DNA from: a virus
Lineage: Duplodnaviria; Heunggongvirae; Uroviricota; Caudoviricetes
Reading direction: 5' to 3' (one strand)
Length of the DNA stretch: 64,000 nucleotides
Virus record (IMG/VR): IMGVR_UViG_3300003155_000137
Coordinates: 46,629 to 110,628 of that record
Numbering within the stretch: the first letter of the stretch is position 1; every line of letters begins with the position of its first letter. A model generated the notes under the pieces. The model ran no database searches. It had not been told where the DNA came from and saw only the letters and a program-made list of their open reading frames with translations. The position numbers were made by a program, and so were the translations under genes. Of this stretch, positions 1 to 64,000 are shown piece by piece.

Positions 1-476
1 CCCCATCGCAGGGCGATCTTGTGGCCGTGAAGAGGGAGAACGACCTCGCGCACAATCAGGAGAAGATGGACTACGTGCGTGAGGCCATATCAAGCTCCGA
101 CGACAGGTGGTGCGTCTTCTATCAGTACAACGGCGAGAGGGACGCGCTGCGGTCCATGCTGTCGTCGCTCGGGCGTCCGGTGTCCGAGGTGTCAGGTTCC
201 GTCAAGGACCTGTCCGCCTATGAGAAGTATGATAATTCGGTCACCATCATCCAGATAGTGGCAGGTGCCACGGGAATCAACCTTCAGAAGTGCAACCGCT
301 CGATATTCACCATGCCGTTCAACGCCGACCAGCAGCTCCAGGCCGAGCGCAGGACGAGGAGGATAGGTCAGACACGCCCGTGCTTCTACTACATCCTGTC
401 CACGGATTCGAGGTATGATGAGTCCAGACTGAGGGACATCGAGAGCAAGCGCGAGGCCGTGAACTCGATAGGCTGA
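1..476 (+). CDS. Superfamily-2 helicase C-terminal fragment; the 5' end lies outside the window
   Basis: The ORF is open to the window edge. It has a helicase motif VI-like QAERRTRRIGQ and a motif V-like VAGATGINLQ. Confidence 0.5.
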   Translation, partial: PSQGDLVAVKRENDLAHNQEKMDYVREAISSSDDRWCVFYQYNGERDALRSMLSSLGRPVSEVSGSVKDLSAYEKYDNSVTIIQIVAGATGINLQKCNRSIFTMPFNADQQLQAERRTRRIGQTRPCFYYILSTDSRYDESRLRDIESKREAVNSIG

Positions 477-492
477 AAGGACGACGGACAGT

Positions 493-3400
493 ATGACCAA
501 CAGGTATGTTCCACTCCACTGCCATAGCCATTACTCGCTGCTGGACGGATACCAAACCGTTCCGGAATACGCGAGGTATCTGACGGAGAACGGATACAGG
601 GCCGGCGGGCTGACCGACCACGGTGTCGTGTCCGGTCTTGAGGAGTTCGACTATGAGCTTCGCAGGCTCGGTGATGTCAAGCCGGTTCTCGGCATAGAGG
701 CGTATCTGACCGACGATGTCACCAACATCATGACGAACCGCCCGATTCTTGATTCGGCCGGCAGACCCAAGGTCGATAAGAAGACCGGCGAGCCGATGTT
801 CGAGAAGCAGAGGCCGAAGGATTTCAATCACGGATGCATGTGGGCTGAGAACGACAGGGGTCTTGAGAACCTGTTCACGCTGTCCACGCTCTCGTATGAG
901 AGGGGCTTCTACCGTAAGCCCAGAATAGACCTCCCGATGATGCGGGATCATCACGATGGTCTTTTCGTGTCGGACGGATGCCTTCTGTCCCAGGTCGCAA
1001 GAGCCGCCGTCGATGCGATTGGGGCGAACGATGACAGGTCGCGCCAGACCGCCATCGACAAGGCATATGACTGGATCGAATCGCTGGTCGACATCTTCGG
1101 ACGCGACCATGTCCTCATAGAGCTGCATACATGGCAGTTCACCAATCCAGGAGATGACGAGAAGTCTCTTGAGCTGAACCGCCAGATGCGGGCGGCCAAC
1201 CATCTGAAGCTCCAGCTTGCCAGGGACCTCGGGCTCATGACCATAGCGGTCAACGACGCCCATTACGGCCATCGTGAGGACTATGAATGGCACGAGCTCG
1301 AATGGTCCACCACCACGAAGAAGGGTGAGGATTACAACGACGACAAGACCGACGGAAGAGGCGAGACCGCCGCGTGGGTGATGAACGACGACGAGGTGCG
1401 CTACTGGCTCGGGAGGCATGGTCTCCCGGAGGACGCGATAGAGGAATCCATCGAGAACACGTCCAGAATAGCCGATGCGTGCAACGCCCACATCAACCGC
1501 TCGCTCAATCCTCCGAGGTTCCTCGACACGAGGGAGGAGGACGAGGAGCTGTTTGACAGGACCATCGCCGACGGCTTCAAGGAGCTTGTTCCGAAGAAGA
1601 AGGCCGGCGAGTACATGGATAGGCTCAACCGCGAGGTCGAGCTGGTCAAGAAGTGCGACCTGACAGGCTATTTCAACACCGTCGCCGACTACTCGAACTT
1701 CGTCCGCGCCGAGGACCCCGATGGCGAGACGTATGGCATCGAGGGCAAGCACGCATCTTTATTAGGGCCAGGACGCGGATGTTTCCTCCCCGGCAATCTC
1801 GTGTCAACGTTTAAGCGCGGATTTCCCCATCGCAACCTTTGGCCGGATACAGGTTACGAGTTCGACGAGCCGCTGAAGCGCATCGAGGACATCAAGGTCG
1901 GGCAGAAGGTGCTGACGCACGATTGCACGTTCCACGAGGTTCTTGAGAAGTACGAGTACGATGTGCATGACGAGGACTGCGTTGAGCTCACGCTCAGCAA
2001 CGGTCACGTCATCAGGTGCACCGCGGATCACTGCATATTCCGTCAGGACGATGGATTCGTTCGCGCCGACGAGCTGCATGAAGGCGACGTGCTTGAGGGG
2101 TCGTACCGTCCGAAGGAGACTGTTGACGTGGTGTGTGCCGATTGCGGACACCGCCAGAAGCTCCCGTTCATCAAGTGGAAGAGCGACATGACGACTTCTT
2201 CGGTTGTCCGTGATAGAGGAGTGTTCATCTGCGCACACTGCCGCAACAAGAGGAACAGTGACTACTACAAACCCATCACATCGAAGCTCGGTGCCATCGC
2301 CGCTGCATCTCCGGAGTCGCGTCTCAAGAACTCGGAATCGGTGAAGAGGTTCTGGGAGACCCATCCAGACGTCAAGGACGCTGTGGCCAAAAAGACGGTT
2401 GAGCGCTACAAGAACCCAGTCAACCGTATGCTCACCGCTGAGGCGACATCAAAGGGATTGTCGATGCTTGGCGAGGAGCAGTATATGAGGATGTCCCTGT
2501 CCAATGGGTACAAGACAGGCATCTTCTACTCGCAGAAGATGGGGAGGAACATTTTCTTTGCGTCGTCATACGAGTTGAAGGCAATCCACATCTTCGAGAC
2601 CGACTCTAACGTCGTGAGCTACGACAGGTGCAAGTCCGATGACGGGGACCACCTTCTCTACATCAGATATGGGTATGCGCGACGGTACAATCCCGACTTC
2701 GACGTCCGTTATTCGGATGGAACGAGGAAGATAATCGAGGTGAAGGCCGATTGGCGTCGTAACGACCCGGTGACTCTGGCGAAGGCCGACGCGGCCCGTG
2801 CATACTGCGACGCAATCGGTGCCGAGTATGAAATCTGGGGAAGACACGAGCTTGAGGTGGCCAACGACTGGCAGCACATTCCGACCACCGTCACGTCGGT
2901 TCGCCACTTCAAGTACACGGGCAAGGTCTACGATCTCCATGTCGAGGGGGTGCACAACTACACGGTCGGCCGCGTCACGGTACACAATTCGGCTGGTGGA
3001 AGTCTTGTCTGCTATCTCATGCACATCACCAACCTCGACCCGATCAAGTTCGGACTGATCTTCGAGAGGTTCCTGACTGCCGGACGTGTCATCAGCACGG
3101 TGCATGTCGCGTTCGACGACGGCACGGAGAAATCGTATGACCCGTCAGACATGGTTGAGCTTTCGGACGGCACGAGCGAGGAGTCATGGCATCTTCTCGA
3201 CGAGGCCGGACTTGAGACCAAAGACGGTGTTGTCGATCATACGTGGTTCGATTTCCATGACTGCCCCGACATCGACCTTGACTTCACCGCCGAGGTCATC
3301 CCGTTGCTCAACGCCTACTTGAAGAAGCGTTACGGCGAGGAGAACTTCTGCCACATCGGGACGTTCCAGGAGCTCAAGCTGGCGTCGGCGATCAAGGACA

Positions 3401-5244
3401 TCGCAAGGGTCGACGGCATATCGCCGCAGGAGGCCATGGGATACGTCAGGGAGCTTGAGGCGTCCGGCTGGCCGATGAACGACTCCACCCTGTCACACAC
3501 GTTCGATGAACTGTGGCAGTGCATCGCATTGAGCGCCGACCTCATGGACCTCGGCAGGGATTTCTGGGAGCGCGTCTGGCAGTGGTGCGGTCGCTACCGT
3601 TCCGAGGGAATCCACGCATCGGGCTACGTCATCTCGAAGGCGTCCCTTATGGGTCGCGTCCCGCTTCGCATCAAGAAGGGCGAGGACCTTTACACGTCGC
3701 AGTGGGACTACGACTCGATAGTCCGTTGCGGATTCATCAAGTTCGACATCCTGAAGCTCAGCTCGCTGGATACCATCACCGACGTGTACAGGCTCACGCA
3801 CGACGGCGAGCTTGACGTGCAGGAGGCGTATCGTGAGATGCGCGACGAGAGGTTGCTTCGTGGCAAGGCCCTGTGGGGTCCGACATGGGGCGGCGACACG
3901 CTTGGCATCTTCCAGATGGACACCAAGCTCGGTACGACCACGGCCATGAACGCGCGCATCAATTCGCTCCGCGACGCCGGCATGCTGTCCGCAGCCGACC
4001 GCCCAGGACTCGTGCGTTCCGGCCTCATCGACGAGTTCTACAAGGTGAGGCTGGGTCAGGAGCCGGTGAACCACTATCACCCGCTCATCGACGACATCCT
4101 GGAGGAGACCGACGGGTTCATCCTCTATCAGGAGCAGATCATGAGCATCTATCAGCGCATGTGCGGCATGACGATGGGTGAGGCAGACAACGTCCGCAAA
4201 ATCTTCTCCAAGAAGAAGCTCGACAAGGTCGAGGAGATGAGGAACCTGCTCCGCGATTCGTGCCTGTCAAGCCGGGAGTTCGTGAGACTCACCCCGGACA
4301 AATACCGCAACGTCGAGGAGTGCTTCGACGACATCTGGAGGGGTCTTTCCAGAACCGCCGAGTACAGCTTCAACAAGTCCCACGCGACATCCTACGGACA
4401 GATCACGGCGATTGAGGAACTCTACAAGGTCAACTTCCCCGCCGAGTTCATCACGGCGTCGCTGAACACCGACCCGTCGGACACCAGATTCATCTCGTGG
4501 GCCAGGGCTCATGGAATCAGGGTGGCACCGCCGAACGTCAATCTTTCCGGTTCGCGATACGAGCTGAGGGACGGCGTCATCTACATGCCCATCCACTCCA
4601 TCAAGGGGATAGGACCCGCTGCGGTCAAGGAGATATTCGCGGGAGCGCCATACTCGTCGTTCGACGACTACCTTGAGCGCACGTCCGGTCGTGGTGGGCG
4701 GAAGAAGGATGTCATGACCTCGCTCATCTCCATCGGTGCGTTCGACGGCGTCGATCCGCGAGACCGGTTCGAGCTCATGTGCATCTGGAAGACCATGCGC
4801 AAGGAGGAACCGCCGAAGCGCAACACATGGAAGTCCGCAAGGGTCCGTGGAAGAATCGAGGAACGCCTGATCGGCGTGTCGTTGTCGTATGACCCCGTCC
4901 TCGACAACCGTGAGATGCTTGAGTCGCTCGGCCCGCAGAGCCTTCCGGATGTCATGCAGACCGGTGTCGGTGGATTCGTGAGCGTCGCCGGTGAGATCAC
5001 CGAGATTCGCAGGCACCAGGCGAAGACCGGTGAGATGGCGTGGGTGAAGATACGCTTGGTGTCCCATGACGATGTGGAGGTGACCGTTTTCCCGTCCAAG
5101 TGGAGCGATATGAAGGACCTGTTGCAGTCTCACGACCTCGTGTCGGTGAGATGCAAAAGGACGGACGACTACAACGGCAAGATGTCGCTCATAGCCATGA
5201 GCGTCAGGAACATGTCCCTTGAGGACAAGGGGGTTGTGAAATGA
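493..5244 (+). CDS. dnaE: DNA polymerase III alpha subunit (DnaE-type, PHP domain) interrupted by an intein
   Basis: An N-terminal PHP motif HCHSHYSLLDG is present. The polymerase and fingers regions follow the insertion. The 1583-aa ORF is continuous. The intein spans 1780-2988. Confidence 0.8.
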   Translation: MTNRYVPLHCHSHYSLLDGYQTVPEYARYLTENGYRAGGLTDHGVVSGLEEFDYELRRLGDVKPVLGIEAYLTDDVTNIMTNRPILDSAGRPKVDKKTGEPMFEKQRPKDFNHGCMWAENDRGLENLFTLSTLSYERGFYRKPRIDLPMMRDHHDGLFVSDGCLLSQVARAAVDAIGANDDRSRQTAIDKAYDWIESLVDIFGRDHVLIELHTWQFTNPGDDEKSLELNRQMRAANHLKLQLARDLGLMTIAVNDAHYGHREDYEWHELEWSTTTKKGEDYNDDKTDGRGETAAWVMNDDEVRYWLGRHGLPEDAIEESIENTSRIADACNAHINRSLNPPRFLDTREEDEELFDRTIADGFKELVPKKKAGEYMDRLNREVELVKKCDLTGYFNTVADYSNFVRAEDPDGETYGIEGKHASLLGPGRGCFLPGNLVSTFKRGFPHRNLWPDTGYEFDEPLKRIEDIKVGQKVLTHDCTFHEVLEKYEYDVHDEDCVELTLSNGHVIRCTADHCIFRQDDGFVRADELHEGDVLEGSYRPKETVDVVCADCGHRQKLPFIKWKSDMTTSSVVRDRGVFICAHCRNKRNSDYYKPITSKLGAIAAASPESRLKNSESVKRFWETHPDVKDAVAKKTVERYKNPVNRMLTAEATSKGLSMLGEEQYMRMSLSNGYKTGIFYSQKMGRNIFFASSYELKAIHIFETDSNVVSYDRCKSDDGDHLLYIRYGYARRYNPDFDVRYSDGTRKIIEVKADWRRNDPVTLAKADAARAYCDAIGAEYEIWGRHELEVANDWQHIPTTVTSVRHFKYTGKVYDLHVEGVHNYTVGRVTVHNSAGGSLVCYLMHITNLDPIKFGLIFERFLTAGRVISTVHVAFDDGTEKSYDPSDMVELSDGTSEESWHLLDEAGLETKDGVVDHTWFDFHDCPDIDLDFTAEVIPLLNAYLKKRYGEENFCHIGTFQELKLASAIKDIARVDGISPQEAMGYVRELEASGWPMNDSTLSHTFDELWQCIALSADLMDLGRDFWERVWQWCGRYRSEGIHASGYVISKASLMGRVPLRIKKGEDLYTSQWDYDSIVRCGFIKFDILKLSSLDTITDVYRLTHDGELDVQEAYREMRDERLLRGKALWGPTWGGDTLGIFQMDTKLGTTTAMNARINSLRDAGMLSAADRPGLVRSGLIDEFYKVRLGQEPVNHYHPLIDDILEETDGFILYQEQIMSIYQRMCGMTMGEADNVRKIFSKKKLDKVEEMRNLLRDSCLSSREFVRLTPDKYRNVEECFDDIWRGLSRTAEYSFNKSHATSYGQITAIEELYKVNFPAEFITASLNTDPSDTRFISWARAHGIRVAPPNVNLSGSRYELRDGVIYMPIHSIKGIGPAAVKEIFAGAPYSSFDDYLERTSGRGGRKKDVMTSLISIGAFDGVDPRDRFELMCIWKTMRKEEPPKRNTWKSARVRGRIEERLIGVSLSYDPVLDNREMLESLGPQSLPDVMQTGVGGFVSVAGEITEIRRHQAKTGEMAWVKIRLVSHDDVEVTVFPSKWSDMKDLLQSHDLVSVRCKRTDDYNGKMSLIAMSVRNMSLEDKGVVK
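1780..2988 (+). other. Intein (403 aa) within dnaE, carrying a zinc-finger/NUMOD-like/PD-(D/E)xK homing endonuclease domain
   Basis: The start is Hint block A CFLPGNLV (GRG|C). The end is VHN|S. Inside are CxxC...CxxC and YNPDFDV...IEVK motifs. Confidence 0.7.
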
Positions 5245-6107
5245 CCAAGGCCAGGGTGTTGGCGTTCGACGGCAACTATGTCATCATGAGGTCGTGGAAC
5301 GCATTCTCGCAGCTTTCGACCGAGGATGGCCGTCCATCCGGCGCGTTGTACGGATACATCTCGTCATACAGGAGGTTCCTTGAGAAGTACCGTCCGAAGT
5401 ACCTCATCCCGCTCTTCGACTACGGAAGGTCGTCGTATCGCACGTCAATCGACGCGAGCTACAAGTGCGACCGTGGGGCGAAGCCGGACGAGCTCATCGC
5501 CCAGATGGATGCATGCAGGGAGTTCGTCCGTCTGATCGGCGGAAAGCCGTATGTCGAGAGGAACGTGGAAGCCGACGATCTGGCCGCGAAGATAGCCAAG
5601 GAGTATGCTGGCGGCGACTACAGCGTTCTTCTGTTGTCGGCGGACCACGACTGGCAGCAGCTTGTGGGCGACAACGTCACGTTCCTCCGCCCGAGGGGAC
5701 ATGGCGACGGCGAGGACGTCATAACCTACGGCAAGGCCGAGGAGCGTCTTGGGTGGCCACCCGAGCGGTGGGCCGAGGTCGCCGCCATCATGGGTGACCC
5801 CGGAGATCACGTCATCGGAATCAAGGGGTATGGATGGAAGAAGTCGCTCAAGACGGTGTCCGAGCATGGCGACCTGTGGACTGCGGTCGAGGAGGACCCG
5901 AAACTGAAGCCCCATGCATCCACCATCCTGAGGAACTACAGCCTCGTGAAGCTGACCGGCGACGTTCCGAGCGAACCGGTCCCCCTTGAGCAGAACAGGG
6001 TCAAACGGCTCGATGCGTCGAAGCGCAACTCCGAGCTTGTGGAATTCTTGGAGTCGTGGGGCATGGAGTCCTTTGCCGAGATGGTGATGTCGAATGAGTT
6101 CATCTGA
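5241..6107 (+). CDS. 5'-3' exonuclease / flap endonuclease (Pol I N-terminal-like, PIN fold)
   Basis: Composition and motifs (LAFDGNY, GALYGY, acidic clusters) fit the FEN/53EXO family. The start overlaps the dnaE stop. Confidence 0.55.
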   Translation: MTKARVLAFDGNYVIMRSWNAFSQLSTEDGRPSGALYGYISSYRRFLEKYRPKYLIPLFDYGRSSYRTSIDASYKCDRGAKPDELIAQMDACREFVRLIGGKPYVERNVEADDLAAKIAKEYAGGDYSVLLLSADHDWQQLVGDNVTFLRPRGHGDGEDVITYGKAEERLGWPPERWAEVAAIMGDPGDHVIGIKGYGWKKSLKTVSEHGDLWTAVEEDPKLKPHASTILRNYSLVKLTGDVPSEPVPLEQNRVKRLDASKRNSELVEFLESWGMESFAEMVMSNEFI

Positions 6108-6825
6108 CGAAGGTGGCAAGCGGCCGGTCGATGTCCTTGAGTCCTATGGACTGCCGCTTGGTGTCAGATGGTATCGGTGGAACGGCGACGAACACGTCTG
6201 CGATGTCTGCGGTCTCATCTTCGACGATATCCAGAAGCTCTCGGTGCATCGAAGGTATCACTTCGCGTATACGATATCCGGAGTGGATCAGGGTACGAAC
6301 TTCGACGACCTTGTGTCCGGCGTGATGATGATGTGGAACGAGTTCCGCTCCGAGCATCCGTTGCCGGTCGTCGTCCCGCTGTTCGGTGACGTCAACGTCC
6401 GTGGAAGGACGAGGGGCGTCATCGACCGATCCGGTTCGTATATGCCGCTGTACTACGAGGACAGGATTCTCGACGAGTCGACGTCGGTTCGCTATGGGGC
6501 CATCGTGTTCCCTGATATGTGGATGAGGCTTGACATCGACGGCAAGTGCGCCTCCTTGGCACATACGGCGGCGCATATCGAGAACGCCACGACGCAGCAT
6601 GTGCATGACATATCGTTCTCCGGCAACGGGTGGCATAACCGTCTCTTCATGAGAACCGCATGCACATACGACCTCTATGTGTCCAACGTCCCCGGTCGCG
6701 GATACGCCATGACCATCATCAACGACACGTTCCGTGAACGGCACGCCGACGCCATGAAGCGTATGGGCAGGTTCAGGCCGTTCTCGGACATCGGCGGAAG
6801 GCGCGTCGGGTATTGCGGACTATGA
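6094..6825 (+). CDS. Hypothetical protein with one C2H2-like zinc finger
   Basis: HVCDVCGLIFDDIQKLSVHRRYHF. Confidence 0.3.
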   Translation: MSSSDEGGKRPVDVLESYGLPLGVRWYRWNGDEHVCDVCGLIFDDIQKLSVHRRYHFAYTISGVDQGTNFDDLVSGVMMMWNEFRSEHPLPVVVPLFGDVNVRGRTRGVIDRSGSYMPLYYEDRILDESTSVRYGAIVFPDMWMRLDIDGKCASLAHTAAHIENATTQHVHDISFSGNGWHNRLFMRTACTYDLYVSNVPGRGYAMTIINDTFRERHADAMKRMGRFRPFSDIGGRRVGYCGL

Positions 6826-7566
6826 GTGCCGGAGTCCTGGAGTCAACGTATCATAGGAACCATGAACGTAATGACACTGGACATCGAGACCACCGGACTC
6901 GACTACATGCACGACGACATCATCGAGGTCGCCATCCACGGCGATATCGGAACCGCCGACATCTACATCCAGTCCGATGTGGACAGCGCTCCTGAAGCGC
7001 TTGAGAGACATCATCTGACCAAGGACTTTCTGGCAGACCATAAGAAATACGACACAAGAAAATCGGCCCTTGAGGTGGTCGCGTCAATCATCTCCGACCC
7101 GGAGTCCCATATCGTCGCCCACAATGCGAAGTTCGTCTTCACGATGCTGATGTGCAATATGATACGCGAAGATGTGGGTTCCGACCTGCTTGACGCCATG
7201 TCGAACGTCGTTCCCCTTGACACGATGGTCATGGATGTCATGCTCAATCCGAACGCCCGTGGAAGGTCGCGCTCGCTCCCGTCGCTCTGCAAGCTGTATG
7301 GCACCGACATTCGTCCGAACGGGTCGGCCAAGAGGGATGCGAAGTGCATCGCGGAGATCGCCGATGCCCAGATCGGACTGCTCGTCCGCGACAACGAGAA
7401 CGTGTCTGACGCCCACATCGACTCGCTGTCCGAGCTGGTGGCCAAGAGGGCCGAGGAGCAGCAGTTCGACAGAAACCTGTGGCTTGAGGCGCATGGTCGT
7501 GACGAGGAGCCGACTGGATATCCGTACTTGTGGAGGTACACTGAGGAGCTGTCCTTGGATTTCTGA
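6826..7566 (+). CDS. DnaQ-like DEDDh 3'-5' exonuclease
   Basis: Exo I motif LDIETTGLD and Exo II motif IVAHNAKFVF are present. Confidence 0.65.
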   Translation: MPESWSQRIIGTMNVMTLDIETTGLDYMHDDIIEVAIHGDIGTADIYIQSDVDSAPEALERHHLTKDFLADHKKYDTRKSALEVVASIISDPESHIVAHNAKFVFTMLMCNMIREDVGSDLLDAMSNVVPLDTMVMDVMLNPNARGRSRSLPSLCKLYGTDIRPNGSAKRDAKCIAEIADAQIGLLVRDNENVSDAHIDSLSELVAKRAEEQQFDRNLWLEAHGRDEEPTGYPYLWRYTEELSLDF

Positions 7567-7647
7567 CACGCGGATTTTGCGTTTTCCGCAGACCGATGTA
7601 CACTGAATACATGCTCGGTTTTACAGCCGGACTACCTATCTAGACTG

Positions 7648-7700
7648 CATGAGGGTCGTGTGAGGTTTTCGCTGTTTTCCTCACACGAGCCTCATGGCTC
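7648..7700 (+). terminator. Nested perfect hairpin (CATGAGG-GTGTGAGG / CCTCACAC-CCTCATG) with a T-rich loop, after the exonuclease gene
   Basis: The inverted repeats are read directly from the sequence. Confidence 0.45.
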
Positions 7701-7715
7701 AATCCACGGTCTGGA

Positions 7716-7775
7716 GGACGATGCGCTTGGTGCGCGTCACCGGGTTCGATTCCCGGTCTGGAACGGCAGGCTCGG
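7716..7775 (+). ncRNA. tRNA-like fragment (canonical T-arm CCGGG-TTCGATT-CCCGG), incomplete cloverleaf
   Basis: The T-arm is present but no acceptor or D-arm partner was found. A direct repeat CGGTCTGGA lies at 7706 and 7763. Confidence 0.2.
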
Positions 7776-7996
7776 TGTCTGTTCCGCGCTAGTCCGACGA
7801 TGAGCGAGGCGAGTCGTCGGATGCGGTTCAGGCGGCCATTACCGTGGTCGAGTCCGCTCCGGAACGGTAATTCGCGGGAGCGGGTGCGTGCATAGCGGCG
7901 CGCGCACATGAACAGTGCGGAGGCACAGATAAAAGCTCACGCCGCGTCCATGCGACGGATCGGGTTGTGTGGACGCGGAGCGCCGCATGTGCTCGG

Positions 7997-8035
7997 GCAC
8001 GGAGGTGTTTTCTCACCTCTTTTCCGCCTCCGTGC
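7997..8035 (+). terminator. Hairpin GCACGGAGG...CCTCCGTGC with an inner GGAGGTG-TTTTCT-CACCTC stem followed by TTTTCC
   Basis: The inverted repeat and T-run are read directly. Confidence 0.4.
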
Positions 8036-8044
8036 TTGGGCGAC

Positions 8045-8117
8045 GGGGTATTGGCGCAGTTGGTAGCGCATCTGCTTTGCAAGCAGAGGGTCGCCGGTTC
8101 GAGTCCGGCATGCTCCA
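8045..8117 (+). tRNA. tRNA-Ala (anticodon UGC)
   Basis: Acceptor GGGGTAT/ATGCTCC, D-arm GCGC..GCGC, anticodon stem TCTGC/GCAGA with loop TTTGCAA, and T-arm GCCGG-TTCGAGT-CCGGC all fold. Confidence 0.8.
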
Positions 8118-8224
8118 CGATGCCGACGTCCGTGGTCTTCTCGTCATGGCCACGGATGGTCGGCGCGACGCCGGACGTGGTGTGCTTCCTCCTTTCGGTC
8201 ATGGGTTCTGACATCGTCCGGTTG

Positions 8225-8298
8225 GCCCGCCTAGCTCAGATGGCCAGAGCGGCCGCCTTGTAAGCGGCAGGTCGTCGGTTCGATCCCGACGGCGGGCT
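8225..8298 (+). tRNA. tRNA-Thr (anticodon UGU)
   Basis: Acceptor GCCCGCC/GGCGGGC, anticodon loop CTTGTAA and T-arm GTCGG-TTCGATC-CCGAC all fold. Confidence 0.8.
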
Positions 8299-8301
8299 CA
8301 T

Positions 8302-8374
8302 GCGTCCGTGGTGTCAATGGTCAGCACTTCTGCCTTCCACGCAGACGGAGCCGGTTCGAGTCCGGTCGGACGCT
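8302..8374 (+). tRNA. tRNA-Gly (anticodon UCC)
   Basis: Acceptor GCGTCCG/CGGACGC, anticodon loop CTTCCAC and T-arm GCCGG-TTCGAGT-CCGGT all fold. Confidence 0.75.
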
Positions 8375-8541
8375 CGGTGGCGCGCCAATGTCAATGTTGA
8401 CGGCGTTTCTGTCCACGGGATGGTGTTTAATCATAGTGACGGTTCCGATAACGGAACCGTAGGCACGAAAGGCGATGTCCCGCATGTATTCGGCGGGACG
8501 ATGCACGAATTGCCTATGACGAACACTGAAAGGTATATGAG

Positions 8542-9468
8542 ATGGCAACATCAAGCAAGTACGCGGACGCGGCCAAGCGCTATGACGAGCGCACCAAGTT
8601 CTCCGGCGTCTCCGACAAGACGCTCAAGTTCATCACCAACACCAAGAAGGAGCCGAAGATTTACATCCAGCTCCTTTCCGAAGGGCTTCTCGCCGTTCCG
8701 ATGCACAACTTCGTTGAGGTGAAGGGCGGCGACGGCAACACCCACAAGATGTCGTTCGTCTGCCAGTCGCTCATCGACCGCCCCTGCTACATCTGCGACA
8801 ACGGCCTTGCCGTCGACCAGTACAACAAGGACGGCAAGCCCCGCAAGCGCATGGTCGGACTGGCCATCCAGTTCGAGAAGTCCGGCAAGAAGTACACGCC
8901 GATTCGTGAGGACATCGTCGTCACGCCGGAGACCGGCAAGCGGATCGCCAAGAAGTATCCCGACCTCTCGCCGAAGATCGACGAGGATCGCTACACGTTC
9001 ACCGACATGCCGAAGGTGGGCATTCTCGACACCAACAAGTCCGTCGACGACGGCCTCGCGCTCATCATGACCGAGACCGGTTCCGTGAACGACTGCATCT
9101 TCCTCATCGCAAGGACCGGCGAGGGGCTTCAGACCTCGTACTCGGCCCAGCGTCTGAGCGATTCCCCCATCGACTTCGATGAGGAGGATGACGAGCTCAC
9201 CCAGGAGGTGATGGCCTCCATCGAGATGTCCATGAGCGTCGACGACTACATCGACGCCTACATCTCGGAGGATCGTCTCAAGTCCGCGTTCGGGCTTGAC
9301 TCCGACGGCCCGTCCAAGAGCCGCCGTTCGTCGGATCGTGATGACGAGGATGAGGACGTCGATGACGAGGACGTCGATCCTGACGACGATGACGACGACG
9401 ATGACGACGTCGACATGGATGCGATGTTCGCCAAGTCGTACCGTCGCGGACGTCGTCACGATTCATGA
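8542..9468 (+). CDS. Putative gp32-like ssDNA-binding protein (zinc site plus acidic C-terminal tail)
   Basis: H-x5-C-x8-C-x2-C (HKMSFVCQSLIDRPCYIC) resembles the T4 gp32 zinc site. The C-terminus has a (D/E)-rich tail, DDEDEDVDDEDVDPDDDDDDDDDVD. Confidence 0.35.
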   Translation: MATSSKYADAAKRYDERTKFSGVSDKTLKFITNTKKEPKIYIQLLSEGLLAVPMHNFVEVKGGDGNTHKMSFVCQSLIDRPCYICDNGLAVDQYNKDGKPRKRMVGLAIQFEKSGKKYTPIREDIVVTPETGKRIAKKYPDLSPKIDEDRYTFTDMPKVGILDTNKSVDDGLALIMTETGSVNDCIFLIARTGEGLQTSYSAQRLSDSPIDFDEEDDELTQEVMASIEMSMSVDDYIDAYISEDRLKSAFGLDSDGPSKSRRSSDRDDEDEDVDDEDVDPDDDDDDDDDVDMDAMFAKSYRRGRRHDS

Positions 9469-9507
9469 ACGGAATCGTGGGCTAGGTTCTCATTCATGTA
9501 GATAAAC

Positions 9508-9533
9508 GGGCCGGTCATGGTGGTGGCCGGCCC
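9508..9533 (+). terminator. GC hairpin GGGCCGG-N11-CCGGCCC after the SSB-like gene
   Basis: Inverted repeat read directly; there is no U-tract, which is common in actinobacterial terminators. Confidence 0.3.
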
Positions 9534-9566
9534 CATTCGCCATCAGCTTTCGGAAGGAGAAACGCC

Positions 9567-10856
9567 TTGGCTACGGCTCTTGACAAGATAAAGGCCAAAT
9601 TGCAGGGCAGGTACGGCGATCTGTCGGTGATGACGCCGAGCGACATGGTGGACAAGGGTGTCGTCAGCTCCGGCTCACTCGCCATCGATTACATGGTCAG
9701 CTCCAAGCGCGGATTCGGAATACCGCGCAACATCGTCGTCGAGATCGGCGGCAAGCCCGGATGCGGAAAATCCACACTCGCCATGAACATCATCTCCAAC
9801 GTCCTCGACTTGGAGTTCGAGCGCGCCAAGATGTACGTCCGCCTTGAGAAGTCCGTGAAGACGGGCGCGGCGTCAGCCGACGACATGGAGCGGTTCAAGG
9901 CGGCTTGGGACAGGCAGTCGGACGACCTCCATGTATTCGACGACGACTCGACCAACATGCTGCTTGATGAGGTTGAACTGTCCGATTCGGAGATCGACCA
10001 CGCCATCGACGACGTCATGAGGAACGCGCTTTACTGCGATATCGAGGGCAGATTCGACCAGCATTGGGCCGCGAACTTCATCGACCACAGATGGCTTGAG
10101 CGCAAGTTGCTCGTGACGTGGCCCGACACCATCGAGAACGCGACGACGATGTATGTTGACGCGCTTCGCACCGGAACGTTCGCCGTCGCGGTCATTGACT
10201 CCATCGGCGGTGCCCCGACCGTCAAGACGTTCGACAAGGAGGCGGAGAAGGCGTCGGTCGGCGGCAACGCGGTGGGTGTGACGGCGTTCGCCAAGTATGC
10301 CCAGAACATGTCGAACAAGTTCACCTGCCTTACCATCGGACTCCAGCAGGTTCGCGCCGACATGGAGGGCTTCAGGCGCTACATCACTCCTGGTGGCGAG
10401 GGGTGGAAGCACGCATGCTCGTTGCGTATCGAGCTTCGTCGCTCGAACAAGGAGGTCGTCTACGACGATGACCCCGGCGCTCCCGAGACCCAGGTCGTAT
10501 GCGGTTTCAAGGTCCATGCTCGTCTTCACAAGAACTCGGTTGGTCTTTCCGGCAGGGAGGTCGCCCCGTGGTTCTACACCATGCCCTGCAAGTACGGAGA
10601 CCCCGGATTCGACAGGTTGCAGGACGTCGTGAATCTGGCGACGCTGTCCGGTGTGCTGGAGAAGGGGGCGTCTGGGACCTACCGCAGCGACATCCTCCCC
10701 GATGGAAGGATTCGCGGCTACGACCGACTCATCCAGTACCTCCGTGACAACGAGGACGTGTACAACTCGCTCCGTTCCCAGATGGAGGACAGGTTGCTTC
10801 ACGGTGGCGTGGAGGGGTACGTCTCGACGTTCGACGATTCCGAGCTCGATGATTAG
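9567..10856 (+). CDS. RecA/UvsX-like recombinase
   Basis: SGSLAIDYMV...GIPRNIVVEIGGKPGCGKSTLAMN matches the RecA N-terminal core and Walker A. Confidence 0.6.
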   Translation: MATALDKIKAKLQGRYGDLSVMTPSDMVDKGVVSSGSLAIDYMVSSKRGFGIPRNIVVEIGGKPGCGKSTLAMNIISNVLDLEFERAKMYVRLEKSVKTGAASADDMERFKAAWDRQSDDLHVFDDDSTNMLLDEVELSDSEIDHAIDDVMRNALYCDIEGRFDQHWAANFIDHRWLERKLLVTWPDTIENATTMYVDALRTGTFAVAVIDSIGGAPTVKTFDKEAEKASVGGNAVGVTAFAKYAQNMSNKFTCLTIGLQQVRADMEGFRRYITPGGEGWKHACSLRIELRRSNKEVVYDDDPGAPETQVVCGFKVHARLHKNSVGLSGREVAPWFYTMPCKYGDPGFDRLQDVVNLATLSGVLEKGASGTYRSDILPDGRIRGYDRLIQYLRDNEDVYNSLRSQMEDRLLHGGVEGYVSTFDDSELDD

Positions 10857-10927
10857 TAGACGGAATTTGTGTTTTTGCGGATGTTGAGCTATCGTTGTGG
10901 GTTGGACTATGTGAAGGGAGCGCGTGT

Positions 10928-11461
10928 ATGATTGATGGACCCGATTGGAGGAGAGCTGAACGGGAGATCAACGACGCGCTCTCCGTCGATGCCACGATAG
11001 CGTCCGGAAGCACACCGTTCGACAAGGGCGACGGAACGACGCGGACGCACCCGTCGGACGACAGCAGATTCCAGCTTCAGGTCGACGAGAAAAGCACGAG
11101 ACACCGCTCCTACGCCATCAACCTCGATTACATGGAGGAGTGCGTCCATCGTGCTGCGACCGAGGGGAAGGTCTTTCTTCTGCCGGTCAGGTTCCAGCCG
11201 GACATGGACACGGATACGGTGTATGACTACATCGTTCTGCGTCTTGAGGATTTCAGGTTCATGCTCGGATTCGACCAGCTCGCATCCTATCGCAGGAACG
11301 CGGAGGAATCGAGGGTCCGGAGGGAGCGCTTCCACAAGGCGGTGTCGAAGAGCCTGTCCGCGTTGGATTCCCTGTGTTCGGCCGACAACATCAAGCCGGA
11401 TCAGAAGAATGTCATATTCAAGGCGATCGATGCCATCGACGATGCCCTCGCGGAGTCGTGA
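10928..11461 (+). CDS. Hypothetical protein
   Basis: ORF with a likely start at MIDGPDW. Confidence 0.3.
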   Translation: MIDGPDWRRAEREINDALSVDATIASGSTPFDKGDGTTRTHPSDDSRFQLQVDEKSTRHRSYAINLDYMEECVHRAATEGKVFLLPVRFQPDMDTDTVYDYIVLRLEDFRFMLGFDQLASYRRNAEESRVRRERFHKAVSKSLSALDSLCSADNIKPDQKNVIFKAIDAIDDALAES

Positions 11462-11467
11462 TGCCCA

Positions 11468-12040
11468 ATGTCCAATCCGCCGTCCAGCTCGTTGGAGCTT
11501 GTATCGAGCGTCGCCAGACGCAGGAGTCTTTCGCCATCTGAGGACACCTGTATAATCTGCGACCTCCCTACGAGGGACAGGCGCGACATCGAGGAGATGA
11601 TGGCGTGCGGCGTGTCGGAGGGAACCGTCGAAAGGGCCGTCGCCGCGAAGACCGGCGTCACATTGGACGCCAAGACCATATCGCAGCATCTTGAGCATCT
11701 GCCGGCCAGATACTTCACCTATCGGGAGATTTTGCAGGAGGCGGCGAAGGAGAGCGGCGTCTCGCTCGACTCATCGGATTCGGTGACTCCCATGGGCTAT
11801 CTCAAGTCCGTGCTGAGCGACGCCATGCACACACTCGTAACGAATCCGAACACCACCAATCAGGCGACCGGCATCATGGCGGCAAAGACCCTGATGGATG
11901 CCGAGGCGAACCGCGAGGCCAACCAGGACGTCGTCAGGTGGGTGTCCGCGTTCAGGTCGCTTCTGGACGCCGTCAAGGTGGTGTGCACCCCGGACCAGCT
12001 GCGCCGCATTACAGAGATGACGAAGGATGGCTTGCAATGA
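11468..12040 (+). CDS. Hypothetical protein
   Basis: ORF whose stop overlaps the next start (ATGA). Confidence 0.3.
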   Translation: MSNPPSSSLELVSSVARRRSLSPSEDTCIICDLPTRDRRDIEEMMACGVSEGTVERAVAAKTGVTLDAKTISQHLEHLPARYFTYREILQEAAKESGVSLDSSDSVTPMGYLKSVLSDAMHTLVTNPNTTNQATGIMAAKTLMDAEANREANQDVVRWVSAFRSLLDAVKVVCTPDQLRRITEMTKDGLQ

Positions 12041-12321
12041 ACTCAGCCAGGTTGAGATATGCCGAATTTCTGGAGGACGGCGGCGTGACGCCATGCCAAC
12101 TGATGCCATCCTCGGCGTTCATGCACAGGATCAGACCCCACATGCCACTTGACGAGGTCAATGATTCGCTTGCCGCGGCCGATGCATGCGCCGCGTGTCC
12201 GGTCAGGGGCATATGCGAGGAGATGGGCAGGGATGAGCCGTTCGGCGTGTGGGGCGGCATATCGCGGAGCGACAGGACGTTCAGGAGAAACCTCATTGAG
12301 GACGACATGCCGGCCTCATAG
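12037..12321 (+). CDS. whiB: WhiB-family Fe-S transcription factor
   Basis: Four Cys (C...C-x2-C-x5-C) and a GVWGG turn: ACAACPVRGICEEMGRDEPFGVWGGISRSDR. Confidence 0.7.
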   Translation: MNSARLRYAEFLEDGGVTPCQLMPSSAFMHRIRPHMPLDEVNDSLAAADACAACPVRGICEEMGRDEPFGVWGGISRSDRTFRRNLIEDDMPAS

Positions 12322-12364
12322 CCCGTTGGTGGCGTATGCGGATGTCGGAGTCGAAGGTTCCGTC

Positions 12365-13228
12365 ATGATACCGTCCCACGTCATCGCACGGCATTGGGCC
12401 ACGGTGATGAATCCACTCGGTATCGGCGTCTCCGTGGATGCCATGACGGAAGCCCCAATCGAAGATGTCTCCGTCGTCATGATGCGCGTTCCGTCCGGAT
12501 CGTTCGATGGCGGTGCAGTGGCCCGAGTGTCCGAACGATATCATGGGACGCCGTTGGTCTGCATCGTTGATTCATCCGTGGTGCTGGGCGACCTCCCCGA
12601 CCTCGCTTCGTTGCCGGACGGCTCATCGATCATCTCATGCGGCCCGGTGATGGCGGCCCGCGACTCGGTAAGGGTTGTGGACATGGGTGCGGCCATAGCC
12701 TCATACGTGTTTCCGTCAGGACGCAACCCGACAAAGAGGGTGAGGAAGCCGAACGGCATATCGGTGGTGGACCTTCTCGGCCAGATGACGCAGGACTTCG
12801 CCGAACGTCTTTCCGAATGGAGTCCCCTGTTCGACATCACCGTGTTCTCGCGGTCCGGGCTGTCGATACCTGGATGCACGACGGTATCGTCGGTCGACGG
12901 CGACGAGATGCCGCTGGACATGTACTTCATCCCGGTGCCGTCGTATCTCGGTAGGCCGTCGTTGGCCGATGTCATCTGCGGCACGAGGTGCGCGTCCACC
13001 ATGATGACGCCACCCTATCTGGATTTTTCATATGGCGTCAGGGTGTCGGGGGCGTTCGACGTCATGGATGCGATGGAGCGTGATGATGGTCGGGCGCGCT
13101 CGATCCAGCACATGGCGGCGTCTAATCTCAGGTCGTCGTCCGCTTCGAGGTTCAGGAGGGAGCTCATGAACTCGGTCGGGTTCGCGATATCGGAGACACG
13201 CCGCGTCGACCCGATTACCGGCTGGTGA
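12365..13228 (+). CDS. Hypothetical protein
   Basis: The upstream part of the 12149 ORF overlaps whiB and was discarded. The first ATG after the whiB stop is used. Confidence 0.3.
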   Translation: MIPSHVIARHWATVMNPLGIGVSVDAMTEAPIEDVSVVMMRVPSGSFDGGAVARVSERYHGTPLVCIVDSSVVLGDLPDLASLPDGSSIISCGPVMAARDSVRVVDMGAAIASYVFPSGRNPTKRVRKPNGISVVDLLGQMTQDFAERLSEWSPLFDITVFSRSGLSIPGCTTVSSVDGDEMPLDMYFIPVPSYLGRPSLADVICGTRCASTMMTPPYLDFSYGVRVSGAFDVMDAMERDDGRARSIQHMAASNLRSSSASRFRRELMNSVGFAISETRRVDPITGW

Positions 13229-13239
13229 GGTGATGGTGT

Positions 13240-14037
13240 ATGGTGAGAACCATGCATGTCAATGTTCCGGAGTGGATGAATCAGGAAAGCCTTAGGCACG
13301 TCTATCTGAGCGATGACAAGGCCAGACTCGTGTATGCGGAGTACCCCGAGGCCAAGGGGAGGGGCTGGTGCCCATCGTGCGATGGCGGTGACGACGATTG
13401 CGACCACGAGCTTCAGAGGCAGCTTTTCAAGCACTTCGCCGCCGCCGGGATAGGGCAGACGTACATGCGTATCGGGTGGGACGACTACGACGCCGCTGAT
13501 GACGTCGCGGACATGTGCTCGTCGTACCTGTCGGATGTCAGGTCGTATATGGGCAATGGCATAGGAATGTGTCTGCTGGGCTCCAACGGCATCGGAAAGA
13601 CCACGGCCGTGTCGCTGATGTGCAAGTCCCTTGTGGTTGCCGGGTACTCGGTGTTCTTCACGACGTACCAGAAGCTGGTGTCGATGCTTGGCGATACGTT
13701 CTACGATGCGGAGGCCAAGAAGGTCTACAACGACCTGATACTCAGGTCCTCGTTCCTGGCCATCGACGACATAGGCAAGGAGTTCTCGAACAGGCTCACG
13801 CAGAACGCCATCGACAACGTACTCAGGGAGCGCGTACAGGCTTCGCGTCCGACGTTCATCACGTCGAACATGACCAAGAGGGAGATGTTCCACGAATACG
13901 GCAGGGCGTCGTTCTCGCTCATAGTCGAGGGGTCGGTGATATTCGAGATGGACGGGACGTCGGACGTGAGGTCCATCGTCAGGGACAAACGGCTTGACAT
14001 GGCCAGAAGCGGTATCGTGCCGAAGATTTCACTGTGA
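13240..14037 (+). CDS. DnaC/IstB-like AAA+ helicase loader
   Basis: Walker A GSNGIGKTT, Walker B FLAIDDIG, and an N-terminal Cys cluster. Confidence 0.55.
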   Translation: MVRTMHVNVPEWMNQESLRHVYLSDDKARLVYAEYPEAKGRGWCPSCDGGDDDCDHELQRQLFKHFAAAGIGQTYMRIGWDDYDAADDVADMCSSYLSDVRSYMGNGIGMCLLGSNGIGKTTAVSLMCKSLVVAGYSVFFTTYQKLVSMLGDTFYDAEAKKVYNDLILRSSFLAIDDIGKEFSNRLTQNAIDNVLRERVQASRPTFITSNMTKREMFHEYGRASFSLIVEGSVIFEMDGTSDVRSIVRDKRLDMARSGIVPKISL

Positions 14038-15323
14038 CACTGGACGGAAAGGGGTGGACATTGAGACAGTCAGACCTTGAGGGCAAGGCCGTCGCCCTGC
14101 TCACCGATGTGGATTCGCTGTCGAAGCTCTATTCCCTGGGTCTGAGGGGTGTGCACTTCCAGCGCCTCGAAACCAAGGAGGCATTCGAGTTCGCAGTCGA
14201 CTATTGGCGGCAGTCCGGATTCAGGGCGGCACCGACGGTGGAGGCCATCGAGTCGAAGGTCAAGAGCATCGTCGTCGGTGAGCCGGACGAATCGGCGGCA
14301 TACGTCGCGCAGGAGATGAAGAGGGCGTACACGTCCCGTCTGGCCTCTTCGGCCATACTGGATGCGACGGACACCATGAAGGACGACCCCGTCGGTACGG
14401 TGCAACGGCTGTCCGATACGCTGTGGGGCATCAAGAGGAGGACGCGGGAGCGCCGCAACCAGTCGAACATGATCGACTCCATAGACGACCGCCGCAGAAG
14501 ATACGCCGAAAGGGCGAAGGCGGCCGAGGACGGAGTCATAGGAGAATCGCTCGGATTCGATGAGGTGGACGACCTGACGGGTGGAATCAGACCGGGCGAG
14601 CTCGTTACGTTGGTCGCAGGGCCGAAGGTCGGCAAGACCTGGATGATGCTTCAGGTGGCGAGGAAATGCATCGAAAGGGGTCACACATGCATTGTCTTCA
14701 CGCTTGAGATGGATGTCCCGCAGATCGAGGACAGGTTCGACGCCGTGCTGTCAGGGGTGTCCTACGCCCGCCTTGACGGTGGAAAGCTGTCGACCAAGGA
14801 GATGCGGACGTTGATGGACACGCAGGAGCGTGAATCGGAGCTTGGCTCCATCAGGTTCATCAAGTTGGAGATCGGTGAGAGGACCGTCGAGAACATGGTG
14901 AGGATAGCCAAGGACGAGCGGGCCGACCTCGTCATCATAGATCAGTTGAGCTTCATCGAGACGGCGAAGCAGTACGTCTCAAGGGCGGATCAGGTGTCCA
15001 ACATCATCCTTGAACTCAAGGCGTCCATATCGCAGGACGAAGACGACATGATTCCGGTGCTGCTTCTTGCCCAGTTCAATCGCGCAGGAGCGTCGGCCGG
15101 CGACAAGGCGGACATCAGCTCGATCGGTCTGTCGTCAGAGGTGGAGAGAACGTCGGATGCCCTGATATCCTTGTCCCAGACGGACGAGGAGCGCGCCAAC
15201 AACGTCCTCAAGATGATAATCCTCGCATCGCGCCGTTACGACCTCGGAAGGTTCCTCATCCACAGGGAGCTGGTCGACAGGACGGACATCTCGATGGTTC
15301 GCAGACTGGACGGCGACGAATGA
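14034..15323 (+). CDS. dnaB: DnaB-family replicative helicase
   Basis: Walker A GPKVGKTW, Walker B LVIIDQLSF, and a RecA-like C-terminal domain. Confidence 0.7.
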   Translation: MTLDGKGWTLRQSDLEGKAVALLTDVDSLSKLYSLGLRGVHFQRLETKEAFEFAVDYWRQSGFRAAPTVEAIESKVKSIVVGEPDESAAYVAQEMKRAYTSRLASSAILDATDTMKDDPVGTVQRLSDTLWGIKRRTRERRNQSNMIDSIDDRRRRYAERAKAAEDGVIGESLGFDEVDDLTGGIRPGELVTLVAGPKVGKTWMMLQVARKCIERGHTCIVFTLEMDVPQIEDRFDAVLSGVSYARLDGGKLSTKEMRTLMDTQERESELGSIRFIKLEIGERTVENMVRIAKDERADLVIIDQLSFIETAKQYVSRADQVSNIILELKASISQDEDDMIPVLLLAQFNRAGASAGDKADISSIGLSSEVERTSDALISLSQTDEERANNVLKMIILASRRYDLGRFLIHRELVDRTDISMVRRLDGDE

Positions 15324-15496
15324 CGCCGACCACCGCCGTTCAGCTCATCAGGAAGTACAGGCCCGATTCCAGCATCAGGCAGATGGGGAAGGGCGGTGCG
15401 TGTCTGGCATACGGTCCTGTTTTGTCAGACACGTTACACTGTTGTCTTGTTGAGGGGTATAATCGTGTTCATGAAATGTATGAAGTGCGGAGCTGA
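15320..15496 (+). pseudogene. Duplicated remnant of the primase 5' end (MTPTTAVQLIRKYRPDSSIRQMG...) that then diverges
   Basis: The ATG overlaps the dnaB stop (ATGA). The first ~22 codons parallel the start of the primase copy at 16403. Confidence 0.35.
15434..15463 (+). promoter_or_regulatory. Candidate promoter for the homing endonuclease: perfect TATAAT at 15458-15463, with TTACAC 18 nt upstream
   Basis: An AT-rich TATAAT hexamer in a GC-rich genome, immediately 5' of the ATG at 15471. Confidence 0.3.
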
Positions 15497-16406
15497 GGTT
15501 TTAGCCGGAGATGCGGTTGCGCATGCAAAGTCTCATGGGATTGCGGTCTGTTGTTTCTGCGGAAGACCGTCAAAGAACTCAAGTGGAGGTTCCCTCCACG
15601 TAAGGCTTTCACATGTATTGTCTGACAAGGAGCGCTCTGAACGCATGCTTCCGACAAGAACCGAAACTGCGAAACGCAAGAAGTCGGAATCGCTAAAGAA
15701 ATCTTGGAGCAATCCGGAAGTTTATAGGAGGCGGTGCGAATCGCAGAATCGACCAGAGACGAGCAGGAAAAAGTCAGAAGCCAACAAGATAAGCCACAAC
15801 ACAAAAGAGTTTAAAGAACGCCAACACAATGCTTTGGTTGAGGCGTTTGCACGCCCAGAAGTTAAAAAGCATATGTCCGAAAGGCAACAGTGCAAGATTG
15901 GTACGCCGGCTTACCTAAAGCGTCAAAGGACACTGAACTCTGAAGAGTACAGGGAAAGGTGCTCGCAGAGATTGAAGAATCGGTGGCTGTTATATAGCGA
16001 CTCCAGAAAATACGAATCTGTTCAGGGCATGATTGAAGCTGGCGGTAGTGGACACAAGCGCACCATTCGGAACAAGAGGGGCTCCTCTGTCAAGTGTGAT
16101 TCCGATATGGAGTATGAGTATTGCAAGTTGCTTATGGCTGACGACGATGTCGTTGACTTTGATAGGTTTGCTGGTGTCATCCACCTGATAGGGATGGATC
16201 GGGTCTATATTCCAGATTTTGTTGTTAATCGACGAAGCGGAGTCAGGGAACTTATAGAGGTTAAGTCAAGCTGGACAGCGAAGTTCCCTACGTTTCCATT
16301 CAAAGTCGAGGCGGCAATCGCTTGGTGCGAAGAGCACTCAATGACTTACAAGATTGTTCGAGAGTCAGATATGTGTGAGTACGAAAGGAGGTTGTTGAGC
16401 CAGTGA
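15471..16406 (+). CDS. Free-standing homing endonuclease (C2H2-like zinc fingers + NUMOD-like repeats + PD-(D/E)xK nuclease), copy 2
   Basis: MKCMKCGAEV start; repeated x-K-K-S-W-x-x-P-E motifs; C-terminal YIPDFVV...IEVK. Confidence 0.6.
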   Translation: MKCMKCGAEVLAGDAVAHAKSHGIAVCCFCGRPSKNSSGGSLHVRLSHVLSDKERSERMLPTRTETAKRKKSESLKKSWSNPEVYRRRCESQNRPETSRKKSEANKISHNTKEFKERQHNALVEAFARPEVKKHMSERQQCKIGTPAYLKRQRTLNSEEYRERCSQRLKNRWLLYSDSRKYESVQGMIEAGGSGHKRTIRNKRGSSVKCDSDMEYEYCKLLMADDDVVDFDRFAGVIHLIGMDRVYIPDFVVNRRSGVRELIEVKSSWTAKFPTFPFKVEAAIAWCEEHSMTYKIVRESDMCEYERRLLSQ

Positions 16407-17377
16407 GTCCCACGACAGCGTTGCAATTGGTCAGGAAGTATCGCCCTGAATCGAAGGTTCGCCAGATGGGCGACTGGCTTTAGCAACTCACGCATTCCTG
16501 CATCATCGACCGCGTCCACCCTCATCATGCACACGGTGATGCGAACGGCTCGGCGGGAATCAACGTGGAGACCGGGGCCTACCACTGCTTCGTATGGTCG
16601 GACCGCAGCATCCCGTTCAAGGACCTCTGTCGGCTTCTCGGAGGCGATTACGAGTTCATGCCGCAGGGCTCCGAGGTTCCGGAGGATTCCGACCTGAGAG
16701 CCGAGGTGGAGCGACGCCTCCATGCCGACGAACGGACTCCGGGTCCGTACAACCTTGGCGCATACGACCCCGATCCGCCCGAGTACATGCATTCGGGCCG
16801 CCATCTATCGTGGGAGGTGCTGAGGAGGGCCGGCATCATGTATGACCAGATAACGGACCGTGTCCTCATACCGATATGGCAGGCGTCCATCGATGGCGAC
16901 AGGAGGCTCGTGGGACTCCAGCGCAGGGTGATTCCCGGCTCAAGCTCGGAGCGCCGTTATCCCAAGTACGACAACTCGAACGACATGAGGAAATCGGAGG
17001 TGCTCTACGCAATAGAGCCTCTGGACCTGCACAGGCCGCTTCTGGTGGTCGAGTCGGTGATGTCGGTTCTCAGGGCGTGGGATTACGGGTTCAGGAACTG
17101 CGTCGCGGCTATGGGGAGCCACCTGTCCAGGGCGCAACTTGATTTCATCAGGATGTTCGACGACGTAGTCCTGTGGTTCGACGGGGACGAGTCCGGAATA
17201 CGCGGAACCGCCGACGCCATACGCAAGCTCGTGGGGGTCAACCTGCTCATCGTATGCCCGAAGGACTCCCGCGACATAGACGACCTTCCGAAGCGGACGT
17301 CGATGAGGCTCATGGCTTCGGCCGTGACCCCGGTCGAATGGCTGGCGGGACATTCCGACAATCAAGTCCGAGGCTAA
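16403..17377 (+). CDS. dnaG: DnaG-like primase (N-terminal peptide, degenerate zinc-binding region and TOPRIM) with an in-frame TAG at 16481-16483
   Basis: The GTG overlaps the HEG stop (GTGA). The zinc-binding region is CIIDRVHPHH...YHCF and the TOPRIM motifs are VVES...FDGDESG. In the same frame the reading runs ...VRQMGDWL*QLTHSC... Confidence 0.5.
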
Positions 17378-17427
17378 GCGTATCATTGTTTCCATAATCA
17401 GCAAAATAATGAAAGGAATCATGGGAC

Positions 17428-18459
17428 ATGGCCGACACGACGACACTTGGGGAGCTCATCACGTTCATGCGTTCGTCTTGCAGGACGGTAAGGCTCAGGG
17501 ATGACGAGTTCAGGTTCAATCCGAAGACCGGCGAACTCGAATACGACCTTGGCGACGGCATCGTGACCGTTCGCATGACGGCCGAGGCCATCAAGGGCGT
17601 GTGCTCGATCTTCAAGGCTCCCGGCGCATGGATCGCCAAGCAGCGCCCCGACATCATCGGATATCTCCTTGACGACATGATTGTGCACTACAGGGGCGAG
17701 GACCTGGAAATCGCCTTCGAGCTTGTCACCGACGACAACGACCCGTCAGTCATCGTCGCGTCGAACGCCTACGACACCTCGAAGCGGTGGGGCATCACCG
17801 ACACCTTGGAAGAGGTGTCCGAGTCGGTCCCGAAGGACTGGGTCGTCATCCAGCCCGACGTCGCCAATGACCATGTGTCGCTCTACGTCTACGATCCGAA
17901 GCGCGAGGAGGAACAGCCCGACGCCGAACATTCGTTCGCCATCGGAACGCACATCTCCTACAAGCTGGAGAAGGGCAAGGCCATCACGGTCAACACGGCG
18001 CTTATCAACACGGTCGATGAGACTGCGGTGGACCTGTCGTTCGACGGAACCGGCCGTGTCGGAGCCGACAACACCAAGGCCGGAATCTCCGAGGTAATCA
18101 GGGTTCGCATGGGTGAGTCCGACGATCAGATGGCCAAGCTCTACGAGACCAGGGATAACGTCATCGACGACGTCGAGCACATGATCGACTCCTACTCGAA
18201 GCAGTGCGGACTCGGTGTCCGTCTCGTCGAGCGTGTGAAGACCGACGTCGTCGGCGCGAGCGGACTGACGGCCCTTGAGCTGGCCGACCTCATCTCCAGA
18301 AGCGAGATGGGCGTGAAGTCCGAGTCCGACGCCGCCAAGATCGCGTTGCTCGCCGGATGCGCCTTCATGGCGCACGACCCGCACCGTTGCCCCCGTTGCC
18401 ATCAGGAGGTCGATGACGAGACTGCGGTCGACACCGGAGCGCTGAATGAAGTCGGCTGA
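17428..18459 (+). CDS. Hypothetical acidic protein
   Basis: 343-aa ORF preceded by an AT-rich region with CATAAT. Confidence 0.3.
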   Translation: MADTTTLGELITFMRSSCRTVRLRDDEFRFNPKTGELEYDLGDGIVTVRMTAEAIKGVCSIFKAPGAWIAKQRPDIIGYLLDDMIVHYRGEDLEIAFELVTDDNDPSVIVASNAYDTSKRWGITDTLEEVSESVPKDWVVIQPDVANDHVSLYVYDPKREEEQPDAEHSFAIGTHISYKLEKGKAITVNTALINTVDETAVDLSFDGTGRVGADNTKAGISEVIRVRMGESDDQMAKLYETRDNVIDDVEHMIDSYSKQCGLGVRLVERVKTDVVGASGLTALELADLISRSEMGVKSESDAAKIALLAGCAFMAHDPHRCPRCHQEVDDETAVDTGALNEVG

Positions 18460-19006
18460 CCTCAGGAGGACGCTGGAGCTTCTGGCGGTCGACGAATCGG
18501 CATCACCGACCGAGCGCGAACACGCCAGAAGACTCCTCGACCGTATGTACTCCGACCTTGAGATCACTCCTGACGATGATGAGGTGGGCGAGGAGAGCGT
18601 CGAGTTCACCGGAAACGACTGGGTAATAGGACAGAAGGCGGCCCGCGTGTCGACCGGCATATCCGGGTTGCCTGTGGTCCTGTATCACGACGATCCGGGA
18701 TACCTCCTGATAGGCGATCGAAACGCCGTATCTGCGGTGGCCCAGACAATCTCCGACATCCAGTCGACCGAGAGGGATGAGTGGGACGACCGCATGCGGG
18801 TCGCGTGGATGGCCCAGTGCATGCTGTTGATGTATTCGGATATGCCGAACACCCTTGTGGCCGGCAGGGACGCGATGGAACGCATCCACGGGTATCTCAG
18901 GGAGCATGGTCTTTCCGACGCCCCGGTTCATCCGAGGGTGTCGAAGGATTATAAGCGCCATGAGGCAAAGGCGTTGCGACTTGCCGACACGCACTACTTT
19001 ACATAA
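18446..19006 (+). CDS. Hypothetical protein
   Basis: ORF. Confidence 0.3.
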   Translation: MKSADLRRTLELLAVDESASPTEREHARRLLDRMYSDLEITPDDDEVGEESVEFTGNDWVIGQKAARVSTGISGLPVVLYHDDPGYLLIGDRNAVSAVAQTISDIQSTERDEWDDRMRVAWMAQCMLLMYSDMPNTLVAGRDAMERIHGYLREHGLSDAPVHPRVSKDYKRHEAKALRLADTHYFT

Positions 19007-19069
19007 TCGGGTAAATGCGCTATTATTTATAAGTGTAAACCGGAAACGTCAATCGGACAGGAGGACATC

Positions 19070-19759
19070 ATGAGCAAGGGAATCATCACCACCGACGGAA
19101 CCGGCCGCAGGGTCGTTCTCGCCGACAAGAAGAACGAGGAGCGGGCGAACAAGCTGAGCAAGTCGGAAATCGCCCTCGAAGTCGCCACCGCGATGGATTC
19201 GATGCGCGCCGTCGACCACATCGTCGACTCCCTCCCGAGGATGAAGGCGGTGGATTCCGAGTCGGCCCACACCATTCTTTCCGCCTACGCCGACGTTCGC
19301 AATGCCGCCGCCGACATGGTGGCGTACCGTGACCGCATCAAGTCGGTGGCCAAGTCCTGGCTTGAGGCCCACCCCGATGTCAAGGAGATCGAGGATCGCA
19401 TCACGCTGACGAGGTTCACGCTCTCCGCGCCGTCCGAGGAGGTGTCCTACGACGAGCAGGACATCAAGTCCGAGCGCCCCGACGTGTGGAAGCGCGTCGC
19501 CAAGCGTTTCGGCCAGCGCCTGACCAAGAAGGAGCGCACCGAGATCGAGAGTCAGGTCGCCGACCTGAAGTCCCAGATCGCCGCGCTCAACGCCCGGCTT
19601 GTCGAGGACGATGCGGCCCGGACCGAGCACTTCGACCCTGCGCTCTTCGACTCGATGATCGATGCCGACCCGTCGCTTGCCAGGTACCGTCATGTGTCCG
19701 AGAAGCCCCGCCGCTTCTACTACAAGGAGAGCGACGACGCCAAGGACTTCGCCGACTGA
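19070..19759 (+). CDS. Hypothetical coiled-coil protein
   Basis: ORF preceded by an AT-rich region and the RBS AGGAGG. Confidence 0.3.
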   Translation: MSKGIITTDGTGRRVVLADKKNEERANKLSKSEIALEVATAMDSMRAVDHIVDSLPRMKAVDSESAHTILSAYADVRNAAADMVAYRDRIKSVAKSWLEAHPDVKEIEDRITLTRFTLSAPSEEVSYDEQDIKSERPDVWKRVAKRFGQRLTKKERTEIESQVADLKSQIAALNARLVEDDAARTEHFDPALFDSMIDADPSLARYRHVSEKPRRFYYKESDDAKDFAD

Positions 19760-19763
19760 CCGG

Positions 19764-20325
19764 TGGTGATCGCGCATTGTCGGGTAAGCGGAGCGACCAT
19801 GAGCTGGCCCGCGTCAAGCGGGCCGCCTTGTTGTACAGACGGTGGAGGAGGGAGGGAGTGACCCAATCGACCATAGCGTCCGAGGTGGGGAGGTCTCGGG
19901 TGTGGGTGAACAGGGAACTTCGGTGGTACTCGACCGAGACCTCGGAGGGCAGACGCGCCCGCAAGCGTTACGACGCCATTGAGGTGCGAAAACGGGACGA
20001 GGCGGTATCGAAGAGCGACATCAACAAGGCCAGAACCGCTGGCAGATACCGTCTCGCCGCGCTTGACGTCATCAATGGAATGACGGTCAAGGAGGTCGCC
20101 CACAAATACGGACGGTCGTACCAGACGATGATACGCGGACTGAAGATGCTCTCCGACACCGACCCCCAACTGTATCAGGAGTATGTCAAGGCCAACCGTT
20201 CACACAGATTCGGATGGAACAGGAGGAAAAGCGGTGACAATGAGAATGACGAGGCTCGTGACGCCGAACGACATAAATCGGATCACGTTCACGACGACGT
20301 CGACGCTGATTCACGATTGGTATAA
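19764..20325 (+). CDS. Protein with two helix-turn-helix motifs (regulator or possible small terminase)
   Basis: HTH-like GVTQSTIASEVGRSRVWVNRELRWY and GMTVKEVAHKYGRSYQTMIRGLKML. The start is uncertain. Confidence 0.3.
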
Positions 20326-20596
20326 CGCAGACGAAGTCGACGCATTCCTCGAATGCGTGGCTACCACGCTCGACACCTTGCACGATTACGCTTCCCGGAA
20401 CGATGTGACGTCCTCGATGATGCGCCGTTCCGACGTTGATGCCGCCGAGTTCCGCTATCGCGGGAACTGGTACAGAGCCGATGATGTGGACGATTTCCTT
20501 GATCGTTGCGCCGATGACGTGTTCTGCCTTGGCAACATCTGTCTCTCGCTGACGGGGTCGTCCGAATCGACCGCGAACATGCTGAAGGCGGCGTGA
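20183..20596 (+). CDS. DivIVA-motif-containing protein (two repeats)
   Basis: YNADEVDAFLECVA and YRADDVDDFLDRCA. Confidence 0.3.
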   Translation: MSRPTVHTDSDGTGGKAVTMRMTRLVTPNDINRITFTTTSTLIHDWYNADEVDAFLECVATTLDTLHDYASRNDVTSSMMRRSDVDAAEFRYRGNWYRADDVDDFLDRCADDVFCLGNICLSLTGSSESTANMLKAA

Positions 20597-21093
20597 CGAT
20601 GGCGAACCAGATACAGCGCTTGTCCTTCGAGTACGGAACCGTGCAGTCCGTGAATACGTCCACCATGCAGTGCGTCCTCATGACGCCGCTTGGAAGGAAG
20701 GACGTCCGCATACCGTCCGGTGCTTCGGTTGTCGTGATTCCTGCGGTCGGTGAGTGTTGGAAGTTCTACCGGGACGGGCGCGAAAGCGTCCTCTACGACC
20801 GGGTGTCTTCGTCCGACTCCGAATCGTCCGGCGTGTTTCAGGGCGACATGCTGGTCGACCAGCACGGTACGTTGAGGGTGTCGGCTCAGGTGGTCGACGT
20901 CATCGACGAGCACGGCGAGACGTTCAATCCGATAACCGGAACGATGAATCCCAATCGTTCCGAGTCAACCAGGGTGTACGCGGTGTCCTCCGAGAATGAC
21001 GGCAAGTCCATCGACGGGCGCGACGTCGTTGCGCCATGTCTTCTGGCGGTGGTGTCGCAGGATGGGGTGAATATGGTCTGGAGGGCGGAATGA
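20593..21093 (+). CDS. Hypothetical protein
   Basis: ORF. Confidence 0.3.
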   Translation: MTMANQIQRLSFEYGTVQSVNTSTMQCVLMTPLGRKDVRIPSGASVVVIPAVGECWKFYRDGRESVLYDRVSSSDSESSGVFQGDMLVDQHGTLRVSAQVVDVIDEHGETFNPITGTMNPNRSESTRVYAVSSENDGKSIDGRDVVAPCLLAVVSQDGVNMVWRAE

Positions 21094-21431
21094 CTTCGCC
21101 GTATGAGATACTGCGTGAATCCACCGATGGATACACCGCCGAATCGGTGGATGCCGCAATACGCGAGCTGTCGTCCCAACTGTCCAGATCGGAATCCGAC
21201 AGGGTTGGTCTCTCCGGAGAGATATCCAGGCTGTCCCAGCGGGTGCAGACTCTGGAAAGGCAATTGGACATAGCCCTTGCGAAACTCGACAGGTCGATAG
21301 AGCAGAGGTTCTCGTCGGTGGACTCGATGAACCAGTACGCCTTCACCGACAGACCTGCGATATGCGATGGCCATGTGTATGAGTATGATGGTGACAGGTG
21401 GGTGATGGTCGATGAACGACTTTCGGATTGA
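21090..21431 (+). CDS. Hypothetical coiled-coil protein
   Basis: ATGA overlap with the upstream stop. Confidence 0.3.
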   Translation: MTSPYEILRESTDGYTAESVDAAIRELSSQLSRSESDRVGLSGEISRLSQRVQTLERQLDIALAKLDRSIEQRFSSVDSMNQYAFTDRPAICDGHVYEYDGDRWVMVDERLSD

Positions 21432-21592
21432 CGTGTCGCCAAGGCTGTCGTTTGGCCCGTTCGTTCTCAGGTCAAGCTATGCCGAGACCGTCGCCGACCT
21501 CCTCTCCAAGCTGATGGTGGCGCAGCAGCAGATCGACGTGCTGAGCCGAGACAACGCCAGGATGAGAGCTGAAATCGAAAGGGTGATGGACA

Positions 21593-22609
21593 ATGCCAAG
21601 CCGTGGAACAAAGGGGCTTCTTGCGGGCCTGACCCCGGAGATGCTGCTTGACGTCGAGCAGGAGTCCAAGGGGATACCGTTCGAGCCGATGGAGTTCTTC
21701 GAGTCCGACAGGTACTGCGGCATGAACCTGTATCCGATGCAGCGCCTTCTCCTGAAGATCATCAATCTCTACGAGGACTATACCGACCGTGAGAACCAGC
21801 TCATCGACCAATGGACGTCGACGTACTGTGATCGTGGATACCGTGTCGGCATCGTATCCGACGTCCGTGAGCGCATCCGCATTCTCAGGAGGAATGGGTA
21901 CAAGGCGTTCAACCAGATCATCCTGATACTTGGTCGAAGGGCATCCAAGACCACGCTGTGCGGTGCCCAATGGGCGCTTCATGACGCCCAACTCCTTTCC
22001 GAGGGGATTCCGAGGGTTTCCGACACCAGCAAACAGGATGACATCACCTACGGCATAGCGATGGCGACGACCGCCCAGCAGGCGCAGGAGTCGATCTTCG
22101 CAAGCTATTACCGGACGGTGGCGAATTGCCCTTGGTTCTCCAAGTACATCAAGCGAGTAACCCCGTTCGAGATCACCTACCAGACGCTTGAGGACAAGCT
22201 CAAGACGGTGGATATGATCGAGTCCGGAATCAACGTCGAACGCGAGCCGGTGAGCATGGTGTGCCGCCCCATCAGCTCCAACTCCGATTCCATCAGAGGT
22301 CGTCCTGTTGTTGACTTCTGCCTTGGCGAGGATTCCCTTGTCCGCATGTCTGACGGATCGGTAATGCGAATCGCCGACTTGTCCGTCGGAGACCACGTTT
22401 CCGCATTCAATGAGAATAATCCGAGTGTCCCCGAAGACGCAGAGGTGCTGGCGGTACATCATCTCAGGAAGCCGACGAAGCGTATATGGTTCGATGATGG
22501 AACATATATTGACGCGACCGACGAACACAGGTTCGTCAATGGTGATGGCGACTGGGTGGAGGTCAGGGACATGAGGCCCGGAGACACGATAATGGAGGGT
22601 GGTGAGTGA
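21593..22609 (+). CDS. Terminase large subunit N-terminal part (Walker A ATPase) fused to an intein N-terminal half
   Basis: TerL-type Walker A LGRRASKTT; the extein ends ...RPVVDF. Hint-N runs from C at 22319 (CLGEDSLV block A, ATDEH block B) to the stop at 22607-22609. Confidence 0.55.
   Translation: MPSRGTKGLLAGLTPEMLLDVEQESKGIPFEPMEFFESDRYCGMNLYPMQRLLLKIINLYEDYTDRENQLIDQWTSTYCDRGYRVGIVSDVRERIRILRRNGYKAFNQIILILGRRASKTTLCGAQWALHDAQLLSEGIPRVSDTSKQDDITYGIAMATTAQQAQESIFASYYRTVANCPWFSKYIKRVTPFEITYQTLEDKLKTVDMIESGINVEREPVSMVCRPISSNSDSIRGRPVVDFCLGEDSLVRMSDGSVMRIADLSVGDHVSAFNENNPSVPEDAEVLAVHHLRKPTKRIWFDDGTYIDATDEHRFVNGDGDWVEVRDMRPGDTIMEGGE
22319..22606 (+). other. Intein N-terminal half (Hint-N) of a split or fractured intein
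   Basis: Blocks A and B are present and the ORF stops right after Hint-N. Confidence 0.5.
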
Positions 22610-23589
22610 GCGTTTTGTCTGCTACTACGTATCGCGGCGTGAGAGTCGATGAGTCATTGATGCGGTGCCTTGAGTGCGATAGGTCGTTTTCGTCACTGGG
22701 AGGGCTGAGAAGGCATGCCGCCGGGCCTCGGCACAAGAATGGGTCGTCTCAGTGCGATGTGTGCGGAAAGCGATTCGACACACCAACCGGGGCGAGAATG
22801 CACATGCGCGTCCACAACATCGAGCTGAACGAACACGGTGAGCGCTCAGACGGTCCATTCGTGTGTAGCGTTTGCGGTAGAGAGTTCACGTCACTGCGAG
22901 GTCTTGGCAGCCACATCAGATATCATGACCCAAACTATCGCGAGTGGCGTCGTGGACTGCATTTCGGGAGGCAGATGAGCGCAGAGTCGAAAGAAAAGAT
23001 GCGCCAGACTCAGCTCAGGAAGTACAGTGATCCGGAGTTCTCAAAGCGAATGGCGGACTCGAAGAGAACGGTGGCCTCCAGAGCCAGGTACAGCGCCGCC
23101 AGAAGGCGTGTGATTGATGGCTATGATGACCAGCGTCTAATCGACCTGTCAAGGATGGCAATGGGAAATCTCGTGAGAACGATGTCTGGGGATTCCCGTG
23201 GCCATAGGAGCGTCCACCATTCGCAGAAGGCTGGTGACATCCATTGTGATTCCGACCTTGAGCTGAGATTCTGTCGAGACCTGGACGGGTTCGACAACGT
23301 GTTCGCTTATGGCAGATGTGACGACTGTATCGTGTATTCGTTCGATGGCAGGAGACACGTCTACAACCCAGACTTCTGTGTTCAGACCGACGAGGGCACG
23401 GTGATTGTTGAGATCAAGGGTGCAGACTCCGACCAGGTCAGGGCAAAGATGGATGCGGCGGTCGAGTATTATCGCAGATTGGGGCTTGAATATGTCCTCA
23501 TGTTTGAAGGCGATATCGAACGCTGTGAAGAACGTGGAAGATTCATGTATGGAGGAGGTGGTGCAGATGAAGCGGATTGCAAGGATTGA
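22606..23589 (+). CDS. Free-standing homing endonuclease (3 C2H2 fingers + NUMOD-like repeats + PD-(D/E)xK), copy 3, between the intein halves
   Basis: The GTG start overlaps the upstream stop (GTGA) and lies in a different frame from the intein. C2H2 fingers are CLECDRSF..H, CDVCGKRF..H and CSVCGREF..H. The nuclease motif is YNPDFCV...VEIK. Confidence 0.6.
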   Translation: MSVLSATTYRGVRVDESLMRCLECDRSFSSLGGLRRHAAGPRHKNGSSQCDVCGKRFDTPTGARMHMRVHNIELNEHGERSDGPFVCSVCGREFTSLRGLGSHIRYHDPNYREWRRGLHFGRQMSAESKEKMRQTQLRKYSDPEFSKRMADSKRTVASRARYSAARRRVIDGYDDQRLIDLSRMAMGNLVRTMSGDSRGHRSVHHSQKAGDIHCDSDLELRFCRDLDGFDNVFAYGRCDDCIVYSFDGRRHVYNPDFCVQTDEGTVIVEIKGADSDQVRAKMDAAVEYYRRLGLEYVLMFEGDIERCEERGRFMYGGGGADEADCKD

Positions 23590-23680
23590 GAACATCGGTG
23601 ACGCCGACGTCGTTGACATAACGACGAGTACGCACACGTTCATAGCCAATGGACTCAAGACCCACAACTGCTTCGATTAG
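23567..23680 (+). CDS. Intein C-terminal half (Hint-C) followed by only 3 extein residues (CFD) before a stop
   Basis: MKRIARIENIGDADVVDITTSTHTFIANGLKTHN|CFD* carries blocks F and G. Its ATG lies inside the 3' end of the HEG ORF. Confidence 0.5.
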   Translation: MKRIARIENIGDADVVDITTSTHTFIANGLKTHNCFD

Positions 23681-23700
23681 CGGACGAGGCGTTTTTCTCG

Positions 23701-24162
23701 TTGGCTGGAAACTCGTCAAGGTCGGGTGACAGGGCCATATCGGCCATACTGCCGGCCACGCAGACGTTCGGCAAGGACAGGCTTGTCATGTTCCCCTCGT
23801 CTCCGTGGACGAGGTCCGGAAGGGTCTACAGGGCATATCTCCAAGGCGACATGTCCGTGGTCGATGAAATGGACGACGATGAAAAAGAAAATTTGGAATC
23901 GCTGGAGAGGGCTAGGGCCGACGTGCAGTCGGCTATGGCGTCGGACCCGTCGATTCTTGTTGTCCAACTTGAGTCGTGGCGTCTGTACGAAGACTGGAGT
24001 CTGGGTTCGTATGTGCCGACCTATCATTCAGGATGGTCCCCGAAACGACTGACGCTCCAGGACGAATCCGGAAGGGTCATGACCGTCGACGCGGAGACGA
24101 ACGCCGAGGTTGGAGACTTGGTGAATATCGACGACAAGGAGGAAGAGAATGTCGAATCATGA
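23701..24162 (+). CDS. Terminase large subunit C-terminal fragment (Walker B/motif III region), in a different frame from Hint-C
   Basis: An open frame from 23617 reads ...ADEAFFSLAGN...VMFPSSPWT (DE Walker B and S-S-P coupling motif), continuing the RPVVDF extein logic. There is no ATG; TTG lies at 23701. Confidence 0.4.
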   Translation: MAGNSSRSGDRAISAILPATQTFGKDRLVMFPSSPWTRSGRVYRAYLQGDMSVVDEMDDDEKENLESLERARADVQSAMASDPSILVVQLESWRLYEDWSLGSYVPTYHSGWSPKRLTLQDESGRVMTVDAETNAEVGDLVNIDDKEEENVES

Positions 24163-24394
24163 AAATCATGGTGGGCCGTTCATAGTGACGGGGAGACACG
24201 AATACTCGCCGTTCTACGGGCGGACGCTGTTCTCGTCGTGGGATATCGATGTGGCGCGTGATGCAGCCATCAGGATAGCCGTTTCGGACCCGTCGTACAG
24301 GTCCGTGTCTTTGTCCCGTGGCGGTGAGACCATCATGACGGTGAACAGAAGACGCCACAGGTTCGGGCACACATTCGACATGTTGTGGAGGTGA
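24149..24394 (+). CDS. Hypothetical protein
   Basis: ORF. Confidence 0.25.
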   Translation: MSNHENHGGPFIVTGRHEYSPFYGRTLFSSWDIDVARDAAIRIAVSDPSYRSVSLSRGGETIMTVNRRRHRFGHTFDMLWR

Positions 24395-24503
24395 TGTCGA
24401 TGACTTCTAGAAAGCGCACGACGAGGCTACAGATGGTGCTGGTGGTTCTCGCCGCCTACGCATTCGGCGTTTTGGTGGAGAAGATGGCGGAAAGGATTTT
24501 CGG

Positions 24504-24722
24504 ATGAAGCACGCAATGGCCCATGAGCCGCGAAGGATTGATGTAAGCGTTAACGCATCGGCCGACGGTGATGGGGTGGTGCAGCTCGTCGTGTCGCTTG
24601 AAGACGATGGAATCCTCCCCGTCCGCATGGATTCGGAGTCGGCCAAGACGCTCGGCATCGCCCTGATAGAGGGGGCGGTCAAGTCGACCATGAAGACGCA
24701 GGTGGCCGACAATGGGGACTAA
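24504..24722 (+). CDS. Hypothetical protein
   Basis: ORF. Confidence 0.25.
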   Translation: MKHAMAHEPRRIDVSVNASADGDGVVQLVVSLEDDGILPVRMDSESAKTLGIALIEGAVKSTMKTQVADNGD

Positions 24723-25125
24723 CTACTATCTGCGTGAGCGCAAGCCCTACCGTACCGTTGTCACGTATGAGGGCGACCCTATCGACGGCAAGATCCTGAA
24801 CCGCGAGGAGCAGTACCGTGAATGCCATCTCTGCAAGCTGTCGTGGGGATGGCTTCCGCACATGGCGTGCGACCCGATATCCACCATCGGCGTGTCGTTC
24901 CGTTCCCTCAGGTCGATGGTGGAGTATGCGGCCCAGCATCCCGAGATGGCGATAGTCGACGAGTGCGGGGAGGAGCATGCGCTCTCCGAATTTAGCGACA
25001 TGGTGAGGCGATGGGGTCATGATGGCTTCGGATGCCCCAAGGACGCCCCTCCCCACGACCACCTCGGATTGCGCAGCTGGGTGGACGACGAGGGGTTCGA
25101 GTTCTCGGCCGTGGAGTTCTACTAG
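24712..25125 (+). CDS. Hypothetical protein
   Basis: ORF whose stop TAG sits inside the ACTAGAAACGCC repeat. Confidence 0.3.
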   Translation: MGTNYYLRERKPYRTVVTYEGDPIDGKILNREEQYRECHLCKLSWGWLPHMACDPISTIGVSFRSLRSMVEYAAQHPEMAIVDECGEEHALSEFSDMVRRWGHDGFGCPKDAPPHDHLGLRSWVDDEGFEFSAVEFY

Positions 25126-25132
25126 AAACGCC
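25117..25132 (+). repeat. Direct repeat GTTCTACTAGAAACGCC (left copy) flanking the IS remnant
   Basis: It matches 26869-26884, GTTCACTAGAAACGCC (12/12 core identity). A related CTAGAAAGCGC also occurs at 24407. Confidence 0.5.
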
Positions 25133-25387
25133 CTTGAGGCTGTTGACGAGCGATGAGAGTTGGATTGTCGCGGGGAAGGTGACCAGCAGGTGTACGTGGT
25201 CTTCCTCGCCGTTGAACTCATCCAAGGTGCATCCGAATTTCTCGCAGACGTTCCGCATGATGGTTTCGCAGTCTTCGAGGATGGGTTGCGTGAATGCTCC
25301 ACGCCGATATTTTGTCACGAACACCAAATGCGCGTGACAATCCCAAACCGCATGCCTTCCCTTACGTATCTGACCATCGTTTTGCAT
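25133..25387 (-). pseudogene. tnpA: IS200/IS605 TnpA (Y1 HUH transposase), 3'-truncated so the catalytic Tyr region is lost
   Basis: MQNDGQIRKGRHAVWDCHAHLVFVTKYRRGAF...EEDHVHLLVTFPATIQLSSLVNSLKGVSSR, then the junction. The HUH motif is HVHLL. Confidence 0.5.
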
Positions 25388-25396
25388 GACACCAAG

Positions 25397-25402
25397 TATA
25401 AT
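25397..25402 (+). promoter_or_regulatory. TATAAT -10 box upstream of tnpB, in the divergent tnpA/tnpB intergenic region
   Basis: AGTATAATGAG, 25 nt before the ATG, with the RBS TGGAGG. Confidence 0.3.
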
Positions 25403-25426
25403 GAGAGATGTCTGGAGGTGAATTGA

Positions 25427-26689
25427 ATGACACTCGATGAAGTCGGTATCGCCGAACGGAACAAACGCATAGGCGAATCCCGCAAGGTCACGAAGCTGCG
25501 GCGTAAACATCAGGTGTGCCGCGCGTTCACCTGCAAAATCGACTACTGGAAGCTCAAAGCCGAACAGCGGGAAGCCCTGTCCCAATTGTTCTTGGATGCG
25601 AAGCGCCTTTACAACGACTGCGTCACGTCCGAGGACGTGTTCTCCTACACACCTGCCCGCGTCGTGAACGTGAGGATGAAGGACGGGAGCTTCAGGCAAA
25701 GGGAACTCGCCCGTATCGGCGTCCAGACCATGCAGGGCGTCATCCAACAGGCCAAGGACAACATTCGCGGACTGTCCAAGCTCAAGGAGAAAGGGTACAA
25801 GGTCGGCGGACTCAAACCGGTCAAATGCTTCAACAGCATCCCGTTGAAGCAACCCGGACGAACCTACCGGCTGAACGGCAACTACATCCATGTCGAGCGC
25901 ATACCCGGCGTGATGCATCTGACCGGGGTGAAGCAGCTCAAGGGCTGGGAGATAGGTCCGGCGAAACTTCTCCGCAAGGCAAGCGGCTACTATGTCGCGT
26001 TCTCCTGCTTCAAGGACAAAATGGAATACGATGAGGGCAAGACCTACAATCCGCCGCCAGCAATACCCATCGGTGGGGTTGACGCCGGGCTGAAGGATGA
26101 AATCACCGAATCCGACGGAACGAAGACCACACGCCGCTATCCGGACACCACCAAACTCCGCTACTGGCAGCGGCGCATGAGCAAACGCGACAGGAACACC
26201 AACAACTGGCGGGAGGCGAACCGCCAATACCGCAAGGAACAGGACAGGCTCAAGGCGCAACGCAAGCACGCCGCCATAGAGGAGGCGCGCCGGCTGACCG
26301 GCAAATACGCGACACTCGTCATCCAAGACGAGCAAATCCACTCATGGAACAAACGCGAAGGATATGCGCGGGGCGGCAGGAAAATCCATGCCGGAATCCT
26401 CGGACGCCTATACGCGACGCTCAAACAACGACCCAATGTCATCGTCTTGGACAAGTGGCAGCCGACGACATCATGGTGCCGGTATTGCGGACGACGAACA
26501 CCATGCCCGGTAAGTCAACGCACATTCACCTGCATGTACTGCGGCGCACAGGAAGACCGCGACCAGCACGCCGCGCTCAACATGCCGGTACTCCAAGAGC
26601 AGCCACTAACCCACGTAGACCTTCGAAAACCACGGGACATCCCCATCGGGCCATACCTCGGTAACGCGCGTACCCGGAACGCCCGCTGA
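25427..26689 (+). CDS. tnpB: TnpB (OrfB; RuvC-like, RNA-guided nuclease family of IS200/IS605)
   Basis: The C-terminus has a zinc finger (CRYCGRRTPCPVSQRTFTCMYCG), a RuvC-III region and the typical K/R-rich linker. Confidence 0.75.
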   Translation: MTLDEVGIAERNKRIGESRKVTKLRRKHQVCRAFTCKIDYWKLKAEQREALSQLFLDAKRLYNDCVTSEDVFSYTPARVVNVRMKDGSFRQRELARIGVQTMQGVIQQAKDNIRGLSKLKEKGYKVGGLKPVKCFNSIPLKQPGRTYRLNGNYIHVERIPGVMHLTGVKQLKGWEIGPAKLLRKASGYYVAFSCFKDKMEYDEGKTYNPPPAIPIGGVDAGLKDEITESDGTKTTRRYPDTTKLRYWQRRMSKRDRNTNNWREANRQYRKEQDRLKAQRKHAAIEEARRLTGKYATLVIQDEQIHSWNKREGYARGGRKIHAGILGRLYATLKQRPNVIVLDKWQPTTSWCRYCGRRTPCPVSQRTFTCMYCGAQEDRDQHAALNMPVLQEQPLTHVDLRKPRDIPIGPYLGNARTRNAR

Positions 26690-26872
26690 CCCCGCAAACA
26701 CAACCCAGAAGCATAATGACGAAACAAAACCAAGACTCCCCTGTGAACAGGGGTTCGGTAGCGGTGCCAAGAACACCCCGCCCATGCATAAGACCAACAG
26801 GCATCCAGTCGGAAGCCTCACGGCAACCGGGCGAAACCCGAGAAGCCCCCGCCCTCGGGCGGAGCGTAGTTC
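26690..26872 (+). ncRNA. Candidate right-end/omega-RNA scaffold region of tnpB
   Basis: Hairpins CCCCTGTGAACAGGGG and CCCGCCCTCGGGCGG lie immediately 3' of tnpB, as expected for an IS605 right end. Confidence 0.25.
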
Positions 26873-26884
26873 ACTAGAAACGCC
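26869..26884 (+). repeat. Direct repeat GTTCACTAGAAACGCC (right copy)
   Basis: See 25117-25132. Confidence 0.5.
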
Positions 26885-26890
26885 GATACT

Positions 26891-26918
26891 TTACAAAATA
26901 TCGAATCAATGATATTAT
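26891..26918 (+). promoter_or_regulatory. Candidate sigma70-like promoter TTACAA-N16-TATTAT in an AT-rich palindromic region
   Basis: The region is AT-rich and contains the CGATACTTT/AAATATCG palindrome, 44 nt upstream of the ATG at 26962. Confidence 0.3.
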
Positions 26919-26961
26919 ATCGAAGTGTAGGGTATCAAGGACATTTGGACAGGAGTTCACT

Positions 26962-27342
26962 ATGAATCAGTATCGCCGCTATATCGTGCAGACCAAGCGG
27001 AACGATGGCCGCCGCCACATGTGGGGGTTTGTCTGTGCGTTCGACTCACGGACCGATGCCGTCATCAAGGCCGACGACATCCGTTCGGTCTACGGTTCAA
27101 GCATGTCGGTTCGTGTCATCGAGTGGTCTCCGACGAAGTTCCGCGTCGTCGTGGTGTCGGCGATTGCGGCCATCGTCTGCTGGATCCTTATGGCGCTCAT
27201 GGTGGCGTTTCCGGCGTTCGGCTCGGAGTTCCTCACCGAGTTTGTGGCGCTCGCCCTGTTCTCCGCAGTGTTCTTCATCGTCTCCGTGGTCTGGTTCTGC
27301 GCCGACGGCGACTCCGCGTTGCTTTCCGGTGATTGCCGATGA
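26962..27342 (+). CDS. Small membrane protein (2-3 transmembrane helices)
   Basis: Hydrophobic stretches VVVVSAIAAIVCWILMALMVAF and LALFSAVFFIVSVVWF. Confidence 0.4.
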   Translation: MNQYRRYIVQTKRNDGRRHMWGFVCAFDSRTDAVIKADDIRSVYGSSMSVRVIEWSPTKFRVVVVSAIAAIVCWILMALMVAFPAFGSEFLTEFVALALFSAVFFIVSVVWFCADGDSALLSGDCR

Positions 27343-27473
27343 GTCGTGACTGCGACTGGTGTGCACGGCGGTTCGGTGACGGCGGCTTGTGCATCAAGTA
27401 TCTTGGCGTTCCGGGTGCGTTCTGGATGTGCCCGGACTGCCGTAAATCCCGTGATGGAGGCCATCATGACTGA
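27339..27473 (+). CDS. Cys-rich zinc-ribbon peptide (44 aa)
   Basis: CDWC...C...CPDC. Confidence 0.3.
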   Translation: MSRDCDWCARRFGDGGLCIKYLGVPGAFWMCPDCRKSRDGGHHD

Positions 27474-27675
27474 CCTGAGCTGCCCGGTCTGCGGACATGA
27501 CGCATCGCTTGTCACGTCAAGGCGGACTAATTGGTCCTTCGGCGGCGGATATAATGAGACGACCATCTACCGCTACGAATGCGGATTGAAGCACTTCTCC
27601 GGCGACTGGTGCGAGTCCCCGACCGACGCCATAAGGTCGTACCTGAATTTCAGAAAGGAGGTGGCCGGAAACTGA
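27454..27675 (+). CDS. Cys-rich zinc-ribbon protein (73 aa)
   Basis: CPVCGH...C. Confidence 0.3.
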   Translation: MEAIMTDLSCPVCGHDASLVTSRRTNWSFGGGYNETTIYRYECGLKHFSGDWCESPTDAIRSYLNFRKEVAGN

Positions 27676-27797
27676 TGTCCGATTGCAGGATGTGCCACAG
27701 GAGCCCGGACGCCGATGTATGCGAATCGTGCAGAAGCTCCATAGATGCGTGGCAGAGGAGGATCGAGGAGTCGATGAACCAACGGAAGGAGGGGTGA
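27675..27797 (+). CDS. Cys-rich zinc-ribbon peptide (40 aa)
   Basis: CRMCH...CESC; ATGA overlap with the upstream stop. Confidence 0.3.
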   Translation: MSDCRMCHRSPDADVCESCRSSIDAWQRRIEESMNQRKEG

Positions 27798-27798
27798 C

Positions 27799-27930
27799 AT
27801 GAGGGAAGATGCTTCGGAGTGCGTGTGCGCGGTGTGCGGAGCACCATACGGCGGCGACTCGTTCAGGAACACGCTGGTGAGCGGTGCCGTGGTGTGCGAT
27901 TCGTGCGCCGATGGGAACGCCGGACATTGA
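27799..27930 (+). CDS. Cys-rich zinc-ribbon peptide (43 aa)
   Basis: CVCAVCG...CDSC. Confidence 0.3.
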   Translation: MREDASECVCAVCGAPYGGDSFRNTLVSGAVVCDSCADGNAGH

Positions 27931-27967
27931 TGCCGACGAATGCCATGTTGAAATCAACGGACAACGA

Positions 27968-28243
27968 ATGAAGGGAGTCCTGATGGACAAGAACATTGAT
28001 GATGATGAGATGGCTGTCATCGATAACAGCGACTGGGGAGACTGCGACTCGGAGGTGTCCGACCGCCTCCACACGGTTGAGGCCAACATCGACGCCCTCG
28101 ATTCCACGGTCGACCGCCTCCGTGGCAAGGTCAACGGCCTGAAGCAGAGGGTGGGGACGATGAGCTGGTGCGTCATCGCGCTGTCTGTCGTGCTCCTCGT
28201 CGACAGCGGCTGGGACCTCCTCAGCGCGGCGATGGGGCGGTGA
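27968..28243 (+). CDS. Small coiled-coil protein with a C-terminal transmembrane helix
   Basis: WCVIALSVVLLV at the C-terminus. Confidence 0.3.
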   Translation: MKGVLMDKNIDDDEMAVIDNSDWGDCDSEVSDRLHTVEANIDALDSTVDRLRGKVNGLKQRVGTMSWCVIALSVVLLVDSGWDLLSAAMGR

Positions 28244-28247
28244 CGGC

Positions 28248-28436
28248 ATGGTCGGGCAGGAAGGTGTCAGGTGGAGCATCCAGTGCGACGCCAAAGGTTG
28301 CGGAAGCCACTTCGAGGAGACGTGCTCGTCATGCATGTCGGCCATGCATGATGCCGCAGAAAACGGCTGGCATGTCATGAGGGACGGGACATCGTACTGC
28401 CCGACCCATGCGGATATGGGAAGGAACGAGCTGTGA
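28248..28436 (+). CDS. Cys-rich small protein (62 aa)
   Basis: C..GC...C..C...C. Confidence 0.3.
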   Translation: MVGQEGVRWSIQCDAKGCGSHFEETCSSCMSAMHDAAENGWHVMRDGTSYCPTHADMGRNEL

Positions 28437-29050
28437 TGAAGCGCAGGATCACGGCCATCATCGTATCAGTCGCCGTGTGCGTTCTGGCTTTCGCCGCCGT
28501 GGTGTACGGGACCGGCAAGTCCGATTTGGCATCTAGTGAGCAGGATGCCAGCAGGAACGACGTGGGCCATGATGCCTCCACGTTCCTCGATGACGACGAT
28601 GACAATCTGGCCGAGGACTACCCTCCGACCGACGACCAGGACAGGACGTCCACCACGTATTATCCGAAGAACCACGGCTACTACCCGACGCCGATGCTCA
28701 TGATGGCGTTGTGGGACTGCCAGCCCAACCAGTCCGATCTTGAGGTCACTTCGGACTATGGGTGGGTGGACAGGACGGTCGGCTCGATGAGGCCCTACCA
28801 GGCGACGTTTGCGTGGAGCGATTCCAATCGTGACGTGGCGGAGCGTGTCCTGACGTGCGTGGTGTCCGAGATCGGCCTTTCCGATTCCCTGCCGTCGGTC
28901 GTCGACATGATGGCGTGGGACGGCTCGCAACAGGTGGCCGGAGACAACGCCGGACACATCTATCAGGACGACGATTTCACCGTCTCCTACGGGAACGGCT
29001 CCGACGTCGTCATAGAGGAACTCGTCACTCCGGTGGCGTTTGGAAACTGA
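28433..29050 (+). CDS. Secreted or membrane-anchored protein (N-terminal signal/TM)
   Basis: MMKRRITAIIVSVAVCVLAFAAVVYG. Confidence 0.35.
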   Translation: MMKRRITAIIVSVAVCVLAFAAVVYGTGKSDLASSEQDASRNDVGHDASTFLDDDDDNLAEDYPPTDDQDRTSTTYYPKNHGYYPTPMLMMALWDCQPNQSDLEVTSDYGWVDRTVGSMRPYQATFAWSDSNRDVAERVLTCVVSEIGLSDSLPSVVDMMAWDGSQQVAGDNAGHIYQDDDFTVSYGNGSDVVIEELVTPVAFGN

Positions 29051-29062
29051 AAGGGGCGAAGA

Positions 29063-29845
29063 ATGATCGTCGCACAGAAATTCGGGCCGGTGAACACCCA
29101 TGATGTGAGTTCCACGCTTCGTGGAATGGTGATGTACGCAGCCGGCGACAGGTTCGTGGACGGTGGCACGACGGTGCTGTCCGGTGACGGACTCATGACC
29201 ATGTACCGTCTTTCCGAGGAGATGATGGTCGACAGGGGGCTTGCGTCCAACATCTCCAAGGTCGGCCATGACGACACCGGCATGACTCCGGATGATATCA
29301 GGAACAGGATCACGGAATCGCTTCAGGACGCCCTTTCCGACCTCGGACTTGATGTCTACGCCATACCGGTCGGCCTTGGCGCAGGTCCCGACACCGACGA
29401 TGATGCGATCACGGTCGCATCCAACATCAGGTTGTTGCTCCGTATGCAGGCTGCGATTGAGCTTATGCCGATGATCCCCACCGACTACGTCGAGCAGCGT
29501 CACCTGATGCGTGCGAGCAGGGCTTTGTCCGGAAAGGGAATCGACAAGCTGTCGCGCGAACACGGACTCATCATGCTCATGGACCTCCTCAACCTTGATG
29601 TGTGGTACAGCTCGCTCCCCGAATCCATCACCAATCAGGTCGACTTCGACCTGGTGAACCTTGAGATTCACGCCAAGTACGAACTCGACTTGTCGTCCCG
29701 CCACCGTCTGGCGCGAGCGCTCGCCATGTTCGACCGCAACCCGAACTTCGGTCTCGTCGAGATCGCGTATGAGGAGACGAGCACCACCGTGTCGCCCGGT
29801 GATGAGCTTGAGAGACTGATTGGTGAGGGGATTTACCATGCGTGA
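29063..29845 (+). CDS. Hypothetical protein
   Basis: ORF. Confidence 0.3.
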   Translation: MIVAQKFGPVNTHDVSSTLRGMVMYAAGDRFVDGGTTVLSGDGLMTMYRLSEEMMVDRGLASNISKVGHDDTGMTPDDIRNRITESLQDALSDLGLDVYAIPVGLGAGPDTDDDAITVASNIRLLLRMQAAIELMPMIPTDYVEQRHLMRASRALSGKGIDKLSREHGLIMLMDLLNLDVWYSSLPESITNQVDFDLVNLEIHAKYELDLSSRHRLARALAMFDRNPNFGLVEIAYEETSTTVSPGDELERLIGEGIYHA

Positions 29846-30176
29846 CTTCACAATCGGCGATGTGTCAGGGACGACGATGATTGATTTACCCCCTATAGTG
29901 CAGATGGTTGATTCCGCGATTCCCGCATCTTCAAGGAAACCACAGCACTCCATATCCCAATCCACCGTGGAGGAGTGCGAGTCCATCGACGGCGGAACCG
30001 TGTCGCTCATTCTTGAGACCAATATCGGCGACGACCGCATCATCGACGTCGTCTGGCGCATCGTCCGTGGCAACGGCATCGAGGTGTTCGGCTGCAACGA
30101 CCTGCCGACGACGATATCGGTGTGGAACGCGCTGGTCAGCCCGGACAATCAGCTCTACGACGACCCCAATCTGTAG
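29838..30176 (+). CDS. Hypothetical protein
   Basis: ORF. Confidence 0.25.
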   Translation: MRDFTIGDVSGTTMIDLPPIVQMVDSAIPASSRKPQHSISQSTVEECESIDGGTVSLILETNIGDDRIIDVVWRIVRGNGIEVFGCNDLPTTISVWNALVSPDNQLYDDPNL

Positions 30177-30243
30177 GAAACGCCGGGCGATTTTGCCGCC
30201 GAAGCGATACGCGGTAGAGTAGCCGCATGACAATGAAAGGAAG

Positions 30244-30924
30244 GTGACCGCCATGCCCACCTATTCGTTCGATGAGCTGTCGGATGAGGCCAAGGCGTAT
30301 GCGTTGGAGGATTACCGCAGGGAATCCGAATCGTATCTTGATTCGCTTGAGGCCATCGACAGGGAGTCCATGTCCGATTTCAATGAGCTTCTGGGAGAGC
30401 TGTACTGCCACACCACTAAGTCGGTGGAGCCGAGGATTGACGGCACGATGACGGTCACGCCAACGTTGCGCATGGACGATGAGCTGTGGGAGCAGAACGC
30501 GGTCGAGCATGACGCCATTGGTGGACACATCCCTGATGTCCCCGTCCTGCGTAATTCCAGATACTACGACGGAACCGCGAAGCAGGCCCTCATCACCACA
30601 TGGAACGGCCAGGTTCCCGAACTCCAGAGGATCGTCGACTCCATCAATGCCGAGGCCGACGCCATCGCCGCCGACGTATCCGGCGGTCATCCAGACGACT
30701 TCGACTTCAACGACTCCGAGGTCGCAACGGATGCCCTTGAAGCCAACACCGACGACCTCAAGGACGAACTCTACTCAAGATGGGAGGAGGCGGCGACCCA
30801 AGCCCTGAGCGCCGCAGTCGCATCACTCGGCGAGGTTCTTCTCGATTACGCCTCGGACGACAACGTCATTTGGCACATCAACCAGGACGGCATCATGTTC
30901 TCGGAGGACGGCACTATGGAATGA
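30244..30924 (+). CDS. Hypothetical strongly acidic protein
   Basis: ORF with a high D/E content. Confidence 0.3.
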   Translation: MTAMPTYSFDELSDEAKAYALEDYRRESESYLDSLEAIDRESMSDFNELLGELYCHTTKSVEPRIDGTMTVTPTLRMDDELWEQNAVEHDAIGGHIPDVPVLRNSRYYDGTAKQALITTWNGQVPELQRIVDSINAEADAIAADVSGGHPDDFDFNDSEVATDALEANTDDLKDELYSRWEEAATQALSAAVASLGEVLLDYASDDNVIWHINQDGIMFSEDGTME

Positions 30925-31077
30925 CGTGTTTTTCGTTGACCTCACTTGTGTTTTCCCGGATTTTGGTGTAAACTTGTATATGTAGCGAAAACCAATGCGG
31001 CGCAACGGTTCACGTATTATGACTAGTGGACAGGAGGATTGATATAATATGGACTTCGTAAACGGTGTCGGAGGTGA

Positions 31078-31530
31078 TTGGCGATGAGTCTGAAGCCCAA
31101 TCGATACTGGGTTGACGTGCTTGACGAGGGGGTGTGGGGGACCGTCGCCGCGACATCCGATGAATCGTCCGCCTACGACGAGTTCATTGTCCAGGACGTC
31201 GGAAGGATGAGGGTGACGAGGGTGAGGCACCGTTCATGGGCGGCGCTCGTCTACGGGATTATCTTCCTCGTCTGCGACATCGCCATAGCCGTCATCATCG
31301 CGGACACGCTGATGGACGGCGTGGTGTACGGGTTCATGGCGGCGAGGCTCTCGATGGTCGGTCTCATGCTGATGATTCTTCTCGTGTTCATGGCGATCAC
31401 GGTGTTCCTGCTCAAGCCCGACATCATCGACTCGACGGAATATCTCGGCCCGCCGATCACAAGGCCGAGGGCTGGCGGAACCGACGATGCCGACATCGAT
31501 GATTTCATCAATGACAAGGAGAATGACTGA
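31078..31530 (+). CDS. NfeD-like membrane protein (putative partner of the SPFH protein)
   Basis: A beta-rich soluble segment (VWGTVAATS...GRMRVTRV) is followed by two TM helices. It sits immediately upstream of, and is translationally coupled to, the SPFH gene. Confidence 0.35.
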   Translation: MAMSLKPNRYWVDVLDEGVWGTVAATSDESSAYDEFIVQDVGRMRVTRVRHRSWAALVYGIIFLVCDIAIAVIIADTLMDGVVYGFMAARLSMVGLMLMILLVFMAITVFLLKPDIIDSTEYLGPPITRPRAGGTDDADIDDFINDKEND

Positions 31531-31532
31531 CA

Positions 31533-32477
31533 ATGGGATTCATAGTGGCTTTGGTGTTCGGGGTCATCGGACTTGCGGTCGCCGCAGCCGGATTCGGCGT
31601 ATATCTGGCGCGTAAGCGCAAGGCCGTGTATTCCGACGAGCTGGTCTGGCCGATGGTCTTCGGCGTCATCGGCTCGGCGGTTCTTGGAATCGCGGCCATC
31701 GCAACGGCCTTCATGTCCTTTTACACCCAGGACGCCGGTGAGGTCGTCGTCATCCGTGGTCTCGGAGGCAACATCGTCGGTTCCACCGATGAGGCCGGAT
31801 TCCATGCCAAGGCCCCGCAGAACTCAACCATATCGTACAGTACGAGGAACAACGTCGTGTCGTTCATCGACAACGGCGAGTCCTACGTCAAGGACGGCTC
31901 GGTCAATGGAACCCATGTCACGGTCAACGACAATGGCGGTGCCTCGGCCGACGTGGACATCCAGGTGAACTATTCGCTCCGTCCCGACTATGCCGAGCAG
32001 CTCTACGAGAACTATGGGACGCAGGAGTCGTTCGTCCAGTCGGTCGTCGCGGTGGACGTGAGAAGCGTCACCCGTGGGTGCGCCGGCCAGTTCTCCACAA
32101 TCGAGATCCTCACCAACAGGCAGGATCTCTCCGACTCCATCGAGAAGACCCTGTCGGACATGTGGGAGGGTTATGGGCTGAACGTGGAGCAGGTGTCCAT
32201 CCAGGAGGTGAAGTATCCGGAATCCATAACCAACGCCTACGCGGATGCGCAGAAGGCCGAGGCCGAACGCCAGACGGCGCTCAACAAGCAGGAGACCGCG
32301 AAGGTGGAGGCCGAGACCAAGAAGATCGAGGCCCAGGGTACTGCGGACGCGAACAAGGTGCTGAACGATTCCCTGACGGATCGCGTACTCACACAGAAGT
32401 ACATCGATGCGCTCAAGGGTGCCAAGCAGCTTGTGGTCGTCCCCGATGGATCGCAGCCCATCATCAAGACCGAATAA
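31533..32477 (+). CDS. SPFH/band-7 (stomatin/prohibitin/HflKC-like) protein with an N-terminal TM anchor
   Basis: An N-terminal TM helix, an SPFH core (VVIRGLGG...VNYSL...), and a C-terminal coiled coil rich in A/E/K (QKAEAERQTALNKQETAKVEAETKKIEAQG). Confidence 0.65.
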   Translation: MGFIVALVFGVIGLAVAAAGFGVYLARKRKAVYSDELVWPMVFGVIGSAVLGIAAIATAFMSFYTQDAGEVVVIRGLGGNIVGSTDEAGFHAKAPQNSTISYSTRNNVVSFIDNGESYVKDGSVNGTHVTVNDNGGASADVDIQVNYSLRPDYAEQLYENYGTQESFVQSVVAVDVRSVTRGCAGQFSTIEILTNRQDLSDSIEKTLSDMWEGYGLNVEQVSIQEVKYPESITNAYADAQKAEAERQTALNKQETAKVEAETKKIEAQGTADANKVLNDSLTDRVLTQKYIDALKGAKQLVVVPDGSQPIIKTE

Positions 32478-32490
32478 TCGAACAGCGAAC

Positions 32491-32512
32491 GGCCCCATCA
32501 CCATGTGGGGCC
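32491..32512 (+). terminator. Hairpin GGCCCCA-N8-TGGGGCC after the SPFH gene
   Basis: Inverted repeat read directly. Confidence 0.4.
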
Positions 32513-32742
32513 GCATATCCACGGCGGAACCGATGAACCCGTAAAAGGGAACGTCGGCACGGCAACCGGTGTACGGCGGACGGGAGTCTTACTCCTTTCT
32601 CTAGTATCAAAGAGCAACATCAATGTCACTGCGTCCGATACATCACCGGCGTGCATGGTTCGAGTCCATGAGTTGTTTTTCGGCGGGGTACCGCGATGCT
32701 TGTCGTCGTGGGTGAACGCCGATTGTATTCCACTAAATATGA

Positions 32743-32748
32743 TATAAT
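32743..32748 (+). promoter_or_regulatory. TATAAT -10 box upstream of the second tnpB
   Basis: GATATAATTGG, 24 nt before the ATG at 32772, with the RBS TGGAGG. Confidence 0.3.
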
Positions 32749-32771
32749 TGGTTTGTTATTGGAGGTTTGTC

Positions 32772-33992
32772 ATGGCTGAGCTGACGTTGACGATGCGCGC
32801 CCGTCTGCTGCCCACACCGGAGCAGCAGACGCGGCTCGCCGCATTGTGTTCGACGTTCGCCGACTGCTGCAACGACGTGGCCGACCACATCGACAAAACC
32901 CGGACGCTCAGCCAGAAGAAAATCAACAAGGCCATCTACCACCAGTTGCGCGAAGCGCACGGGCTGCTCGCCCAGATGACCCAATCCGCGATACGCCGGG
33001 TCATCGCCAACTACAAGGCCATCCACACGCGCATCAACAATCTCCGCGAGGAAAACAAGAACGGTGAGACGCGGGGAGGCAAGAAGCGGAAGATACCCGA
33101 GTATTACGGGATAAAGCCCCAGTACGCGCCCAACGGGTGCGACCTGCTGTGGAACCGCGACTACTCATACTCCCAACGGACCGAAATGTTCAGCCTCCCC
33201 GTCATGGACGGGCGCATCAAGGTGAAGGCCGAATGGAAAAACGTCCCCGACCAATACCGGCTGGGAAGGTTCGGCACAGCCCGTCTCATCCGCAGCCGCG
33301 ATAAATGGTATCTGCTCATCCCCGTTACCATCCAGACGCCGGACGTGACGGAACACCCCAAGACCATCGTCGGCGTGGACTTGGGCATACGATTCCTCGC
33401 CACCTCCTATGACGGCGAACACACCACATTCCACGACGGGAAGGAGGTGAAACACCGTCGCGGCAGATACAAGACTCTTCGCAAGGAATTGCAGCAGCGG
33501 GGCACGCGCAGCGCGAGGAAACGTCTCAAAGCCATCGGTAGTCGAGAAAACCGTTGGATGACCGATGTCAACCATCAGGTGTCTAAGGCACTCGTCAACC
33601 AGTACGGCAGGGACACGCTCTTCGCGCTCGAAGACCTCGAAGGAATCCGCAACGCCACCGAAAGGGTGAGGATGCGGCAGCGCTACGTGCAGGTGTCTTG
33701 GGCGTTCAGCCAGCTCCGTTCGTTCATCGGATACAAGGCGGCACGCAACGGTCAGGCCACGGTCGCGGTCGATCCCGCGTACACCAGCCAGACCTGCCCA
33801 CGATGCGGGCACGTGTCCGCAGGAAACAGGGACAAGCGGAACCACATCTTCATCTGCCGCAACTGCGGCTACCGGTCGAACGACGACCGGATAGGCGCAA
33901 TGAACCTGCGTCACAAAGGCTACGACCTGATCGTGATGCAGTACGACGCCAACATGATTGACGTCGCAGGGGTGCAGCCAACCATCCCGTGA
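32772..33992 (+). CDS. tnpB: TnpB (second copy, solo; no tnpA detected)
   Basis: The C-terminal CPRCGH...CRNCGY zinc finger and RuvC-like motifs are present. It is only distantly related to copy 1. Confidence 0.7.
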   Translation: MAELTLTMRARLLPTPEQQTRLAALCSTFADCCNDVADHIDKTRTLSQKKINKAIYHQLREAHGLLAQMTQSAIRRVIANYKAIHTRINNLREENKNGETRGGKKRKIPEYYGIKPQYAPNGCDLLWNRDYSYSQRTEMFSLPVMDGRIKVKAEWKNVPDQYRLGRFGTARLIRSRDKWYLLIPVTIQTPDVTEHPKTIVGVDLGIRFLATSYDGEHTTFHDGKEVKHRRGRYKTLRKELQQRGTRSARKRLKAIGSRENRWMTDVNHQVSKALVNQYGRDTLFALEDLEGIRNATERVRMRQRYVQVSWAFSQLRSFIGYKAARNGQATVAVDPAYTSQTCPRCGHVSAGNRDKRNHIFICRNCGYRSNDDRIGAMNLRHKGYDLIVMQYDANMIDVAGVQPTIP

Positions 33993-34170
33993 TGTTCCGT
34001 CACCACACCCCGTACCGGGGATGCGGAATCAAAGGCGGGAGAGACCATCAACATGATGCCTCGCTTTCACCGCCGGACAGGGACAAGCCGTGACGCTCGT
34101 CGTCACGGTAGTTGACGCTCCGCCACGACCGAAACACCCAATCCGCATGAGGAAACGAAAGGAGCGACGG
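33993..34170 (+). ncRNA. Candidate right-end/omega-RNA region of the second tnpB
   Basis: A CCCCGTACCGGGG hairpin lies directly after the stop. The ORFs called here are Arg-rich and look spurious. Confidence 0.2.
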
Positions 34171-34485
34171 AAGGATGTCAGACGGAATCCACGAGGTCGG
34201 CGACGTATCGGACGAGACCGCTTGCAGGAGCCTGTGGTCCGGCTCGGAACCGGACATCATCACCGAATCCACGAGGTCATCGGTGAACGGTCAGCCCCTG
34301 AACGAATACAGGGCGATGGATGTCGATGGACTCTCCTCCACCGCATCGTATGAATCCAGGGCCGAGGCCGTCCGTGCATGGAACATGATGATGAGGAGGC
34401 TGTGCATGATGTGGTTGTCAATGGCGAGGCACGACAGGACCGATGCCATGGAGGACGCCCAGCTTTCACTGATGGGGCTTTCAAG

Positions 34486-34770
34486 ATGACGCCGCCCAAG
34501 GAGTCGAAGTCAAGGACGAGGTCGCTGATCCGCCTTCTCCTGTCATCATATAGAGGAGCCCACACGGCGTCATGGATATGGAACACCTTGAGGGACAAGG
34601 GCCACAACGTGTCTCCGAGCGGGGTCAGAAGCAGATTGGCCGAGATGGTCAGGGACGGCGAGGTCGATGTGGCCGACAGGTTCGGGACCACGGAGTCCGG
34701 CAACAGGTGCATGAGGTACAGGCTGCACAGGGAGTCCAGGGTTCTGGACCGCAACGGGAATCCGATGTAA
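34486..34770 (+). CDS. Small winged-helix-like DNA-binding protein
   Basis: RSLIRLLLSSYRGAHTASWIWNTL...GVRSRLAEMVRDGEV. Confidence 0.3.
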   Translation: MTPPKESKSRTRSLIRLLLSSYRGAHTASWIWNTLRDKGHNVSPSGVRSRLAEMVRDGEVDVADRFGTTESGNRCMRYRLHRESRVLDRNGNPM

Positions 34771-34865
34771 CATCGGAAGAAAACGACATTATTATATCAT
34801 TTCTGACGGGAGAATGTAAAGTGGTTTCCGAAGAGTCGATCTATGATGGTTCGGCATACACGGAG

Positions 34866-35084
34866 ATGTGGCTGAGAAGATGCACGAGATGCCCCAAGTG
34901 CGGGTCGACACCCGTGTACCACGTGGACAGCCACGACACGAGGACATTGAAGTGCACCCATCCCATCCATGTCTATGGGGCCGAACCGATCGAGGCAACG
35001 GGGGATTCGTTGCAGCGGGTCGTGTCGGAGTGGAACAGGGAGTGCGGCTCCGGATGGACGATGACCGACAGGGACGGTGAATGA
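34866..35084 (+). CDS. Zinc-ribbon protein
   Basis: CTRCPKCG...C.H. Confidence 0.3.
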   Translation: MWLRRCTRCPKCGSTPVYHVDSHDTRTLKCTHPIHVYGAEPIEATGDSLQRVVSEWNRECGSGWTMTDRDGE

Positions 35085-35521
35085 TGGGATATCCTTATGG
35101 ATCCGAACCGTACCCTACGTGGGAAATGCTGGAGCGTGACGACGCATTCCGCTCGACGCTCTACGAATCCCACACGAGGCATGTGGATGCGTTGATGCAT
35201 GACAAGGCGGAGTCGTTCAGGTCGAGGCCGATCACCGTCAACATCAACGCGCAGGTCGGCGACCATGACGGGCAGTGGCTGGACGAGCTTCTGGAGTCGC
35301 TGCACTCGCCGTCGGAGGAGATGCTTGAGCCGACGGACAGGGAGAACGCGGAGGCGTGGGGGATGGCGCTCGCCGATGCGATCGTCGCATCCGGCATCGA
35401 TGGTGCCGGCATAGACAGGCTCTTCAACGACCTGACCGCGATGATCGAGGACCATGTGGTCGGGGACATCAACCGCAGGGCAAGGGAATCGAACCCCATG
35501 AAGGATTCGGGAAAGGAATGA
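35081..35521 (+). CDS. Hypothetical acidic protein
   Basis: ORF. Confidence 0.3.
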   Translation: MMGYPYGSEPYPTWEMLERDDAFRSTLYESHTRHVDALMHDKAESFRSRPITVNINAQVGDHDGQWLDELLESLHSPSEEMLEPTDRENAEAWGMALADAIVASGIDGAGIDRLFNDLTAMIEDHVVGDINRRARESNPMKDSGKE

Positions 35522-35525
35522 ACAC

Positions 35526-36353
35526 ATGGCAGGTCTGACCATCGATGTGAACACCGGGGAGATCAGGTTCTTCGACAAGACCGACCTCGGAAGCGCCGTC
35601 GACGTGAGCATCCACATCGAGGATGACGTGTGGAGGCGCATCTACGACAGGCTCGGGGAAAGGTTCGCCGGGACCGCCCCGGACTCCCCGGAGGAAGCGC
35701 CCGACGATCCCACCGCCGAGGTCGTCGAGGACGGCGGCACCGACCCGGAAGTGGATCAGCACGCGGCGAGAAGAACCGTCCGCATGGACGTGAACGCCGA
35801 CATGCACGGTGGAAGGCGTGACTGGATGAAGGACGGCGAGGACTGGCATTGCATCAGGTTCACCGACATCCAGCCCGATGACGTGGTCGAGGCGTTCCTG
35901 ATGGACGGAACGTCGGTGTATGGCAGGGTGAGGTTCGTCCCCGGCAACGGATGGACCATCACGGACGAGGATGGCGACACCCACACCGTCATCTCCATGC
36001 CCGACAGGAAGAGCCACCCCACGGTGCGTGAGCCGTTCGTCTCGGCGTCCGCATACACGCTGAGGGATGACAAGGACCTCCTGAGGGACACGTCCGCCGT
36101 GCTCGTCCCCGGATTCGATGACGGCCCCGAGCCGTGCCCGGTGTGCGGGGATAGGCCGACGCTGAAGGACGACCTCTATGTGTGCCGGAACGACGGCTTC
36201 AGGTCGGACTCCATCCCCGACGACCTCCCCGACGGCGTCATCGGAGGCCCCGCCACCCACGTATGGAACGGGACGGTGAGGCGCTTCAACGAGTATGTCC
36301 GGAGGCGTGACGAGAGGAGCGACGACCCCGGAGAGTCCGAGGCCCTGCTCTGA
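35526..36353 (+). CDS. Hypothetical protein with a C-terminal CPVCG...C zinc ribbon
   Basis: ORF. Confidence 0.3.
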   Translation: MAGLTIDVNTGEIRFFDKTDLGSAVDVSIHIEDDVWRRIYDRLGERFAGTAPDSPEEAPDDPTAEVVEDGGTDPEVDQHAARRTVRMDVNADMHGGRRDWMKDGEDWHCIRFTDIQPDDVVEAFLMDGTSVYGRVRFVPGNGWTITDEDGDTHTVISMPDRKSHPTVREPFVSASAYTLRDDKDLLRDTSAVLVPGFDDGPEPCPVCGDRPTLKDDLYVCRNDGFRSDSIPDDLPDGVIGGPATHVWNGTVRRFNEYVRRRDERSDDPGESEALL

Positions 36354-36398
36354 TGAGGGTAGGATTGGAACCGTGCGGCGAACGTCCGCACGGAAGGG

Positions 36399-36587
36399 AT
36401 GCCCGCTGAGATGACCAACGTGGTCGATTACGACGGATGCGGAAGATGCGACCTCTGCGGAGGCTTCTTCCCGTATGACGAGATGTACAACCGGATGGGA
36501 CGATGGGAGTGCATCGACTGCTCCGAGACCGACTCCATCCGGTCATGGGCGGACAACGACGATACCGAGGAGTTCAACGATGAGTGA
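36399..36587 (+). CDS. Zinc-ribbon peptide
   Basis: CGRCDLCGG...CIDC. Confidence 0.3.
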   Translation: MPAEMTNVVDYDGCGRCDLCGGFFPYDEMYNRMGRWECIDCSETDSIRSWADNDDTEEFNDE

Positions 36588-36894
36588 TGTGACGAAGACC
36601 GCAGCCGACATGGATTACGTGAGCGAGACCGACTGGTACACCCTTGAGGTCGACAGCGATGGATGCTATCAGATCACATTGCAGCCCACGGCACCCGAGA
36701 CGGCACCGATGGTGGATGTCGAGGGAGCCGATGTGATCGGGGTGACGTTCGGTGCCATGTTCTTCGATACATGGTCCGACCTTGACGACTTCTCGTTCGA
36801 CGTCCGCAACGCCATGAACCAGATTCAGCAGCTTGAGGACATCATGCGCGATGACGCCATCGAAAGGCGCGAGACGTGGAGGGACAAGGCATGA
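36580..36894 (+). CDS. Hypothetical protein
   Basis: ATG start; ATGA/GTGA overlap with the flanking genes. Confidence 0.3.
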   Translation: MSDVTKTAADMDYVSETDWYTLEVDSDGCYQITLQPTAPETAPMVDVEGADVIGVTFGAMFFDTWSDLDDFSFDVRNAMNQIQQLEDIMRDDAIERRETWRDKA

Positions 36895-37205
36895 AGCGGG
36901 TCAGGTGGACGCCAGACGAGGACTCGTACATATTCGACACCGCCGGATGCCCGATCGGCTACGTGGCGGAGACGCTGGGCAGGACCGTGAGGGCGGTGGC
37001 GAACAGGAGACTCGTCGTGGCGTCCGCCACACGCGATTCCGATGACAGACCGACGGAGGGAAGGAAATGGGACGTGCACGCGAAGAGCGCCCTGGTCATG
37101 GGACACCTGACATCCACCAGGAGACTGGCGATGGAGCTGGGGCGGAGTCCGGGGTCGATTCGCTCGATGCGCTCGCGGATGAGGTCGTCCCGGACTCCGA
37201 TGTGA
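36891..37205 (+). CDS. Myb/SANT-like HTH protein (two repeats)
   Basis: W-TPDEDSYI...GRTVRAVANRR and W......TSTRRLAMELGRSPGSIRSMRSRM. Confidence 0.3.
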   Translation: MKRVRWTPDEDSYIFDTAGCPIGYVAETLGRTVRAVANRRLVVASATRDSDDRPTEGRKWDVHAKSALVMGHLTSTRRLAMELGRSPGSIRSMRSRMRSSRTPM

Positions 37206-37372
37206 GGTCCGGGGAGTGGGACATCGAGGAGGACAGGTTCCTGAGATGCAATCACGGACTCGGTCTGGTGGCGCTCTCGGTCATCCTCCACAGGACGTAT
37301 GGCGACGTGTCCCACCACATCATGGAGCTAGGAAAGGCTGGAAAATGGCTGCGTCCGATATCGACGAGATGA
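37202..37372 (+). CDS. Myb/SANT-like single-repeat protein
   Basis: GEWDIEEDRFL...HRTYGDVSHH; GTGA overlap with the upstream stop. Confidence 0.25.
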   Translation: MRSGEWDIEEDRFLRCNHGLGLVALSVILHRTYGDVSHHIMELGKAGKWLRPISTR

Positions 37373-37794
37373 GGGTGAGGCTCACCGGGGCCGATGCGGT
37401 GCCTCCGGTCAGGAAGCATTCGGGGGACGCCGGTGCCGACCTGTTCTGCCCGAAGGATATGGATATCGAGCCGATGGGCAGGGCCAACGTGATGACCGGG
37501 GTGTCCGTGGAATTGCCCGACGGCCATGTGGGACTCGTGTGCTCGCGTTCCGGCATGCTGATGTCAGGGGTGGCCGTGTTCGGGGCTCCGGGGATCGTGG
37601 ACTCCGGATACAGGGGCGAGATCGGCGTGGCTTTGGTGAACATGACGGACTCCGTCGTCCATGTGTCCAAGGGCGACAGGATAGCCCAGCTCGTCGTCGT
37701 GCCGGTATGCACGCCGTCCATGGTGGTGTCGGACACGTTGTCCGAGTCCGTGGACGGTCGCGGCGAGTCGGGTTTCGGAAGCACGGGCAGATGA
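37345..37794 (+). CDS. dut: dUTPase
   Basis: All five dUTPase motifs are present: AGADL, RSG, GIVDSGYRGEIGV, GDRIAQL and RGESGFGSTG. Confidence 0.8.
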   Translation: MAASDIDEMRVRLTGADAVPPVRKHSGDAGADLFCPKDMDIEPMGRANVMTGVSVELPDGHVGLVCSRSGMLMSGVAVFGAPGIVDSGYRGEIGVALVNMTDSVVHVSKGDRIAQLVVVPVCTPSMVVSDTLSESVDGRGESGFGSTGR

Positions 37795-37838
37795 TGTATC
37801 ATGGAGGCGTCGTCCCATGAACGGGGCGGAGCTTCTTC

Positions 37839-38084
37839 GTGTATGGAAGGATATGGACAATGGACAAGAGGGCGCACAAGTCGCTGAGGAAACTGCTCCG
37901 CGAGCTTCAACGTCAGGGGTTCCGGTACGAGCTGTCCGGGCGGTTGCATTGGAAGGTGTTCGGCTGTGACGGGATGATGGTGGCCACGCTTCCCGGAACC
38001 CCATCGGACAGGAGGTCGATGAAGAACTCCATGAGCGAACTGCGTCGCGCCGGGTTCGACGACTCCGTGTGCCGACTCTCCTGA
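37839..38084 (+). CDS. Hypothetical basic protein
   Basis: ORF. Confidence 0.25.
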   Translation: MYGRIWTMDKRAHKSLRKLLRELQRQGFRYELSGRLHWKVFGCDGMMVATLPGTPSDRRSMKNSMSELRRAGFDDSVCRLS

Positions 38085-38146
38085 CGGGGGCACGTCAACG
38101 GATAGAATGGATGTGTACAGTGTTTTGTCCCCGATGACGGAAGGTC

Positions 38147-38665
38147 GTGCGAACCGATATGGTCTCTAGGAGAAGGATGGATGCCGGGTCCTCAAGGGCA
38201 AGGGCGCTGATGGACGCCGTGGACGACGACCTCACGCCCGACCCCGGTGGACTCGACGCCGACGGTTCGCTCGACCCGCAGCCCGAGCCGGAGCGCGACG
38301 AGGAGATGCAGGTCGTCGAGGCGGCCCTTCAGGGGGCGTCCACGAGGACGGTGTCGGTATTCCGCCACGATGTGGCGTTCCATGTACTCAACGTCAGGGA
38401 GGAGCTTCAGGCGCATTCGCTCGCCAAGGTGTCGCAGGACACCCCGGCCTACAACATAGCGCTGAAGACCGCGTACTTCGCGCTCGCGTGCGATTCGATA
38501 GACTCCATGCCGTTCCATGTGAGGATCGCCTCCGACGGCAGCGACGCCACCGAACGCTGGCAGATCGCGCTGAAGTACCACCGCCAGTTCGTGTCGAGGT
38601 TCTTCGACGAGTACGTGGCGGCGAGGGACGAGGCGACCGAGGCGCTGGAGGCACTGGAAAAATGA
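38147..38665 (+). CDS. Hypothetical protein
   Basis: ORF. Confidence 0.3.
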   Translation: MRTDMVSRRRMDAGSSRARALMDAVDDDLTPDPGGLDADGSLDPQPEPERDEEMQVVEAALQGASTRTVSVFRHDVAFHVLNVREELQAHSLAKVSQDTPAYNIALKTAYFALACDSIDSMPFHVRIASDGSDATERWQIALKYHRQFVSRFFDEYVAARDEATEALEALEK

Positions 38666-39021
38666 TGTCGGGCGGTCCGTCGGACAGGACGGTCGCCCGC
38701 CTCATGAGACTTGAGATGCTCGGCTCCCTGGGGGATTCCGACGCGGCCATGGAGATACGGCTGTTCCTTGAGCGCAGACGCGGACGCGAGAGGGACGACA
38801 GGGACTTGGACCTGGTGAAGATGCTCCAAGCGTTCATCAATCCGTCCATGTACTCCGAGGTGTACGAGGATGAGGTCAAGCAGGATCGTGCGCCCGTGCA
38901 GGTGGAGCCCACGGCGGACATGCTGGAGAAGGCCAGGAGGATGATGTCCGCGTTCTCGAAGGAGGACGCGGATCATACGAGGAGAGAGGCGTGGATGACC
39001 GATGGTGGACAGAAGCGGTGA
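38662..39021 (+). CDS. Hypothetical protein, possibly a tail assembly chaperone by position
   Basis: Position only: it lies immediately upstream of the tape measure gene. ATGA overlap. Confidence 0.25.
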   Translation: MMSGGPSDRTVARLMRLEMLGSLGDSDAAMEIRLFLERRRGRERDDRDLDLVKMLQAFINPSMYSEVYEDEVKQDRAPVQVEPTADMLEKARRMMSAFSKEDADHTRREAWMTDGGQKR

Positions 39022-41158
39022 CTGGACGCTGTTCGACGACGGGTCCCTCCCGGACCTCATAGCGGACGGCCTCGAACGATACGACGAGCGCAGGGAGCGC
39101 GATTCGGTGAGGGGCGACGACACCGTGGCGTCGAGCATGGTGTCCTCGTTGGCGTCCGACGATGCCACGACCGACGAGCTGAACAGGGTGCTGTCGTCCA
39201 TCGTCCAGTCCGAACGGGAGCGCCTGAGGCTCACGCGCGAATACAACAAGGCGCTTGAGGAGCAGACGAGGGCGCTGAGGGACGGCTCCCGCGAATCCAC
39301 GACCGCATCCGGTTCCCGTCAGCCATCCGGAACCGCACAGGCGTCCGGTGGCGCATCGGAGTCCAACCGCGAGCGCATACGCGAGTCGAACGAATCGAAG
39401 ACCCCGAACATCACGGTGGAGCGCAGGGAGGCCGACAAGGCCCAGTCGTCGTTCCAGTCCGCGATGAGGAACGCCGGGTTCGGTCAGTACGCCCGCACCG
39501 AGGGGCAGATATACGACACCGTCTCCACATGGATGGACAGGATCGCCACGGTCAGGGATGTGGCGCAGTATGCGAGAACCGGGGAGATTCCGTCGAGGCT
39601 CGCGGAGATAGGCGCTGTCGTCACGGCACCAAGGCCGAACGATGAGGCCGCCGATGAGGGCAGGGGCAGGACGGTTCCGGTCTCCTCTCCCTCATCCTCA
39701 TCCACCACGACCAATGGAACCGCAGGTGCCCCTGCCGGTGAACCCGTGGATGCGTTCCAGAACGGCATGGATTCCGCGTTCTCCAACGAACGCGCCAGAG
39801 CGGCCACCCATACGGTGTCGGAGTCCTCCCCCTCATCATCCTCCACCACGACCAATGGAACCGGCTGGACGCAGCCGACGCTCGACGGTATGGAGGGTGC
39901 CTCCGAGACGAACGGAACCGGCTGGACGCAGCCGACGCTCGACGGTATGGAGGACGAGGAGACGCAGCCGACGCCCGGGACCAACGGCAATCCGAACAAC
40001 GCCCGCCAGAATGAATCCGACGTCTTGTCCAGCTTGTCCAGATTGGTCGGAGGCATGGTCGGAGGCGGTGAGGCCGCAGCCGGTGGCAATGCGCTCGGGA
40101 CCATCATCAAGGGGATGTCAGACATCAGGGGCGGAGCATCCATAGCCGGAACGCTTGGAGGGGTCGCATCGGGTCTTCTTGGTGGGTCGGCAGGCATACT
40201 ATCCGCCATAGTGTCCCTCGTTCCGGCGATATGGGGTGGGGTGACCAAGACCACCCAGCAGGGATCGCTTCAGGGTGGTGGATTCCTTGAGGGGCTTGCG
40301 ATGACGGGAGGGAACTTCTGGCAGGACTTCAAGCACTTCTGGGGGGCGACGACCGCGGACTCGGATGACCTTCAGAGATATCGTCGGACCGCAAGCTCCA
40401 TGGGTCTCGACATCGAATCGTCAGAGGGAAAGGCGGTCATCTCCAATCAGGAGTGGGCCCAGAACAACGGACTTGATGCCCAGAGCGCGGCGACGATAAC
40501 AAGGGCGCTCATGGACATGGGAGCCTCCGCCGATGAGGCCAAGCAGTCCCTGAAGGACATGAAGAGCGCCACCAACGACCTGAACATGGACTTCAACCAG
40601 TTCGGCGGAACGGTGTCATCCATATCTGAGTCTGCAAGGAACTGGGGCGGCAATGTGGATGATGCAACCGATGCAGCCAAGTCGCTCTATGAGGAGATGG
40701 GCGAGGCCGGATACGACAGGACCGAGCAGAACGCCAACGCCATCCTGAGCTCCCCTCTTGCCACCCTCACGGCCATGCAGAGCGGGGCGAGCATATGGGA
40801 GGCCGCCAGCCCCGAGGGCATCGAGTCGTTCCTGTCGGATAATCCAGATGCGGCTGACGCCATGATGCAGAGGATGAACGGGTTCATCGGCAGGATGGCG
40901 TCCGGTGTCCCTGAGGATCAGCAGGATGCGTTCTCTGCCTATGCAAGACAGCAGCTTCTTGGTGGAGTCACAGGTGATGGATCTAAAATCACGCAGTACG
41001 GCATCGACAACTCCGGCTCGTTCGACATCAGGGTCTCCGTCGACGACGGCGCGGCCGCCAAGGTGTCCCGCAACGGCTCGATGCAGGCGGAGCTCAACTC
41101 CTCCACCGGCAACTCGTTCATCAACCTCAACAACCCCGGAAGGAGCGCCTCGCAGTGA
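39002..41158 (+). CDS. Tail tape measure protein
   Basis: A 718-aa protein with an internal 19-aa tandem repeat and a Gly-rich GxxxG membrane-like segment (GGEAAAGGNALG...GGSAGILSAIVSLVPAIWGG), in the tail module. Confidence 0.65.
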   Translation: MVDRSGDWTLFDDGSLPDLIADGLERYDERRERDSVRGDDTVASSMVSSLASDDATTDELNRVLSSIVQSERERLRLTREYNKALEEQTRALRDGSRESTTASGSRQPSGTAQASGGASESNRERIRESNESKTPNITVERREADKAQSSFQSAMRNAGFGQYARTEGQIYDTVSTWMDRIATVRDVAQYARTGEIPSRLAEIGAVVTAPRPNDEAADEGRGRTVPVSSPSSSSTTTNGTAGAPAGEPVDAFQNGMDSAFSNERARAATHTVSESSPSSSSTTTNGTGWTQPTLDGMEGASETNGTGWTQPTLDGMEDEETQPTPGTNGNPNNARQNESDVLSSLSRLVGGMVGGGEAAAGGNALGTIIKGMSDIRGGASIAGTLGGVASGLLGGSAGILSAIVSLVPAIWGGVTKTTQQGSLQGGGFLEGLAMTGGNFWQDFKHFWGATTADSDDLQRYRRTASSMGLDIESSEGKAVISNQEWAQNNGLDAQSAATITRALMDMGASADEAKQSLKDMKSATNDLNMDFNQFGGTVSSISESARNWGGNVDDATDAAKSLYEEMGEAGYDRTEQNANAILSSPLATLTAMQSGASIWEAASPEGIESFLSDNPDAADAMMQRMNGFIGRMASGVPEDQQDAFSAYARQQLLGGVTGDGSKITQYGIDNSGSFDIRVSVDDGAAAKVSRNGSMQAELNSSTGNSFINLNNPGRSASQ
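39854..39953 (+). repeat. Near-perfect 57-nt tandem duplication inside the tape measure gene (NGTGWTQPTLDGME x2)
   Basis: A 43-nt identical core repeated with a 57-nt period. An SSPSSSSTTTNGT segment is also duplicated at about 39676 and 39817. Confidence 0.5.
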
Positions 41159-42126
41159 CGTTCACGATATCGTCCGGCGGTTCCTCGTACACCCTTCCGC
41201 TCGACCCGCAGGACTGGCAATACAATCCGAAGCCCCGCCTCTCCACGCAGAAGACATTGGGAGGGCAGGTCGTCCAGCTTCTCGGGTACTCCGTGGAGGG
41301 CAGCTTCGGCGGACTCCTTCATGGAGGCATGGTCGGCAAGGAGCAGGCATGGAACGACATGTCGATGTTCCTCACGTTCATGTCGCAGGTCATGCTCAAT
41401 CAGAAGAACGGAATACAGACAACGATTGCATGGGCTGAGGAGGGCGTGTCGTTCGAGTGCGCTCTCGGGAACGTCTCATACTCGGAGGACCTTGAGACTG
41501 TTGGATATACCTACACCGTTCCATTCCTCAGACTGTCAAGATCGACTGCACTGAGAGATGCATCAACGAGATCGTCGGTTCTGAATCTGATGCTCACCCA
41601 GGTCGGCTTCACCGCAGGGGAGGCCGGATTCCACGGAGGCACCATGGGCACCGCCATGCAGTGGACCTATGACGAGAATGGGAGCATCACTGGAGGAGTG
41701 TTCGATGCATCGGCCATATCACCTGATGTGATAACCCCGATAACCGGGTTCTCAACATTCGGTCCGTCGGTGTCCCAATCCTCTGGAAACACGGTGGACG
41801 CCCAGCTCAGTCAGGACAGCTCAATAGCCGAGATACAGCAGTACGCCCACGACAAGGTCATTGCAATGGGGTGGACGGAGCAGGACTTCCAGAACCTCGT
41901 CCTACTATGGAATAGGGAGTCCGGCTGGAGATGGAACGCGGACAACCCGACATCGGACGCCTACGGCATCCCACAGGCGCTGCCCGGCTCGAAGATGGCG
42001 AGCGCCGGTGCGGACTGGGCGACGAATCCGAAGACGCAGGTGGACTGGGGCCTGAAGTACATACAGCAGAGATACGGAAGCCCGACCGCCGCAATCAACT
42101 TCTGGGATGCCCACAATTGGTATTAG
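41155..42126 (+). CDS. Tail protein with a C-terminal SLT-like lytic transglycosylase domain
   Basis: WNRESGWRWNADNPTSDAYGIPQALPGS resembles the SLT signature E-S...A-x-G-L-x-Q. The start overlaps the TMP stop. Confidence 0.55.
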   Translation: MTFTISSGGSSYTLPLDPQDWQYNPKPRLSTQKTLGGQVVQLLGYSVEGSFGGLLHGGMVGKEQAWNDMSMFLTFMSQVMLNQKNGIQTTIAWAEEGVSFECALGNVSYSEDLETVGYTYTVPFLRLSRSTALRDASTRSSVLNLMLTQVGFTAGEAGFHGGTMGTAMQWTYDENGSITGGVFDASAISPDVITPITGFSTFGPSVSQSSGNTVDAQLSQDSSIAEIQQYAHDKVIAMGWTEQDFQNLVLLWNRESGWRWNADNPTSDAYGIPQALPGSKMASAGADWATNPKTQVDWGLKYIQQRYGSPTAAINFWDAHNWY

Positions 42127-42162
42127 GAAAACCATTTAACTAAGTGCTGGCGCTCGCTGACC

Positions 42163-42172
42163 ACTAGAATTG
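42163..42172 (+). promoter_or_regulatory. Conserved motif CCACTAGAATTGATGGTGTATG (late-promoter-like, TAGAAT -10)
   Basis: One of at least 7 copies of (A/C)CTAGAATTG in + strand intergenic regions. Confidence 0.3.
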
Positions 42173-42179
42173 ATGGTGT

Positions 42180-43040
42180 ATGTGTACGGAAGGAGGGTGG
42201 CGTATGGGATGCGTGCTGTCGTCGAACGACGTCGCGGTGGAGCTGTATGTCGTCGCCATGTCCACATCCCTGTCATCCTCCATGCAACCGGTGCTCGGAT
42301 GCAAGGCGACATGGTTCGAGGCGTGGCAACCGTCCCAGGACACGCTGTCCATCACGTTCAGACAGCCGTCGGTGGATGCGCAGTACTCGGTGATATCCAC
42401 TTTGAGAAGGTGGGCACAGGGCAACTCGATGCTGTATCTGAGATACCCGGAGAGGGACATCGACTATCGAGTGGTCATCAGATCCATTCCTCTTCGGAAG
42501 AGATATGATGCGACGATGCTGGATGCAACAGTGACGTTCCAGCCTCTGACGAACAGATTCATCGGATCCACTGTCCCATATGTCTATACCGATATGGCCT
42601 ATGCAATGCTTGGATCGGAGTTCATCACCGATACGGTCGACGATGCCCTCTCGTTCGATACCGAGCAGCAGATCAGGAATCTGTTCACTCAGAATGCTCA
42701 GTTCGATGGATATCGAATCACCTATCTGAACTACCCGAACATCCAGATACAGTTCAGAAGAGTGGATAACGATGGAAGAGAGCAGTGGTCGAGCGTCTAC
42801 ACCGTGAAGATGACTCAGGATCTGGCACAGAGGCTTGCAAGAGGAGACGACATCCAGGCGTATCTGAAGGCGAATCAGTCTGCATCCATTCCGATTCAGA
42901 CTCCAGTGACATCTGGAGGGCTGAAGAAGCCCGATACATCTGGATCGACGATGGTTGGTGGATCAATACCTCCATTCGGCAATCCATACGATGATGGGCC
43001 ATTCGGAAGTCCGTATGGCAACGGACTGACAAGACGATAG
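42180..43040 (+). CDS. Tail structural protein (distal tail/hub-like by position)
   Basis: Position and size only. An ACTAGAATTG motif lies upstream. Confidence 0.3.
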   Translation: MCTEGGWRMGCVLSSNDVAVELYVVAMSTSLSSSMQPVLGCKATWFEAWQPSQDTLSITFRQPSVDAQYSVISTLRRWAQGNSMLYLRYPERDIDYRVVIRSIPLRKRYDATMLDATVTFQPLTNRFIGSTVPYVYTDMAYAMLGSEFITDTVDDALSFDTEQQIRNLFTQNAQFDGYRITYLNYPNIQIQFRRVDNDGREQWSSVYTVKMTQDLAQRLARGDDIQAYLKANQSASIPIQTPVTSGGLKKPDTSGSTMVGGSIPPFGNPYDDGPFGSPYGNGLTRR

Positions 43041-43050
43041 AGGGGTGTGA

Positions 43051-45807
43051 TTGATGTCTCTTGTGTCAGAGGTGTACTACTCCGGCGTTGAGGTGATTAT
43101 CGAGACCATGTCACATGGGGTGATCGATGTCTCAGACGATGTGAGATCGGTCAGTGTCACGAGGAGGCTCGATGGCATATCGACTGCATCGTTCACACTG
43201 GTCAACTACTCGACCTACTCGTCTGGAAGATACAACGGAGTCATCCATGTCGGAGACAGGATGCACATCGCCTTCATCAAGGACTCCCAGAGAATCGATG
43301 CATTCACAGGCAGAGTGTACAAGGTCCCGGTTGTCGCATATAACGAGTCGTCATACACGGTGGAGTGCCAGGATGTCATCGGGGATCTGAAGTACATCTT
43401 CTGGGACCCGTACTCACTCGCCGCCCAGCAGAGATACATGCTGAGCATGGACTCGATATCATCGAAGTCCGCCGAGTATGCCCAGACGAACAATGTCGGG
43501 GACGATAACGGCATAGGCATCATGCTCAACGACTTCCTGACGGCCGAGAACGGCGTATGCCATCTTCCATCGGATGCGGTGAGGATAGCAGCGTTCCCCT
43601 CGACCTCCGAGACGATGCAGGCCATCATCAGGATGACCGTCAGGGGCGACGTCAACACCGACGCCATGCTTGAGTCCGTCTACACCATGCTGTTCGGCGG
43701 ATCGACCATGTTCGTGGACGAGGACGACGTGGACAACGCCATATACGACGCCACCAATGGCGAGGAGGGGAAGGACTCCACTGGATCATCGGGATCATCC
43801 GGGTCGAATGGCCTGTCCTCCCTGAAGGGAACAGCATCCGATATGGCATCCGTTCTGAGAAGACTTCTTGGATCTCCGGCAGTCGATGCGGACAATGACA
43901 CCATCTCTGGAAGAATGAAGGTGAAGATAGACGGAATGGGCCCCGTTAACTTCAAGAGGTGGTCCGACATCGATGGTGCTAAGCACACTGGATGCTATGG
44001 ACTGACAAAGGGTCAGATGAAGGGTCATGCAGAGGTGGATTCTGCGGCACGAGACTGTGATGAGAAGACTCAGAAGAAAGCGATCATCTCGATCTTCAAC
44101 TCGATGCCTGTGAAGAACGTTGCGAAGAACGTCTTCTACTATCTGACTGGCCAGCATCTGTATGATGACGACAGTGGAAAGGAGGACAAGTACTTCTCAA
44201 AGAACGATGCTGGGCAGACCATCTGGGGACTGGAGCTCAATGGAACGAAGTACACAAGCAGGAAGAAGTTCATTGAGAAGATAGCGGATCTCCTTAGCGA
44301 TAAGAGCACATCCGACCTGAACAAGGGAGAGGTTCCAGCATCATCATCAAGAACATCTGATCTGAACAAAGGGGAGGTCCCAACTCCATCATCATCGTCA
44401 AGCACCAAGGCGCAGGGCGAGACGACCGAGAGCAAGGCGTCTCCGGAGGCGCAGGAGAAGTGGAACAGGTTCTCCACCACCTATGCGGCCGGAAGACCGA
44501 TATCGACGTTTGACGGGAATCAGTGCTGGTCGCTCTACTCGGTGTACAACAACATCATGTTCGGATGGGCCGCCGCATCCGGAGGTAATCTTCAGGGGTC
44601 ATGGTCTGAGAACGGATGTCTCGGTAATGGACCGTACTACACCCACGCCATAGAGGCGTATCCGGACGTGAACGCCCAGTATGTGAGGCTTGGGCCGAAC
44701 GACAAGGCTCAGCGCGGCGACGCGGTGTTCTGGTGGTATGGCCCCGGTTCCAACAACATCTATGGGCATGTCGCAATAGTGACCGATGATGATGGAACGA
44801 ACTTCACTGTTCTTGAGCAGGGACAGGGATTCTCCAATCCGAATGTCGTTCATCAGAACACCTACTCAAGATCAGATGGAAAGCTGGCTGGATTCTATAG
44901 ACCGAAGAATCTCGGAGGGGATCTCACTGGCTCATCCTCTGGATCGTCTGGATCGTCCTCTGGATCGGCGGAGGCATTGGCAGAGCAGTATGCCAAGAAC
45001 GAGACGTTCAAGCTGTTCAAGTACGTCATGCAGTTCGACCCACGGCAGACGCTCAACTCGGAGATGCTCGGCCCCGGAGACGGTGTGGACACCGGTCTCG
45101 CATTGGTCAACGACAAGCCGGCATTGGAGTTCGTCAGCACATGCTGCAAGGCATCAATGAGAAGCTACATGTCCATGCCCGACGGAAGGTTCGTCGCGTT
45201 CGTCCCGGACTGGTTCGGATGGATGATGCCGTCCAACGCCAAGGGTTCGACCATAGACATACCGGTCCAGGAGGTCATCAGCTTCAGGACGGACTTCGAC
45301 AAGAGCTCGTACTGCTCCCACTACATGCTTCTGACGAACGAGTCGTTCCCCGATCCCACGGGCATGTTCTCCAACCCGTTGAACCAGACGCTGAGGGCGC
45401 TGATCTCATCCGGCTTCATCTCGCTCCAGTATCAGGGTGACAACCTGATGAAGCTGATGGACATATCATGCACCGGATGCTCCACTCTTGACGATGTGAT
45501 GCAGAGGTGGGGTGTGAACGTCATCACGGAGAGCAACGAGTACATCATCGACCATCAGCTCACCTCGGTCTATGCGCTCTATCAGTTCCTGCGCTATTGG
45601 GCCAACTGCTTCAAGACGCAGGTCCAGATAACGTTCAGACCGGAGATCATCCCCGGACTGAGACTGAGGTTCCCTCATGCCGGGCAGTCGCTGTTCGTGG
45701 AGTCGGTGTCGCATTCATGGAACGCGATGACCGGCGGAACCACATCGGTGACACTTGTCGCCCCGGTGAACTCGAACACGGGACAGGTCGGCGTATCGGG
45801 AGGCTGA
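43051..45807 (+). CDS. Large tail protein with an internal CHAP peptidase domain (tail-associated lysin)
   Basis: The CHAP Cys and His are in GNQCWSLYSVY...GHVAIVTDDDG. Ser/Gly-rich linkers are present. Confidence 0.55.
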   Translation: MMSLVSEVYYSGVEVIIETMSHGVIDVSDDVRSVSVTRRLDGISTASFTLVNYSTYSSGRYNGVIHVGDRMHIAFIKDSQRIDAFTGRVYKVPVVAYNESSYTVECQDVIGDLKYIFWDPYSLAAQQRYMLSMDSISSKSAEYAQTNNVGDDNGIGIMLNDFLTAENGVCHLPSDAVRIAAFPSTSETMQAIIRMTVRGDVNTDAMLESVYTMLFGGSTMFVDEDDVDNAIYDATNGEEGKDSTGSSGSSGSNGLSSLKGTASDMASVLRRLLGSPAVDADNDTISGRMKVKIDGMGPVNFKRWSDIDGAKHTGCYGLTKGQMKGHAEVDSAARDCDEKTQKKAIISIFNSMPVKNVAKNVFYYLTGQHLYDDDSGKEDKYFSKNDAGQTIWGLELNGTKYTSRKKFIEKIADLLSDKSTSDLNKGEVPASSSRTSDLNKGEVPTPSSSSSTKAQGETTESKASPEAQEKWNRFSTTYAAGRPISTFDGNQCWSLYSVYNNIMFGWAAASGGNLQGSWSENGCLGNGPYYTHAIEAYPDVNAQYVRLGPNDKAQRGDAVFWWYGPGSNNIYGHVAIVTDDDGTNFTVLEQGQGFSNPNVVHQNTYSRSDGKLAGFYRPKNLGGDLTGSSSGSSGSSSGSAEALAEQYAKNETFKLFKYVMQFDPRQTLNSEMLGPGDGVDTGLALVNDKPALEFVSTCCKASMRSYMSMPDGRFVAFVPDWFGWMMPSNAKGSTIDIPVQEVISFRTDFDKSSYCSHYMLLTNESFPDPTGMFSNPLNQTLRALISSGFISLQYQGDNLMKLMDISCTGCSTLDDVMQRWGVNVITESNEYIIDHQLTSVYALYQFLRYWANCFKTQVQITFRPEIIPGLRLRFPHAGQSLFVESVSHSWNAMTGGTTSVTLVAPVNSNTGQVGVSGG

Positions 45808-45850
45808 CGCCGGGATACAATGGGAATAGTACGCATCGTGCGCGAATCAC

Positions 45851-48124
45851 ATGATTCGCGTCGTGGTTTTGGGAGGACGAGGGATGCCGAAGAGCGTAGC
45901 CGATTGGTCGAAGCAGATATGCACGGCTCTTAACAATATCGACCCGCAGGTCAGCACGGAGATAGGCGATCCGATCAGGAAGGTCATCGACGCTGTTGCC
46001 TCGGTGGCGAGCGCCGTGGAGATGAACGCCCAGGTCAACCAGAGTTTCTTCGATCTCGACTCCAAGTCGGGTGCCGACCTCGACGCCATAGCGTCATGGC
46101 TTGGATTCGGAAGACGTGATGGCATCAAGGCGGTCGGTGAGGTGAGGTTCTTCGTCGACGAGCCGGCCATCCTGAACATACAGATACCGGCGGGGACGCA
46201 GGTGACCGACGGCAACGTCGTGTTCGAGACGCTCTCGTCCACCGTCCTGGCGCAGTTCGACACGGAGGTCTTCGCAAGGATACAATGCACCACCGTGGGA
46301 ACGTCCGGCAACGTCAACGCCTACGCCATCAATCAGGTGGTCACCACCGTGTCCAACGTCGAGCTCCATGTTGAGAACCGCAACAACACGGTCAACGGCG
46401 TGGACGTCGAATCGGACGCCGAGCTGAGACAGAGAATCAGACAGACATTCCTACGCAACGTGGCGGGAACCGAGGATGCCTATCGCGGGGTCTCGGACAA
46501 GGTGAACGGGACCAACAGGGTGAACGTCATCGGCCCGATCGAGCGCTGGGAGGAGCAGATGGAGGTCGTCGACCTCTCGGAGGACCTCGGAGGCGGGGTC
46601 GGGTTCCAGTCGATGATCCCATGCTCGAAGTACACATGGCCGCGCCAGACCTATCTCGTGAGGGAGCCCGGAACGGACAACGAGATGGTCTACAGGGAGG
46701 GCACCGACTACGTGGTGGACAGTTCCTACGACGAGTCGCATCCGGTCGTGAAGATCCTGATGACCGACGACATGCTGAACCTCGACGGGCTATCAGGCCC
46801 CCAGCTCGACAAGGTCGGGGAGACGCTCGGCCTCCCGAGATACGGCGGGACCCCGGCATACGGAACGGTGTCGTTCGGGTTCGATATAGCGCAGAAGTCC
46901 AACTACACGATCAAGAAGGGCGCTCGCGTCCGCACGCCGTCGGGGGACATCCTGGTGACCCAGCACGACACCACCATCTATTCCGGCTCGCTGGGAAGCT
47001 CCGACGTCGACGTGCTGTCCCAGGAGTGCAAGCCGATATCGGTTCCGAATGGCACCCATCTCACCTACATCGACAGGACCGGGTTCGACGTCATGGTCGT
47101 CGAGGCGATCACCGGCGGCGAGCGCGCGTGGGACGACGCGACCTACCGCGGGAAGATCAGGGAGCGCTTCTACGAGCGCGTCTCCATATCGCCAGGGGAC
47201 TTCCTGTTCTTCAAGCACGAGTACTGCTCGAACGTCAGCAGGAACGAACCTGCGGAGAACCCTCCGAAGGTCAACAAGGTGGACGTGTTCGTCGACGGCA
47301 TCGACGTGCAGGAGATACGCGAGGTGTCGCAGATACAGTCGGTCACGCTGAACGACGATCCTGACGACATGTGGTACGTCGGGAACTTCTACTACGAGGA
47401 CGGCACCCACCCGGTCAAGGGAACGAAGATGGAGGTCCTCGGGTACAACCCGGTCGTATCCATCCCCGAGTCGGTCAACATCAACGGAGGGACCTACTAC
47501 CTCGGCAAGCACTACAGGCTGGTGAGGAACCAGACGCTCACCGCCGGAAGCACGAGGGAGATAGCGGGGATGGCGTGGGTTCCGGGGCAGGAGATGCCGT
47601 CGGATGGCAGCTTCACCGAGATGAGATATGACTACAACAGGACGGTCATGGTCACGGATGCACTACTGGACACGAACAGGCAGATATGCACCGACGTGCT
47701 GTGCCACGAGGCGCACAGGGTCGGCCTCACCATCAACGTGATAGTCCAGTCGGTTCTGGGTCAGTCGGATTCCACGCTGCTGGAGTCCATCAACCACCAC
47801 CTCGACGACTGGGCCAAGAGCACCCCGTTCGGCCAGTGGATTCAGAGATCCGACCTGGAGATGACGATTCGTCAGGCCATAGGTGTCGACGCATGCCGCA
47901 TAGCAACCCCGGACGACACATGGAGGACCATCAACCTCGGTGACGACGTAGGCCAGAAGGTCAAAAGTGGAATCCAGACGCACGAGACGTTCCGCCACTA
48001 TCTGGACGAGCAGCACGACGAGGACTTCAGGCTGTGGGACTCCATGCTTCCGACCATCTACAAGGTGAACATCGTGAGGACGGCCGCCAACACCTACGAC
48101 CCATCGTATCGACCAGAGCCGTGA
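45851..48124 (+). CDS. Baseplate-J-like / tail fibre-associated protein
   Basis: The N-terminal region (GDPIRKVIDAVASVASAV...DLDAIASWLGFGRRDGIKAVGEVRF) resembles the Baseplate_J family. Confidence 0.35.
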   Translation: MIRVVVLGGRGMPKSVADWSKQICTALNNIDPQVSTEIGDPIRKVIDAVASVASAVEMNAQVNQSFFDLDSKSGADLDAIASWLGFGRRDGIKAVGEVRFFVDEPAILNIQIPAGTQVTDGNVVFETLSSTVLAQFDTEVFARIQCTTVGTSGNVNAYAINQVVTTVSNVELHVENRNNTVNGVDVESDAELRQRIRQTFLRNVAGTEDAYRGVSDKVNGTNRVNVIGPIERWEEQMEVVDLSEDLGGGVGFQSMIPCSKYTWPRQTYLVREPGTDNEMVYREGTDYVVDSSYDESHPVVKILMTDDMLNLDGLSGPQLDKVGETLGLPRYGGTPAYGTVSFGFDIAQKSNYTIKKGARVRTPSGDILVTQHDTTIYSGSLGSSDVDVLSQECKPISVPNGTHLTYIDRTGFDVMVVEAITGGERAWDDATYRGKIRERFYERVSISPGDFLFFKHEYCSNVSRNEPAENPPKVNKVDVFVDGIDVQEIREVSQIQSVTLNDDPDDMWYVGNFYYEDGTHPVKGTKMEVLGYNPVVSIPESVNINGGTYYLGKHYRLVRNQTLTAGSTREIAGMAWVPGQEMPSDGSFTEMRYDYNRTVMVTDALLDTNRQICTDVLCHEAHRVGLTINVIVQSVLGQSDSTLLESINHHLDDWAKSTPFGQWIQRSDLEMTIRQAIGVDACRIATPDDTWRTINLGDDVGQKVKSGIQTHETFRHYLDEQHDEDFRLWDSMLPTIYKVNIVRTAANTYDPSYRPEP

Positions 48125-48244
48125 TCGGTGTATGATCGCCGGTGGTGCCGCTGGTTTCGGTGTCCACCGGCGTTTCGTTTTCCGAATCGGGATATCATTA
48201 GTCATGTCAACTGGACATATCAGGACAAGGAGGCGTCATCGGAC

Positions 48245-48544
48245 ATGTCGGAGGAGATCGATGGTGGGAAGTTCGTGTGCCCGTACTGCAAGGGCGAGGT
48301 GGATGCCAAGGACGTCGTCGAGTGCGACGAGTGTCTGAACGACATATGCGTGGGGTGCGCGACCATATGCGAGACGTGCGGGGAGCCGCTTTGCCCGTGC
48401 TGCGCGGACATCGCGGCCATCTGCGACGAGTGCGGCGTGGCGAAGGGGTTCTACGACCTGATGACGTGCCCTCTGTGTGAGCGTTGCATATGCCTCGACT
48501 GCATGTACGACCACCTGACCGGAAGGCACGCGGCCAAGCCGTGA
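48245..48544 (+). CDS. Cys-rich multi-zinc-ribbon protein
   Basis: About 20 Cys in 99 aa, in CxxC pairs. Confidence 0.3.
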   Translation: MSEEIDGGKFVCPYCKGEVDAKDVVECDECLNDICVGCATICETCGEPLCPCCADIAAICDECGVAKGFYDLMTCPLCERCICLDCMYDHLTGRHAAKP

Positions 48545-48629
48545 TGACGCCGACGGCGTGTCACTGCTTTCGTGCGTGATACAGTTGAATACGTCAAACG
48601 GACACATGGACACGAAAGGACAATCGGAC

Positions 48630-49169
48630 ATGGCTGGGAACAACGACTACGTCATCTCGTCGGGCGTCACCGTCACGATGAACGACGGCGAGGTCAGGAT
48701 GATTCATTGCGTGATGGGGAACGAGTCCATCAAGATCGGGGTCGACTCCAACGGGTATGTTGACAGTGATTCGTTCGGTGAGTACTGGTCGGTATCCATC
48801 GACGACCTTCCCGATCAGCTCGACAGGATCGCCGACCAAATCCGCAAGGTCAACGAGTTCCGCCACCGCTACGACAAGGCGGTCGCCAAGGTCGCCGGTG
48901 AGATCTCCAAGGCCATGCGTGACGCCGACCACGACGCCGACCCCGCCATCGTGGATGATGGCGGCATCTGCGACGAGTCCGAGACGTGGTATTGTTCGTT
49001 CTGCCGCAAGGAGGTTCCCGACGACGACATGACCCAGTGCGAGGAATGCGGCATCGACGTCTGCCGGAACTGCATCGCCGAATGCTTCTGCGGCGACAAG
49101 GTCTGCCCCGACTGTCTCACCAAGAACAGGCGGCTGGCCGATGATTCCGTGAAGGGCGGCGACGAGTGA
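48630..49169 (+). CDS. Protein with a C-terminal Cys-rich zinc-ribbon module (paralogous to the 48245 module)
   Basis: CDESETWYCSFC...CEECGIDVCRNCIAECFCGDKVCPDC. Confidence 0.3.
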   Translation: MAGNNDYVISSGVTVTMNDGEVRMIHCVMGNESIKIGVDSNGYVDSDSFGEYWSVSIDDLPDQLDRIADQIRKVNEFRHRYDKAVAKVAGEISKAMRDADHDADPAIVDDGGICDESETWYCSFCRKEVPDDDMTQCEECGIDVCRNCIAECFCGDKVCPDCLTKNRRLADDSVKGGDE

Positions 49170-49654
49170 TGGAGGAACGCATCCTCACCATGACCATCCT
49201 CCACGGCCTCCCGGCGAGCGGCAAGAGCACTTGGGCGCGCGACCACGTCGACGACCGCACCATCATCGTGAACGTCGACGGAATCCGCCGCTCGATGACC
49301 GGCACGTTGTCGAGGTGGTACTCCGTCGGGAACCGCAACGAGAGGGAGACGATCGCCATCACGGCCGCCCACACCATCGCCGACACGGCGTTGCGCAATC
49401 ATATCGGCGTCATCATCGACATGCAGAACCTCAACGGCAGGACGGTGGCCCAGTGGACTCGCATCGCCGCAAGACATCACGCCAACGTCACCCTTGTCAT
49501 GTTCGACGCGCCGCTCAATGACATCCTCACGAGGAACGCCGAACGCCCCGAGGATGACCGCGTGCCCGAGGGCTACATCCGTCGTCAGGCGGAGCGGTAC
49601 GGTCTCGGCAGGTCCCTCGTGTGCGGCGAGGTGGTTCGCAGGTTCCCGGCCTAG
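49166..49654 (+). CDS. P-loop kinase resembling the polynucleotide kinase (Pnk) kinase domain
   Basis: ILHGLPASGKSTWARDHV...NVDGIRRSM compared with T4 Pnk IGCPGSGKSTWARE...NRDDYRQSIM. No phosphatase domain is present. Confidence 0.45.
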   Translation: MMEERILTMTILHGLPASGKSTWARDHVDDRTIIVNVDGIRRSMTGTLSRWYSVGNRNERETIAITAAHTIADTALRNHIGVIIDMQNLNGRTVAQWTRIAARHHANVTLVMFDAPLNDILTRNAERPEDDRVPEGYIRRQAERYGLGRSLVCGEVVRRFPA

Positions 49655-49735
49655 ACCCATTCTGCCCATAGGATTCGCGACCCCTCCCATCGGTGGTATC
49701 ATGGTATTTGAACCGACAACCGATGGGAGGGGGCA

Positions 49736-50056
49736 TTGCGATGCCTCCTCGTCAGTGAGAGTGAGGAGAATGCAATGGCTTCGGCTGATTCCTATTTTGA
49801 CATCTTGAATAACATTGTCAATTCCGCTCTGGAATCAATCGGTGATGGAGTTGACATCGAAGAGGCGATTGGCGACGCCATAGATGCCGAGTGCATATGG
49901 GATGCCGACCGGCAGACGGTGGCCGAGAACTTCGGAACCCTCGACATCGACGCCGCATTCAATGACGCATACGAGGACCTCTATAATGAGGCGTACAACA
50001 GGGTCGTCGATGAGATGCCTGAGGATGACGATGATGATGCGGAGGACGAGGAGTGA
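49736..50056 (+). CDS. Small highly acidic protein
   Basis: Ends in DDDDAEDEE. Confidence 0.3.
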   Translation: MRCLLVSESEENAMASADSYFDILNNIVNSALESIGDGVDIEEAIGDAIDAECIWDADRQTVAENFGTLDIDAAFNDAYEDLYNEAYNRVVDEMPEDDDDDAEDEE

Positions 50057-50520
50057 CCTCACTCTCCGACTTCATCCACCCGGCGCTCGCGGACGTGCCG
50101 TCGTACTCGTTCGACTTCGACGTGCCGATAGACCACGTCCGCAACGCCAATGGAATCGGATACGCGAAGACGGCACGTCAGCAGAACTGGTTGAACCGCA
50201 AGCGTAACGAGTCCAAGCAGGCGCTCAAGGCGATGGGGGCGTCCATAGAGTGGGACGGACCTCCGCTTGAGAGATGCATATCGGATGTGCAGGTCGTCAA
50301 CACCACGCATCAGAGGTTCGACCCCGACAACATCCAGCTCACCTACAAGGCCATCCTCGACGGCATGGTGTCCAAGGGCGTGATGGAGGACGACAACTCG
50401 CACATCCTGCTCGGCACCATGTTCCGTGAGTGGGCTGGCCATGAGAGGACCAAGGGCGTCTACCACATGAGGGTCACGCTGTACGACCTTTCGGACGCCC
50501 ATGACGACGACCGGCCATAG
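50053..50520 (+). CDS. rusA: RusA-like Holliday junction resolvase
   Basis: RFDPDNIQLTYKAILDGMVSKGVMEDDNSHI matches the RusA catalytic Asp motifs. Confidence 0.5.
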   Translation: MTSLSDFIHPALADVPSYSFDFDVPIDHVRNANGIGYAKTARQQNWLNRKRNESKQALKAMGASIEWDGPPLERCISDVQVVNTTHQRFDPDNIQLTYKAILDGMVSKGVMEDDNSHILLGTMFREWAGHERTKGVYHMRVTLYDLSDAHDDDRP

Positions 50521-50548
50521 GCTACGATGTAATATCAGGTGATGGCTT

Positions 50549-51139
50549 ATGGCAGAGATCGATTTCTGGGGAGAAACATACGAGGTCCCCGAAGGTCATG
50601 TGTGCGTCCATACCCGAGCGGTATCCGGCGGCGAGGGGGGACTCAACAGGAACTTCGACTACTTCCCGTCGGACGAATTGGAGAAGGCCGCTCCGACCTA
50701 TGACGGGTGCGACCTGGTCTTCGTGGACCATCATTACCAGTTCACCGACGACCTCGATTCATATGATGACGGGATCGACCGCTCAAGGACGAGGGGCTAC
50801 GTCATGGCCCAGCACTACGACCCCGAGACCGACGCCATCTATCTGCTGATGGCGATCGACAAAAGATACCATGAGCTGTCCGACCTCATATTGGATGGTT
50901 CGATAGCATCCGTCTCGATGGGGTGCACATGCAGGACGTACTGCTCGATATGCGGCGGTGAGTTCGACGACGTCAATCCGTGCGAATGCGGGGCGTGCCC
51001 GACGTACATCGGAACCATGCACGGGAGCGACATCGTCTACGACGTGTTGAGGGATATTGAGTTCTACGAGTGCTCAGTCTTGGCGGAGGTCAGTGCCGAT
51101 CCGAAGGCTCTTTTCATAGAGGTCGTGGACTGCGACTGA
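50549..51139 (+). CDS. Hypothetical protein with C-terminal Cys clusters
   Basis: ORF. Confidence 0.3.
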   Translation: MAEIDFWGETYEVPEGHVCVHTRAVSGGEGGLNRNFDYFPSDELEKAAPTYDGCDLVFVDHHYQFTDDLDSYDDGIDRSRTRGYVMAQHYDPETDAIYLLMAIDKRYHELSDLILDGSIASVSMGCTCRTYCSICGGEFDDVNPCECGACPTYIGTMHGSDIVYDVLRDIEFYECSVLAEVSADPKALFIEVVDCD

Positions 51140-51169
51140 CCGAAGGCCAACTGGACGCAATCGATCCAT

Positions 51170-51179
51170 ACTAGAATTG
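51170..51179 (+). promoter_or_regulatory. Motif copy CATACTAGAATTGTATATGG
   Basis: Intergenic, upstream of 51234. Confidence 0.3.
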
Positions 51180-51233
51180 TATATGGGCATCAAAGACATG
51201 CCTCACGGTCATGACGGACGTTCTAGGTGGTGA

Positions 51234-51686
51234 TTGGTTCCGATGGTATACAGCCTGAAGTTCGACACGTCCACCGGCGACTGGGACTTCTCCGACAGGA
51301 GGGGCAGGGTCGTGACCGGGGTGGACAAGCTCAGGCAGATGCTCGCCATGTGGGTATCGGAGACGAAGAACGTCGACCGGTTCCATCAGGGGTACGGCTC
51401 AGAGCTCAACAACATGATCGGCATGCCCCACACGAGGGACATGCAGCAACGCATCGAGAACGAGATACGCACCGTCTGCGACAGGTACATCGAGTACATC
51501 AACCAGGACTTCACACGCAATCCCACGCACTACACGAGGGACGAGATACCGCTTCAGGTGCTGACGATCCAGTCGTGGTGGGAGGACGGCACCCGTTCGT
51601 TCGGCGCATGGGGCGACGCCATCCATGTGACCGTCTACGTCAAGACCATGACCGGTTCGGTCCAGACGCTGGAGGTGACGGCATGA
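51234..51686 (+). CDS. Hypothetical protein
   Basis: Chosen over the overlapping Arg-rich frame. An ACTAGAATTG motif lies upstream. Confidence 0.35.
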   Translation: MVPMVYSLKFDTSTGDWDFSDRRGRVVTGVDKLRQMLAMWVSETKNVDRFHQGYGSELNNMIGMPHTRDMQQRIENEIRTVCDRYIEYINQDFTRNPTHYTRDEIPLQVLTIQSWWEDGTRSFGAWGDAIHVTVYVKTMTGSVQTLEVTA

Positions 51687-52429
51687 CGGTGGTTCGCGTG
51701 TCGCAGAGACACACGCTCAACACGTTCTCCCAGTGGGTTCAGGACGCCAACCAGATAGTCGGCGAGCGCGTCATCGCGTTCGAGATGTGGAACTCGCAGA
51801 ACGCCCCCGCCGACCTGCCGAGGTGCGAGCACTGCTACGACGACGTGTACTCCCAGTCCGACAACACCGGCGGCCAGTGCCCCTACTGCTTCGGCACCAC
51901 CTACAAAGGCGGCATACGGATGGCGCATTTCACATCCGCCATCATAGGCGCTCCCAATACGACATCACTGTATGACAAGAATCTCGCGGAATACGACGCG
52001 GCGCAGTCGACCGCCCAGTTCGCCGCCGACATCCAGCTCCACGACAAGGACTACGTGATGCAGGTCGACGGCTGGGAGGTCACACCGGACGGCGTGAGGC
52101 CGAAGGCCGTGGAGACGTGGCAGGTGCGCGGGTCGTTCAACGACTCGTGGCTCAAGGATGGATTCGACCATCTCGGATCGTCGCACAGGGTCGGCGCGCA
52201 GCTCCCCATAGGTCTCACCGATCAGTCTGATGCGATCAGGAGAGTCGCATTCGATGGACTCGACGCTCGTCTTGTATCGGACGGCCAGCCTTTCGTCGTC
52301 TACGACGCCAACGTCCCCATCTTCGACTGGGCGGAGAGGAACGGCCACAGGATCAGATACGTGTGGGAGGTGGCGGAGATAACCGTCGGGGACTACGCCA
52401 ACTACAGGGTCGGATTCTTCGAGTATTAG
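51683..52429 (+). CDS. Hypothetical protein (the real part of the 51227 ORF, from MTVVRVSQ)
   Basis: ATGA overlap with the upstream stop; composition is normal from this point. Confidence 0.35.
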   Translation: MTVVRVSQRHTLNTFSQWVQDANQIVGERVIAFEMWNSQNAPADLPRCEHCYDDVYSQSDNTGGQCPYCFGTTYKGGIRMAHFTSAIIGAPNTTSLYDKNLAEYDAAQSTAQFAADIQLHDKDYVMQVDGWEVTPDGVRPKAVETWQVRGSFNDSWLKDGFDHLGSSHRVGAQLPIGLTDQSDAIRRVAFDGLDARLVSDGQPFVVYDANVPIFDWAERNGHRIRYVWEVAEITVGDYANYRVGFFEY

Positions 52430-52542
52430 GGTACGACCTCGCTGTTTCGTGCTCCGCCCTTCAGGACGGGGAGGATGTCAAGTGGAATGCATATTGCTCG
52501 TCCGATGACCTTCTGAGCGCCGTACCCGGCCATGCCCGGAAA

Positions 52543-52552
52543 ACTAGAATTG
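52543..52552 (+). promoter_or_regulatory. Motif copy AAACTAGAATTGAATGTACGG, followed by a GGGGCGGG...CCCCGCCC hairpin
   Basis: Upstream of the endolysin gene. Confidence 0.3.
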
Positions 52553-52611
52553 AATGTACGGGGCGGGACGCTCTGGACTCCCCGCCCTTCATTCTTTCAT
52601 GAAAGGTATGG

Positions 52612-53889
52612 ATGGGAATCATGACAATGCAGGGAATTGACATATCGAGCTGGCAGGCTGGGATCAACCTGTCTGTGGTCCCCTGTGACTTCGCAATCGT
52701 GAAGGCGACGCAGGGCACCAACTACACCAATCCTGACTGCGTTCGTGCAGTGGAGCAGTGTCTCTCGCTGAACAAGCCGTTCGGCGTCTACCATTACGTG
52801 TCCGGCGGCAACGCAGTCGCTGAGGCGAACTTCTTCGTCGACTCCATACTCAACTGGGTCGGCAAGGGCATCCTCGTCGTGGACTGGGAGAGCAACCAGA
52901 ACTCCGCGTGGGGCAACACCGGCTATCTTGACACCCTGGTCAAGCAGATCATCAAGAGAACCGGCGTCAAGCCGTGGATCTATGCGTCATCTGCTGTGTT
53001 CCCTTGGATGGTCGCCAGGAACAACGACTGCGGTACATGGGTGGCCCAGTACGCCTCGATGAACGCCACCGGCTATCAGGACACCCCGTGGAACGAGGGG
53101 GCATATGCATGCACTTGCCGCCAGTATTCCTCGAACGGTCGTCTGAACGGATGGAACGGCGGTCTGGATATCAACAAGTTCTATGGCGATGTCAACGCAT
53201 GGAACGCCTATGCCGGCAATGGCGCTACAGCCGACCCGAAGCCGTCCGCCCCGTCCGATCCACTTGCGGGATACACGGACGAGCAGCTTGCGGATGCTGT
53301 GCTTCGTGGCGAATACGGCGACGATCCCCAGAGGAAGGCCGCTCTCGGCTCCCGCTACGACGCCGTTCAGGCCATCGTGAACCAGCGCCTCGGCGTGGCC
53401 CAGTCCACCAACTCCGGCGGCATCAAGTACACGGTCAAGTCCGGCGACACCCTGTCCGCCATTGCTTCTCGCTTCGGCGTCTCGGTCAACGACATCACTG
53501 GCTACTCCTCCGGCAATCCGAACCTGATCTACCAGGGCGAGGTCTTGACCATCGGTGGCGGTGCCAAGGCTCCGGCCACCACCACGAAGACCTACACCGT
53601 GCAGTCCGGCGACACCCTCTCCGGCATCGCGGCTAAGTTCGGTGTCTCGACATCTCAGATTTCTGGATATCGTTCGGGCAATCCGAACGTCATCTACCCC
53701 GGAGAGGTTCTGACCATCGGAGGCGGTTCGTCGGCACCCGCGCAGACCACTCGCACCTACACGGTGAAGGCCGGAGACAACCTCTCCACCATCGCCCAGA
53801 GGCTCGGGACCACGGTGAATGCCCTGGTGTCCAGGAACGGAATCGCCAACCCGAACCTCATCTATCCGGGTCAGGTACTCAAGTACTGA
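52612..53889 (+). CDS. Endolysin: GH25 muramidase with three C-terminal LysM repeats
   Basis: GH25 motifs QGIDISSWQ...[12 protein letters not shown]...YHYV are present, followed by three YTV(K/Q)(S/A)GD(T/N)LS.IA repeats. Confidence 0.85.
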
Positions 53890-53910
53890 CCCTCTGCGGA
53901 TGACAGGAAG

Positions 53911-53979
53911 GCCCCTCTGGCGGACTTTCGTGGCGACTACGGTAGCTGGTACCCATACGCCGTGAAAGCGCTCCAGAGG
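53911..53979. terminator. Bidirectional terminator-like inverted repeat between the convergent endolysin and reverse-strand genes
   Basis: GGCCCCTCTGG ... CCAGAGGGGCC. Confidence 0.3.
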
Positions 53980-54029
53980 GGCCTCCAATTGATTCTCAGG
54001 TCAGTTGCAGTCGAATCGGGGCCTCGGAC

Positions 54030-54929
54030 TCACATGGCCGTGATGGGGAACTCCTCGGGGCCGAACTCGCTAAGGATGTCGTTCCAGCGGAAGTACGCCT
54101 TACCGTTGATCCTGCCGCCTCCGGGCAGGGACCAGTCGCCGTCCGAGTCCAGATAGAGGCGGGTCCCGGTGGCCGTCTGGTAATCGGTGCACATCTCAGT
54201 CGGCTGCATGAAATCGCTCGGCTTGTGCCCGTCGGGGGCATTGTTCAGGCGCAGGATGACGAACCAGTCCATGCCGCCGCCATCGGTGCCGTCGATGCTC
54301 CTGATGACCCACCTGTCCGAGATCACGCCGACACGACCCTGAATGAGATCGCCCTCCAGAACCACGAGCCGGCCGTCCTCCTCCGAGATGACGCCGGCGG
54401 AGACGGCGGGGCCGCCACTACGCTTCCACACGGCGATGTCGCCCGGCTCGGCCTCGGCGAGCGTCACCATGCGGATGGGGGCCGGACGATTGGTCTTGGC
54501 GGATGAGCCGTTGGAGGATGTGATCCTGCGGATGACGCGCCACGGGTTCTCCAGCTTATGGTTGCGGTTGGTCCTGGTTTTGCGGTTCCATGCATAGCCG
54601 ATGCCCTGGGCGTAGATGTCGCCGTCGGAGTCGATGGAGCGGATGCGGTAGAGATCGTATCCGCCATCGGAGTTGCCGACCTGGAAGTAGTCGTCAACGG
54701 TGGCCAGCATCGGGTCGATCTCCTCGTAGCCGTCCGGAACCGGGACGGTCACCACAAGGCTCTTGGCGATCTCGGAGATGGCGGAGCGGATGTCGCCCTC
54801 GCCGTCCTTGATGCGGATGAGCAAACCGTCATCAGCCGCCGCATTGATCTCGACACCGTGTCCCTTGGGCCTGATGATGGCGTCGCCATCGTCGAAGGAG
54901 ATGGTGTTGTTCTTGTCTGTCATTTTCAT
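54030..54929 (-). CDS. Hypothetical protein, the only substantial reverse-strand gene in the window
   Basis: A clean 299-aa ORF convergent with the endolysin and with a normal composition. Confidence 0.5.
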   Translation of the reverse strand: MKMTDKNNTISFDDGDAIIRPKGHGVEINAAADDGLLIRIKDGEGDIRSAISEIAKSLVVTVPVPDGYEEIDPMLATVDDYFQVGNSDGGYDLYRIRSIDSDGDIYAQGIGYAWNRKTRTNRNHKLENPWRVIRRITSSNGSSAKTNRPAPIRMVTLAEAEPGDIAVWKRSGGPAVSAGVISEEDGRLVVLEGDLIQGRVGVISDRWVIRSIDGTDGGGMDWFVILRLNNAPDGHKPSDFMQPTEMCTDYQTATGTRLYLDSDGDWSLPGGGRINGKAYFRWNDILSEFGPEEFPITAM

Positions 54930-55129
54930 TTTCCTTTTCTGCCCATGTGTCCCTGCCGGATTCGGTTGCGAACCCGACGCCTTCGATTATGCCCCGATCC
55001 GCCGCATACGCAAAATCCACGGCGAGTCGCGGGCGTTTCCAACGAAACGCCGCCGACTTTACATGTCCATACCGTTTTGGTACAATATGAACTGTAATCG
55101 GAAACGGGACAACGGACACACTCCGGTAG

Positions 55130-55137
55130 TAGAATTG
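55130..55137 (+). promoter_or_regulatory. Motif copy GTAGAATTGACTGGTGTATGGGG
   Basis: Upstream of 55236; it shares the extended GGTGTATG tail with the 42163 copy. Confidence 0.3.
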
Positions 55138-55235
55138 ACTGGTGTATGGGGCCGTGGCCCCAGGACATGGAACAACGAGATGGGACAGGGTGCCCCCCCC
55201 CATCGGACTACTCGGCTGGAAGGCTGGTTTGAATC

Positions 55236-55868
55236 ATGGGCGAGAATCTCACCAACGACGCGCTCAGGCTGCTTTGGGACGTCATCCGTGACGCCGACGT
55301 GGCTTTGGACAACGTGACGGTCGACGTGTACGACCGCGACACGGGTACGGACGGCTTCTACGGGTTCGGCGACGACATGCCGGAGGACGACGCCGTGACC
55401 CTCGACGTCCCCTACGACGAGCTCAAGGCCGTCGTCTCGCTTGACGCGGACGCCGACTACGGCCTGATGCCCGAGACCGCCACCGTCGATGTGGAGCTCC
55501 CTGCGGTCGACATCACCTACGGCGACCCAGACCGGACCCTCAAGGCAGTCGGACGCATCCTGGACCAGGACTGGATGTACGACTCCGCCAATGTCAGAAT
55601 CTACATCTACGACCAGGACTCGGGCCGCGACGCCTACTTCGACTACGGCGAGACGATCGTCGACAGCGACGTCATGGAGCTGTACGACTGGGCCGAGGAC
55701 GAGGACGGCGACGAGGACAGGTTCAAGGTGGTCACGGCCAACGGCGATGTGACCGTGGACTACGGCGATGCGGAGGATGCGCTCCAGCGCGTCGTGAACC
55801 TCGACGACTACGAGCTGCCCGGCAACATGCTGGTGTCCGTCGACCTCGGACGCATCACCGTGATGTGA
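55236..55868 (+). CDS. Hyper-acidic protein with internal repeats (VDVYDRDTGTDGFYGFGDD / IYIYDQDSGRDAYFDYGET)
   Basis: It is preceded by the TAGAATTG motif and a C9-C10 tract. Confidence 0.4.
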   Translation: MGENLTNDALRLLWDVIRDADVALDNVTVDVYDRDTGTDGFYGFGDDMPEDDAVTLDVPYDELKAVVSLDADADYGLMPETATVDVELPAVDITYGDPDRTLKAVGRILDQDWMYDSANVRIYIYDQDSGRDAYFDYGETIVDSDVMELYDWAEDEDGDEDRFKVVTANGDVTVDYGDAEDALQRVVNLDDYELPGNMLVSVDLGRITVM

Positions 55869-56074
55869 GAGACCACCCGCAAGGAAAGGAATCGATTATG
55901 AAGGCAACCAACATCGACACGGACGAGGTGGTGGACGTCGTTCCGTTCGGCCTGCTCTCGCCGGACCTGTCCAGCCTCTACATGGTGGACGCCAACACCG
56001 GCTACCCGATGGAGGAGCTGTAGTCCAAGCCACAGGCTTCGCTCCGCACTCGCGGAGGTAATCCATCCAATCGA

Positions 56075-56278
56075 ATGAAAGGAAGCGACTCCGACATGTA
56101 CGGACAGGAAGCCAAGGAGATGCTGATCGACTACATCAGGAACTCGGGGTTTGACCCTGACGACTGGGACATCGATCAGGCAACCGACATGATTATGGAC
56201 AGGTGCGGCGACATGCGTCCCGAGGATGTTCCGGAGGACATCGTGGCCGATGTGCTGATGGCGACCGACCTGTCCTGA
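56075..56278 (+). CDS. Small acidic protein
   Basis: ORF. Confidence 0.25.
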   Translation: MKGSDSDMYGQEAKEMLIDYIRNSGFDPDDWDIDQATDMIMDRCGDMRPEDVPEDIVADVLMATDLS

Positions 56279-56303
56279 GCGACGAGGGTTCGAGGAGAAG
56301 GAT

Positions 56304-56411
56304 ATGGCCGTAGGCGATCCGTGGAGCAACAGCGGAGCGAGGAGCGGTGCGATGCAGGTGTTCCACGAATCGCCTACTGCCATGTCATACGCGATTCCCA
56401 ATGTCGGTTAG
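56304..56411 (+). CDS. Small ORF (35 aa), paralogue A of a duplicated ~75-nt segment
   Basis: MAVGDPWSNSGARSGAMQVF... Confidence 0.25.
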   Translation: MAVGDPWSNSGARSGAMQVFHESPTAMSYAIPNVG

Positions 56412-56573
56412 CTGATAATTGAGCTTATCGGATTCCCACATGCTATCGCGGAGTCAATGTCCTTTTCGGTTAACATGATGTAATCCATCTTATGAGAAAA
56501 GCAGAACCATTCTGCACGCCTTGCCGCAGATGTCACACAACAGATTGTCCTCAATGTCATCAGTCATGAACGC

Positions 56574-56583
56574 CACTATAATT
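56574..56583 (+). promoter_or_regulatory. Motif copy CCACTATAATTGATGGTGCGTACATG
   Basis: A TATAAT variant, about 27-nt similar to the 42163 copy. Confidence 0.3.
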
Positions 56584-56651
56584 GATGGTGCGTACATGAT
56601 TCACTGTCTGCTCGTCGCAGATCACTCGTCCTTTAGGGGGTGATGCACAGA

Positions 56652-56774
56652 ATGGCCATAGGCGACCCTTGGAACAACAACGGAACGAAGAACGGTGCGA
56701 TGCAGGTGTTCATACCTTCGTCGGCACCCATCATCTCGTCCATATCGATAGACTCGCTCATGAGCCATTTCTAG
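56652..56774 (+). CDS. Small ORF (40 aa), paralogue B
   Basis: MAIGDPWNNNGTKNGAMQVF...; about 85% nucleotide identity to 56304-56380. Confidence 0.25.
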   Translation: MAIGDPWNNNGTKNGAMQVFIPSSAPIISSISIDSLMSHF

Positions 56775-56837
56775 CCGCCGTTCGACGACCTCGTATTCGA
56801 CAAGTCGGACTCGTCGCATATCAGGCATCTCGTCGAA

Positions 56838-58055
56838 GTGCTGTGCGGCGAGTCCGGCATCGGACAGATACTCGCATGGTCGGTCAGGGACTGGCTCAAC
56901 GGCGGCGTCTACACTGCATGGCTCGGATTCGTGGACAGGCTCTTCGCCAGCATCTACGGACTCCCGAGGATATACGAGGAGACCACGAAGTTCAACCCAT
57001 CCGACGGTGCCCTCACCATCGAGGAGGTGAACGAGGCCCTCGTCAAGGAGAGTTGGTACAAGGAGCGGTTCGTCCTGCTCATGAAGGCCCTGTGCTCCGG
57101 AGGAACGGTGAGAGGGTTCAGGTTCGCGTGCCAGTCCATCTGCTTCTGCGACTGCGACATCTACGAGACGTGGAGATACAAGAAGCAGGACTTCCAGGTC
57201 GGAAGGATGGGCTACACCCTCTACAACGAGGTCGTGATATGCCCGTACTCCAAGGGCGTGACGGAGCGGCAGAAGGAGCTTCTGCTCAGGGTGCTCGACA
57301 GGCTCAAGCCGGCCGACGTCATCGTCACCATCGACATGAACGGCCTTGAGGCGTTCACCCACAGGTCGATGAGGGCCGTCACCGCCTCGTCCACATACTT
57401 CGAGATACAGCGCACCGTCATGAACACGGTGGACAACTCCAAGCTCCCTCCGGCCTCGGAGATATTCACGGACGGTCAGGCATACGGGTATGACGCCTAC
57501 CTCCGGCTCGACACGGGCGAGACGACCGAGGTCAGGAAGGCGATCCAGAACAGGACGCAGGAGTACACCGAGTACTACGTGTCCGACAAGAGCTCCACCG
57601 CGCAGGTCGCCGACGTGACGTACACCATAGAGAACGCCAACGACGAGGTCGTTTCCGAGGAGGACTGGACTGAGCGCGAGTCCACGGTGAGATGGAGCTC
57701 GTGGGTGAGGTTCACCATCGTAGACGCCCCCGACAACTATCCCGGAGGGAAGTACGGCAGGACGCCGATGCGCGCCCCTGCGGTGAACCGCGACGGAACG
57801 GACTACATCTTCCCATACGAGTCGCAGGATGCGTATGAGAGGATGAAGGGGGCGCAGGTCATAGCGGACGGCGGAGAGGTCATGGGACACCATTACAGGG
57901 TCAGGCTGTCGGTGTCGACCACGACGACGCGGTACACCCCGGACATGTCGTTGGTCACGGTGAACGACGCATCGAACAACATGCAGGTGCTCCCGGAGGT
58001 CGAACCGAAGGAATTAAACGCATACAGCCGCGTCACGCTTCGGAACATGCAGTAG
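56838..58055 (+). CDS. Hypothetical protein, 405 aa (GTG start)
   Basis: 405-aa ORF in the late region; no motif-based assignment. Confidence 0.3.
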   Translation: MLCGESGIGQILAWSVRDWLNGGVYTAWLGFVDRLFASIYGLPRIYEETTKFNPSDGALTIEEVNEALVKESWYKERFVLLMKALCSGGTVRGFRFACQSICFCDCDIYETWRYKKQDFQVGRMGYTLYNEVVICPYSKGVTERQKELLLRVLDRLKPADVIVTIDMNGLEAFTHRSMRAVTASSTYFEIQRTVMNTVDNSKLPPASEIFTDGQAYGYDAYLRLDTGETTEVRKAIQNRTQEYTEYYVSDKSSTAQVADVTYTIENANDEVVSEEDWTERESTVRWSSWVRFTIVDAPDNYPGGKYGRTPMRAPAVNRDGTDYIFPYESQDAYERMKGAQVIADGGEVMGHHYRVRLSVSTTTTRYTPDMSLVTVNDASNNMQVLPEVEPKELNAYSRVTLRNMQ

Positions 58056-58118
58056 AATCGTTTATGTAACGAAAATCGGAAACGCCTCCATCCCCCGCTC
58101 CCCACGGGGGGGGCTGGA

Positions 58119-58427
58119 ATGGAGGTAATGGTGGCAAAATTCACCGTTGAGACACAGGATGATTTCGTTGACGGCATTCTCGACGACACCATCGTCGATG
58201 CGCTCGACATGTACCACGAGAGACTTGAGGACGGCGGCGACCCCGACGACATCATGTACGACGCCGTCGCCGACGCCATCGATGACAAGTTCATCTATTG
58301 GCAGGACATGGCTTCGGCCGTCATCGAGTACGGCAAGATCAGTGATGCGTTCCAGATGGTCTACGAGGACCTTTTCGCCGACGTCATGAACGGCCTGACC
58401 GAGCGTGCCGATGAAAACGCCGGCTAA
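58119..58427 (+). CDS. Hyper-acidic small protein
   Basis: It is preceded by a GC hairpin with a G8 tract. Confidence 0.35.
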   Translation: MEVMVAKFTVETQDDFVDGILDDTIVDALDMYHERLEDGGDPDDIMYDAVADAIDDKFIYWQDMASAVIEYGKISDAFQMVYEDLFADVMNGLTERADENAG

Positions 58428-58479
58428 TTGGGCGTTCGATGCCACCGATGACGGCGAGGACTGGTGACCACGTCGGCGT

Positions 58480-58489
58480 GCTAGAATAT
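58480..58489 (+). promoter_or_regulatory. Motif variant GTGCTAGAATATACTCC
   Basis: Upstream of 58584. Confidence 0.25.
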
Positions 58490-58583
58490 ACTCCGTAGGC
58501 AATATGCAACACACATGCCTCCGTTTTCCTCCGTGAGTGGACGACTCACGGGGGGGGGGCAGGACGGAAAGCGGAGGTATGAT

Positions 58584-59057
58584 ATGGCACGACGCATCGC
58601 CAGAGGCAACGGCGACAGGTTCGGCTTCGTCGACTGGTATTCGTCGGTCGAGGTGGCGGACGATGCGAGAGTCGAGGGCATGGAGGTCGACGGCATCCTC
58701 ATCGAGCTCGTCCGGCCCGACCCCGACATCTTCGGCGGGTTCGATCCCGAATACGAGGCCGAGGAGGGCTACGACTTCTACGAGATGGTTGTGTCAGCTC
58801 CCTACACCTACAACGGCTGGGACATCGCCCGGAAGGTCAACTCCATTGACGGGGTCATCGCGGAAAGCGAGTTCGAGTCGGTGAACTGGGCCAGCGACGA
58901 CGAGGGCGCGTACATCCACGTCGTGGTCTCCAACGGAAGCGACTTCACCGGCACAGAGGACGAAGTCGACGCCGACATGAAGGACGACGGCTTCACCGAC
59001 GACGACATCGTGTCCATCAACGGGGCTCCGTGGCCGTTCGACGGATACCGTCGTTGA
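58584..59057 (+). CDS. Hyper-acidic protein (start at MARRIARG; the upstream part of the 58515 ORF is leader)
   Basis: The RBS GGAGG and a hairpin with a G10 tract lie upstream. Confidence 0.35.
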   Translation: MARRIARGNGDRFGFVDWYSSVEVADDARVEGMEVDGILIELVRPDPDIFGGFDPEYEAEEGYDFYEMVVSAPYTYNGWDIARKVNSIDGVIAESEFESVNWASDDEGAYIHVVVSNGSDFTGTEDEVDADMKDDGFTDDDIVSINGAPWPFDGYRR

Positions 59058-59191
59058 CCACGCCGGTGCCGGTCGTGGAGCGGAAACCGTGGTAAACTGT
59101 TCCATGATGGAGAAAATCACTTGAGACATGCGGCCTCCGCCCCGGCTCTCTCCATTCGACGGGGGGAGGCATGGGCGGAGGCTAATGCATC

Positions 59192-59845
59192 ATGGCGATT
59201 GACGAATACACCGGCGACGCGCTGAAGACAATCAGCTATCTCATCGACGAGACCGACATGGAGACCGACCAGATCGTGGTGAGCTTCTACAACCACGCGA
59301 ATGACAAGTCGTTTGAAGTCGGACAAGGTGACGGGCTGGTCACGGAGAACGATGTGATGTCGCTGTCCGATGGTGAACCCTCCGAGGACGGGCTTGACTC
59401 CACGGTGAACCCGGCGCTCGTCGATGCGTTCAACGCCATCCTCTCCCTCGACTACTCATACGACTTCGAGCAGTGCGAGGACATGCTTGGCGCGTCCGAC
59501 ATCGGCGTCATGTTCCTGGTTCCGTCCGCGAACATCTCTGGACGCACGCCTGAACGGTCGCTTGACGCCGTCATGTCCGTGATAAACGATCCGAACATCG
59601 ACACCGACGAGATCGGCGTCACCCTGTATGACTGGGATGGGTACAACTACGATTTCCGGTACGGCGATCGCGTGACCGACGAGGATGTCGAGGCGATGTA
59701 CGACATGGAGTCCCCGGAGATGACCGACGGGGACTATACGGTCGATTCGCTCCGCGAGATGATTCAGGAGGTCGTGGACCTCGAAACCCCGTATGCGCCT
59801 CTCGGCTACTCCGTCACGGTTGACCTCAACGACCTCTCGTTCTGA
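59192..59845 (+). CDS. Hyper-acidic protein sharing a YDWDGYNYDFRYGD motif with 55236
   Basis: A GCCTCCGCCCC...GGGGGGAGGC hairpin lies upstream. Confidence 0.35.
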   Translation: MAIDEYTGDALKTISYLIDETDMETDQIVVSFYNHANDKSFEVGQGDGLVTENDVMSLSDGEPSEDGLDSTVNPALVDAFNAILSLDYSYDFEQCEDMLGASDIGVMFLVPSANISGRTPERSLDAVMSVINDPNIDTDEIGVTLYDWDGYNYDFRYGDRVTDEDVEAMYDMESPEMTDGDYTVDSLREMIQEVVDLETPYAPLGYSVTVDLNDLSF

Positions 59846-60035
59846 TTGACGTGCCTCAAGGCGGGGCCGGAACGCGGTTGCGCGAACCGTATCAACGCAC
59901 TCTAATGCGATTAGGCCATCCTCCGAGGAGGAAATGGAAGCGGGAGCCGGATTCCCTGTGCATCATGGGGGCCGGCTCCTGCGCTTTTATGTATCCCGTT
60001 ACCTTCTGAAGACCGGCAACGGGGGCGTCTCCGAA

Positions 60036-60045
60036 ACTAGAATTG
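60036..60045 (+). promoter_or_regulatory. Motif copy AAACTAGAATTGTATTCAGAG
   Basis: Upstream of homing endonuclease copy 4. Confidence 0.3.
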
Positions 60046-60097
60046 TATTCAGAGATGCGTCCGGCCTAAATCTTTTTGGAGGAGGTGCTAAGCCAAC

Positions 60098-61060
60098 ATG
60101 TCGTTCGAGTGCGATATCTGCCACAGGGAGTTCATGAAGCGGAATGCGCTTGGTGCCCACATAAAGTTCAAACACACCAAGAAGACGGATGCGGCGACCG
60201 TCAAGTGCCCGGAATGCGGCAGGGAGTGCAAGGGGACGCTTGGCCTCAATAGGCACATGAGGCTCAAGCATGACCCAAAGACCAACGCCACCATATCCGA
60301 AAATTCGAGACGCATGTGGGCGGACAAGGAAACCCACGACCGTATCGTCAGCGGAATCCGCAAGGCATACGAATCCGATGATGTCAGGCGAAAGGTGTCA
60401 GAGGCCACGTCCATCGCATTGTCGAATCCGGAAACCAGGGCAAAGCTCTCCGAGGCATCCAAAAGGATGTGGGAAAGACCGGAGTACCGTGAGAAGATGA
60501 GGCCATACATGAATCGCATCCAGCATGATCCCGAGATGCGCGAGCGCCACTCTGAAGCGATGAGCGCACACTGGGCCGATTCGGAATACAAAAGCCGGGT
60601 GTCCGCCCGCATATCGGAGTCGAACAGGAGAAGAATCGCCGAATCGACCGATGAGGAGTTGCAGAAATGGCTTGGCCCGCATCATGGCGTACATAGCGAC
60701 ATACTCAATAAAAGCGGGAAGAAGGTTCATTGTCAATCCTCGTTTGAGCTCAGATACTGCGAACTGCTGCTCCGCGACGAATCGGTGAAGGATTTTGACC
60801 GCTCCGGCTTGTGGCTCGACATCATCGGAACCGGAAGAAAGTACAATCCGGATTTCATGGTCGTGTTTTCGGATGGCCATCGTGAGCTGGTTGAGGTGAA
60901 AAGCTCGTTCTCGATACGAGACCCTCTTGTTCCGTTCAAGACCGAAGCGGCCATTTCATGGTGCGAAGAGAACTCAGCAGTATACAGATTGCTTAAGGAG
61001 GATCAGCTCGACATGTACGAATCACTCTTGAATGGAGACGATCATGGCATCATCGATTGA
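60098..61060 (+). CDS. Free-standing homing endonuclease (C2H2 fingers + NUMOD-like repeats + PD-(D/E)xK), copy 4
   Basis: FECDICHREF...H and CPECGREC...H fingers; repeats xxSExxKRMWxxPExRxK; nuclease motif YNPDFMV...VEVK. An ACTAGAATTG motif lies upstream. Confidence 0.6.
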   Translation: MSFECDICHREFMKRNALGAHIKFKHTKKTDAATVKCPECGRECKGTLGLNRHMRLKHDPKTNATISENSRRMWADKETHDRIVSGIRKAYESDDVRRKVSEATSIALSNPETRAKLSEASKRMWERPEYREKMRPYMNRIQHDPEMRERHSEAMSAHWADSEYKSRVSARISESNRRRIAESTDEELQKWLGPHHGVHSDILNKSGKKVHCQSSFELRYCELLLRDESVKDFDRSGLWLDIIGTGRKYNPDFMVVFSDGHRELVEVKSSFSIRDPLVPFKTEAAISWCEENSAVYRLLKEDQLDMYESLLNGDDHGIID

Positions 61061-61556
61061 TACGACACAGGCTAAAAATTTTGAGATCTGGGGGGCTGGC
61101 TTCGGCACGCTGAACTACAACGGCCAGCCGCTTGACCTCATATCGAACTTCAGCGATTCCGGACAGCCGGCGCTCGGACAGCCCATCGATGTGCAGACCA
61201 TCATGGACCAGCGGCCGAGATGTATCATACCGCCGATGGCCGTGAGCTCCGGAACCCTGACGTTCACCACATACGGCCTGAAGGAGGACGGCGTCTGGGG
61301 AACCGTCTTCAACGGAAGGTTCAAGACCGCACGGGACCTCGTGGACCTGTTCAACCAGCAGCTCGAGATGGGTGCCATCACCCTCAACTGGATCACCGTC
61401 GACCTCGACGGAACGCCGACCAAGTGCTTCCAGTATTCCGGGCTCGTCGTGACCAACGCCCAGAAGAACATCAACGTCGACAACAAGGGTGCCAGGACCG
61501 CCGAACAGACCTTCACCTGCAAGTACACCCGCGTCACCGAGCTGACCAATAGCTGA
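61032..61556 (+). CDS. Hypothetical protein, 174 aa
   Basis: 174-aa beta-rich ORF; no motif-based assignment. Confidence 0.3.
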   Translation: METIMASSIDTTQAKNFEIWGAGFGTLNYNGQPLDLISNFSDSGQPALGQPIDVQTIMDQRPRCIIPPMAVSSGTLTFTTYGLKEDGVWGTVFNGRFKTARDLVDLFNQQLEMGAITLNWITVDLDGTPTKCFQYSGLVVTNAQKNINVDNKGARTAEQTFTCKYTRVTELTNS

Positions 61557-61578
61557 CCGGCAATAGGGAGGACATGAA

Positions 61579-62928
61579 ATGCCGATAACCAACTCATATG
61601 CCTACGTGCCGCCGAGCGTCATCATCGACGCCCCCCAGGACCTCACCGGCGTCACCACCTACGTCGAACCCAGCACCGTGGCCATCGTGGCGAGGGTGGA
61701 CTCGTATCCCACGCGCACCATGTCAAGGGTGCTGGGCAACGGTGCCACGGCGGTCATCAGCGCCCCGAACGTCATCATGGAGTCCATCAAGCTGAAGGAC
61801 TACTCCGGAAAGGACCTGAAGAAGGACACGGACTACACCCAGACCCAGGACGAGGAGGCCCAGACCTTCTCCATCAAGGTCATCAACCCCGAGATCAAGA
61901 CCCAGTCCATCCTCATCAGCTACGAGTATCTGCCGGACGACTTCTTCGAGCCGCTGAAGTTCTTCACCATCAACTCGGTTGCGGAATACTATGGCGCTGC
62001 GTACAACGACGACTACACCATCAACTCCCCGATAACGGCCGCCGCGAGGTTCGTCTTCGCCAACGGAGGCGTCTCGGTGTGCGTGGTCCCGGTGTACGAC
62101 AAGGAAGAGGACGACTCGGAGAACCCGAAGCAGACCATCGAACAGGCCCTCGACAAGCTGAGGCTCCATCAGGACATCGCCATCCTCGTCCCCGTCGCGT
62201 TCACGTCGGAGGAGCTCATGGACGCCCGCGAGCACATCATCTGGTGCTGCGGCCACCAGCTCGAACGCAGGGGCATCTTCGCCCTCGACGGCACCACCAC
62301 CACCTACACCATAGACGACCTGTGCGCGGTGGCGGGCTCGATGGACTCCGAGCAGATCATGTTCATCCCCAACAACATCGCGTCCATCTACGTCAGCGAG
62401 ACGAGGCGCTCCCAGAACCTCCCCGGATGGCTCTATGCAGCGGCCGCGGCGGGAGTGGCCATAGCGGCCCCGTATTACCGCTCCCTCACCAGGCTGACGC
62501 TCTCCGGATTCTACGGCGTCCAGGCGTTCCTGTATGAGGAGAAGAACAGGCTGGCGACGGCCGGATGCTCGGTCATCGAGATGCAGAACGGCGTCATCCG
62601 CTTCAGGCACTCTGTGGTCACGAGACAGAGCATGATGCTCGACTGGAGCTATGCGGGAATCTACAACTACATCTGCGGCGCGCTCCGCACACTGCTCGAC
62701 GTGTACATCGGACAGCCCAGCTCGGACACCCTGCTCACCGAGATATACGGCACGGTCAACCTCTTCCTGACCCAGCAGGTGGAGTCCGGCGGCATCTACG
62801 CATTCGACTCGCTTGAGGTGTCGCGCAGGGCCAACAACCCCGAGGTCATCGACGTGAGCTTCCGTGTCGCGTTCCTGCGTCCGGCCCTGTGGATCGTCGT
62901 GACGTTCGACGTCGACCTGACCTACTGA
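61579..62928 (+). CDS. Hypothetical structural protein (weak resemblance to a contractile-sheath or major structural protein)
   Basis: 449-aa ORF with an HQLERRGIFALDG segment. The assignment is uncertain. Confidence 0.25.
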   Translation: MPITNSYAYVPPSVIIDAPQDLTGVTTYVEPSTVAIVARVDSYPTRTMSRVLGNGATAVISAPNVIMESIKLKDYSGKDLKKDTDYTQTQDEEAQTFSIKVINPEIKTQSILISYEYLPDDFFEPLKFFTINSVAEYYGAAYNDDYTINSPITAAARFVFANGGVSVCVVPVYDKEEDDSENPKQTIEQALDKLRLHQDIAILVPVAFTSEELMDAREHIIWCCGHQLERRGIFALDGTTTTYTIDDLCAVAGSMDSEQIMFIPNNIASIYVSETRRSQNLPGWLYAAAAAGVAIAAPYYRSLTRLTLSGFYGVQAFLYEEKNRLATAGCSVIEMQNGVIRFRHSVVTRQSMMLDWSYAGIYNYICGALRTLLDVYIGQPSSDTLLTEIYGTVNLFLTQQVESGGIYAFDSLEVSRRANNPEVIDVSFRVAFLRPALWIVVTFDVDLTY

Positions 62929-62939
62929 TCGGAGGAACG

Positions 62940-63287
62940 ATGTTCGAGTGCGATGAGTGCGGAAGGACGTTCCGCTCCGAGAGGGGGCTGAAGTCCCACA
63001 TGAGGACGCATGCCGATGAAACCGATGCTGCGTCCGCGCATGCCGTGGAACCGGCCCCGGAGGACGGGTTGAAGGACGCGGAGGGCGATTCGACGTCCGA
63101 CGAGAACACCGGAAATGCGTCCGAGGGCGACGTGCCGAAGGTCGATGGATTCCACGGGGCGATGTGGCGGGCCACCATGACGAGGAGGGGTGTGACCATC
63201 ACCCCGACCTCCGAATCCCATACCGGGAAGGCCGCGCCCGCCGACCCCAGGGTCATCCTCCGAAGGCTTGACACCGGAGGCATCTGA
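62940..63287 (+). CDS. Stand-alone C2H2 zinc-finger protein (its finger resembles the homing-endonuclease N-termini)
   Basis: MFECDECGRTFRSERGLKSHMRTH followed by an acidic linker. Confidence 0.35.
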   Translation: MFECDECGRTFRSERGLKSHMRTHADETDAASAHAVEPAPEDGLKDAEGDSTSDENTGNASEGDVPKVDGFHGAMWRATMTRRGVTITPTSESHTGKAAPADPRVILRRLDTGGI

Positions 63288-63976
63288 TGACGCTTGTGGA
63301 TGGTCTGAAGGTCCGCGTGAAGACGCGGCTGGTGAGGGCCGTGAGGGCCGGTCTGTCCGACGAGTTCTGGCACTCCATCGACGATTCGGTGGACGACCTG
63401 GACCCGAGCAGGCAGGTTCTCGACGAGTTCCCCGTCGAGAGGATGGCGTTTCCCATCCTCCGCGTCGGCGTGTCCTTCGACCAGTCCACATGGCTCAACA
63501 TGAACCGGTACTTCGTCAACGCGAGGACGCAACCGGATCAGGTGGGGCAGTGCAAAGTCAGATGCACCATAGACCTGTGGGCGCGTGACGCCAAGCAGCG
63601 CGACCGCATGGAGGACGCCCTGCTTCTGATGCTCATCTTCCAGTACACGAGACCAAAGAACATTGCATTCGTCAGAGAGCTTGACGCCGACCCGACGCTT
63701 GGTCTGCAACCGGTTCTGAACTCGATACGGATGGGTGCCGACTCGTCCACGAACAGGATACCGTGGAACGTCGACACGCAGGTGTACACCGGGTCTCTCT
63801 CGTTCGACCTCGTATGCACCTATCAGCTTTCCGAGCGCGAGGTGTTCGCCACGATCAGGGAGATCGACGCCCACATCCTCGACGAGAACGGCGATGAGAT
63901 GGGGGTCGTGGTGGTGCCACCCGAAGGCATGGACGGCGGAGACGATACCGACGACGACACTGGAGGTGGGCGATGA
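63287..63976 (+). CDS. Hypothetical protein
   Basis: ORF. Confidence 0.3.
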   Translation: MTLVDGLKVRVKTRLVRAVRAGLSDEFWHSIDDSVDDLDPSRQVLDEFPVERMAFPILRVGVSFDQSTWLNMNRYFVNARTQPDQVGQCKVRCTIDLWARDAKQRDRMEDALLLMLIFQYTRPKNIAFVRELDADPTLGLQPVLNSIRMGADSSTNRIPWNVDTQVYTGSLSFDLVCTYQLSEREVFATIREIDAHILDENGDEMGVVVVPPEGMDGGDDTDDDTGGGR

Positions 63977-64000
63977 GGGTGCCCAACACCGAGGCGAGAT

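Follow-up and report, generated by a model that had tools for sequence, protein, structure and literature searches.

A stretch of phage DNA 64,000 nucleotides long (the window) carries three neighbouring plus-strand genes, encoding a small membrane protein, an SPFH protein and a TnpB nuclease, and raises the question of whether these form a single accessory cassette, as the original prediction proposed. Elsewhere the window has a typical phage gene set with a PolIII-alpha-like polymerase, a UvsX-like recombinase, DnaB, a baseplate wedge protein, a tail sheath, an endolysin and three tRNAs, and its source is a large uncultured gut phage of the myovirus type, ~137 kb in size, for which the host is probably Bifidobacterium. 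The hints on the host are that RefSeq lists an identical TnpB under "uncultured Bifidobacterium sp." (WP_288923489.1) and that an SPFH cluster at the 50% identity level goes by the name of "prohibitin family protein" in B. breve and B. longum. The explanation we favour, with a probability of about 0.7, is that the three genes are independent layers that differ in age. The first layer (31084-31530) is a fast-evolving membrane protein with two transmembrane (TM) helices, part of the conserved backbone of its phage family and with no demonstrable tie to the SPFH gene; the second (31533-32477 and a spacer of ~250 nt) is a phage-type SPFH protein that was gained by this sub-lineage or lost from others and is now fixed under strong purifying selection; the third (~32671-34117) is a TnpB element, selfish and without a tnpA gene, that has inserted 3' of TCCAT(G) within a tRNA-like spacer.

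The 314 aa protein encoded at 31533-32477 is a true SPFH/Band_7 member, prohibitin/stomatin/HflK-C-like, with the protomer fold of cage-forming SPFH proteins. It matches Pfam PF01145 at E=4.5e-27 (95.7 bits against a cut-off of 23.6, profile positions 5-175 of 176) and the phage family phrog_200 nearly full length at 1.4e-44, with further sequence matches to prohibitin-2 (1.9e-8) and also to stomatin. Its AF2 monomer model (pLDDT 89.8) comprises a TM hairpin (residues 2-29 and 38-61), the SPFH domain (63-227), a long coiled-coil helix (230-280) and a second helix (283-296), and Foldseek places prohibitin first among the matches (3e-15), followed by stomatin, erlin, HflK/C, QmcA and flotillin (to 1e-8), all of them full-length with a probability of 1.0. 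The architecture that had been read from the translation, an SPFH protein with a membrane anchor and a C-terminal coiled coil, was thereby borne out, with two predicted N-terminal TM helices and a coiled-coil helix of ~50 residues.

The same prediction held that SPFH/NfeD pairs are foreign to the standard phage modules. SPFH genes are not unusual in phages, judging by the phrog_200 match, by the presence of homologues in 263 cultured phage records, including MbpS of Kayvirus, and by the several papers that have reported phage SPFH genes, first noted in T4-like phages in 2006 (PMC1524935). The family has at least 735 homologues and is conserved across very different phages, with 46-61% identity over a GC range of 37-67%. 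The closest relatives are found on uncultured gut phage contigs and among "prohibitin family" proteins of Bifidobacterium (50-61% identity), and no cultured phage reaches 40% identity; gp75 of Arthrobacter phage Richie shares 37% identity across 98% of the protein and gp168 of Atuin 34%. The "band-7-like membrane protein" of actinobacteriophages (PHROG 200) belongs to the same family, with an N-terminal membrane anchor, SPFH domain and coiled coil, although the Richie and Atuin genes stand by themselves, amid genes for replication or glycosyltransferases and without the small membrane gene that lies upstream here. The protein is an ordinary phage-type member of an already known family, for which we found no characterised phage representative in the literature.

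The partner upstream is a different matter. The small membrane gene encodes 148 aa and most likely starts at ATG 31084 (ORF 31084-31530), in agreement with metagenome gene calls and with a ribosome binding site, GGAGG, at 31069-31073; TTG 31078, which would give 150 aa, is an alternative start. The protein has an N-terminal tail of ~50 aa that ends in RMRVTRVRHRSW, followed by two TM helices and an acidic C-terminal tail of ~38 residues. It had been described as NfeD-like, with a beta-rich soluble domain. However, no NfeD match was found in Pfam at E<=0.1 and no match of any kind in NCBIfam, and no NfeD chain appeared at E<=10 in a PDB profile library that includes the QmcA-YbbJ SPFH-NfeD complex 8z5g; of the two Pfam families expected for the pair, Band_7 was found and NfeD was not. 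The AF2 model, which is of low confidence (pLDDT 49) and built from a shallow alignment, has only two helices (50-82 and 86-110), with no strands or folded beta domain.

The only likeness to the NfeD family (PF01957; YbbJ, YuaF, PH0471/PH1510) is the position of a small membrane protein gene directly upstream of an SPFH gene. The order of soluble part and TM helices is reversed, no OB-fold is predicted and the linkage to SPFH is not conserved, and an assignment to PF01957 was therefore rejected, with the low confidence of the model in mind for the missing C-terminal OB-fold. The family of the protein is tiny and confined to phages, with only five close clusters and two remote ones among 1.84 billion representatives (3 representatives in one search of the 1.84 billion proteins), and it evolves at a dN/dS of 0.50-0.62 as compared with 0.10-0.16 for the SPFH gene, which is under strong purifying selection. 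Judged by sequence, the gene is a backbone gene of its phage family and is not NfeD.

Comparison with related phages separates the three genes. Eight loci of close relatives (L059-L066) with 91-96% nucleotide identity keep the order of a 223-aa gene, the membrane gene, the SPFH gene and a 104-aa gene, and the SPFH gene is present in all of them. In the three more distant loci (L161/L162 and L163) the genes g29063, g30244, the membrane gene and g34175 occur in the same order, yet no SPFH gene was found there by tblastn and the membrane gene directly adjoins g34175. This supports the SPFH gene as accessory at the level of the phage family, and in this respect, presence in some relatives and absence in others at one position, the idea of a moron and the comparison of synteny proposed for it fit the SPFH gene, but the membrane gene is kept where SPFH is absent and belongs to the backbone, and the TnpB gene, a strain-level insertion, is missing beyond SPFH in all seven of the close loci that reach that far (L059-L065). 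The SPFH gene was either gained here or lost elsewhere, two histories that look the same without a phage phylogeny; its GC3 of 0.81 is equal to that of the backbone genes, therefore any gain would be old.

What was originally proposed, a classical cellular NfeD/SPFH operon that makes up one mobile moron with the adjacent solo tnpB, draws on the tight spacing of the two genes under a predicted common promoter, on an SPFH identity that is real, on distant relatives that do not have SPFH and on the adjoining TnpB gene. It would nevertheless require an NfeD signal that Pfam, NCBIfam and the PDB profile search do not give and a partner whose soluble part is not N-terminal to its TM helices, as it is here, and has the OB-fold that is not predicted. 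Moreover each of the two families is found in the absence of the other: in 56 IMG/VR loci the SPFH homologues have unrelated neighbours and no homologue of the small membrane protein. With the TnpB element, an independent insertion, missing from the seven spanning loci and present at other sites, this proposal is largely refuted already and has become highly improbable.

Whilst the two genes have different histories, they are tightly arranged at present. The membrane gene ends at 31530 and the SPFH ATG lies at 31533 on the same strand, which leaves a gap of 2 nt, with AAGGAG 10 nt upstream of the SPFH ATG, in line with the coupled pair first described. A candidate sigma-70-like promoter with an extended -10 element (ATGACT-18 nt-TATAAT, with TG at 31040-31041) is found at 31019-31048 on the plus strand; it is known from its consensus match, which is 10 of 12 positions with the TG present, and the string TGNTATAAT occurs three times in the window where 0.2 occurrences are expected. 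This promoter-like site precedes the backbone membrane gene, not the SPFH gene itself, and host RNA polymerase would probably transcribe SPFH from it; because of the 2-nt spacing and the common promoter, the membrane protein and SPFH would be co-expressed. A stable hairpin of 9 bp with a 6-nt loop (CGGCCCCAT/GTGGGGCCG), a predicted fold that is invariant in four sequences, begins 13 nt past the SPFH stop (32490-32513, plus strand). It had been taken for a clean terminator, but no U-tract follows it and a terminator scan makes no call there.

Such an arrangement is also known from Kayvirus, the group of Staphylococcus phage K, and by analogy with the overlapping mbpV-mbpS pair found there the membrane protein and SPFH protein may have entered into a functional partnership secondarily. 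In that myovirus of ~140 kb with a Gram-positive host, a small TM gene likewise lies directly upstream of a coupled SPFH gene and near tRNA genes: mbpV (102 aa, TM, holin-like) overlaps mbpS by 1 nt beside holA-lysK-tgl and a tRNA module (PMC7150955). One could therefore imagine a two-component module of the same kind, in which an SPFH cage corrals or times a holin-like or pore-forming partner and so controls lysis or the export of a wall-active enzyme. MbpS is a distant homologue of the SPFH protein (23% identity, E=1e-6), the two genes are close together with predicted co-transcription, and the two TM helices and charged tails of the 148-aa protein would recall class II holins. Set against this, the 148-aa protein has no sequence similarity to MbpV, and MbpS has one TM helix where the SPFH protein has two; the Kayvirus pair is part of the holin-endolysin-Tgl cluster, as against a distance of 21 kb here between the pair and the endolysin (52612-53889). 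The membrane protein, furthermore, either occupied this position before SPFH did or occurs in its absence, a comparable upstream partner is missing from most phage SPFH genes and the differing dN/dS speaks against tight co-evolution, all of which makes a module of this sort rather unlikely.

What the SPFH protein may do is best approached through the cellular SPFH cages, prohibitin PHB1/2, stomatin, erlin, HflK/C-FtsH, QmcA-YbbJ and flotillin, to which the AF2 model is a full-length fold match. These form a ring or cage that encloses a patch of membrane, and on the strength of the model the same working principle would be expected here, although identity is only 13-23%, the anchor is a two-TM hairpin and neither NfeD, FtsH nor a second SPFH paralogue is encoded alongside. 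We do not think that the protein acts as an NfeD-dependent system. Most likely it would assemble into a multimeric cage anchored by the TM hairpin, in the manner of prohibitin, stomatin and HflK/C. The loop between TM1 and TM2 is rich in K/R in 112 of 120 homologues and the N-terminus is uncharged and 1-2 aa long, from which the positive-inside rule, the sole basis for this topology, suggests that the SPFH domain is probably exposed on the outer face of the cytoplasmic membrane. From there it would probably fence off a membrane patch or a membrane protein, and the guess to which we would commit is that it acts during infection as an insulator of the membrane, or else of a membrane protease or pore-former, which would stabilise the envelope and the timing of lysis.

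The SPFH domain of HflK/C also lies on the extracytoplasmic side, in agreement with the topology suggested for the phage protein. Together with the fold matches to HflK/C-FtsH complexes (7wi3, 9cz2) and a weak match to an hflK profile, this could mean that the protein forms a cage around the host's FtsH protease and modulates turnover of membrane proteins that belong to the phage or the host. Yet TIGR01933 reaches only 36.9 bits where its cut-off is 159.4, prohibitin and stomatin are the best matches both in sequence and in fold, the protein has two TM helices instead of one and there is one SPFH gene at the locus in place of an HflK/HflC pair, and we regard an FtsH-directed role as distinctly improbable.

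Superinfection exclusion or membrane remodelling, the roles suggested at the outset, are possible for the SPFH protein. In its specific form this would be an early-expressed factor whose extracytoplasmic cage blocks the entry of competitor DNA or disturbs a membrane-bound host defence, and it would fit the host-type promoter, the position among small non-structural genes, the predicted outward-facing domain and a patchy accessory distribution that includes probable Bifidobacterium prophages. Neither the SPFH protein nor the small membrane protein matches a PADLOC model at E<=0.01, however, no published case of SPFH-mediated exclusion was found, and 46-61% identity across such a range of GC content suits a housekeeping-like phage function better than a gene in an arms race. 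An exclusion or anti-defence factor is, in our opinion, quite unlikely.

Downstream of the SPFH gene is a conserved spacer, the 5' part of which (32523-32670, plus strand) is recognised from alignment and folds in uninterrupted relatives. The predicted fold of the intact spacer combines an acceptor-like stem of 6 bp with a hairpin, a long stem whose centre is variable and the canonical T-arm GCATGGTTCGAGTCCATGC (z = -2.3), and there is no covariation because the stems are invariant; its 3' end resembles the T-arm and acceptor strand of a tRNA, and the TnpB element interrupts it just past the T-arm. In the spacers of three uninterrupted relatives (L059, L063, L064) no tRNA or tmRNA was matched by ARAGORN or Rfam models, and under relaxed settings with introns allowed the tRNA calls disagree between sequences. 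Elsewhere in the family a tRNA lies within 1.5 kb upstream of the SPFH gene in 26 of the 56 loci and within 1.5 kb downstream in none, and at least four other phage lineages have SPFH as the first protein-coding gene to follow a tRNA array. A speculative reading, to which we attach little probability, is that the spacer is a functional tRNA-like RNA, that SPFH genes travel with tRNA-type transcripts or are expressed and processed from them, and that the TnpB element homes into an RNA gene; if true, this would be a tRNA-punctuated accessory module with a TnpB element homing into its spacer RNA gene.

The third layer is a separate, recently inserted mobile element at strain level. The empty sites in relatives and the junctions define a tnpA-less element of the IS200/IS605 type (IS1341-like) of ~1,447 bp at 32671-34117 on the plus strand (boundaries +/-1 nt), with precise junctions and no target duplication. 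Its apparently intact gene (32772-33992, plus strand) encodes a TnpB RNA-guided nuclease of 406 aa, the likely start at ATG 32772 agreeing with metagenome gene calls. The TnpB assignment was confirmed, with PF07282 (Cas12f1-like_TNB, 4.7e-21) and PF01385 (OrfB_IS605, 9e-12) both above cut-off and NCBIfam NF040570 (guided_TnpB) at 200.1 bits, above its cut-off of 100; when the protein is aligned to Cas12f 9nzq, the RuvC motifs GVDLG/GVDMG, LEDLEGI/MEDLTGI and NDD/NAD line up, as does a zinc ribbon, CPRCG...CRNCG (CxxC...CxxC). The left end (32671-32771) has a ribosome binding site, GGAGG, at 32761-32765 and, at 32740-32748, TGATATAAT, which lies 24 nt upstream of the tnpB start, occurs three times in the window against 0.2 expected and is the TATAAT that had been noted as the gene's own.

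Directly 5' of the left end is TCCATG (32665-32670, plus strand), the putative target-adjacent motif, which is also present in the relatives' empty site. Copies of the element that are 93-94% identical occur at two other sites in related phages, and all three independent insertions are flanked on the left by TCCAT(G) and finish on the right in ...GGTAGTTGAC; in the window the right end (33993-34117) finishes in ...CACGGTAGTTGAC(G). The 3' end of tnpB and the right end together (33880-34117, plus strand) would be the omega-RNA scaffold: the region is near-invariant in five copies, folds with an MFE of -97.6 kcal/mol (z = -2.6) and ends in the hairpin CCGTGACGCTCGTCGTCACGG at 34088-34108, and no Rfam family matches it. 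The adjoining 3' flank, CTCCGCCACGACCGAAACAC (34118-34137, plus strand), is by position the equivalent of a guide, a role suggested by analogy with the published TnpB mechanism, and its first 8 nt are the acceptor-like 3' strand of the split spacer.

With the tnpA-less TnpB elements of the IS200/IS605 family (IS1341-type) the element has in common its compact size, here ~1.45 kb, its conserved ends, the same motif on the 5' flank at all three sites and a 3' end of predicted structure that abuts the flank, and TnpB genes in phage genomes have been reported before. In comparison with the IS200/IS605 homing elements, the motif, omega-RNA and cleavage are here putative and a phage genome, in its tRNA-like spacer, supplies the target. 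No TnpA is seen in the element, therefore transposition would need a helper. Extrapolating from published TnpB biology, the omega-RNA would carry the adjoining flank as its guide and TnpB would cut sibling phage genomes that do not have the element at the site, the predicted target being TCCAT(G)-CTCCGCCACGACCG, after which the element would be copied in by recombination.

For annotation, the locus means that "NfeD" is an unsafe label for any small membrane gene that happens to lie upstream of an SPFH gene, and that an adjacent tnpB is not sufficient for a cassette. For the biology of these phages, the natural relatives with and without SPFH, in otherwise identical synteny, constitute a test system for the role of SPFH proteins in phages, a question that has stood since 2006 (PMC1524935), and the TnpB element, with three mapped sites, a common TCCAT(G) flank and natural empty sites, is a convenient case for the study of RNA-guided homing between co-infecting phages.

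Judged from gene order in close and distant relatives, the membrane protein, the SPFH protein and the TnpB element, which the original prediction had joined into one accessory cassette, are layers of different age. Eight loci from other metagenomes (L059-L066) have 91-96% DNA identity to the window, and these close relatives have in common the gene order 223 aa, membrane protein, SPFH, 104 aa, 94 aa, 87 aa. TnpB follows SPFH in none of the seven loci that reach past the SPFH gene (L059-L065; L066 stops inside it) and is present at other sites in related phages; the single cassette does not hold. The membrane protein has two remote homologues, in the distant relatives L161/L162 (GC 47%) and L163 (GC 64%), where the order is g29063, g30244 (window genes named by coordinate), membrane protein, g34175 and onward to dUTPase; here the g34175 homologue directly adjoins the membrane gene, and no SPFH gene was found by tblastn. 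Because of these gene orders we regard the membrane protein as a backbone gene, SPFH together with a spacer of ~250 nt as either gained in the window's sub-lineage or lost elsewhere, and TnpB as a strain-level insertion. The description as accessory thus stands for SPFH at the family level, given its absence in L161-L163, but not for the membrane protein. The two proteins are under different selection, with dN/dS estimates of 0.10-0.16 for SPFH versus 0.50-0.62 for the membrane protein.

The phage (contig ERZ922862 k127_79594) is of myovirus type, measures ~137 kb, has a GC content of 58-60% and encodes a PolIII-alpha-like polymerase, and many siblings of 132-139 kb are found in gut metagenomes; a 137,478-bp contig from a chicken-gut metagenome encodes the exact SPFH protein. 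Nearly all coding ORFs of the window are on the plus strand and have high third-position GC. PHROG matches identify the PolIII-alpha-like DNA polymerase (493-5244), a UvsX-like recombinase and DnaB helicase, a baseplate wedge protein (45851-48124), an endolysin with LysM repeats (52612-53889), a virion protein (56838-58055) that corresponds to the DUF7297 protein of related phages, and the tail sheath (61579-62928); three tRNAs lie at 8045-8375. Megablast of window 28000-36000 against INPHARED phages gave zero matches, and there is therefore no cultured close relative in that collection. TnpB has the same amino-acid sequence as RefSeq WP_288923489.1 ("uncultured Bifidobacterium sp."), an SPFH cluster at 50% identity includes a "prohibitin family protein" of B. 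breve and B. longum, and a scan of species genomes found TnpB matches of 37-59% identity, the top one in Bifidobacterium callitrichidarum (59%). The names of the shared proteins and the TnpB matches are suggestive of a Bifidobacterium host, the callitrichidarum match not being decisive.

The likely limits of the three genes agree with metagenome gene calls. The membrane protein gene (31084-31530, 148 aa) has a GGAGG at 31069-31073 and is followed after a 2-nt gap by the SPFH gene (31533-32477, 314 aa), with AAGGAG 10 nt upstream; tnpB (32772-33992, 406 aa) has a GGAGG at 32761-32765. The presence of an SPFH-domain protein at 31533 was borne out by Pfam Band_7 (4.5e-27), as was that of TnpB 3' of the pair by Pfam Cas12f1-like_TNB and OrfB_IS605 and by an NCBIfam score above the guided_TnpB cut-off. 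A pattern scan placed a promoter-like site with an extended -10 at 31019-31048, ahead of the pair, and its TGATATAAT is found again within the TnpB element, in its left end. The supposed clean terminator after the SPFH gene proved to be a 9-bp hairpin without a U-tract (32490-32513), which was not called in a terminator scan.

The small membrane protein had been misnamed. No NfeD match was found for the 148-aa protein in Pfam at E<=0.1 or in NCBIfam, and a profile built from it and five close homologues gave no NfeD match at E<=10, only a chance match at E=1.3, against PDB sequences that include the E. coli QmcA-YbbJ SPFH-NfeD complex; the protein is not NfeD. Its AlphaFold2 model has two TM helices (50-82 and 86-110) and no strands, at a confidence (pLDDT 49) too low for fold matches to be sought with it. 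The soluble part is N-terminal to the TM helices and strongly basic at its end, and the C-terminal tail is acidic. The family is tiny, its close members making up five clusters of 83-93% identity among 5.8 billion proteins, to which searching 1.84 billion representatives in full with a HMMER profile added only two.

The SPFH protein, by comparison, is of a kind well known from phages. It matches PHROG 200 over nearly its full length (1.4e-44), tblastn found matches in 263 cultured phage records, among them Staphylococcus Kayvirus, Arthrobacter, Streptomyces, Bacillus, Caulobacter and haloarchaeal viruses, and phage genome papers report SPFH genes without an assigned function; the view that such proteins are foreign to phage repertoires is therefore contradicted. 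At least 735 homologues were found at E<1e-10. Among PDB sequences it is matched best by prohibitin-2 and stomatin, and its score against the hflK model is far under its cut-off. The AlphaFold2 model (pLDDT 89.8, from 36 homologues) consists of TM helices at 2-29 and 38-61, the SPFH domain (63-227), a 50-residue helix (230-280) and a further helix (283-296), and Foldseek aligned it along its whole length with the protomers of known cages (prohibitin, stomatin, erlin, HflK/C-FtsH, QmcA-YbbJ and flotillin). Two N-terminal TM segments are present in 112 of 120 homologues, and because the N-terminus is uncharged (1-2 residues) and the loop carries a mean of 5.1 K/R, the positive-inside rule would put the SPFH domain outside the cytoplasmic membrane, as in HflK/C.

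The 56 IMG/VR loci with an SPFH homologue range from 37 to 67% GC and their neighbours vary by lineage; naive ORFs up- and downstream also cluster by lineage, many seeming spurious in high-GC DNA, and no conserved partner of SPFH emerged among them. A known defence system was considered and rejected, PADLOC models matching neither SPFH, the membrane protein nor the neighbouring genes. The closest analogy to the window pair is in Kayvirus, where mbpV, whose 102-aa TM product has been called holin-like, overlaps the SPFH gene mbpS, the two lying between the holin-endolysin genes and tgl and adjoining a tRNA module; MbpV has no similarity to the 148-aa protein, and a role of MbpS in aiding Tgl export is only speculation by the Kayvirus authors (PMC7150955). 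In Arthrobacter phages Richie and Atuin, by contrast, SPFH stands alone. In 26 of the 56 viral contigs (L003, L026-L037, L039-L044, L046, L048, L052 and L055-L058, with SPFH at ~10000 in most) the 1.5 kb ahead of the SPFH start contains the end of a tRNA gene or array, which is within 500 nt in 17 and at 13-98 nt in some lineages, whilst no contig has a tRNA in the 1.5 kb downstream; the arrangement occurs in at least four lineages of differing GC content.

The spacer 3' of the SPFH gene is 241-259 nt long in uninterrupted relatives, with an invariant first ~110 nt. The conserved stretch with the T-arm and acceptor-like stem corresponds to 32523-32670 plus 34118-34125 in the window and to 11440-11590 in L059. 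Its 3' end, GCATGGTTCGA(G/C)TCCATGCTCCGCCA, is a textbook T-arm followed by a 3' acceptor-like strand, and in the window the insertion parts one from the other. In MFE and consensus folds the acceptor-like strand pairs with GGCGGA ~150 nt upstream (z = -2.3), and a long stem is predicted around a variable core; in RNAalifold with four sequences the stems are invariant and covariation is essentially zero, so that there is no covariation support because the stems do not vary. An exact-pattern scan for the T-arm and acceptor gave zero matches in IMG/VR and JGI metagenomes, and therefore neither a host tRNA with that 3' half nor added sequences for covariation. A tRNA or tmRNA reading was rejected, as ARAGORN (default) and Rfam were negative and ARAGORN, once relaxed and with introns allowed, gave anticodons that disagreed with one another; likewise a tmRNA tag frame sought by eye, its UAAUAA being present only in some relatives and deleted in others. 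The spacer could be a tRNA-like element or a remnant. At the junction (32654-32680) the T-arm hairpin is now directly 5' of a T-rich stretch in the left end of the IS (CATGGTTCGAGTCCATG AGTTGTTTTT). Since the terminator scan scored this junction as terminator-like, a terminator between SPFH and tnpB may have arisen through the insertion.

Alignment with empty sites delimits the insertion to 32671-34117 (+/-1 nt, ~1,447 bp), the left flank ending ...GGTTCGAGTCCATG and the right resuming CTCCGCCACGACC. TnpB proteins 93-94% identical occur at two other places in related phages: one copy, inverted, lies between dUTPase and a 74-aa gene, the other upstream of the DUF7297 protein. These copies were located via the TnpB protein, a scan of IMG/VR for the right end of the IS having given zero matches. 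The ends (G)AGTTGTTTT...GGTAGTTGAC and the 5' flank TCCAT(G) are common to all copies, whose 3' flanks are unrelated, as one would expect if an IS200/IS605-type element recognises a TAM-like target motif. The element leaves no space for tnpA; the RuvC and zinc-ribbon motifs of its TnpB align with solved Cas12f and TnpB structures, and its right end has a stable predicted fold and is near-invariant among copies. In the published model of TnpB, the flank 3' of the element supplies the guide. By analogy the flank from 34118 on would act as guide, the predicted target of TnpB and omega-RNA would be TCCAT(G)+CTCCGCCACGACCGAAAC, and a sibling genome whose site is empty, TCCAT(G)/CTCCGCC..., would be cleaved and converted.

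A second TnpB element (25133-26867; gene 25427-26689, 420 aa, phrog_506 3.6e-30) has only weak local similarity to the first and is unrelated to it; it is present in L064-L066 and absent from L059-L063, and ACTAGAAACGCC at both its left flank and right end leaves its boundaries ambiguous within 12 nt. A further TnpB (410 aa) is at a third site in L063. A 1.37-kb segment (22317-23682), absent from all related loci covering the position (L059-L061 and L063-L065), is probably another mobile or homing-type insertion. Its ORF (22606-23589, 327 aa) is lower in GC3, and the product weakly matches a restriction-endonuclease family and zinc fingers. Residues ~605-790 of the 1583-aa polymerase ORF match PHROGs for HNH endonucleases and "head closure", suggestive of an intein or inserted endonuclease, and two free-standing HNH-like ORFs lie at 15396-16406 and 60098-61060, one with low GC3.

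What was first noticed in the sequence is thus confirmed in part, and its reading is supported in part. Both SPFH and the TnpB element belong to known kinds. The working model that we consider most likely is that of a membrane-anchored SPFH cage, which would compartmentalise a portion of the host membrane in the course of infection, next to an IS that is unrelated to it, selfish and RNA-guided.

Follow-up and report, generated by a model that had tools for sequence, protein, structure and literature searches.

A short motif recurs in intergenic gaps ahead of tail, baseplate and lysis genes of a phage that we take to be uncultured, actinobacterial and myovirus-like. The question is whether the motif is a promoter and, if so, which polymerase would read it. 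The motif was examined in a window of 64 kb, which lies on a chicken-gut contig of 137 kb. The intergenic status of each copy was taken from codon-usage gene calls across the window. In the context R-C-TAGAAT-n-G, with either TAGAAT or TATAAT as the hexamer, nine + strand copies are present between 38.1 and 60.0 kb.

38101–38110, + strand: GATAGAATGG, 38 nt ahead of gene 38147, which is tail assembly chaperone-like and heads the tape-measure operon; a weak -35-like CTGACG lies at a spacer of 16.
42163–42172, + strand: ACTAGAATTG, ahead of gene 42204-43040 (the ATG at 42204 is the likely start, behind the Shine-Dalgarno sequence GAAGGAGG) and gene 43051-45807 (a virion protein with a peptidase-like domain).
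51170–51179, + strand: ACTAGAATTG, ahead of a gp25-like baseplate gene, with 51234 or 51243 as its called start.
52543–52552, + strand: ACTAGAATTG, ahead of the endolysin gene 52612/52627-53889, with GH25, CW_7 and LysM domains.
55128–55137, + strand: AGTAGAATTG; gene 55236 starts 100 nt downstream.
56575–56584, + strand: ACTATAATTG, with TATAAT as the variant hexamer; a DUF7297 baseplate-module gene has its true start (ATG 56652) 69 nt downstream.
58051–58060, + strand: AGTAGAATCG, which overlaps the DUF7297 stop codon; next comes a 98-aa gene (58131).
58480–58489, + strand: GCTAGAATAT, ahead of the 157-aa gene at 58584.
60036–60045, + strand: ACTAGAATTG; the endonuclease gene 60098-61060 (TnsA-like/zinc-finger) follows 54 nt downstream.

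A first-pass annotation had listed seven of these copies as probably a phage promoter, all of them intergenic and on the + strand, 30-260 nt before start codons. All nine are indeed intergenic, and the distance was roughly right: once the starts are corrected, the end of the hexamer lies 33-100 nt from the start codon. The hexamer is present in all seven copies of that list, which missed those at 38103 and 58053; its 58480 copy (GCTAGAATATA) has the hexamer without the TTG tail. The commonest form of the TAGAAT word is ACTAGAATTG. A search of the window for MCTAGAATTGW with at most one mismatch returned six matches, all on the + strand (42163, 51170, 52543, 55128, 56575, and 60036), against 1.15 expected in shuffles, and none of 100 shuffles reached six. 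TAGAATTG occurs five times in the window against 0.53 expected. On the + strand of the window, every position-weight-matrix match scoring 10 bits or more is intergenic, and a further pair of copies lies just beyond the window, at window-equivalent positions 67393 and 67405. A second promoter-like site, TTTACA-17-TACAAT, was seen at 55058-55086, 44 nt upstream of the 55128 copy. Two weaker candidates were also found.

32741–32750, + strand: GATATAATTG(G); the TnpB gene 32772 starts 23 nt downstream.
49695–49704, + strand: GGTATCATGG, ahead of gene 49775; the R-n-TAnnnT-n-G frame is kept and the hexamer is non-consensus.

The candidate at 32741 is probably part of an IS element and not one of the phage promoters. 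ACTAGAAACGCC, described at first as a variant of the motif flanking an IS remnant, does occur on either side of an IS200/IS605-type unit (25121 and 26873). It was rejected as a promoter variant: T(-7) is missing, the word extends to GTTC(T)ACTAGAAACGCC as a 16/17-nt direct repeat around the insertion, and its first copy holds the stop codon of gene 24712-25125.

One reading of these copies is a chance or compositional effect, in which AT-rich hexamers accumulate between genes because a GC-rich genome is AT-richer there. The bare count in the window agrees with it, as TAGAAT occurs 10 times on both strands against 8.9 in shuffles and is not above them. The signal, however, is placement and not count. 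In four related high-GC phage loci (the window, L003, L009, and L010; 101.6 kb in total, 15% intergenic), TAGAAT occurs 28 times counting both strands, and 24 of these are intergenic (binomial p = 3e-16). Each of the 24 is oriented toward the next gene; in L003, two of them lie on the - strand and precede genes of that strand. No occurrence is intergenic and antisense, and four are coding. Sixty permutations of TAGAAT with the same composition gave means of 3.0 intergenic-sense, 1.2 intergenic-antisense, and 6.7 coding occurrences. Among all TAnnnT hexamers, the runner-up has 9 intergenic-sense copies. Equal frequency in coding regions and on the minus strand, which the first-pass annotation had named as evidence against a promoter, is not what these counts show.

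Relatives whose proteins are 50-90% identical also keep copies at orthologous positions, although the flanking sequence has diverged. TAGAAT stands before the orthologs of the 157-aa gene in L009 (5650) and L003 (12714), directly before the orthologs of gene 61032 in L003 (17102) and L010/L083 (4414/4363), and the copy before the 98-aa gene is conserved in the same way. The gap corresponding to the 55128 copy holds TAGAAT in L003 (8628) and TATAAT in L009 (3037). The 58053 copy belongs to a subfamily, TAGAAT-CGTTnnTGTAAC, with members in L003 (11751, 12714, 13294) and L009 (5650), and is validated by these paralogous and orthologous copies. In L083 (66% GC), only two TAGAAT occur in 16 kb; both are in the 5% that is intergenic and at the orthologous places, and one directly follows a terminator-like hairpin. 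Four-locus placement, permutation controls, and the L083 copies refute the compositional reading, to which we assign virtually no probability. The earlier description of the motif as a conserved cis element is borne out by its outlying placement and by the orthologous copies in diverged relatives. In relatives with 42-50% GC, TAGAAT counts are high on both strands and uninformative. No TAGAAT enrichment was found in distant high-GC relatives, including cluster C mycobacteriophages; therefore, the motif is specific to this clade or its host. Neither a megablast of 20 kb against GenBank phages nor a single-protein scan of IMG/VR returned a match.

The profile of the 24 sites gives the consensus R(-14) C(-13) T A G A A T n G(-5). 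The hexamer has the form TAnnnT, with A(-11) and T(-7) invariant in 9/9 window copies and 24/24 four-locus copies, and every copy in these sets is TAGAAT except one TATAAT. Position -13 is C or G in 22/24 sites. The stretch from -45 to -15 is without information, and a weak T-G-n-A is seen at +1 to +4. TTG at a spacer of 16-19 was found in 0/24 sites and the best TTGACA match was no better than in shuffles, in agreement with the first report of no conserved -35. The profile contains no UP-like AT-rich tract. The TG extension of the classical extended -10 (-15/-14) is likewise absent, with R and C/G at -14/-13 and an uninformative -15. A generic scan for sigma-70 promoters and terminators gave no excess over shuffles, and an Rfam search returned three tRNAs only. 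No constant RNA structure was found beside the motif; upstream and downstream folds are heterogeneous, with z-scores mostly from -1.6 to +1.3, and strong leader hairpins occur only in the 58053/58482 subfamily. A promoter for a single-subunit phage RNA polymerase was considered and rejected, with only about 10 positions conserved and no such polymerase seen.

An asymmetric, orientation-locked intergenic repeat of about 10-11 nt might also be an operator for a phage DNA-binding regulator, similar to the stoperators of cluster A mycobacteriophages or the start-associated sequence of cluster K. Yet conservation falls exactly on a -10 hexamer and G(-5), and no sense-orientation copies lie inside genes except one that overlaps a stop codon. 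A start-associated element is ruled out by the distance from hexamer to start, which is 33-100 nt in the window and reaches about 390 nt (389) in L003. Neither a repressor nor an integrase is evident in 83 kb of the contig, and there is no sign of a temperate lifestyle. We regard an operator as a very remote prospect.

The conserved positions match a published promoter class. In C. diphtheriae, 98.9% of transcription start sites have the sigma-A -10 TAgaaT, the spacer from -10 to start site is 6-9 nt, and the -35 is poorly conserved and commoner with a non-optimal -10 (PMC5784534). The extended -10 of C. glutamicum is GNTANANTNG, and the engineered up-mutant PdapA-L1 is AGGTAGAATTG (PMC3917453). 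The -35 is dispensable in the extended/consensus -10 subclass and poorly conserved in Corynebacterium (PMC5784534, PMC3917453), and SigA of M. smegmatis prefers TANNNT as the -10 (PMC6448022). The core, which had been likened from the start to an actinobacterial -10, fits both the C. diphtheriae and the C. glutamicum forms. The phage sites follow the corynebacterial frame G/R(-14) n TAnAnT n G(-5), with a purine at -14 in 23/24 and G at -5 in 20/24. C at -13 lies outside the published sigma-A consensus, as do the recurrent downstream blocks TGATGGTG and CGTTnnTGTAAC.

Judged from the DNA sequence, the copies are likely to be -35-independent consensus -10 promoters, read by the host sigma-A RNA polymerase and heading transcription units for tail, baseplate, and lysis proteins. 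All sequence-level predictions of the promoter reading hold. What is observed is the sequence, placement, strand, and conservation of the motif, the absence of a -35, and the match to the published sigma-A consensus, and from these we infer the polymerase, start sites, and timing. By the known workings of the sigma-70 family, host RNA polymerase with the primary sigma factor (sigma-A) would contact the near-consensus hexamer through sigma region 2, and sigma region 1.2 would read the conserved G two bases past it; a -35 contact would be unnecessary. Transcription is predicted to start about 6-9 nt downstream of the hexamer, often near G-T-A, which would give leaders of 25-90 nt with a Shine-Dalgarno sequence at their end. 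The phage encodes a WhiB-like protein (12037-12321), and its host is therefore likely to be an actinobacterium. Its endolysin comes closest to endolysins from phages of Arthrobacter, Bifidobacterium, and Microbacterium. Genomes were also scanned for the TnpB gene as a clue to the host; this produced nothing beyond a 31% match in a Firmicute MAG and is uninformative. Among the Pfam or PHROG hits in 83 kb of the 137-kb contig, where many ORFs are without a family, there is neither a phage RNA polymerase nor a sigma factor.

The motif heads most tail, baseplate, and lysis gene groups of the phage and its close relatives. The genes downstream (tail chaperone, baseplate, endolysin, and sheath operon) are of classes usually expressed late. 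Some neighbourhoods bear marks of rearrangement, and recombination has to be weighed as the source of the repeats: promoter cassettes may have been shuffled among intergenic sites, or may mark insertion points of mobile genes as PeSL do, with similarity due to copying. The 42163 and 56575 copies were first thought to share about 27 nt; the common block, CCACTA(G/T)AATTGATGGTG, is 18 nt long and 17/18 identical, after which the two diverge. The tail GGTGTATG shared by 42163 and 55130 had been described correctly. The 56575 copy lies inside an insertion of about 290 nt bounded by the duplicated 5' end of the DUF7297 gene. A terminator-like hairpin (59966-59981) lies upstream of the 60036 copy. 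The relatives have TAGAAT directly before the 61032 ortholog; therefore, the endonuclease gene appears to have been inserted between the 60036 promoter and its ancestral target, the sheath operon. In addition, small genes of the window, L003, and L009 are in several cases preceded by TAGAAT-CGTTnnTGTAAC with a CA-rich leader and a hairpin. Against copying as the general source, most copies share only the core of about 10 nt and differ in both flanks, and the downstream stem-loops are inconsistent, with mostly unremarkable z-scores. Nor would recombination alone explain why orientation is strict and why the hexamer is identical to the sigma-A -10. It is compatible with promoter function and no true alternative to it, and as the explanation of the motif we consider it highly unlikely.

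The distribution of the host-type promoters along the genome raises a further point. The TAGAAT class is confined to the structural module: there is no copy in the 47 kb to the left, and the class is present in 0/24 intergenic gaps on the left and 9/15 on the right (p = 2e-5). This hints at extra regulation, since a perfect host-type -10 should be active as soon as infection begins. This right-hand confinement fits either a temporal switch or a simple operon layout. Left of 38 kb, promoter-like sites of another architecture occur.

7577–7604, + strand: TTGCGT-16-TACACT, promoter-like and with a -35; the tRNA cluster follows.
10867–10895: similar -35-containing promoter-like site.
30193–30220: similar -35-containing promoter-like site.
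30946–30974: similar -35-containing promoter-like site.

The promoters could therefore form a late class under phage control, read by a sigma-A polymerase remodelled during infection or by a -10-only phage sigma factor. Under remodelling, a phage factor would displace or occupy sigma region 4 (an AsiA- or gp39-like factor or the WhiB-like protein being candidates), so that -35-dependent promoters are shut off and -35-less consensus -10 promoters take over. The partition of four TTGNNN-16/17-TAnnnT sites left of 38 kb and nine TAGAAT-class sites to the right (Fisher p = 0.0014) favours such a class, although these are 4 versus 9 sites in one genome and may merely mirror operon layout. The early region of the relative L013 keeps a -35-containing site at the orthologous place and is without the TAGAAT class; a sheath search returned no protein on the L013 contig. 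The position of the WhiB-like gene in the replication module and the conservation outside canonical sigma contacts (C at -13 and the TGATGGTG block) point the same way. There is also precedent, in that P23-45 gp39 and T4 AsiA inhibit -10/-35 promoters and spare extended -10 promoters, the class to which the P23-45 middle and late promoters belong (PMC7403470; PMC3950348). On the other side, no homolog of a sigma-4-binding factor or of a phage sigma factor was identified in 83 kb of the 137-kb contig. The greater frequency of -35 boxes with non-optimal -10 elements in C. diphtheriae could give the same two-class appearance without a switch, and in L003 TAGAAT also stands before small accessory genes on both strands, which suggests general-purpose rather than late-specific use. 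A phage-controlled late class therefore seems unlikely.

A specific form of this idea combines one host polymerase with two architectures, -35-containing TTGYGT-16/17-TAnnnT for replication and early genes and -35-less RC-TAGAAT-nG for tail, baseplate, and lysis genes, switched by a sigma-region-4 factor. WhiB-family proteins bind sigma-A region 4, and the WhiB-like protein is for this reason the candidate. We think this quite unlikely; if true, it would be the first sigma-appropriation-type temporal switch described in an actinobacterial phage.

The motif is best read as an ordinary strong -10 box for the main sigma factor of the host and not as a new kind of element. It is conceptually ordinary in that phages routinely carry host-type promoters, and an exception would arise if the early/late -35 split were a real specificity switch. 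Its use is to mark transcription units reliably across a clade of large, uncultured phages of actinobacteria, made up of L003, L009, L010/L083/L084, and the chicken-gut contig. Several gene starts are corrected by it, and it reveals mobile-gene insertions, such as that of endonuclease gene 60098, which separates a conserved promoter from the sheath operon. As a corynebacterial-type sigma-A consensus, TAGAAT with G at -5 may hint at the host. The copies are also candidate compact, strong, -35-independent promoters for trial in actinobacterial expression systems.

Among known systems, the PeSL (promoter-early stem-loop) cassettes of T4-type phages, reportedly described by Arbiol et al. in 2010, resemble the present case as repeated promoter-bearing intergenic modules around small genes in plastic regions. 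The signs of cassette copying at 42163/56575 and the stable leader hairpins of one subfamily are points of likeness. The stem-loop is not constant here, however, and the genes served are mainly conserved structural ones. Stoperators of cluster A differ as repressor sites of unrelated sequence. The late promoters of T4, TATAAATA, are read by the phage sigma factor gp55 with gp33 and the sliding clamp. They too are a lone -10-like box with no -35 ahead of late structural genes, but they have another sequence and require a phage sigma factor, none of which was seen here in 83 kb, whereas the motif of this phage equals a host sigma-A consensus. Further parallels are the extended -10 middle and late promoters of Thermus phage P23-45 (gp39/gp76) and the extended -10 promoters spared by T4 AsiA. 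The likeness lies in structural-gene promoters that use the host primary-sigma polymerase and have no -35 box, with a -35-containing class elsewhere in the genome (PMC7403470). P23-45 promoters carry a TG extension and the present sites do not, and with no gp39- or AsiA-like factor found in 83 kb of the contig, the switch is hypothetical here. Mycobacteriophages are similar in having host-type, SigA-like promoters in intergenic gaps of actinophage genomes. TAGAAT has been noted as a strong -10 in these phages, and the predicted SigA-like promoter PL6 of cluster O is TGTCAA-17-TAGAAT (PMC4351075); cluster O promoters differ in having a -35 box and number 8-9 per genome. In Corynebacterium sigma-A promoters, C is not preferred at -13 as it is in the phage sites, which have no TG at -15/-14. 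The likeness to the corynebacterial consensus is one by analogy. Compared with host promoter sets, the phage hexamer is far more uniform and is restricted to one genome module. The likeness extends to an identical TAGAAT hexamer, a purine or G at -14, G two bases past the hexamer, and a -35 that is weak or missing where the -10 is optimal, and it can be seen directly by setting PdapA-L1, AGGTAGAATTG, against the phage motif, ACTAGAATTG (PMC3917453).

The window comes from a chicken-gut metagenome and covers approximately record positions 21,079-85,078 of the 137,478-bp contig ERZ922862 k127_79594. Its GC content is about 59%, and a codon-usage gene call placed nearly all genes on the + strand. 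No close relative of the window was found among GenBank phages. The baseplate J protein shares 32% identity with its counterparts in cluster C mycobacteriophage myoviruses, and the nearest neighbours of the endolysin are from Arthrobacter, Bifidobacterium, and Microbacterium phages. The WhiB-like gene points to an actinobacterium as the host. The main features are as follows.

Left part: replication genes for DNA polymerase III alpha subunit (with intein), 5'-3' exonuclease, RecA-like protein, WhiB-like protein, DnaB, and primase; a terminase-like gene with intein
Right part, from about 38 kb: tail chaperone, tape-measure-like, and baseplate proteins, endolysin (GH25 + CW_7 + LysM), tail sheath
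12037-12321: WhiB-like transcription factor gene in the replication module (Pfam E = 8e-9)
7577-7604, 10867-10895, 30193-30220, 30946-30974: -35-containing promoter-like sites, TTGYGT(TTT)-16/17-TAnnnT
8045-8375: three clustered tRNA genes (Ala-TGC, Thr-TGT, Gly-TCC), with the -35-containing promoter-like site 7577 upstream
25116-26884: IS200/IS605-type unit, with a truncated Y1 TnpA on the - strand and TnpB at 25427-26689
32772-33992 (region 32650-33992): second TnpB gene, preceded by the tRNA-like fragment GGTTCGAGTCC and by TATAATTGG

Selfish elements are abundant (493-5244, 21593-22609, 15396-16406, 22759-23589, and 60098-61060). Two genes, for DNA polymerase III alpha and the terminase-like protein, contain inteins, and one endonuclease family has three free-standing genes, with a TnsA-like N-terminal domain and, in two of the three, a C2H2 zinc finger.

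The recurrent intergenic motif seen in the first-pass annotation is real. MCTAGAATTGW with at most one mismatch matched the window six times, always on the + strand, versus 1.15 expected, and TAGAATTG matched five times versus 0.53; copy 58480 retains the hexamer only. A position weight matrix built on the copies detected two more + strand sites (38103 and 58053) as well as two weaker sites (32743 and 49697), and its + strand matches of at least 10 bits are intergenic without exception. When the window was joined to flanking pieces of the same contig (83.5 kb), + strand TAGAAT was confined to window positions 38103-67405 and absent from the 47 kb on the left side. After correction of gene starts (42204, 56652, 58131, and 58584), the hexamer ends 33-100 nt before the start codon, and the starts have Shine-Dalgarno sequences. 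ACTAGAAACGCC, previously taken for a motif variant, proved to belong to a 16/17-nt direct repeat, GTTC(T)ACTAGAAACGCC, flanking the IS200/IS605-type unit; it was rejected as a family member, since it has no T at the last hexamer position and, in its first copy, contains the stop codon of gene 24712-25125.

The raw TAGAAT count in the window is not unusual (10 versus 8.9 in shuffles); the signal lies in placement. Relatives were retrieved via the DUF7297 baseplate-module protein, and TAGAAT was common to three high-GC loci, L003 (61% GC, 64% protein identity), L009 (59%, 68%), and L010 (67%, 51%). Across these and the window (101.6 kb, 15% intergenic, either strand), 24 of 28 occurrences are intergenic (binomial p = 3e-16). 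All 24 face the next gene, including two L003 copies on the - strand that precede - strand genes. Sixty permutations of the same six letters gave means of 3.0 intergenic-sense, 1.2 intergenic-antisense, and 6.7 coding copies, and among the 64 TAnnnT hexamers the runner-up to TAGAAT had 9 intergenic-sense copies. In L083, from a 66% GC lineage (16.3 kb), TAGAAT occurs exactly twice, both times in the 5% that is intergenic. Chance is excluded by the intergenic placement, the permutation controls, and the L083 copies. Distant high-GC relatives, including cluster C mycobacteriophages, showed no TAGAAT enrichment; hence, the uniform hexamer is a trait of the clade or its host.

The hexamer keeps its position in relatives where the neighbouring sequence has diverged. 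In alignments of orthologous gaps, it precedes the 157-aa gene in the window, L009, and L003 (A1), and the ortholog of gene 61032 in L003 and L010/L083 (A2). Its position before the 98-aa gene is also conserved, but L009 has TAAGAT (A4). In the gap before the 55236 ortholog, L003 has TAGAAT and L009 TATAAT; the automatic alignment (A3) did not bring the three boxes into register. The TnsA-like/zinc-finger endonuclease gene 60098-61060 sits between the conserved promoter candidate 60036 and gene 61032, and appears to have been inserted behind a pre-existing promoter, which accounts for the earlier observation of a copy in front of a homing endonuclease.

The 24 intergenic sites from the four loci were aligned on the hexamer. 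Position -14 is a purine in 23 sites, -13 is C or G in 22, and the second base 3' of the hexamer is G in 20; a weak T-G-n-A follows about 7 bases downstream. Positions -45 to -15 carry zero information, none of the 24 sites has TTG at the -35 position (spacer 16-19), and the best upstream TTGACA match was no better than in shuffled upstream sequence. Folding of the flanks gave no structure common to all copies. The most informative positions of the motif are those that, in sigma-70-family polymerases, sigma regions 2 and 1.2 read in single-stranded form. Neither an operator nor a start-associated sequence fits the variable start-codon distance and the exact -10 anatomy.

In Corynebacterium diphtheriae dRNA-seq, the sigma-A -10 motif TAgaaT was found at 98.9% of transcription start sites, with a spacer of 6-9 nt and mostly purine starts; the -35 is poorly conserved and commoner where the -10 is sub-optimal (PMC5784534). 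C. glutamicum has a statistical extended -10 GNTANANTNG and a functional optimum TGnTATAATnG, and its PdapA-L1 up-mutant reads AGGTAGAATTG (PMC3917453). The preferred SigA -10 of M. smegmatis is TANNNT (PMC6448022), and in cluster O mycobacteriophages TAGAAT has been rated a strong SigA-like -10 (PMC4351075). Judged by these consensus matches, R-C-TAGAAT-n-G is essentially an optimal actinobacterial sigma-A extended -10 box. The copies are probably -35-independent promoters for host sigma-A RNA polymerase, which would read them without a -35, and would head most tail, baseplate, and lysis transcription units. Placement, anatomy, conservation, and the sigma-A -10 match support the earlier promoter interpretation as far as sequence goes; the start sites, promoter activity, and timing of expression are inferences from it. 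The proposed unit starts are:

38147
42204
about 51240
endolysin gene
55236
DUF7297 gene
58131
58584
sheath operon

Three observations hint at a recombination-cassette role for the repeated block, a role that would add to promoter function and not replace it. Copies 42163 and 56574, reported to share about 27 nt, share 17 of 18 nt; one subfamily has a common leader and hairpin; and the 56575 copy lies within a ~290-nt insertion that has a duplicated gene 5' end at its boundary. The first 57 nt of the DUF7297 gene recur as a ~80% copy at window 56304-56358, and the ~290 nt from there to the real start contain a small - strand ORF as well as the promoter copy; 56304-56651 resembles a cassette whose insertion duplicated the DUF7297 5' end. 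A similar duplicated-flank pattern surrounds an endonuclease gene at 15324-16564.

The DUF7297 gene (56652-58055) is interrupted at 56772-56774 by an in-frame TAG, which lies within a 12-nt insertion (TAGCCGCCGTTC). A homolog with 99% identity (P0001, 463 aa) lacks the insertion, and the ENA and Logan assemblies of run SRR789046 both carry it. Possible explanations are a defective variant, an assembly artefact, and a recoding site. Several small genes have GC-rich leader hairpins (window 58084-58125 and 58516-58561; L003 11785-11828, 12290-12338, and 12746-12802; L009 5226-5274). In most, the 5' arm GCCUCC pairs with the Shine-Dalgarno GGAGG; inner stems vary among paralogs, and z-scores reach -3 to -4. 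They may serve translational masking or mRNA stabilisation. At locus L007, a 770-aa gene has TATAAT (3254-3259; window-equivalent -6254) in a palindromic context 6 nt upstream of its start codon, and its transcript may be leaderless.

All four -35-containing sites lie left of 38 kb and all TAGAAT-class sites right of it (4 versus 9 sites, Fisher p = 0.0014); the motif occurs in 0/24 intergenic gaps on the left and 9/15 on the right (p = 2e-5). The early region of another relative, L013, has retained TTGTGT-17-TATAGT in the orthologous position and contains no TAGAAT-class site. A phage factor that switched off -35 recognition late in infection would be expected to produce this split; P23-45 gp39 and T4 AsiA act in this way and spare extended -10 promoters (PMC7403470). 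The WhiB-like protein is a candidate sigma-A modulator. However, the same split is expected without a switch if -35 boxes accompany weak -10 boxes, as in C. diphtheriae (PMC5784534); in L003, small accessory genes of both strands are likewise preceded by TAGAAT sites; and no sigma factor, polymerase, or sigma-4-binding homolog was found in 83 kb of the 137,478-bp contig. We consider such a switch unlikely. The early/late split in promoter architecture is the one thread worth following, and the motif can aid annotation of this uncultured phage clade. A host-type consensus -10 promoter carried by a phage is a well-known type of element, of which the present case is a new instance.

Follow-up and report, generated by a model that had tools for sequence, protein, structure and literature searches.

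Leader hairpins that sequester the Shine–Dalgarno (SD) sequence are familiar from translational operators, RNA thermometers and anti-SD/anti-anti-SD switches, where a hairpin close to the start codon ties up the SD by pairing it with a CCUCC-type sequence from further upstream. In T4-like myoviruses, a repeated intergenic cassette known as PeSL (promoter-early stem-loop; Arbiol et al. 2010, PMC2839356; Comeau et al. 2014, PMC4122927) combines a sigma-70-like promoter with an SD, a start codon and a stable stem-loop that often holds polyG/polyC tracts; it precedes small genes whose function is unknown, in a hyperplastic region, and close relatives differ by indels and replacements that have their junctions at the cassette. 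Formation of mini-circles is a further mark of PeSL. Homopolymeric contingency loci include the polyG tracts of Campylobacter phages (Sorensen et al. 2021, as cited in PMC12823448), loci of T2/T4 (PMC12633550) and pilus G tracts of Bifidobacterium breve (PMC9187656); these known tracts are coding and act by frameshift. Among actinobacteriophages, Cluster K mycobacteriophages (Pope et al. 2011, PMC3203893) carry start-associated sequences (SAS/ESAS), repeated RBS motifs with an upstream inverted repeat at many of their non-structural genes, for which a role in translation initiation is suspected and unproven. Finally, a nascent-RNA hairpin stimulates transcriptional slippage at a coding U5C5 motif in the Roseiflexus IS630 element, where it restores the reading frame (reviewed in PMC5009743).

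We analyzed a 64-kb window (the whole stretch of DNA under study, 64,000 nt) from a large uncultured gut myovirus whose host is probably a gut actinobacterium; the phage sheath protein is 24–29% identical to sheaths of actinobacteriophage myoviruses. Four homopolymer tracts define the leaders E1 to E4, which precede small acidic genes. The features are as follows, in window coordinates:

49681–49768, plus strand: two tract-less hairpins of the same logic, CCCCUCCCAUCGGUGG...CAACCGAUGGGAGGGG at 49681–49732 and CCUCCUC...GAGGAG at 49744–49768
55130–55135, plus strand: −10-like box TAGAAT of the E1 leader, with a second box, TACAAT, at 55081–55086
55148–55161, plus strand: 5'-proximal GC hairpin of E1, GGGGCC-GU-GGCCCC
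55180–55203, plus strand: E1 hairpin AUGGGACAGGG-UG-CCCCCCCCC-AU, which holds C9 (55193–55201) and contains no RBS
55236–55868, plus strand: acidic 210-aa gene, pI 4.05, 26% D+E
58053–58058, plus strand: −10-like box TAGAAT of cassette E2, overlapping the TAG stop of the DUF7297 gene
58084–58126, plus strand: leader hairpin E2, with anti-SD CCUCC (58085–58089), C-rich strand, G8 (58106–58113) and SD GGAGG (58121–58125)
58128–58427, plus strand: acidic 99-aa gene, starting at ATG 58128 or GTG 58131 by homology with L004 and L010
58482–58487, plus strand: −10-like box TAGAAT of cassette E3
58515–58580, plus strand: leader hairpin E3, with anti-SD CCUCC (58518–58522), G10 (58550–58559) and SD GGAGG (58573–58577)
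58584–59057, plus strand: acidic 157-aa gene, pI 4.05
59093–59098, plus strand: −10-like box TAAACT of cassette E4
59132–59183, plus strand: leader hairpin E4, with anti-SD CCUCC (59134–59138), G6 (59161–59166) and SD GGAGG (59177–59181)
59192–59845, plus strand: acidic 217-aa gene

Pfam and PHROG gave the acidic genes no family and no informative match, respectively, and an AF2 model of the 157-aa protein (pLDDT 82) has no PDB fold match.

All four tracts reported in the initial annotation are present, with C9 and G6 lying slightly downstream of where they had been placed (about 55185 and 59152, respectively). C9, G8 and G10 are the longest homopolymers of the window, which has no run of exactly 7, and they are long enough to slip (about 7 nt or more), with G6 borderline. 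Whether such tracts are rare by chance at this GC, as had been stated, depends on the null model: base composition alone predicts 4.6 G/C runs of at least 8 compared with 3 observed, whereas an order-3 model predicts 0.73, and 0.13 runs of at least 9 compared with 2 observed. Runs are strongly avoided in this genome, with 8 of at least 6 nt against 60 expected. The decisive evidence that the tracts are not due to chance is their presence in the same leaders of 23 related metagenomic loci from several studies (recovered with the 157-aa protein as query; L-numbers below), where the leader architecture is kept down to 42–47% identity of the adjacent protein.

Each cassette has the same order: a −10-type box (TAGAAT or another TANNNT, such as TAAACT in E4), usually followed ~7 nt downstream by GTA, an A-rich leader of about 20–30 nt, a long imperfect hairpin and a start codon 2–10 nt after it. 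In E2–E4, the box lies 26–36 nt upstream of the hairpin, and the tract falls 50–70 nt downstream of the box and 20–35 nt upstream of the start codon. The boxes are consensus matches only, with no clear −35 element beside them, and all eight plus-strand TAGAAT sites of the window are followed within 110 nt by the start of a long ORF on that strand. Among relatives, the E2 box reads TAAGAT or TAGAAT at the same place, the E4 box reads TAAACT or TAGACT, and the E3 box is invariant in the E3 leaders of L001–L009 and L015–L021 while its flanks vary.

In these three leaders, the tract is contained in a hairpin of 43–66 nt with the form CCUCC...G-run...GGAGG. The base of the hairpin is formed by the upstream CCUCC, an anti-SD (aSD) mimic identical to the 16S anti-SD sequence, which pairs with the gene's own GGAGG; above it, an upper helix forms between the G run and a C/U-rich 5' strand (in E4, CUCUCUCC with GGGGGGAG, which contains the G6). 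E3 additionally has a second CCUCC at 58528–58532 and an inner hairpin directly 5' of G10. The earlier description of each tract as sitting inside a GC-rich stem-loop just upstream of the RBS is therefore right about the hairpins of E2–E4 and wrong about the RBS, which lies within the stem; in E1, the hairpin is of a different kind and has no RBS. The base helix and the tract-bearing upper helix were found in 26 of 26 representative leaders, with helices of 17–24 bp interrupted by internal loops (E2-type helices being short, at 17 bp), energies of −22 to −40 kcal/mol and runs of G5–13 opposite C/U-rich strands. The tract-less pair at 49681–49768 is preceded by a TAGGAT box (49669–49674) and followed by a small acidic ORF (ATG 49775 to 50056). 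For annotators, these hairpins carry a warning, since ORF callers start small acidic genes inside them (for example, at 58119 and 58515).

The C9 element is outside this SD-occlusion scheme. Its hairpin (AUGGGACAGGG-UG-C9-AU) ends 32 nt before the ATG and leaves the RBS untouched, and it folds no better than shuffled sequences (z = +1.1). In relatives, the tract reads C10 (L004) or CCA-C7 (L010).

Because the CCUCC:GGAGG core is invariant, it is uninformative on its own for covariation. Directly above the core, the pair is GC in 6, AU in 4, CG in 3 and UA in 2 leaders, and the covariation score of the base helix was 0.225 compared with 0.095 in shuffles, a value reached in 0 of 500 shuffles (paralogous and orthologous leaders, aligned by anchors of our choosing). 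Pairing in the true register was 80.5%, versus 44–58% in slid registers, and mismatches were concentrated in chimeric leaders. In one leader of L023, the aSD (CCTCAG) and the long tract (G5) are missing together. The long tract is not essential to this class of hairpin, because E4-type leaders do without it (G5–6). This covarying base helix sets the leaders apart from ESAS inverted repeats, for which the original authors found no RNA-type covariation, and neither SAS nor ESAS contains a homopolymer. The 13-bp SAS consensus (GGGATAGGAGCCC), an RBS motif, is absent here, with 3 matches at 2 mismatches versus 1.7 expected.

Folding energies were well below those of shuffles for E3 (z = −5.5) and E4 (z = −5.0; 0 of 200 shuffles each), while E2 on its own folded no better than GC-matched shuffles (z = −1.4). 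In 21 of 22 leaders, the sense strand folded more stably than the antisense strand; the mean difference was 4.85 kcal/mol, and the leaders had 1–5 G–U pairs each. The predicted cost of opening the SD was 16.0 kcal/mol for E4, 9.8 for E2 and 8.4 for E3, against a window median of 2.7, placing them second to fourth among 89 candidate starts; first place (16.6 kcal/mol) went to the tract-less hairpins at 49681–49768. With the SD forming the 3' base of the hairpin, the covariation, the strand-specific fold and the predicted SD occlusion, a leader structure controlling translation is the best supported of the three readings offered by the initial annotation. The hairpins are far more stable than RNA thermometers, and they differ from SD-sequestering leaders in general by having a homopolymer in the helix and by occurring as several diverged copies per genome, each linked with a promoter box and with cassette shuffling. 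None matches Rfam: searches of Rfam 15 returned three tRNAs only for the whole window at the gathering threshold, and a single chance miRNA match on the minus strand for 54900–59300 at E ≤ 5.

Opening costs of 8–18 kcal/mol would nearly abolish translation, so an opening step is required. Cleavage by RNase III-type enzymes that leaves a hairpin on the upstream RNA is known from the T7 early region and the lambda N leader. If the present hairpins were sites for such a double-strand-specific RNase, cleavage would supply that step, exposing the SD and leaving a stabilizing hairpin on the upstream RNA. Helices of about two helical turns before each gene of the run are consistent with this, and the short E2-type helices speak against it; we regard processing of this kind as unlikely.

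Hairpins between consecutive small genes could instead attenuate or terminate transcription, insulating cassettes from read-through. This is how the stem-loops of T4-like PeSL behave, those with polyG/polyC tracts cutting lacZ expression like a strong terminator (PMC2839356), and the hairpins here are likewise GC-rich and intergenic. However, none of the stems leads into a U tract (GUAAUGG, UAUGAUAUGG and CUAAUGCAUC come next), and a search for terminators gave no plus-strand hit at the four sites. Each hairpin also lies downstream of its own −10 box, where it would stop its own transcript, and an SD as 3' arm with a start codon within 2–10 nt points to translation. A terminator role is accordingly improbable.

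Least plausible of all is that the runs act as G-quadruplexes or as operators for a G-run-binding protein. In favor of this are the length of the runs, their invariable placement on the sense strand, and the several C2H2 zinc-finger proteins of these phages, which might serve as such a binder. Yet the zinc-finger proteins carry TnsA-like endonuclease domains, typical of homing endonucleases. No leader has four runs of three or more G (canonical quadruplex motifs, with four such runs and loops of 1–7 nt, occur in the window only at 19887 and 47556), and every tract faces a conserved, complementary pyrimidine-rich strand in a very stable hairpin, so that the quadruplex proposed initially is not supported.

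Comparison of close relatives suggests a further role for the leaders. From the DUF7297 gene to the 157-aa gene, several cassette orders occur, while flanking core genes are 97–99% identical. Three indels (L017 versus L001, L010 versus L011 and the window versus L013) comprise a whole cassette, consisting of the 3' half of a leader, the gene, the next promoter and the next 5' half, and their junctions fall within windows of at most 35 nt that contain the tract. Chimeric leaders are present among the related loci. Judged by sequence, the leaders are thus break points of gene-cassette shuffling, which, like the promoter-like boxes, the initial annotation had missed.

Taken together, we lean modestly towards the view that these are PeSL-like promoter-plus-leader cassettes that hide translation starts, in which the G run serves as a structural strand prone to slippage and as a joint for recombination; on this best reading, it is neither an on/off phase switch nor a G-quadruplex. 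By burying the SD, the hairpin would keep translation of the small acidic genes low or conditional. The G run would mainly be a structural strand, and the hairpin should tolerate slippage and non-cognate 5' halves, as G can pair with either C or U whatever the register. Short identity between neighboring leaders (CCTCC, the C-rich stretch, the G run and GGAGG) may provide a substrate for recombination, which would delete, insert and reorder cassettes in the manner of PeSL in T4-like phages. Of the PeSL features listed above, the tract-bearing stem-loop, the SD and start codon ahead of small genes, and the indel junctions have counterparts here, with several differences: the phage is of another lineage, and of a promoter only a −10-type box is recognizable; the stem-loop is downstream of the promoter in the 5' leader, its 3' arm being the SD paired to a CCUCC mimic; and a C-rich strand precedes the G run, rather than polyG preceding polyC, with no U tract.

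Tract lengths among related phages, a comparison that had been proposed at the outset, differ by 1–2 nt between otherwise near-identical contigs in five groups, over a range of 8–13. Examples are G9 in L001/L002 versus G8 in L003, G8 in L006 versus G9 in L007/L008, G9 in L010 versus G11 in L011/L012, and a difference of 1 at three leaders between L019 and L020; these differences could partly be consensus errors, as they come from low-coverage Illumina assemblies (some 3–7×). Penno et al. (PMC9187656) warn of exactly such errors, and in clonal Bifidobacterium cultures G10–12 tracts are strongly heterogeneous (PMC9187656). Tract lengths in such phage assemblies are not to be trusted to the nucleotide. 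More widely among relatives, the E2 tract is G8–G10, and E4 has G5–6 followed by AGG in most, with an uninterrupted G9 in L009.

Runs of ~8–13 nt that vary between near-identical genomes, in a phage whose probable host phylum has clone-heterogeneous G10–12 tracts, resemble contingency loci, and coding-region G10 tracts do occur in relatives (L011 at 8890, L009 at 34). The four tracts themselves are non-coding, 50–70 nt downstream of a −10 box, and the classical on/off routes are inapplicable because they lie neither in an ORF nor between −35 and −10 elements. An upstream ATG in frame through the E3 tract of the window has no SD and is absent in L009 and L010. The suggested phase-variable switch is thus borne out in its variable length and not in its mechanism, since equilibrium models keep the aSD:SD pairing probability at ~1.0 for the tract lengths of this window; we consider classical on/off loci of the Campylobacter phage, T2/T4 or Bifidobacterium pilus type very unlikely. 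Under the preferred cassette reading, replication slippage would alter the length of an RNA-helix strand and at most grade hairpin stability and SD exposure, with no gene turned on or off.

Length could matter more if the G run were an SD mimic that competes for the anti-SD arm. A longer tract would then win the CCUCC, either at equilibrium or initially while the RNA is being transcribed, and release the SD. Slipped-strand changes would yield phage subpopulations with different translation levels, and tract length would act as a heritable rheostat or switch. The SD opening cost dropped by 4–9 kcal/mol from G8 to G11–12 in five of six leaders, an effect specific to G, as extension with A did almost nothing. 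The aSD of the L001 E3 leader changed partner at G11–12 (0.43 and 0.86). In nascent RNA, before synthesis of the SD, aSD:tract pairing in the E3 of the window was 0.80 at G10 and 0.00 at G8–9, and a leader of L017 (D_L017) flipped between G10 and G11. Natural lengths run from 8 to 13, and G10–12 tracts vary strongly within clonal Bifidobacterium cultures (PMC9187656). Against this stand the equilibrium probability of ~1.0 at window lengths, the lack of tract capture in E2 and E4 at native length (E4 stayed closed at all lengths tested) and the unreliability of nearest-neighbor models for long G runs. We view such a rheostat as a possibility, albeit a doubtful one. The same tentative standing applies to its fuller form, in which the run is a hypermutable decoy that catches the CCUCC arm ahead of synthesis of the true SD, its length sets how long the ribosome site is open, and it doubles as a universal recombination joint. 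Replication slippage, and possibly slippage of RNA polymerase stimulated by the hairpin as well, would change the length. E3-type leaders place a nascent-RNA hairpin directly 5' of the homopolymer, the geometry that stimulates polymerase realignment in IS630; here, unlike there, the run is non-coding (G8–11), and E2- and E4-type leaders have no separate adjacent hairpin. If the decoy acts in this way, it would give several accessory genes in one population a heritable, reversible spectrum of translation levels, and would amount to a viral contingency mechanism that is non-coding and works at the level of translation.

On the preferred PeSL-like reading, the idea of cassettes that both regulate and shuffle accessory phage genes reaches beyond Gram-negative T4-like phages to large myoviruses whose hosts are probably gut actinobacteria, and the cassette gains a translation-level logic in the form of a cis anti-SD arm. 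The leaders also offer a concrete, testable case of a slippage-prone homopolymer within a regulatory RNA helix instead of a reading frame. If tract length matters, bet hedging of the phase-variation type in phages would extend beyond frameshifts.

A run-length census of the window (58.9% G+C) recovered the four homopolymer tracts reported by the initial annotation, at coordinates differing by 1–9 nt. All four are intergenic, spread over <4 kb, and lie in leaders (E1–E4) ahead of genes for acidic proteins.

Homopolymer tracts from the run-length census (window coordinates)
55193–55201: C9, leader E1 (210-aa gene)
58106–58113: G8, leader E2 (99-aa gene)
58550–58559: G10, leader E3 (157-aa gene)
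59161–59166: G6, leader E4 (217-aa gene)

C9, G8 and G10 are the three longest homopolymers in the 64 kb, and the census found no run of exactly 7 nt in the window. The tracts had been described as rare at this GC content, which does not hold for base composition alone (three G/C runs of at least 8 nt versus 4.6 expected under an order-0 model) but does hold against an order-3 model, which predicts 0.73 runs of at least 8 nt and 0.13 of at least 9 nt where three and two were observed. Runs of at least 6 nt number 8 compared to 60 expected, so the sequence strongly avoids runs. Because the tracts are conserved in relatives, they are neither chance occurrences nor assembly artifacts.

The products of the tract-following genes are small and highly acidic (pI about 4.05, 23–27% D+E), and no Pfam family and no informative PHROG could be assigned to them. 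The 157-aa protein has a confident AlphaFold (AF2) model (pLDDT 82), with no fold match in the PDB at E ≤ 0.001, and 16 homologues at 97–42% identity. From the homologue contigs in ENA and Logan assemblies we took 23 related loci (L001–L023), all of which have the same leader type ahead of homologous genes, even at 42–47% protein identity (L009 and L010). Extra copies are found in L009.

Extra leader copies in locus L009
5003: G10
8090: G12
8468–8498: C9AC5...G9 hairpin, immediately 3' of the stop codon of a 112-aa gene

Behind the hairpin at 8468–8498 lies another GC hairpin, this one with a T-rich tail, which looks like a bidirectional terminator. Among the databases scanned, the clade was found in ENA/Logan assemblies only; protein- and DNA-pattern scans of IMG/VR and a JGI metagenome scan yielded no clade members. 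Seven IMG/VR matches to the degenerate leader pattern GCCTCC..G9C..GGAGG were rejected as chance: they lie in contigs of 56–73% GC and have neither a promoter box nor a start codon.

The window encodes a DNA polymerase, a UvsX-like recombinase, a DnaB-like helicase, two TnpB-like genes, baseplate proteins, a GH25/LysM endolysin, a tail sheath and three tRNAs, and its 54500–62000 segment had no DNA match in INPHARED (50,697 phage records). The tail sheath is 24–29% identical to sheaths of Rhodococcus, Mycobacterium and Gordonia myoviruses. For the endolysin, the nearest proteins are those of Arthrobacter and Bifidobacterium phages (about 40%), and endolysin-like genes occur at 46–66% identity in Collinsella, Bifidobacterium, Alloscardovia and Actinomyces genomes; these relatives suggest the host phylum, not the host itself. 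The virus is an uncultured myovirus whose host is probably a gut actinobacterium.

Selfish elements are abundant in the genome. The TnpB/IS605 OrfB-like genes lie at 25427–26689 and 32748–33992, a C2H2 zinc-finger/TnsA-like endonuclease gene lies at 60098–61060, and an endonuclease-like segment (residues about 605–790) separates two polymerase parts in the DNA polymerase ORF (1583 aa, window 493–5244). The DUF7297/phrog_2813 virion-protein gene (56652–58055) has a duplicated 5' end, with a diverged copy, MAVGDPWSNSGARSGAMQVFH, at 56304 (region 56304–56650) and an AT-richer insert flanked by the two copies. In L004 (2248–3535) the insert contains a complete zinc-finger/TnsA-like endonuclease gene of 339 aa on the minus strand, and in the window only a remnant, a 50-aa minus-strand ORF (56408..56560); the arrangement suggests that a homing-endonuclease gene inserted here and later decayed. 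The same gene has an in-frame TAG (56772–56774) within a 12-nt insertion (..SLMSHF*PPFDDLVFDK..). The TAG is kept in L003, L004 and L010; in L009 and L023 the insertion is missing and the reading frame is unbroken (448–455 aa). Possible explanations of the TAG are readthrough, a split gene or a defect that is tolerated.

Three of the four tract sites share one common plan: E2 (58084–58126), E3 (58515–58580) and E4 (59132–59183). In the predicted folds, the hairpin base is formed by an upstream CCUCC (the anti-SD arm) paired with the gene's own Shine–Dalgarno sequence (SD), GGAGG. Above this base, a C/U-rich 5' strand (CCCCCGCUCCCC in E2 and CUCUCUCC in E4) is the partner of the G run; in E3, an inner hairpin is closed by the first Gs of the tract and the remaining Gs bulge. 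Throughout the CCUCC...GGAGG leader class, the G is always on the sense strand. Because these hairpins reach to within 2–10 nt of the start codon 3' of the stem, the mechanical ORF caller placed two starts (58119 and 58515) inside them; by homology, the real starts are 58128/58131 and 58584. E3 and E4 are much more stable than their dinucleotide-shuffled versions (z = −5.5 and −5.0; 0/200), and E2 by itself shows no clear gain over such shuffles (z = −1.4). The E1 hairpin, AUGGGACAGGG-UG-C9-AU, ends 32 nt upstream of the ATG, does not involve the SD and is no better than shuffles (z = +1.1). The initial annotation placed every tract in a stem-loop just upstream of the ribosome-binding site; in E2, E3 and E4 the SD is itself part of the stem. 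We also considered an upstream-ORF mechanism: the ATG at 58515 is in frame through G10 into the 157-aa gene, but it has no SD and is missing from L009, L010 and all E2 leaders, so this was rejected as a general mechanism.

A TAGAAT box (TAAACT in E4) precedes each hairpin by 26–36 nt. A pattern scan of the window found the following eight plus-strand TAGAAT sites, each followed within 110 nt by a long plus-strand ORF, baseplate and endolysin genes among them; on the minus strand there are two sites only.

TAGAAT boxes in the window
38103, plus strand
42165, plus strand
51172, plus strand
52545, plus strand
55130, plus strand
58053, plus strand
58482, plus strand
60038, plus strand

A GTA usually occurs 5–8 nt after TAGAAT. 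From the consensus alone, we read TAGAAT-type boxes as putative −10 elements with a start site near the GTA, and TAGAAT is probably this phage's promoter −10 consensus, common to structural, lysis and accessory genes. The endolysin leader (52551–52600) has a GGGGCGGG...CCCGCCCC hairpin directly after its box, with no recognizable SD upstream of the ATG at 52612.

Covariation was assessed in an alignment of 19 distinct leaders, with the unvarying CCUCC and GGAGG as anchors for the two arms. Directly above this core, the pair is GC in 6 leaders, AU in 4, CG in 3 and UA in 2, and one step further it is UA in 4, UG in 4, CG in 3 and GC in 2. The covariation score was 0.225 compared to 0.095 in shuffles (0/500 reach 0.225), and pairing fell from 80.5% in the true register to 44–58% when the arms were slid by 1–3 columns, with unpaired cells concentrated in recombinant leaders. 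The inner hairpin before the E3 tract varies in sequence among lineages (GUGAGU/ACUCAC, GUGG/CCAC, CCGG/CCGG) and is always a hairpin. Because each leader has 1–5 G-U pairs, the sense fold beats the antisense fold in 21 of 22 leaders (mean, 4.85 kcal/mol), a bias that favors RNA-level structure rather than a DNA cruciform.

Across the window's 89 candidate plus-strand starts with an SD, the median cost of exposing the SD is 2.7 kcal/mol; E4 (16.0), E2 (9.8) and E3 (8.4 kcal/mol) hold ranks 2–4. Rank 1 belongs to a pair of tract-less hairpins built on the same CCUCC:GGAGG principle before another small acidic ORF at 49775, and therefore SD occlusion is the feature that these leaders share. A long G run is often, but not always, part of the helix: most E4-type leaders have G5–6AGG, with an unbroken G9 in L009 only.

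The comparison of tract lengths among related phages, as proposed in the initial annotation, revealed differences between near-identical contigs.

Tract lengths by leader
E1: C9, C10 or CCA-C7
E2: G8 in the window; G9 or G10 in relatives
E3: G8, 9, 10 or 11
Other leaders: up to G12–13

These pairs include L001/L002 (G9) versus L003 (G8), L006 (G8) versus L007/L008 (G9), L010 (G9) versus L011/L012 (G11) and L013 (G9) versus L014 (G10), as well as L019 versus L020, with one-nt differences at three leaders. Tract lengths agree within L004/L005 and L017/L018, which are probably the same samples processed by two assembly pipelines. The pattern fits slipped-strand instability, and G10–12 tracts are mixed populations in clonal Bifidobacterium cultures (PMC9187656). 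Because Illumina data misreport G tracts, as the same study warns, and several relatives' contigs have 3–7x coverage, we consider the polymorphism only likely to be real. Contigs ending exactly in a G9–G12 tract (L023 1–12, L012 1–9 and L015 1740–1751) suggest that assemblers break at such runs. In L023, the E3-type leader of a 150-aa homologue (5650–5735) has CCTCAG for CCTCC and a tract of only G5, a single case that hints that the CCUCC arm and the long tract go together. G10 is also found inside coding sequence, at L011 8890–8899 (in a 96-aa ORF downstream of the tail genes, 18 nt from its start) and at L009 34–43 (a glycine-rich ORF stretch where L023 has GGAGGCAACGGGGGCGG); these tracts could be classical frameshift contingency loci.

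Because the leader tracts sit between the −10 box (50–70 nt upstream) and the start codon (20–35 nt downstream), the classical on/off routes, frameshift and promoter spacing, are excluded. What remains of the suggested phase-variable switch is the length instability, and the G-quadruplex reading was rejected, as no four-run G motif was found in the leaders; the proposal of translation-start leader structures is the part that stands. A graded or kinetic effect of tract length on SD exposure is plausible from modeling. In thermodynamic models, going from G8 to G11–12 lowers the SD opening cost by 4–9 kcal/mol in five of six leaders, and the effect is G-specific. At window tract lengths the modeled anti-SD:SD pair probability is about 1.0, and the tract captures the anti-SD only at G11–13 and only in some leaders. 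Thresholds are sharper when the nascent RNA is folded as it stands ahead of SD synthesis: the probability that the anti-SD pairs with the tract is 0.80 at G10 and 0.00 at G8–9 in the window's E3, and flips between G10 and G11 in a leader from L017 (D_L017), with no such capture predicted for nascent E2 at its native length. Candidate openers of the hairpin are a tract-set co-transcriptional window, RNase III-type cleavage or a protein.

The 5' leader half that lies behind the DUF7297 gene occurs with four distinct 3' halves and their genes, the joint being the G run, and the same 3' halves are found with two different 5' halves. Pairwise alignments revealed three indels of whole units (3' leader half, gene, next promoter box and next 5' half), with junction windows of ≤35 nt that include the tract.

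Whole-unit indels
L017 2151–2621: missing in L001
L010 7076–7450: missing in L011
Window 58128–58550: missing in L013 and also in L022

The interval from the DUF7297 gene to the 157-aa gene contains several arrangements of 99-aa, 98-aa and 135-aa genes, two of them in both orders; the flanking DUF7297 and sheath genes are 97–99% identical among close relatives. The longest perfect identity between neighboring leaders is the run of Gs, and chimeric leaders still fold at about −25 kcal/mol. A G-homopolymer arm would pair with any pyrimidine-rich partner, so that recombinant leaders would stay foldable.

No Rfam family matched at gathering or permissive thresholds, and the consensus of SAS is absent here (SAS/ESAS of Cluster K mycobacteriophages is a repeated start-associated element of unknown function; PMC3203893). 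Only an unstable tract is shared with the coding polyG loci of Bifidobacterium (PMC9187656), the contingency loci of T2/T4 (PMC12633550) and, as far as the citation in PMC12823448 describes them, the coding polyG contingency loci of Campylobacter phage. E3-type leaders appear analogous in geometry to Roseiflexus IS630, where a hairpin directly 5' of a homopolymer stimulates RNA polymerase slippage (PMC5009743). Of the systems described so far, the PeSL of T4-like phages comes closest; PeSLs end on the 3' side with an SD and a start codon, precede ORFans in hyperplastic regions and bring about modular shuffling (PMC2839356; PMC4122927). The present cassettes are like PeSLs in genomic role but belong to another lineage, with the stem-loop placed inside the leader on an anti-SD:SD base and no terminator signature found at them. 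On balance, we lean towards reading them as PeSL-like promoter-leader cassettes that would hide the ribosome-binding site of small acidic accessory genes, with a slippage-prone G run serving both as a strand of the helix and as a joint for cassette exchange.
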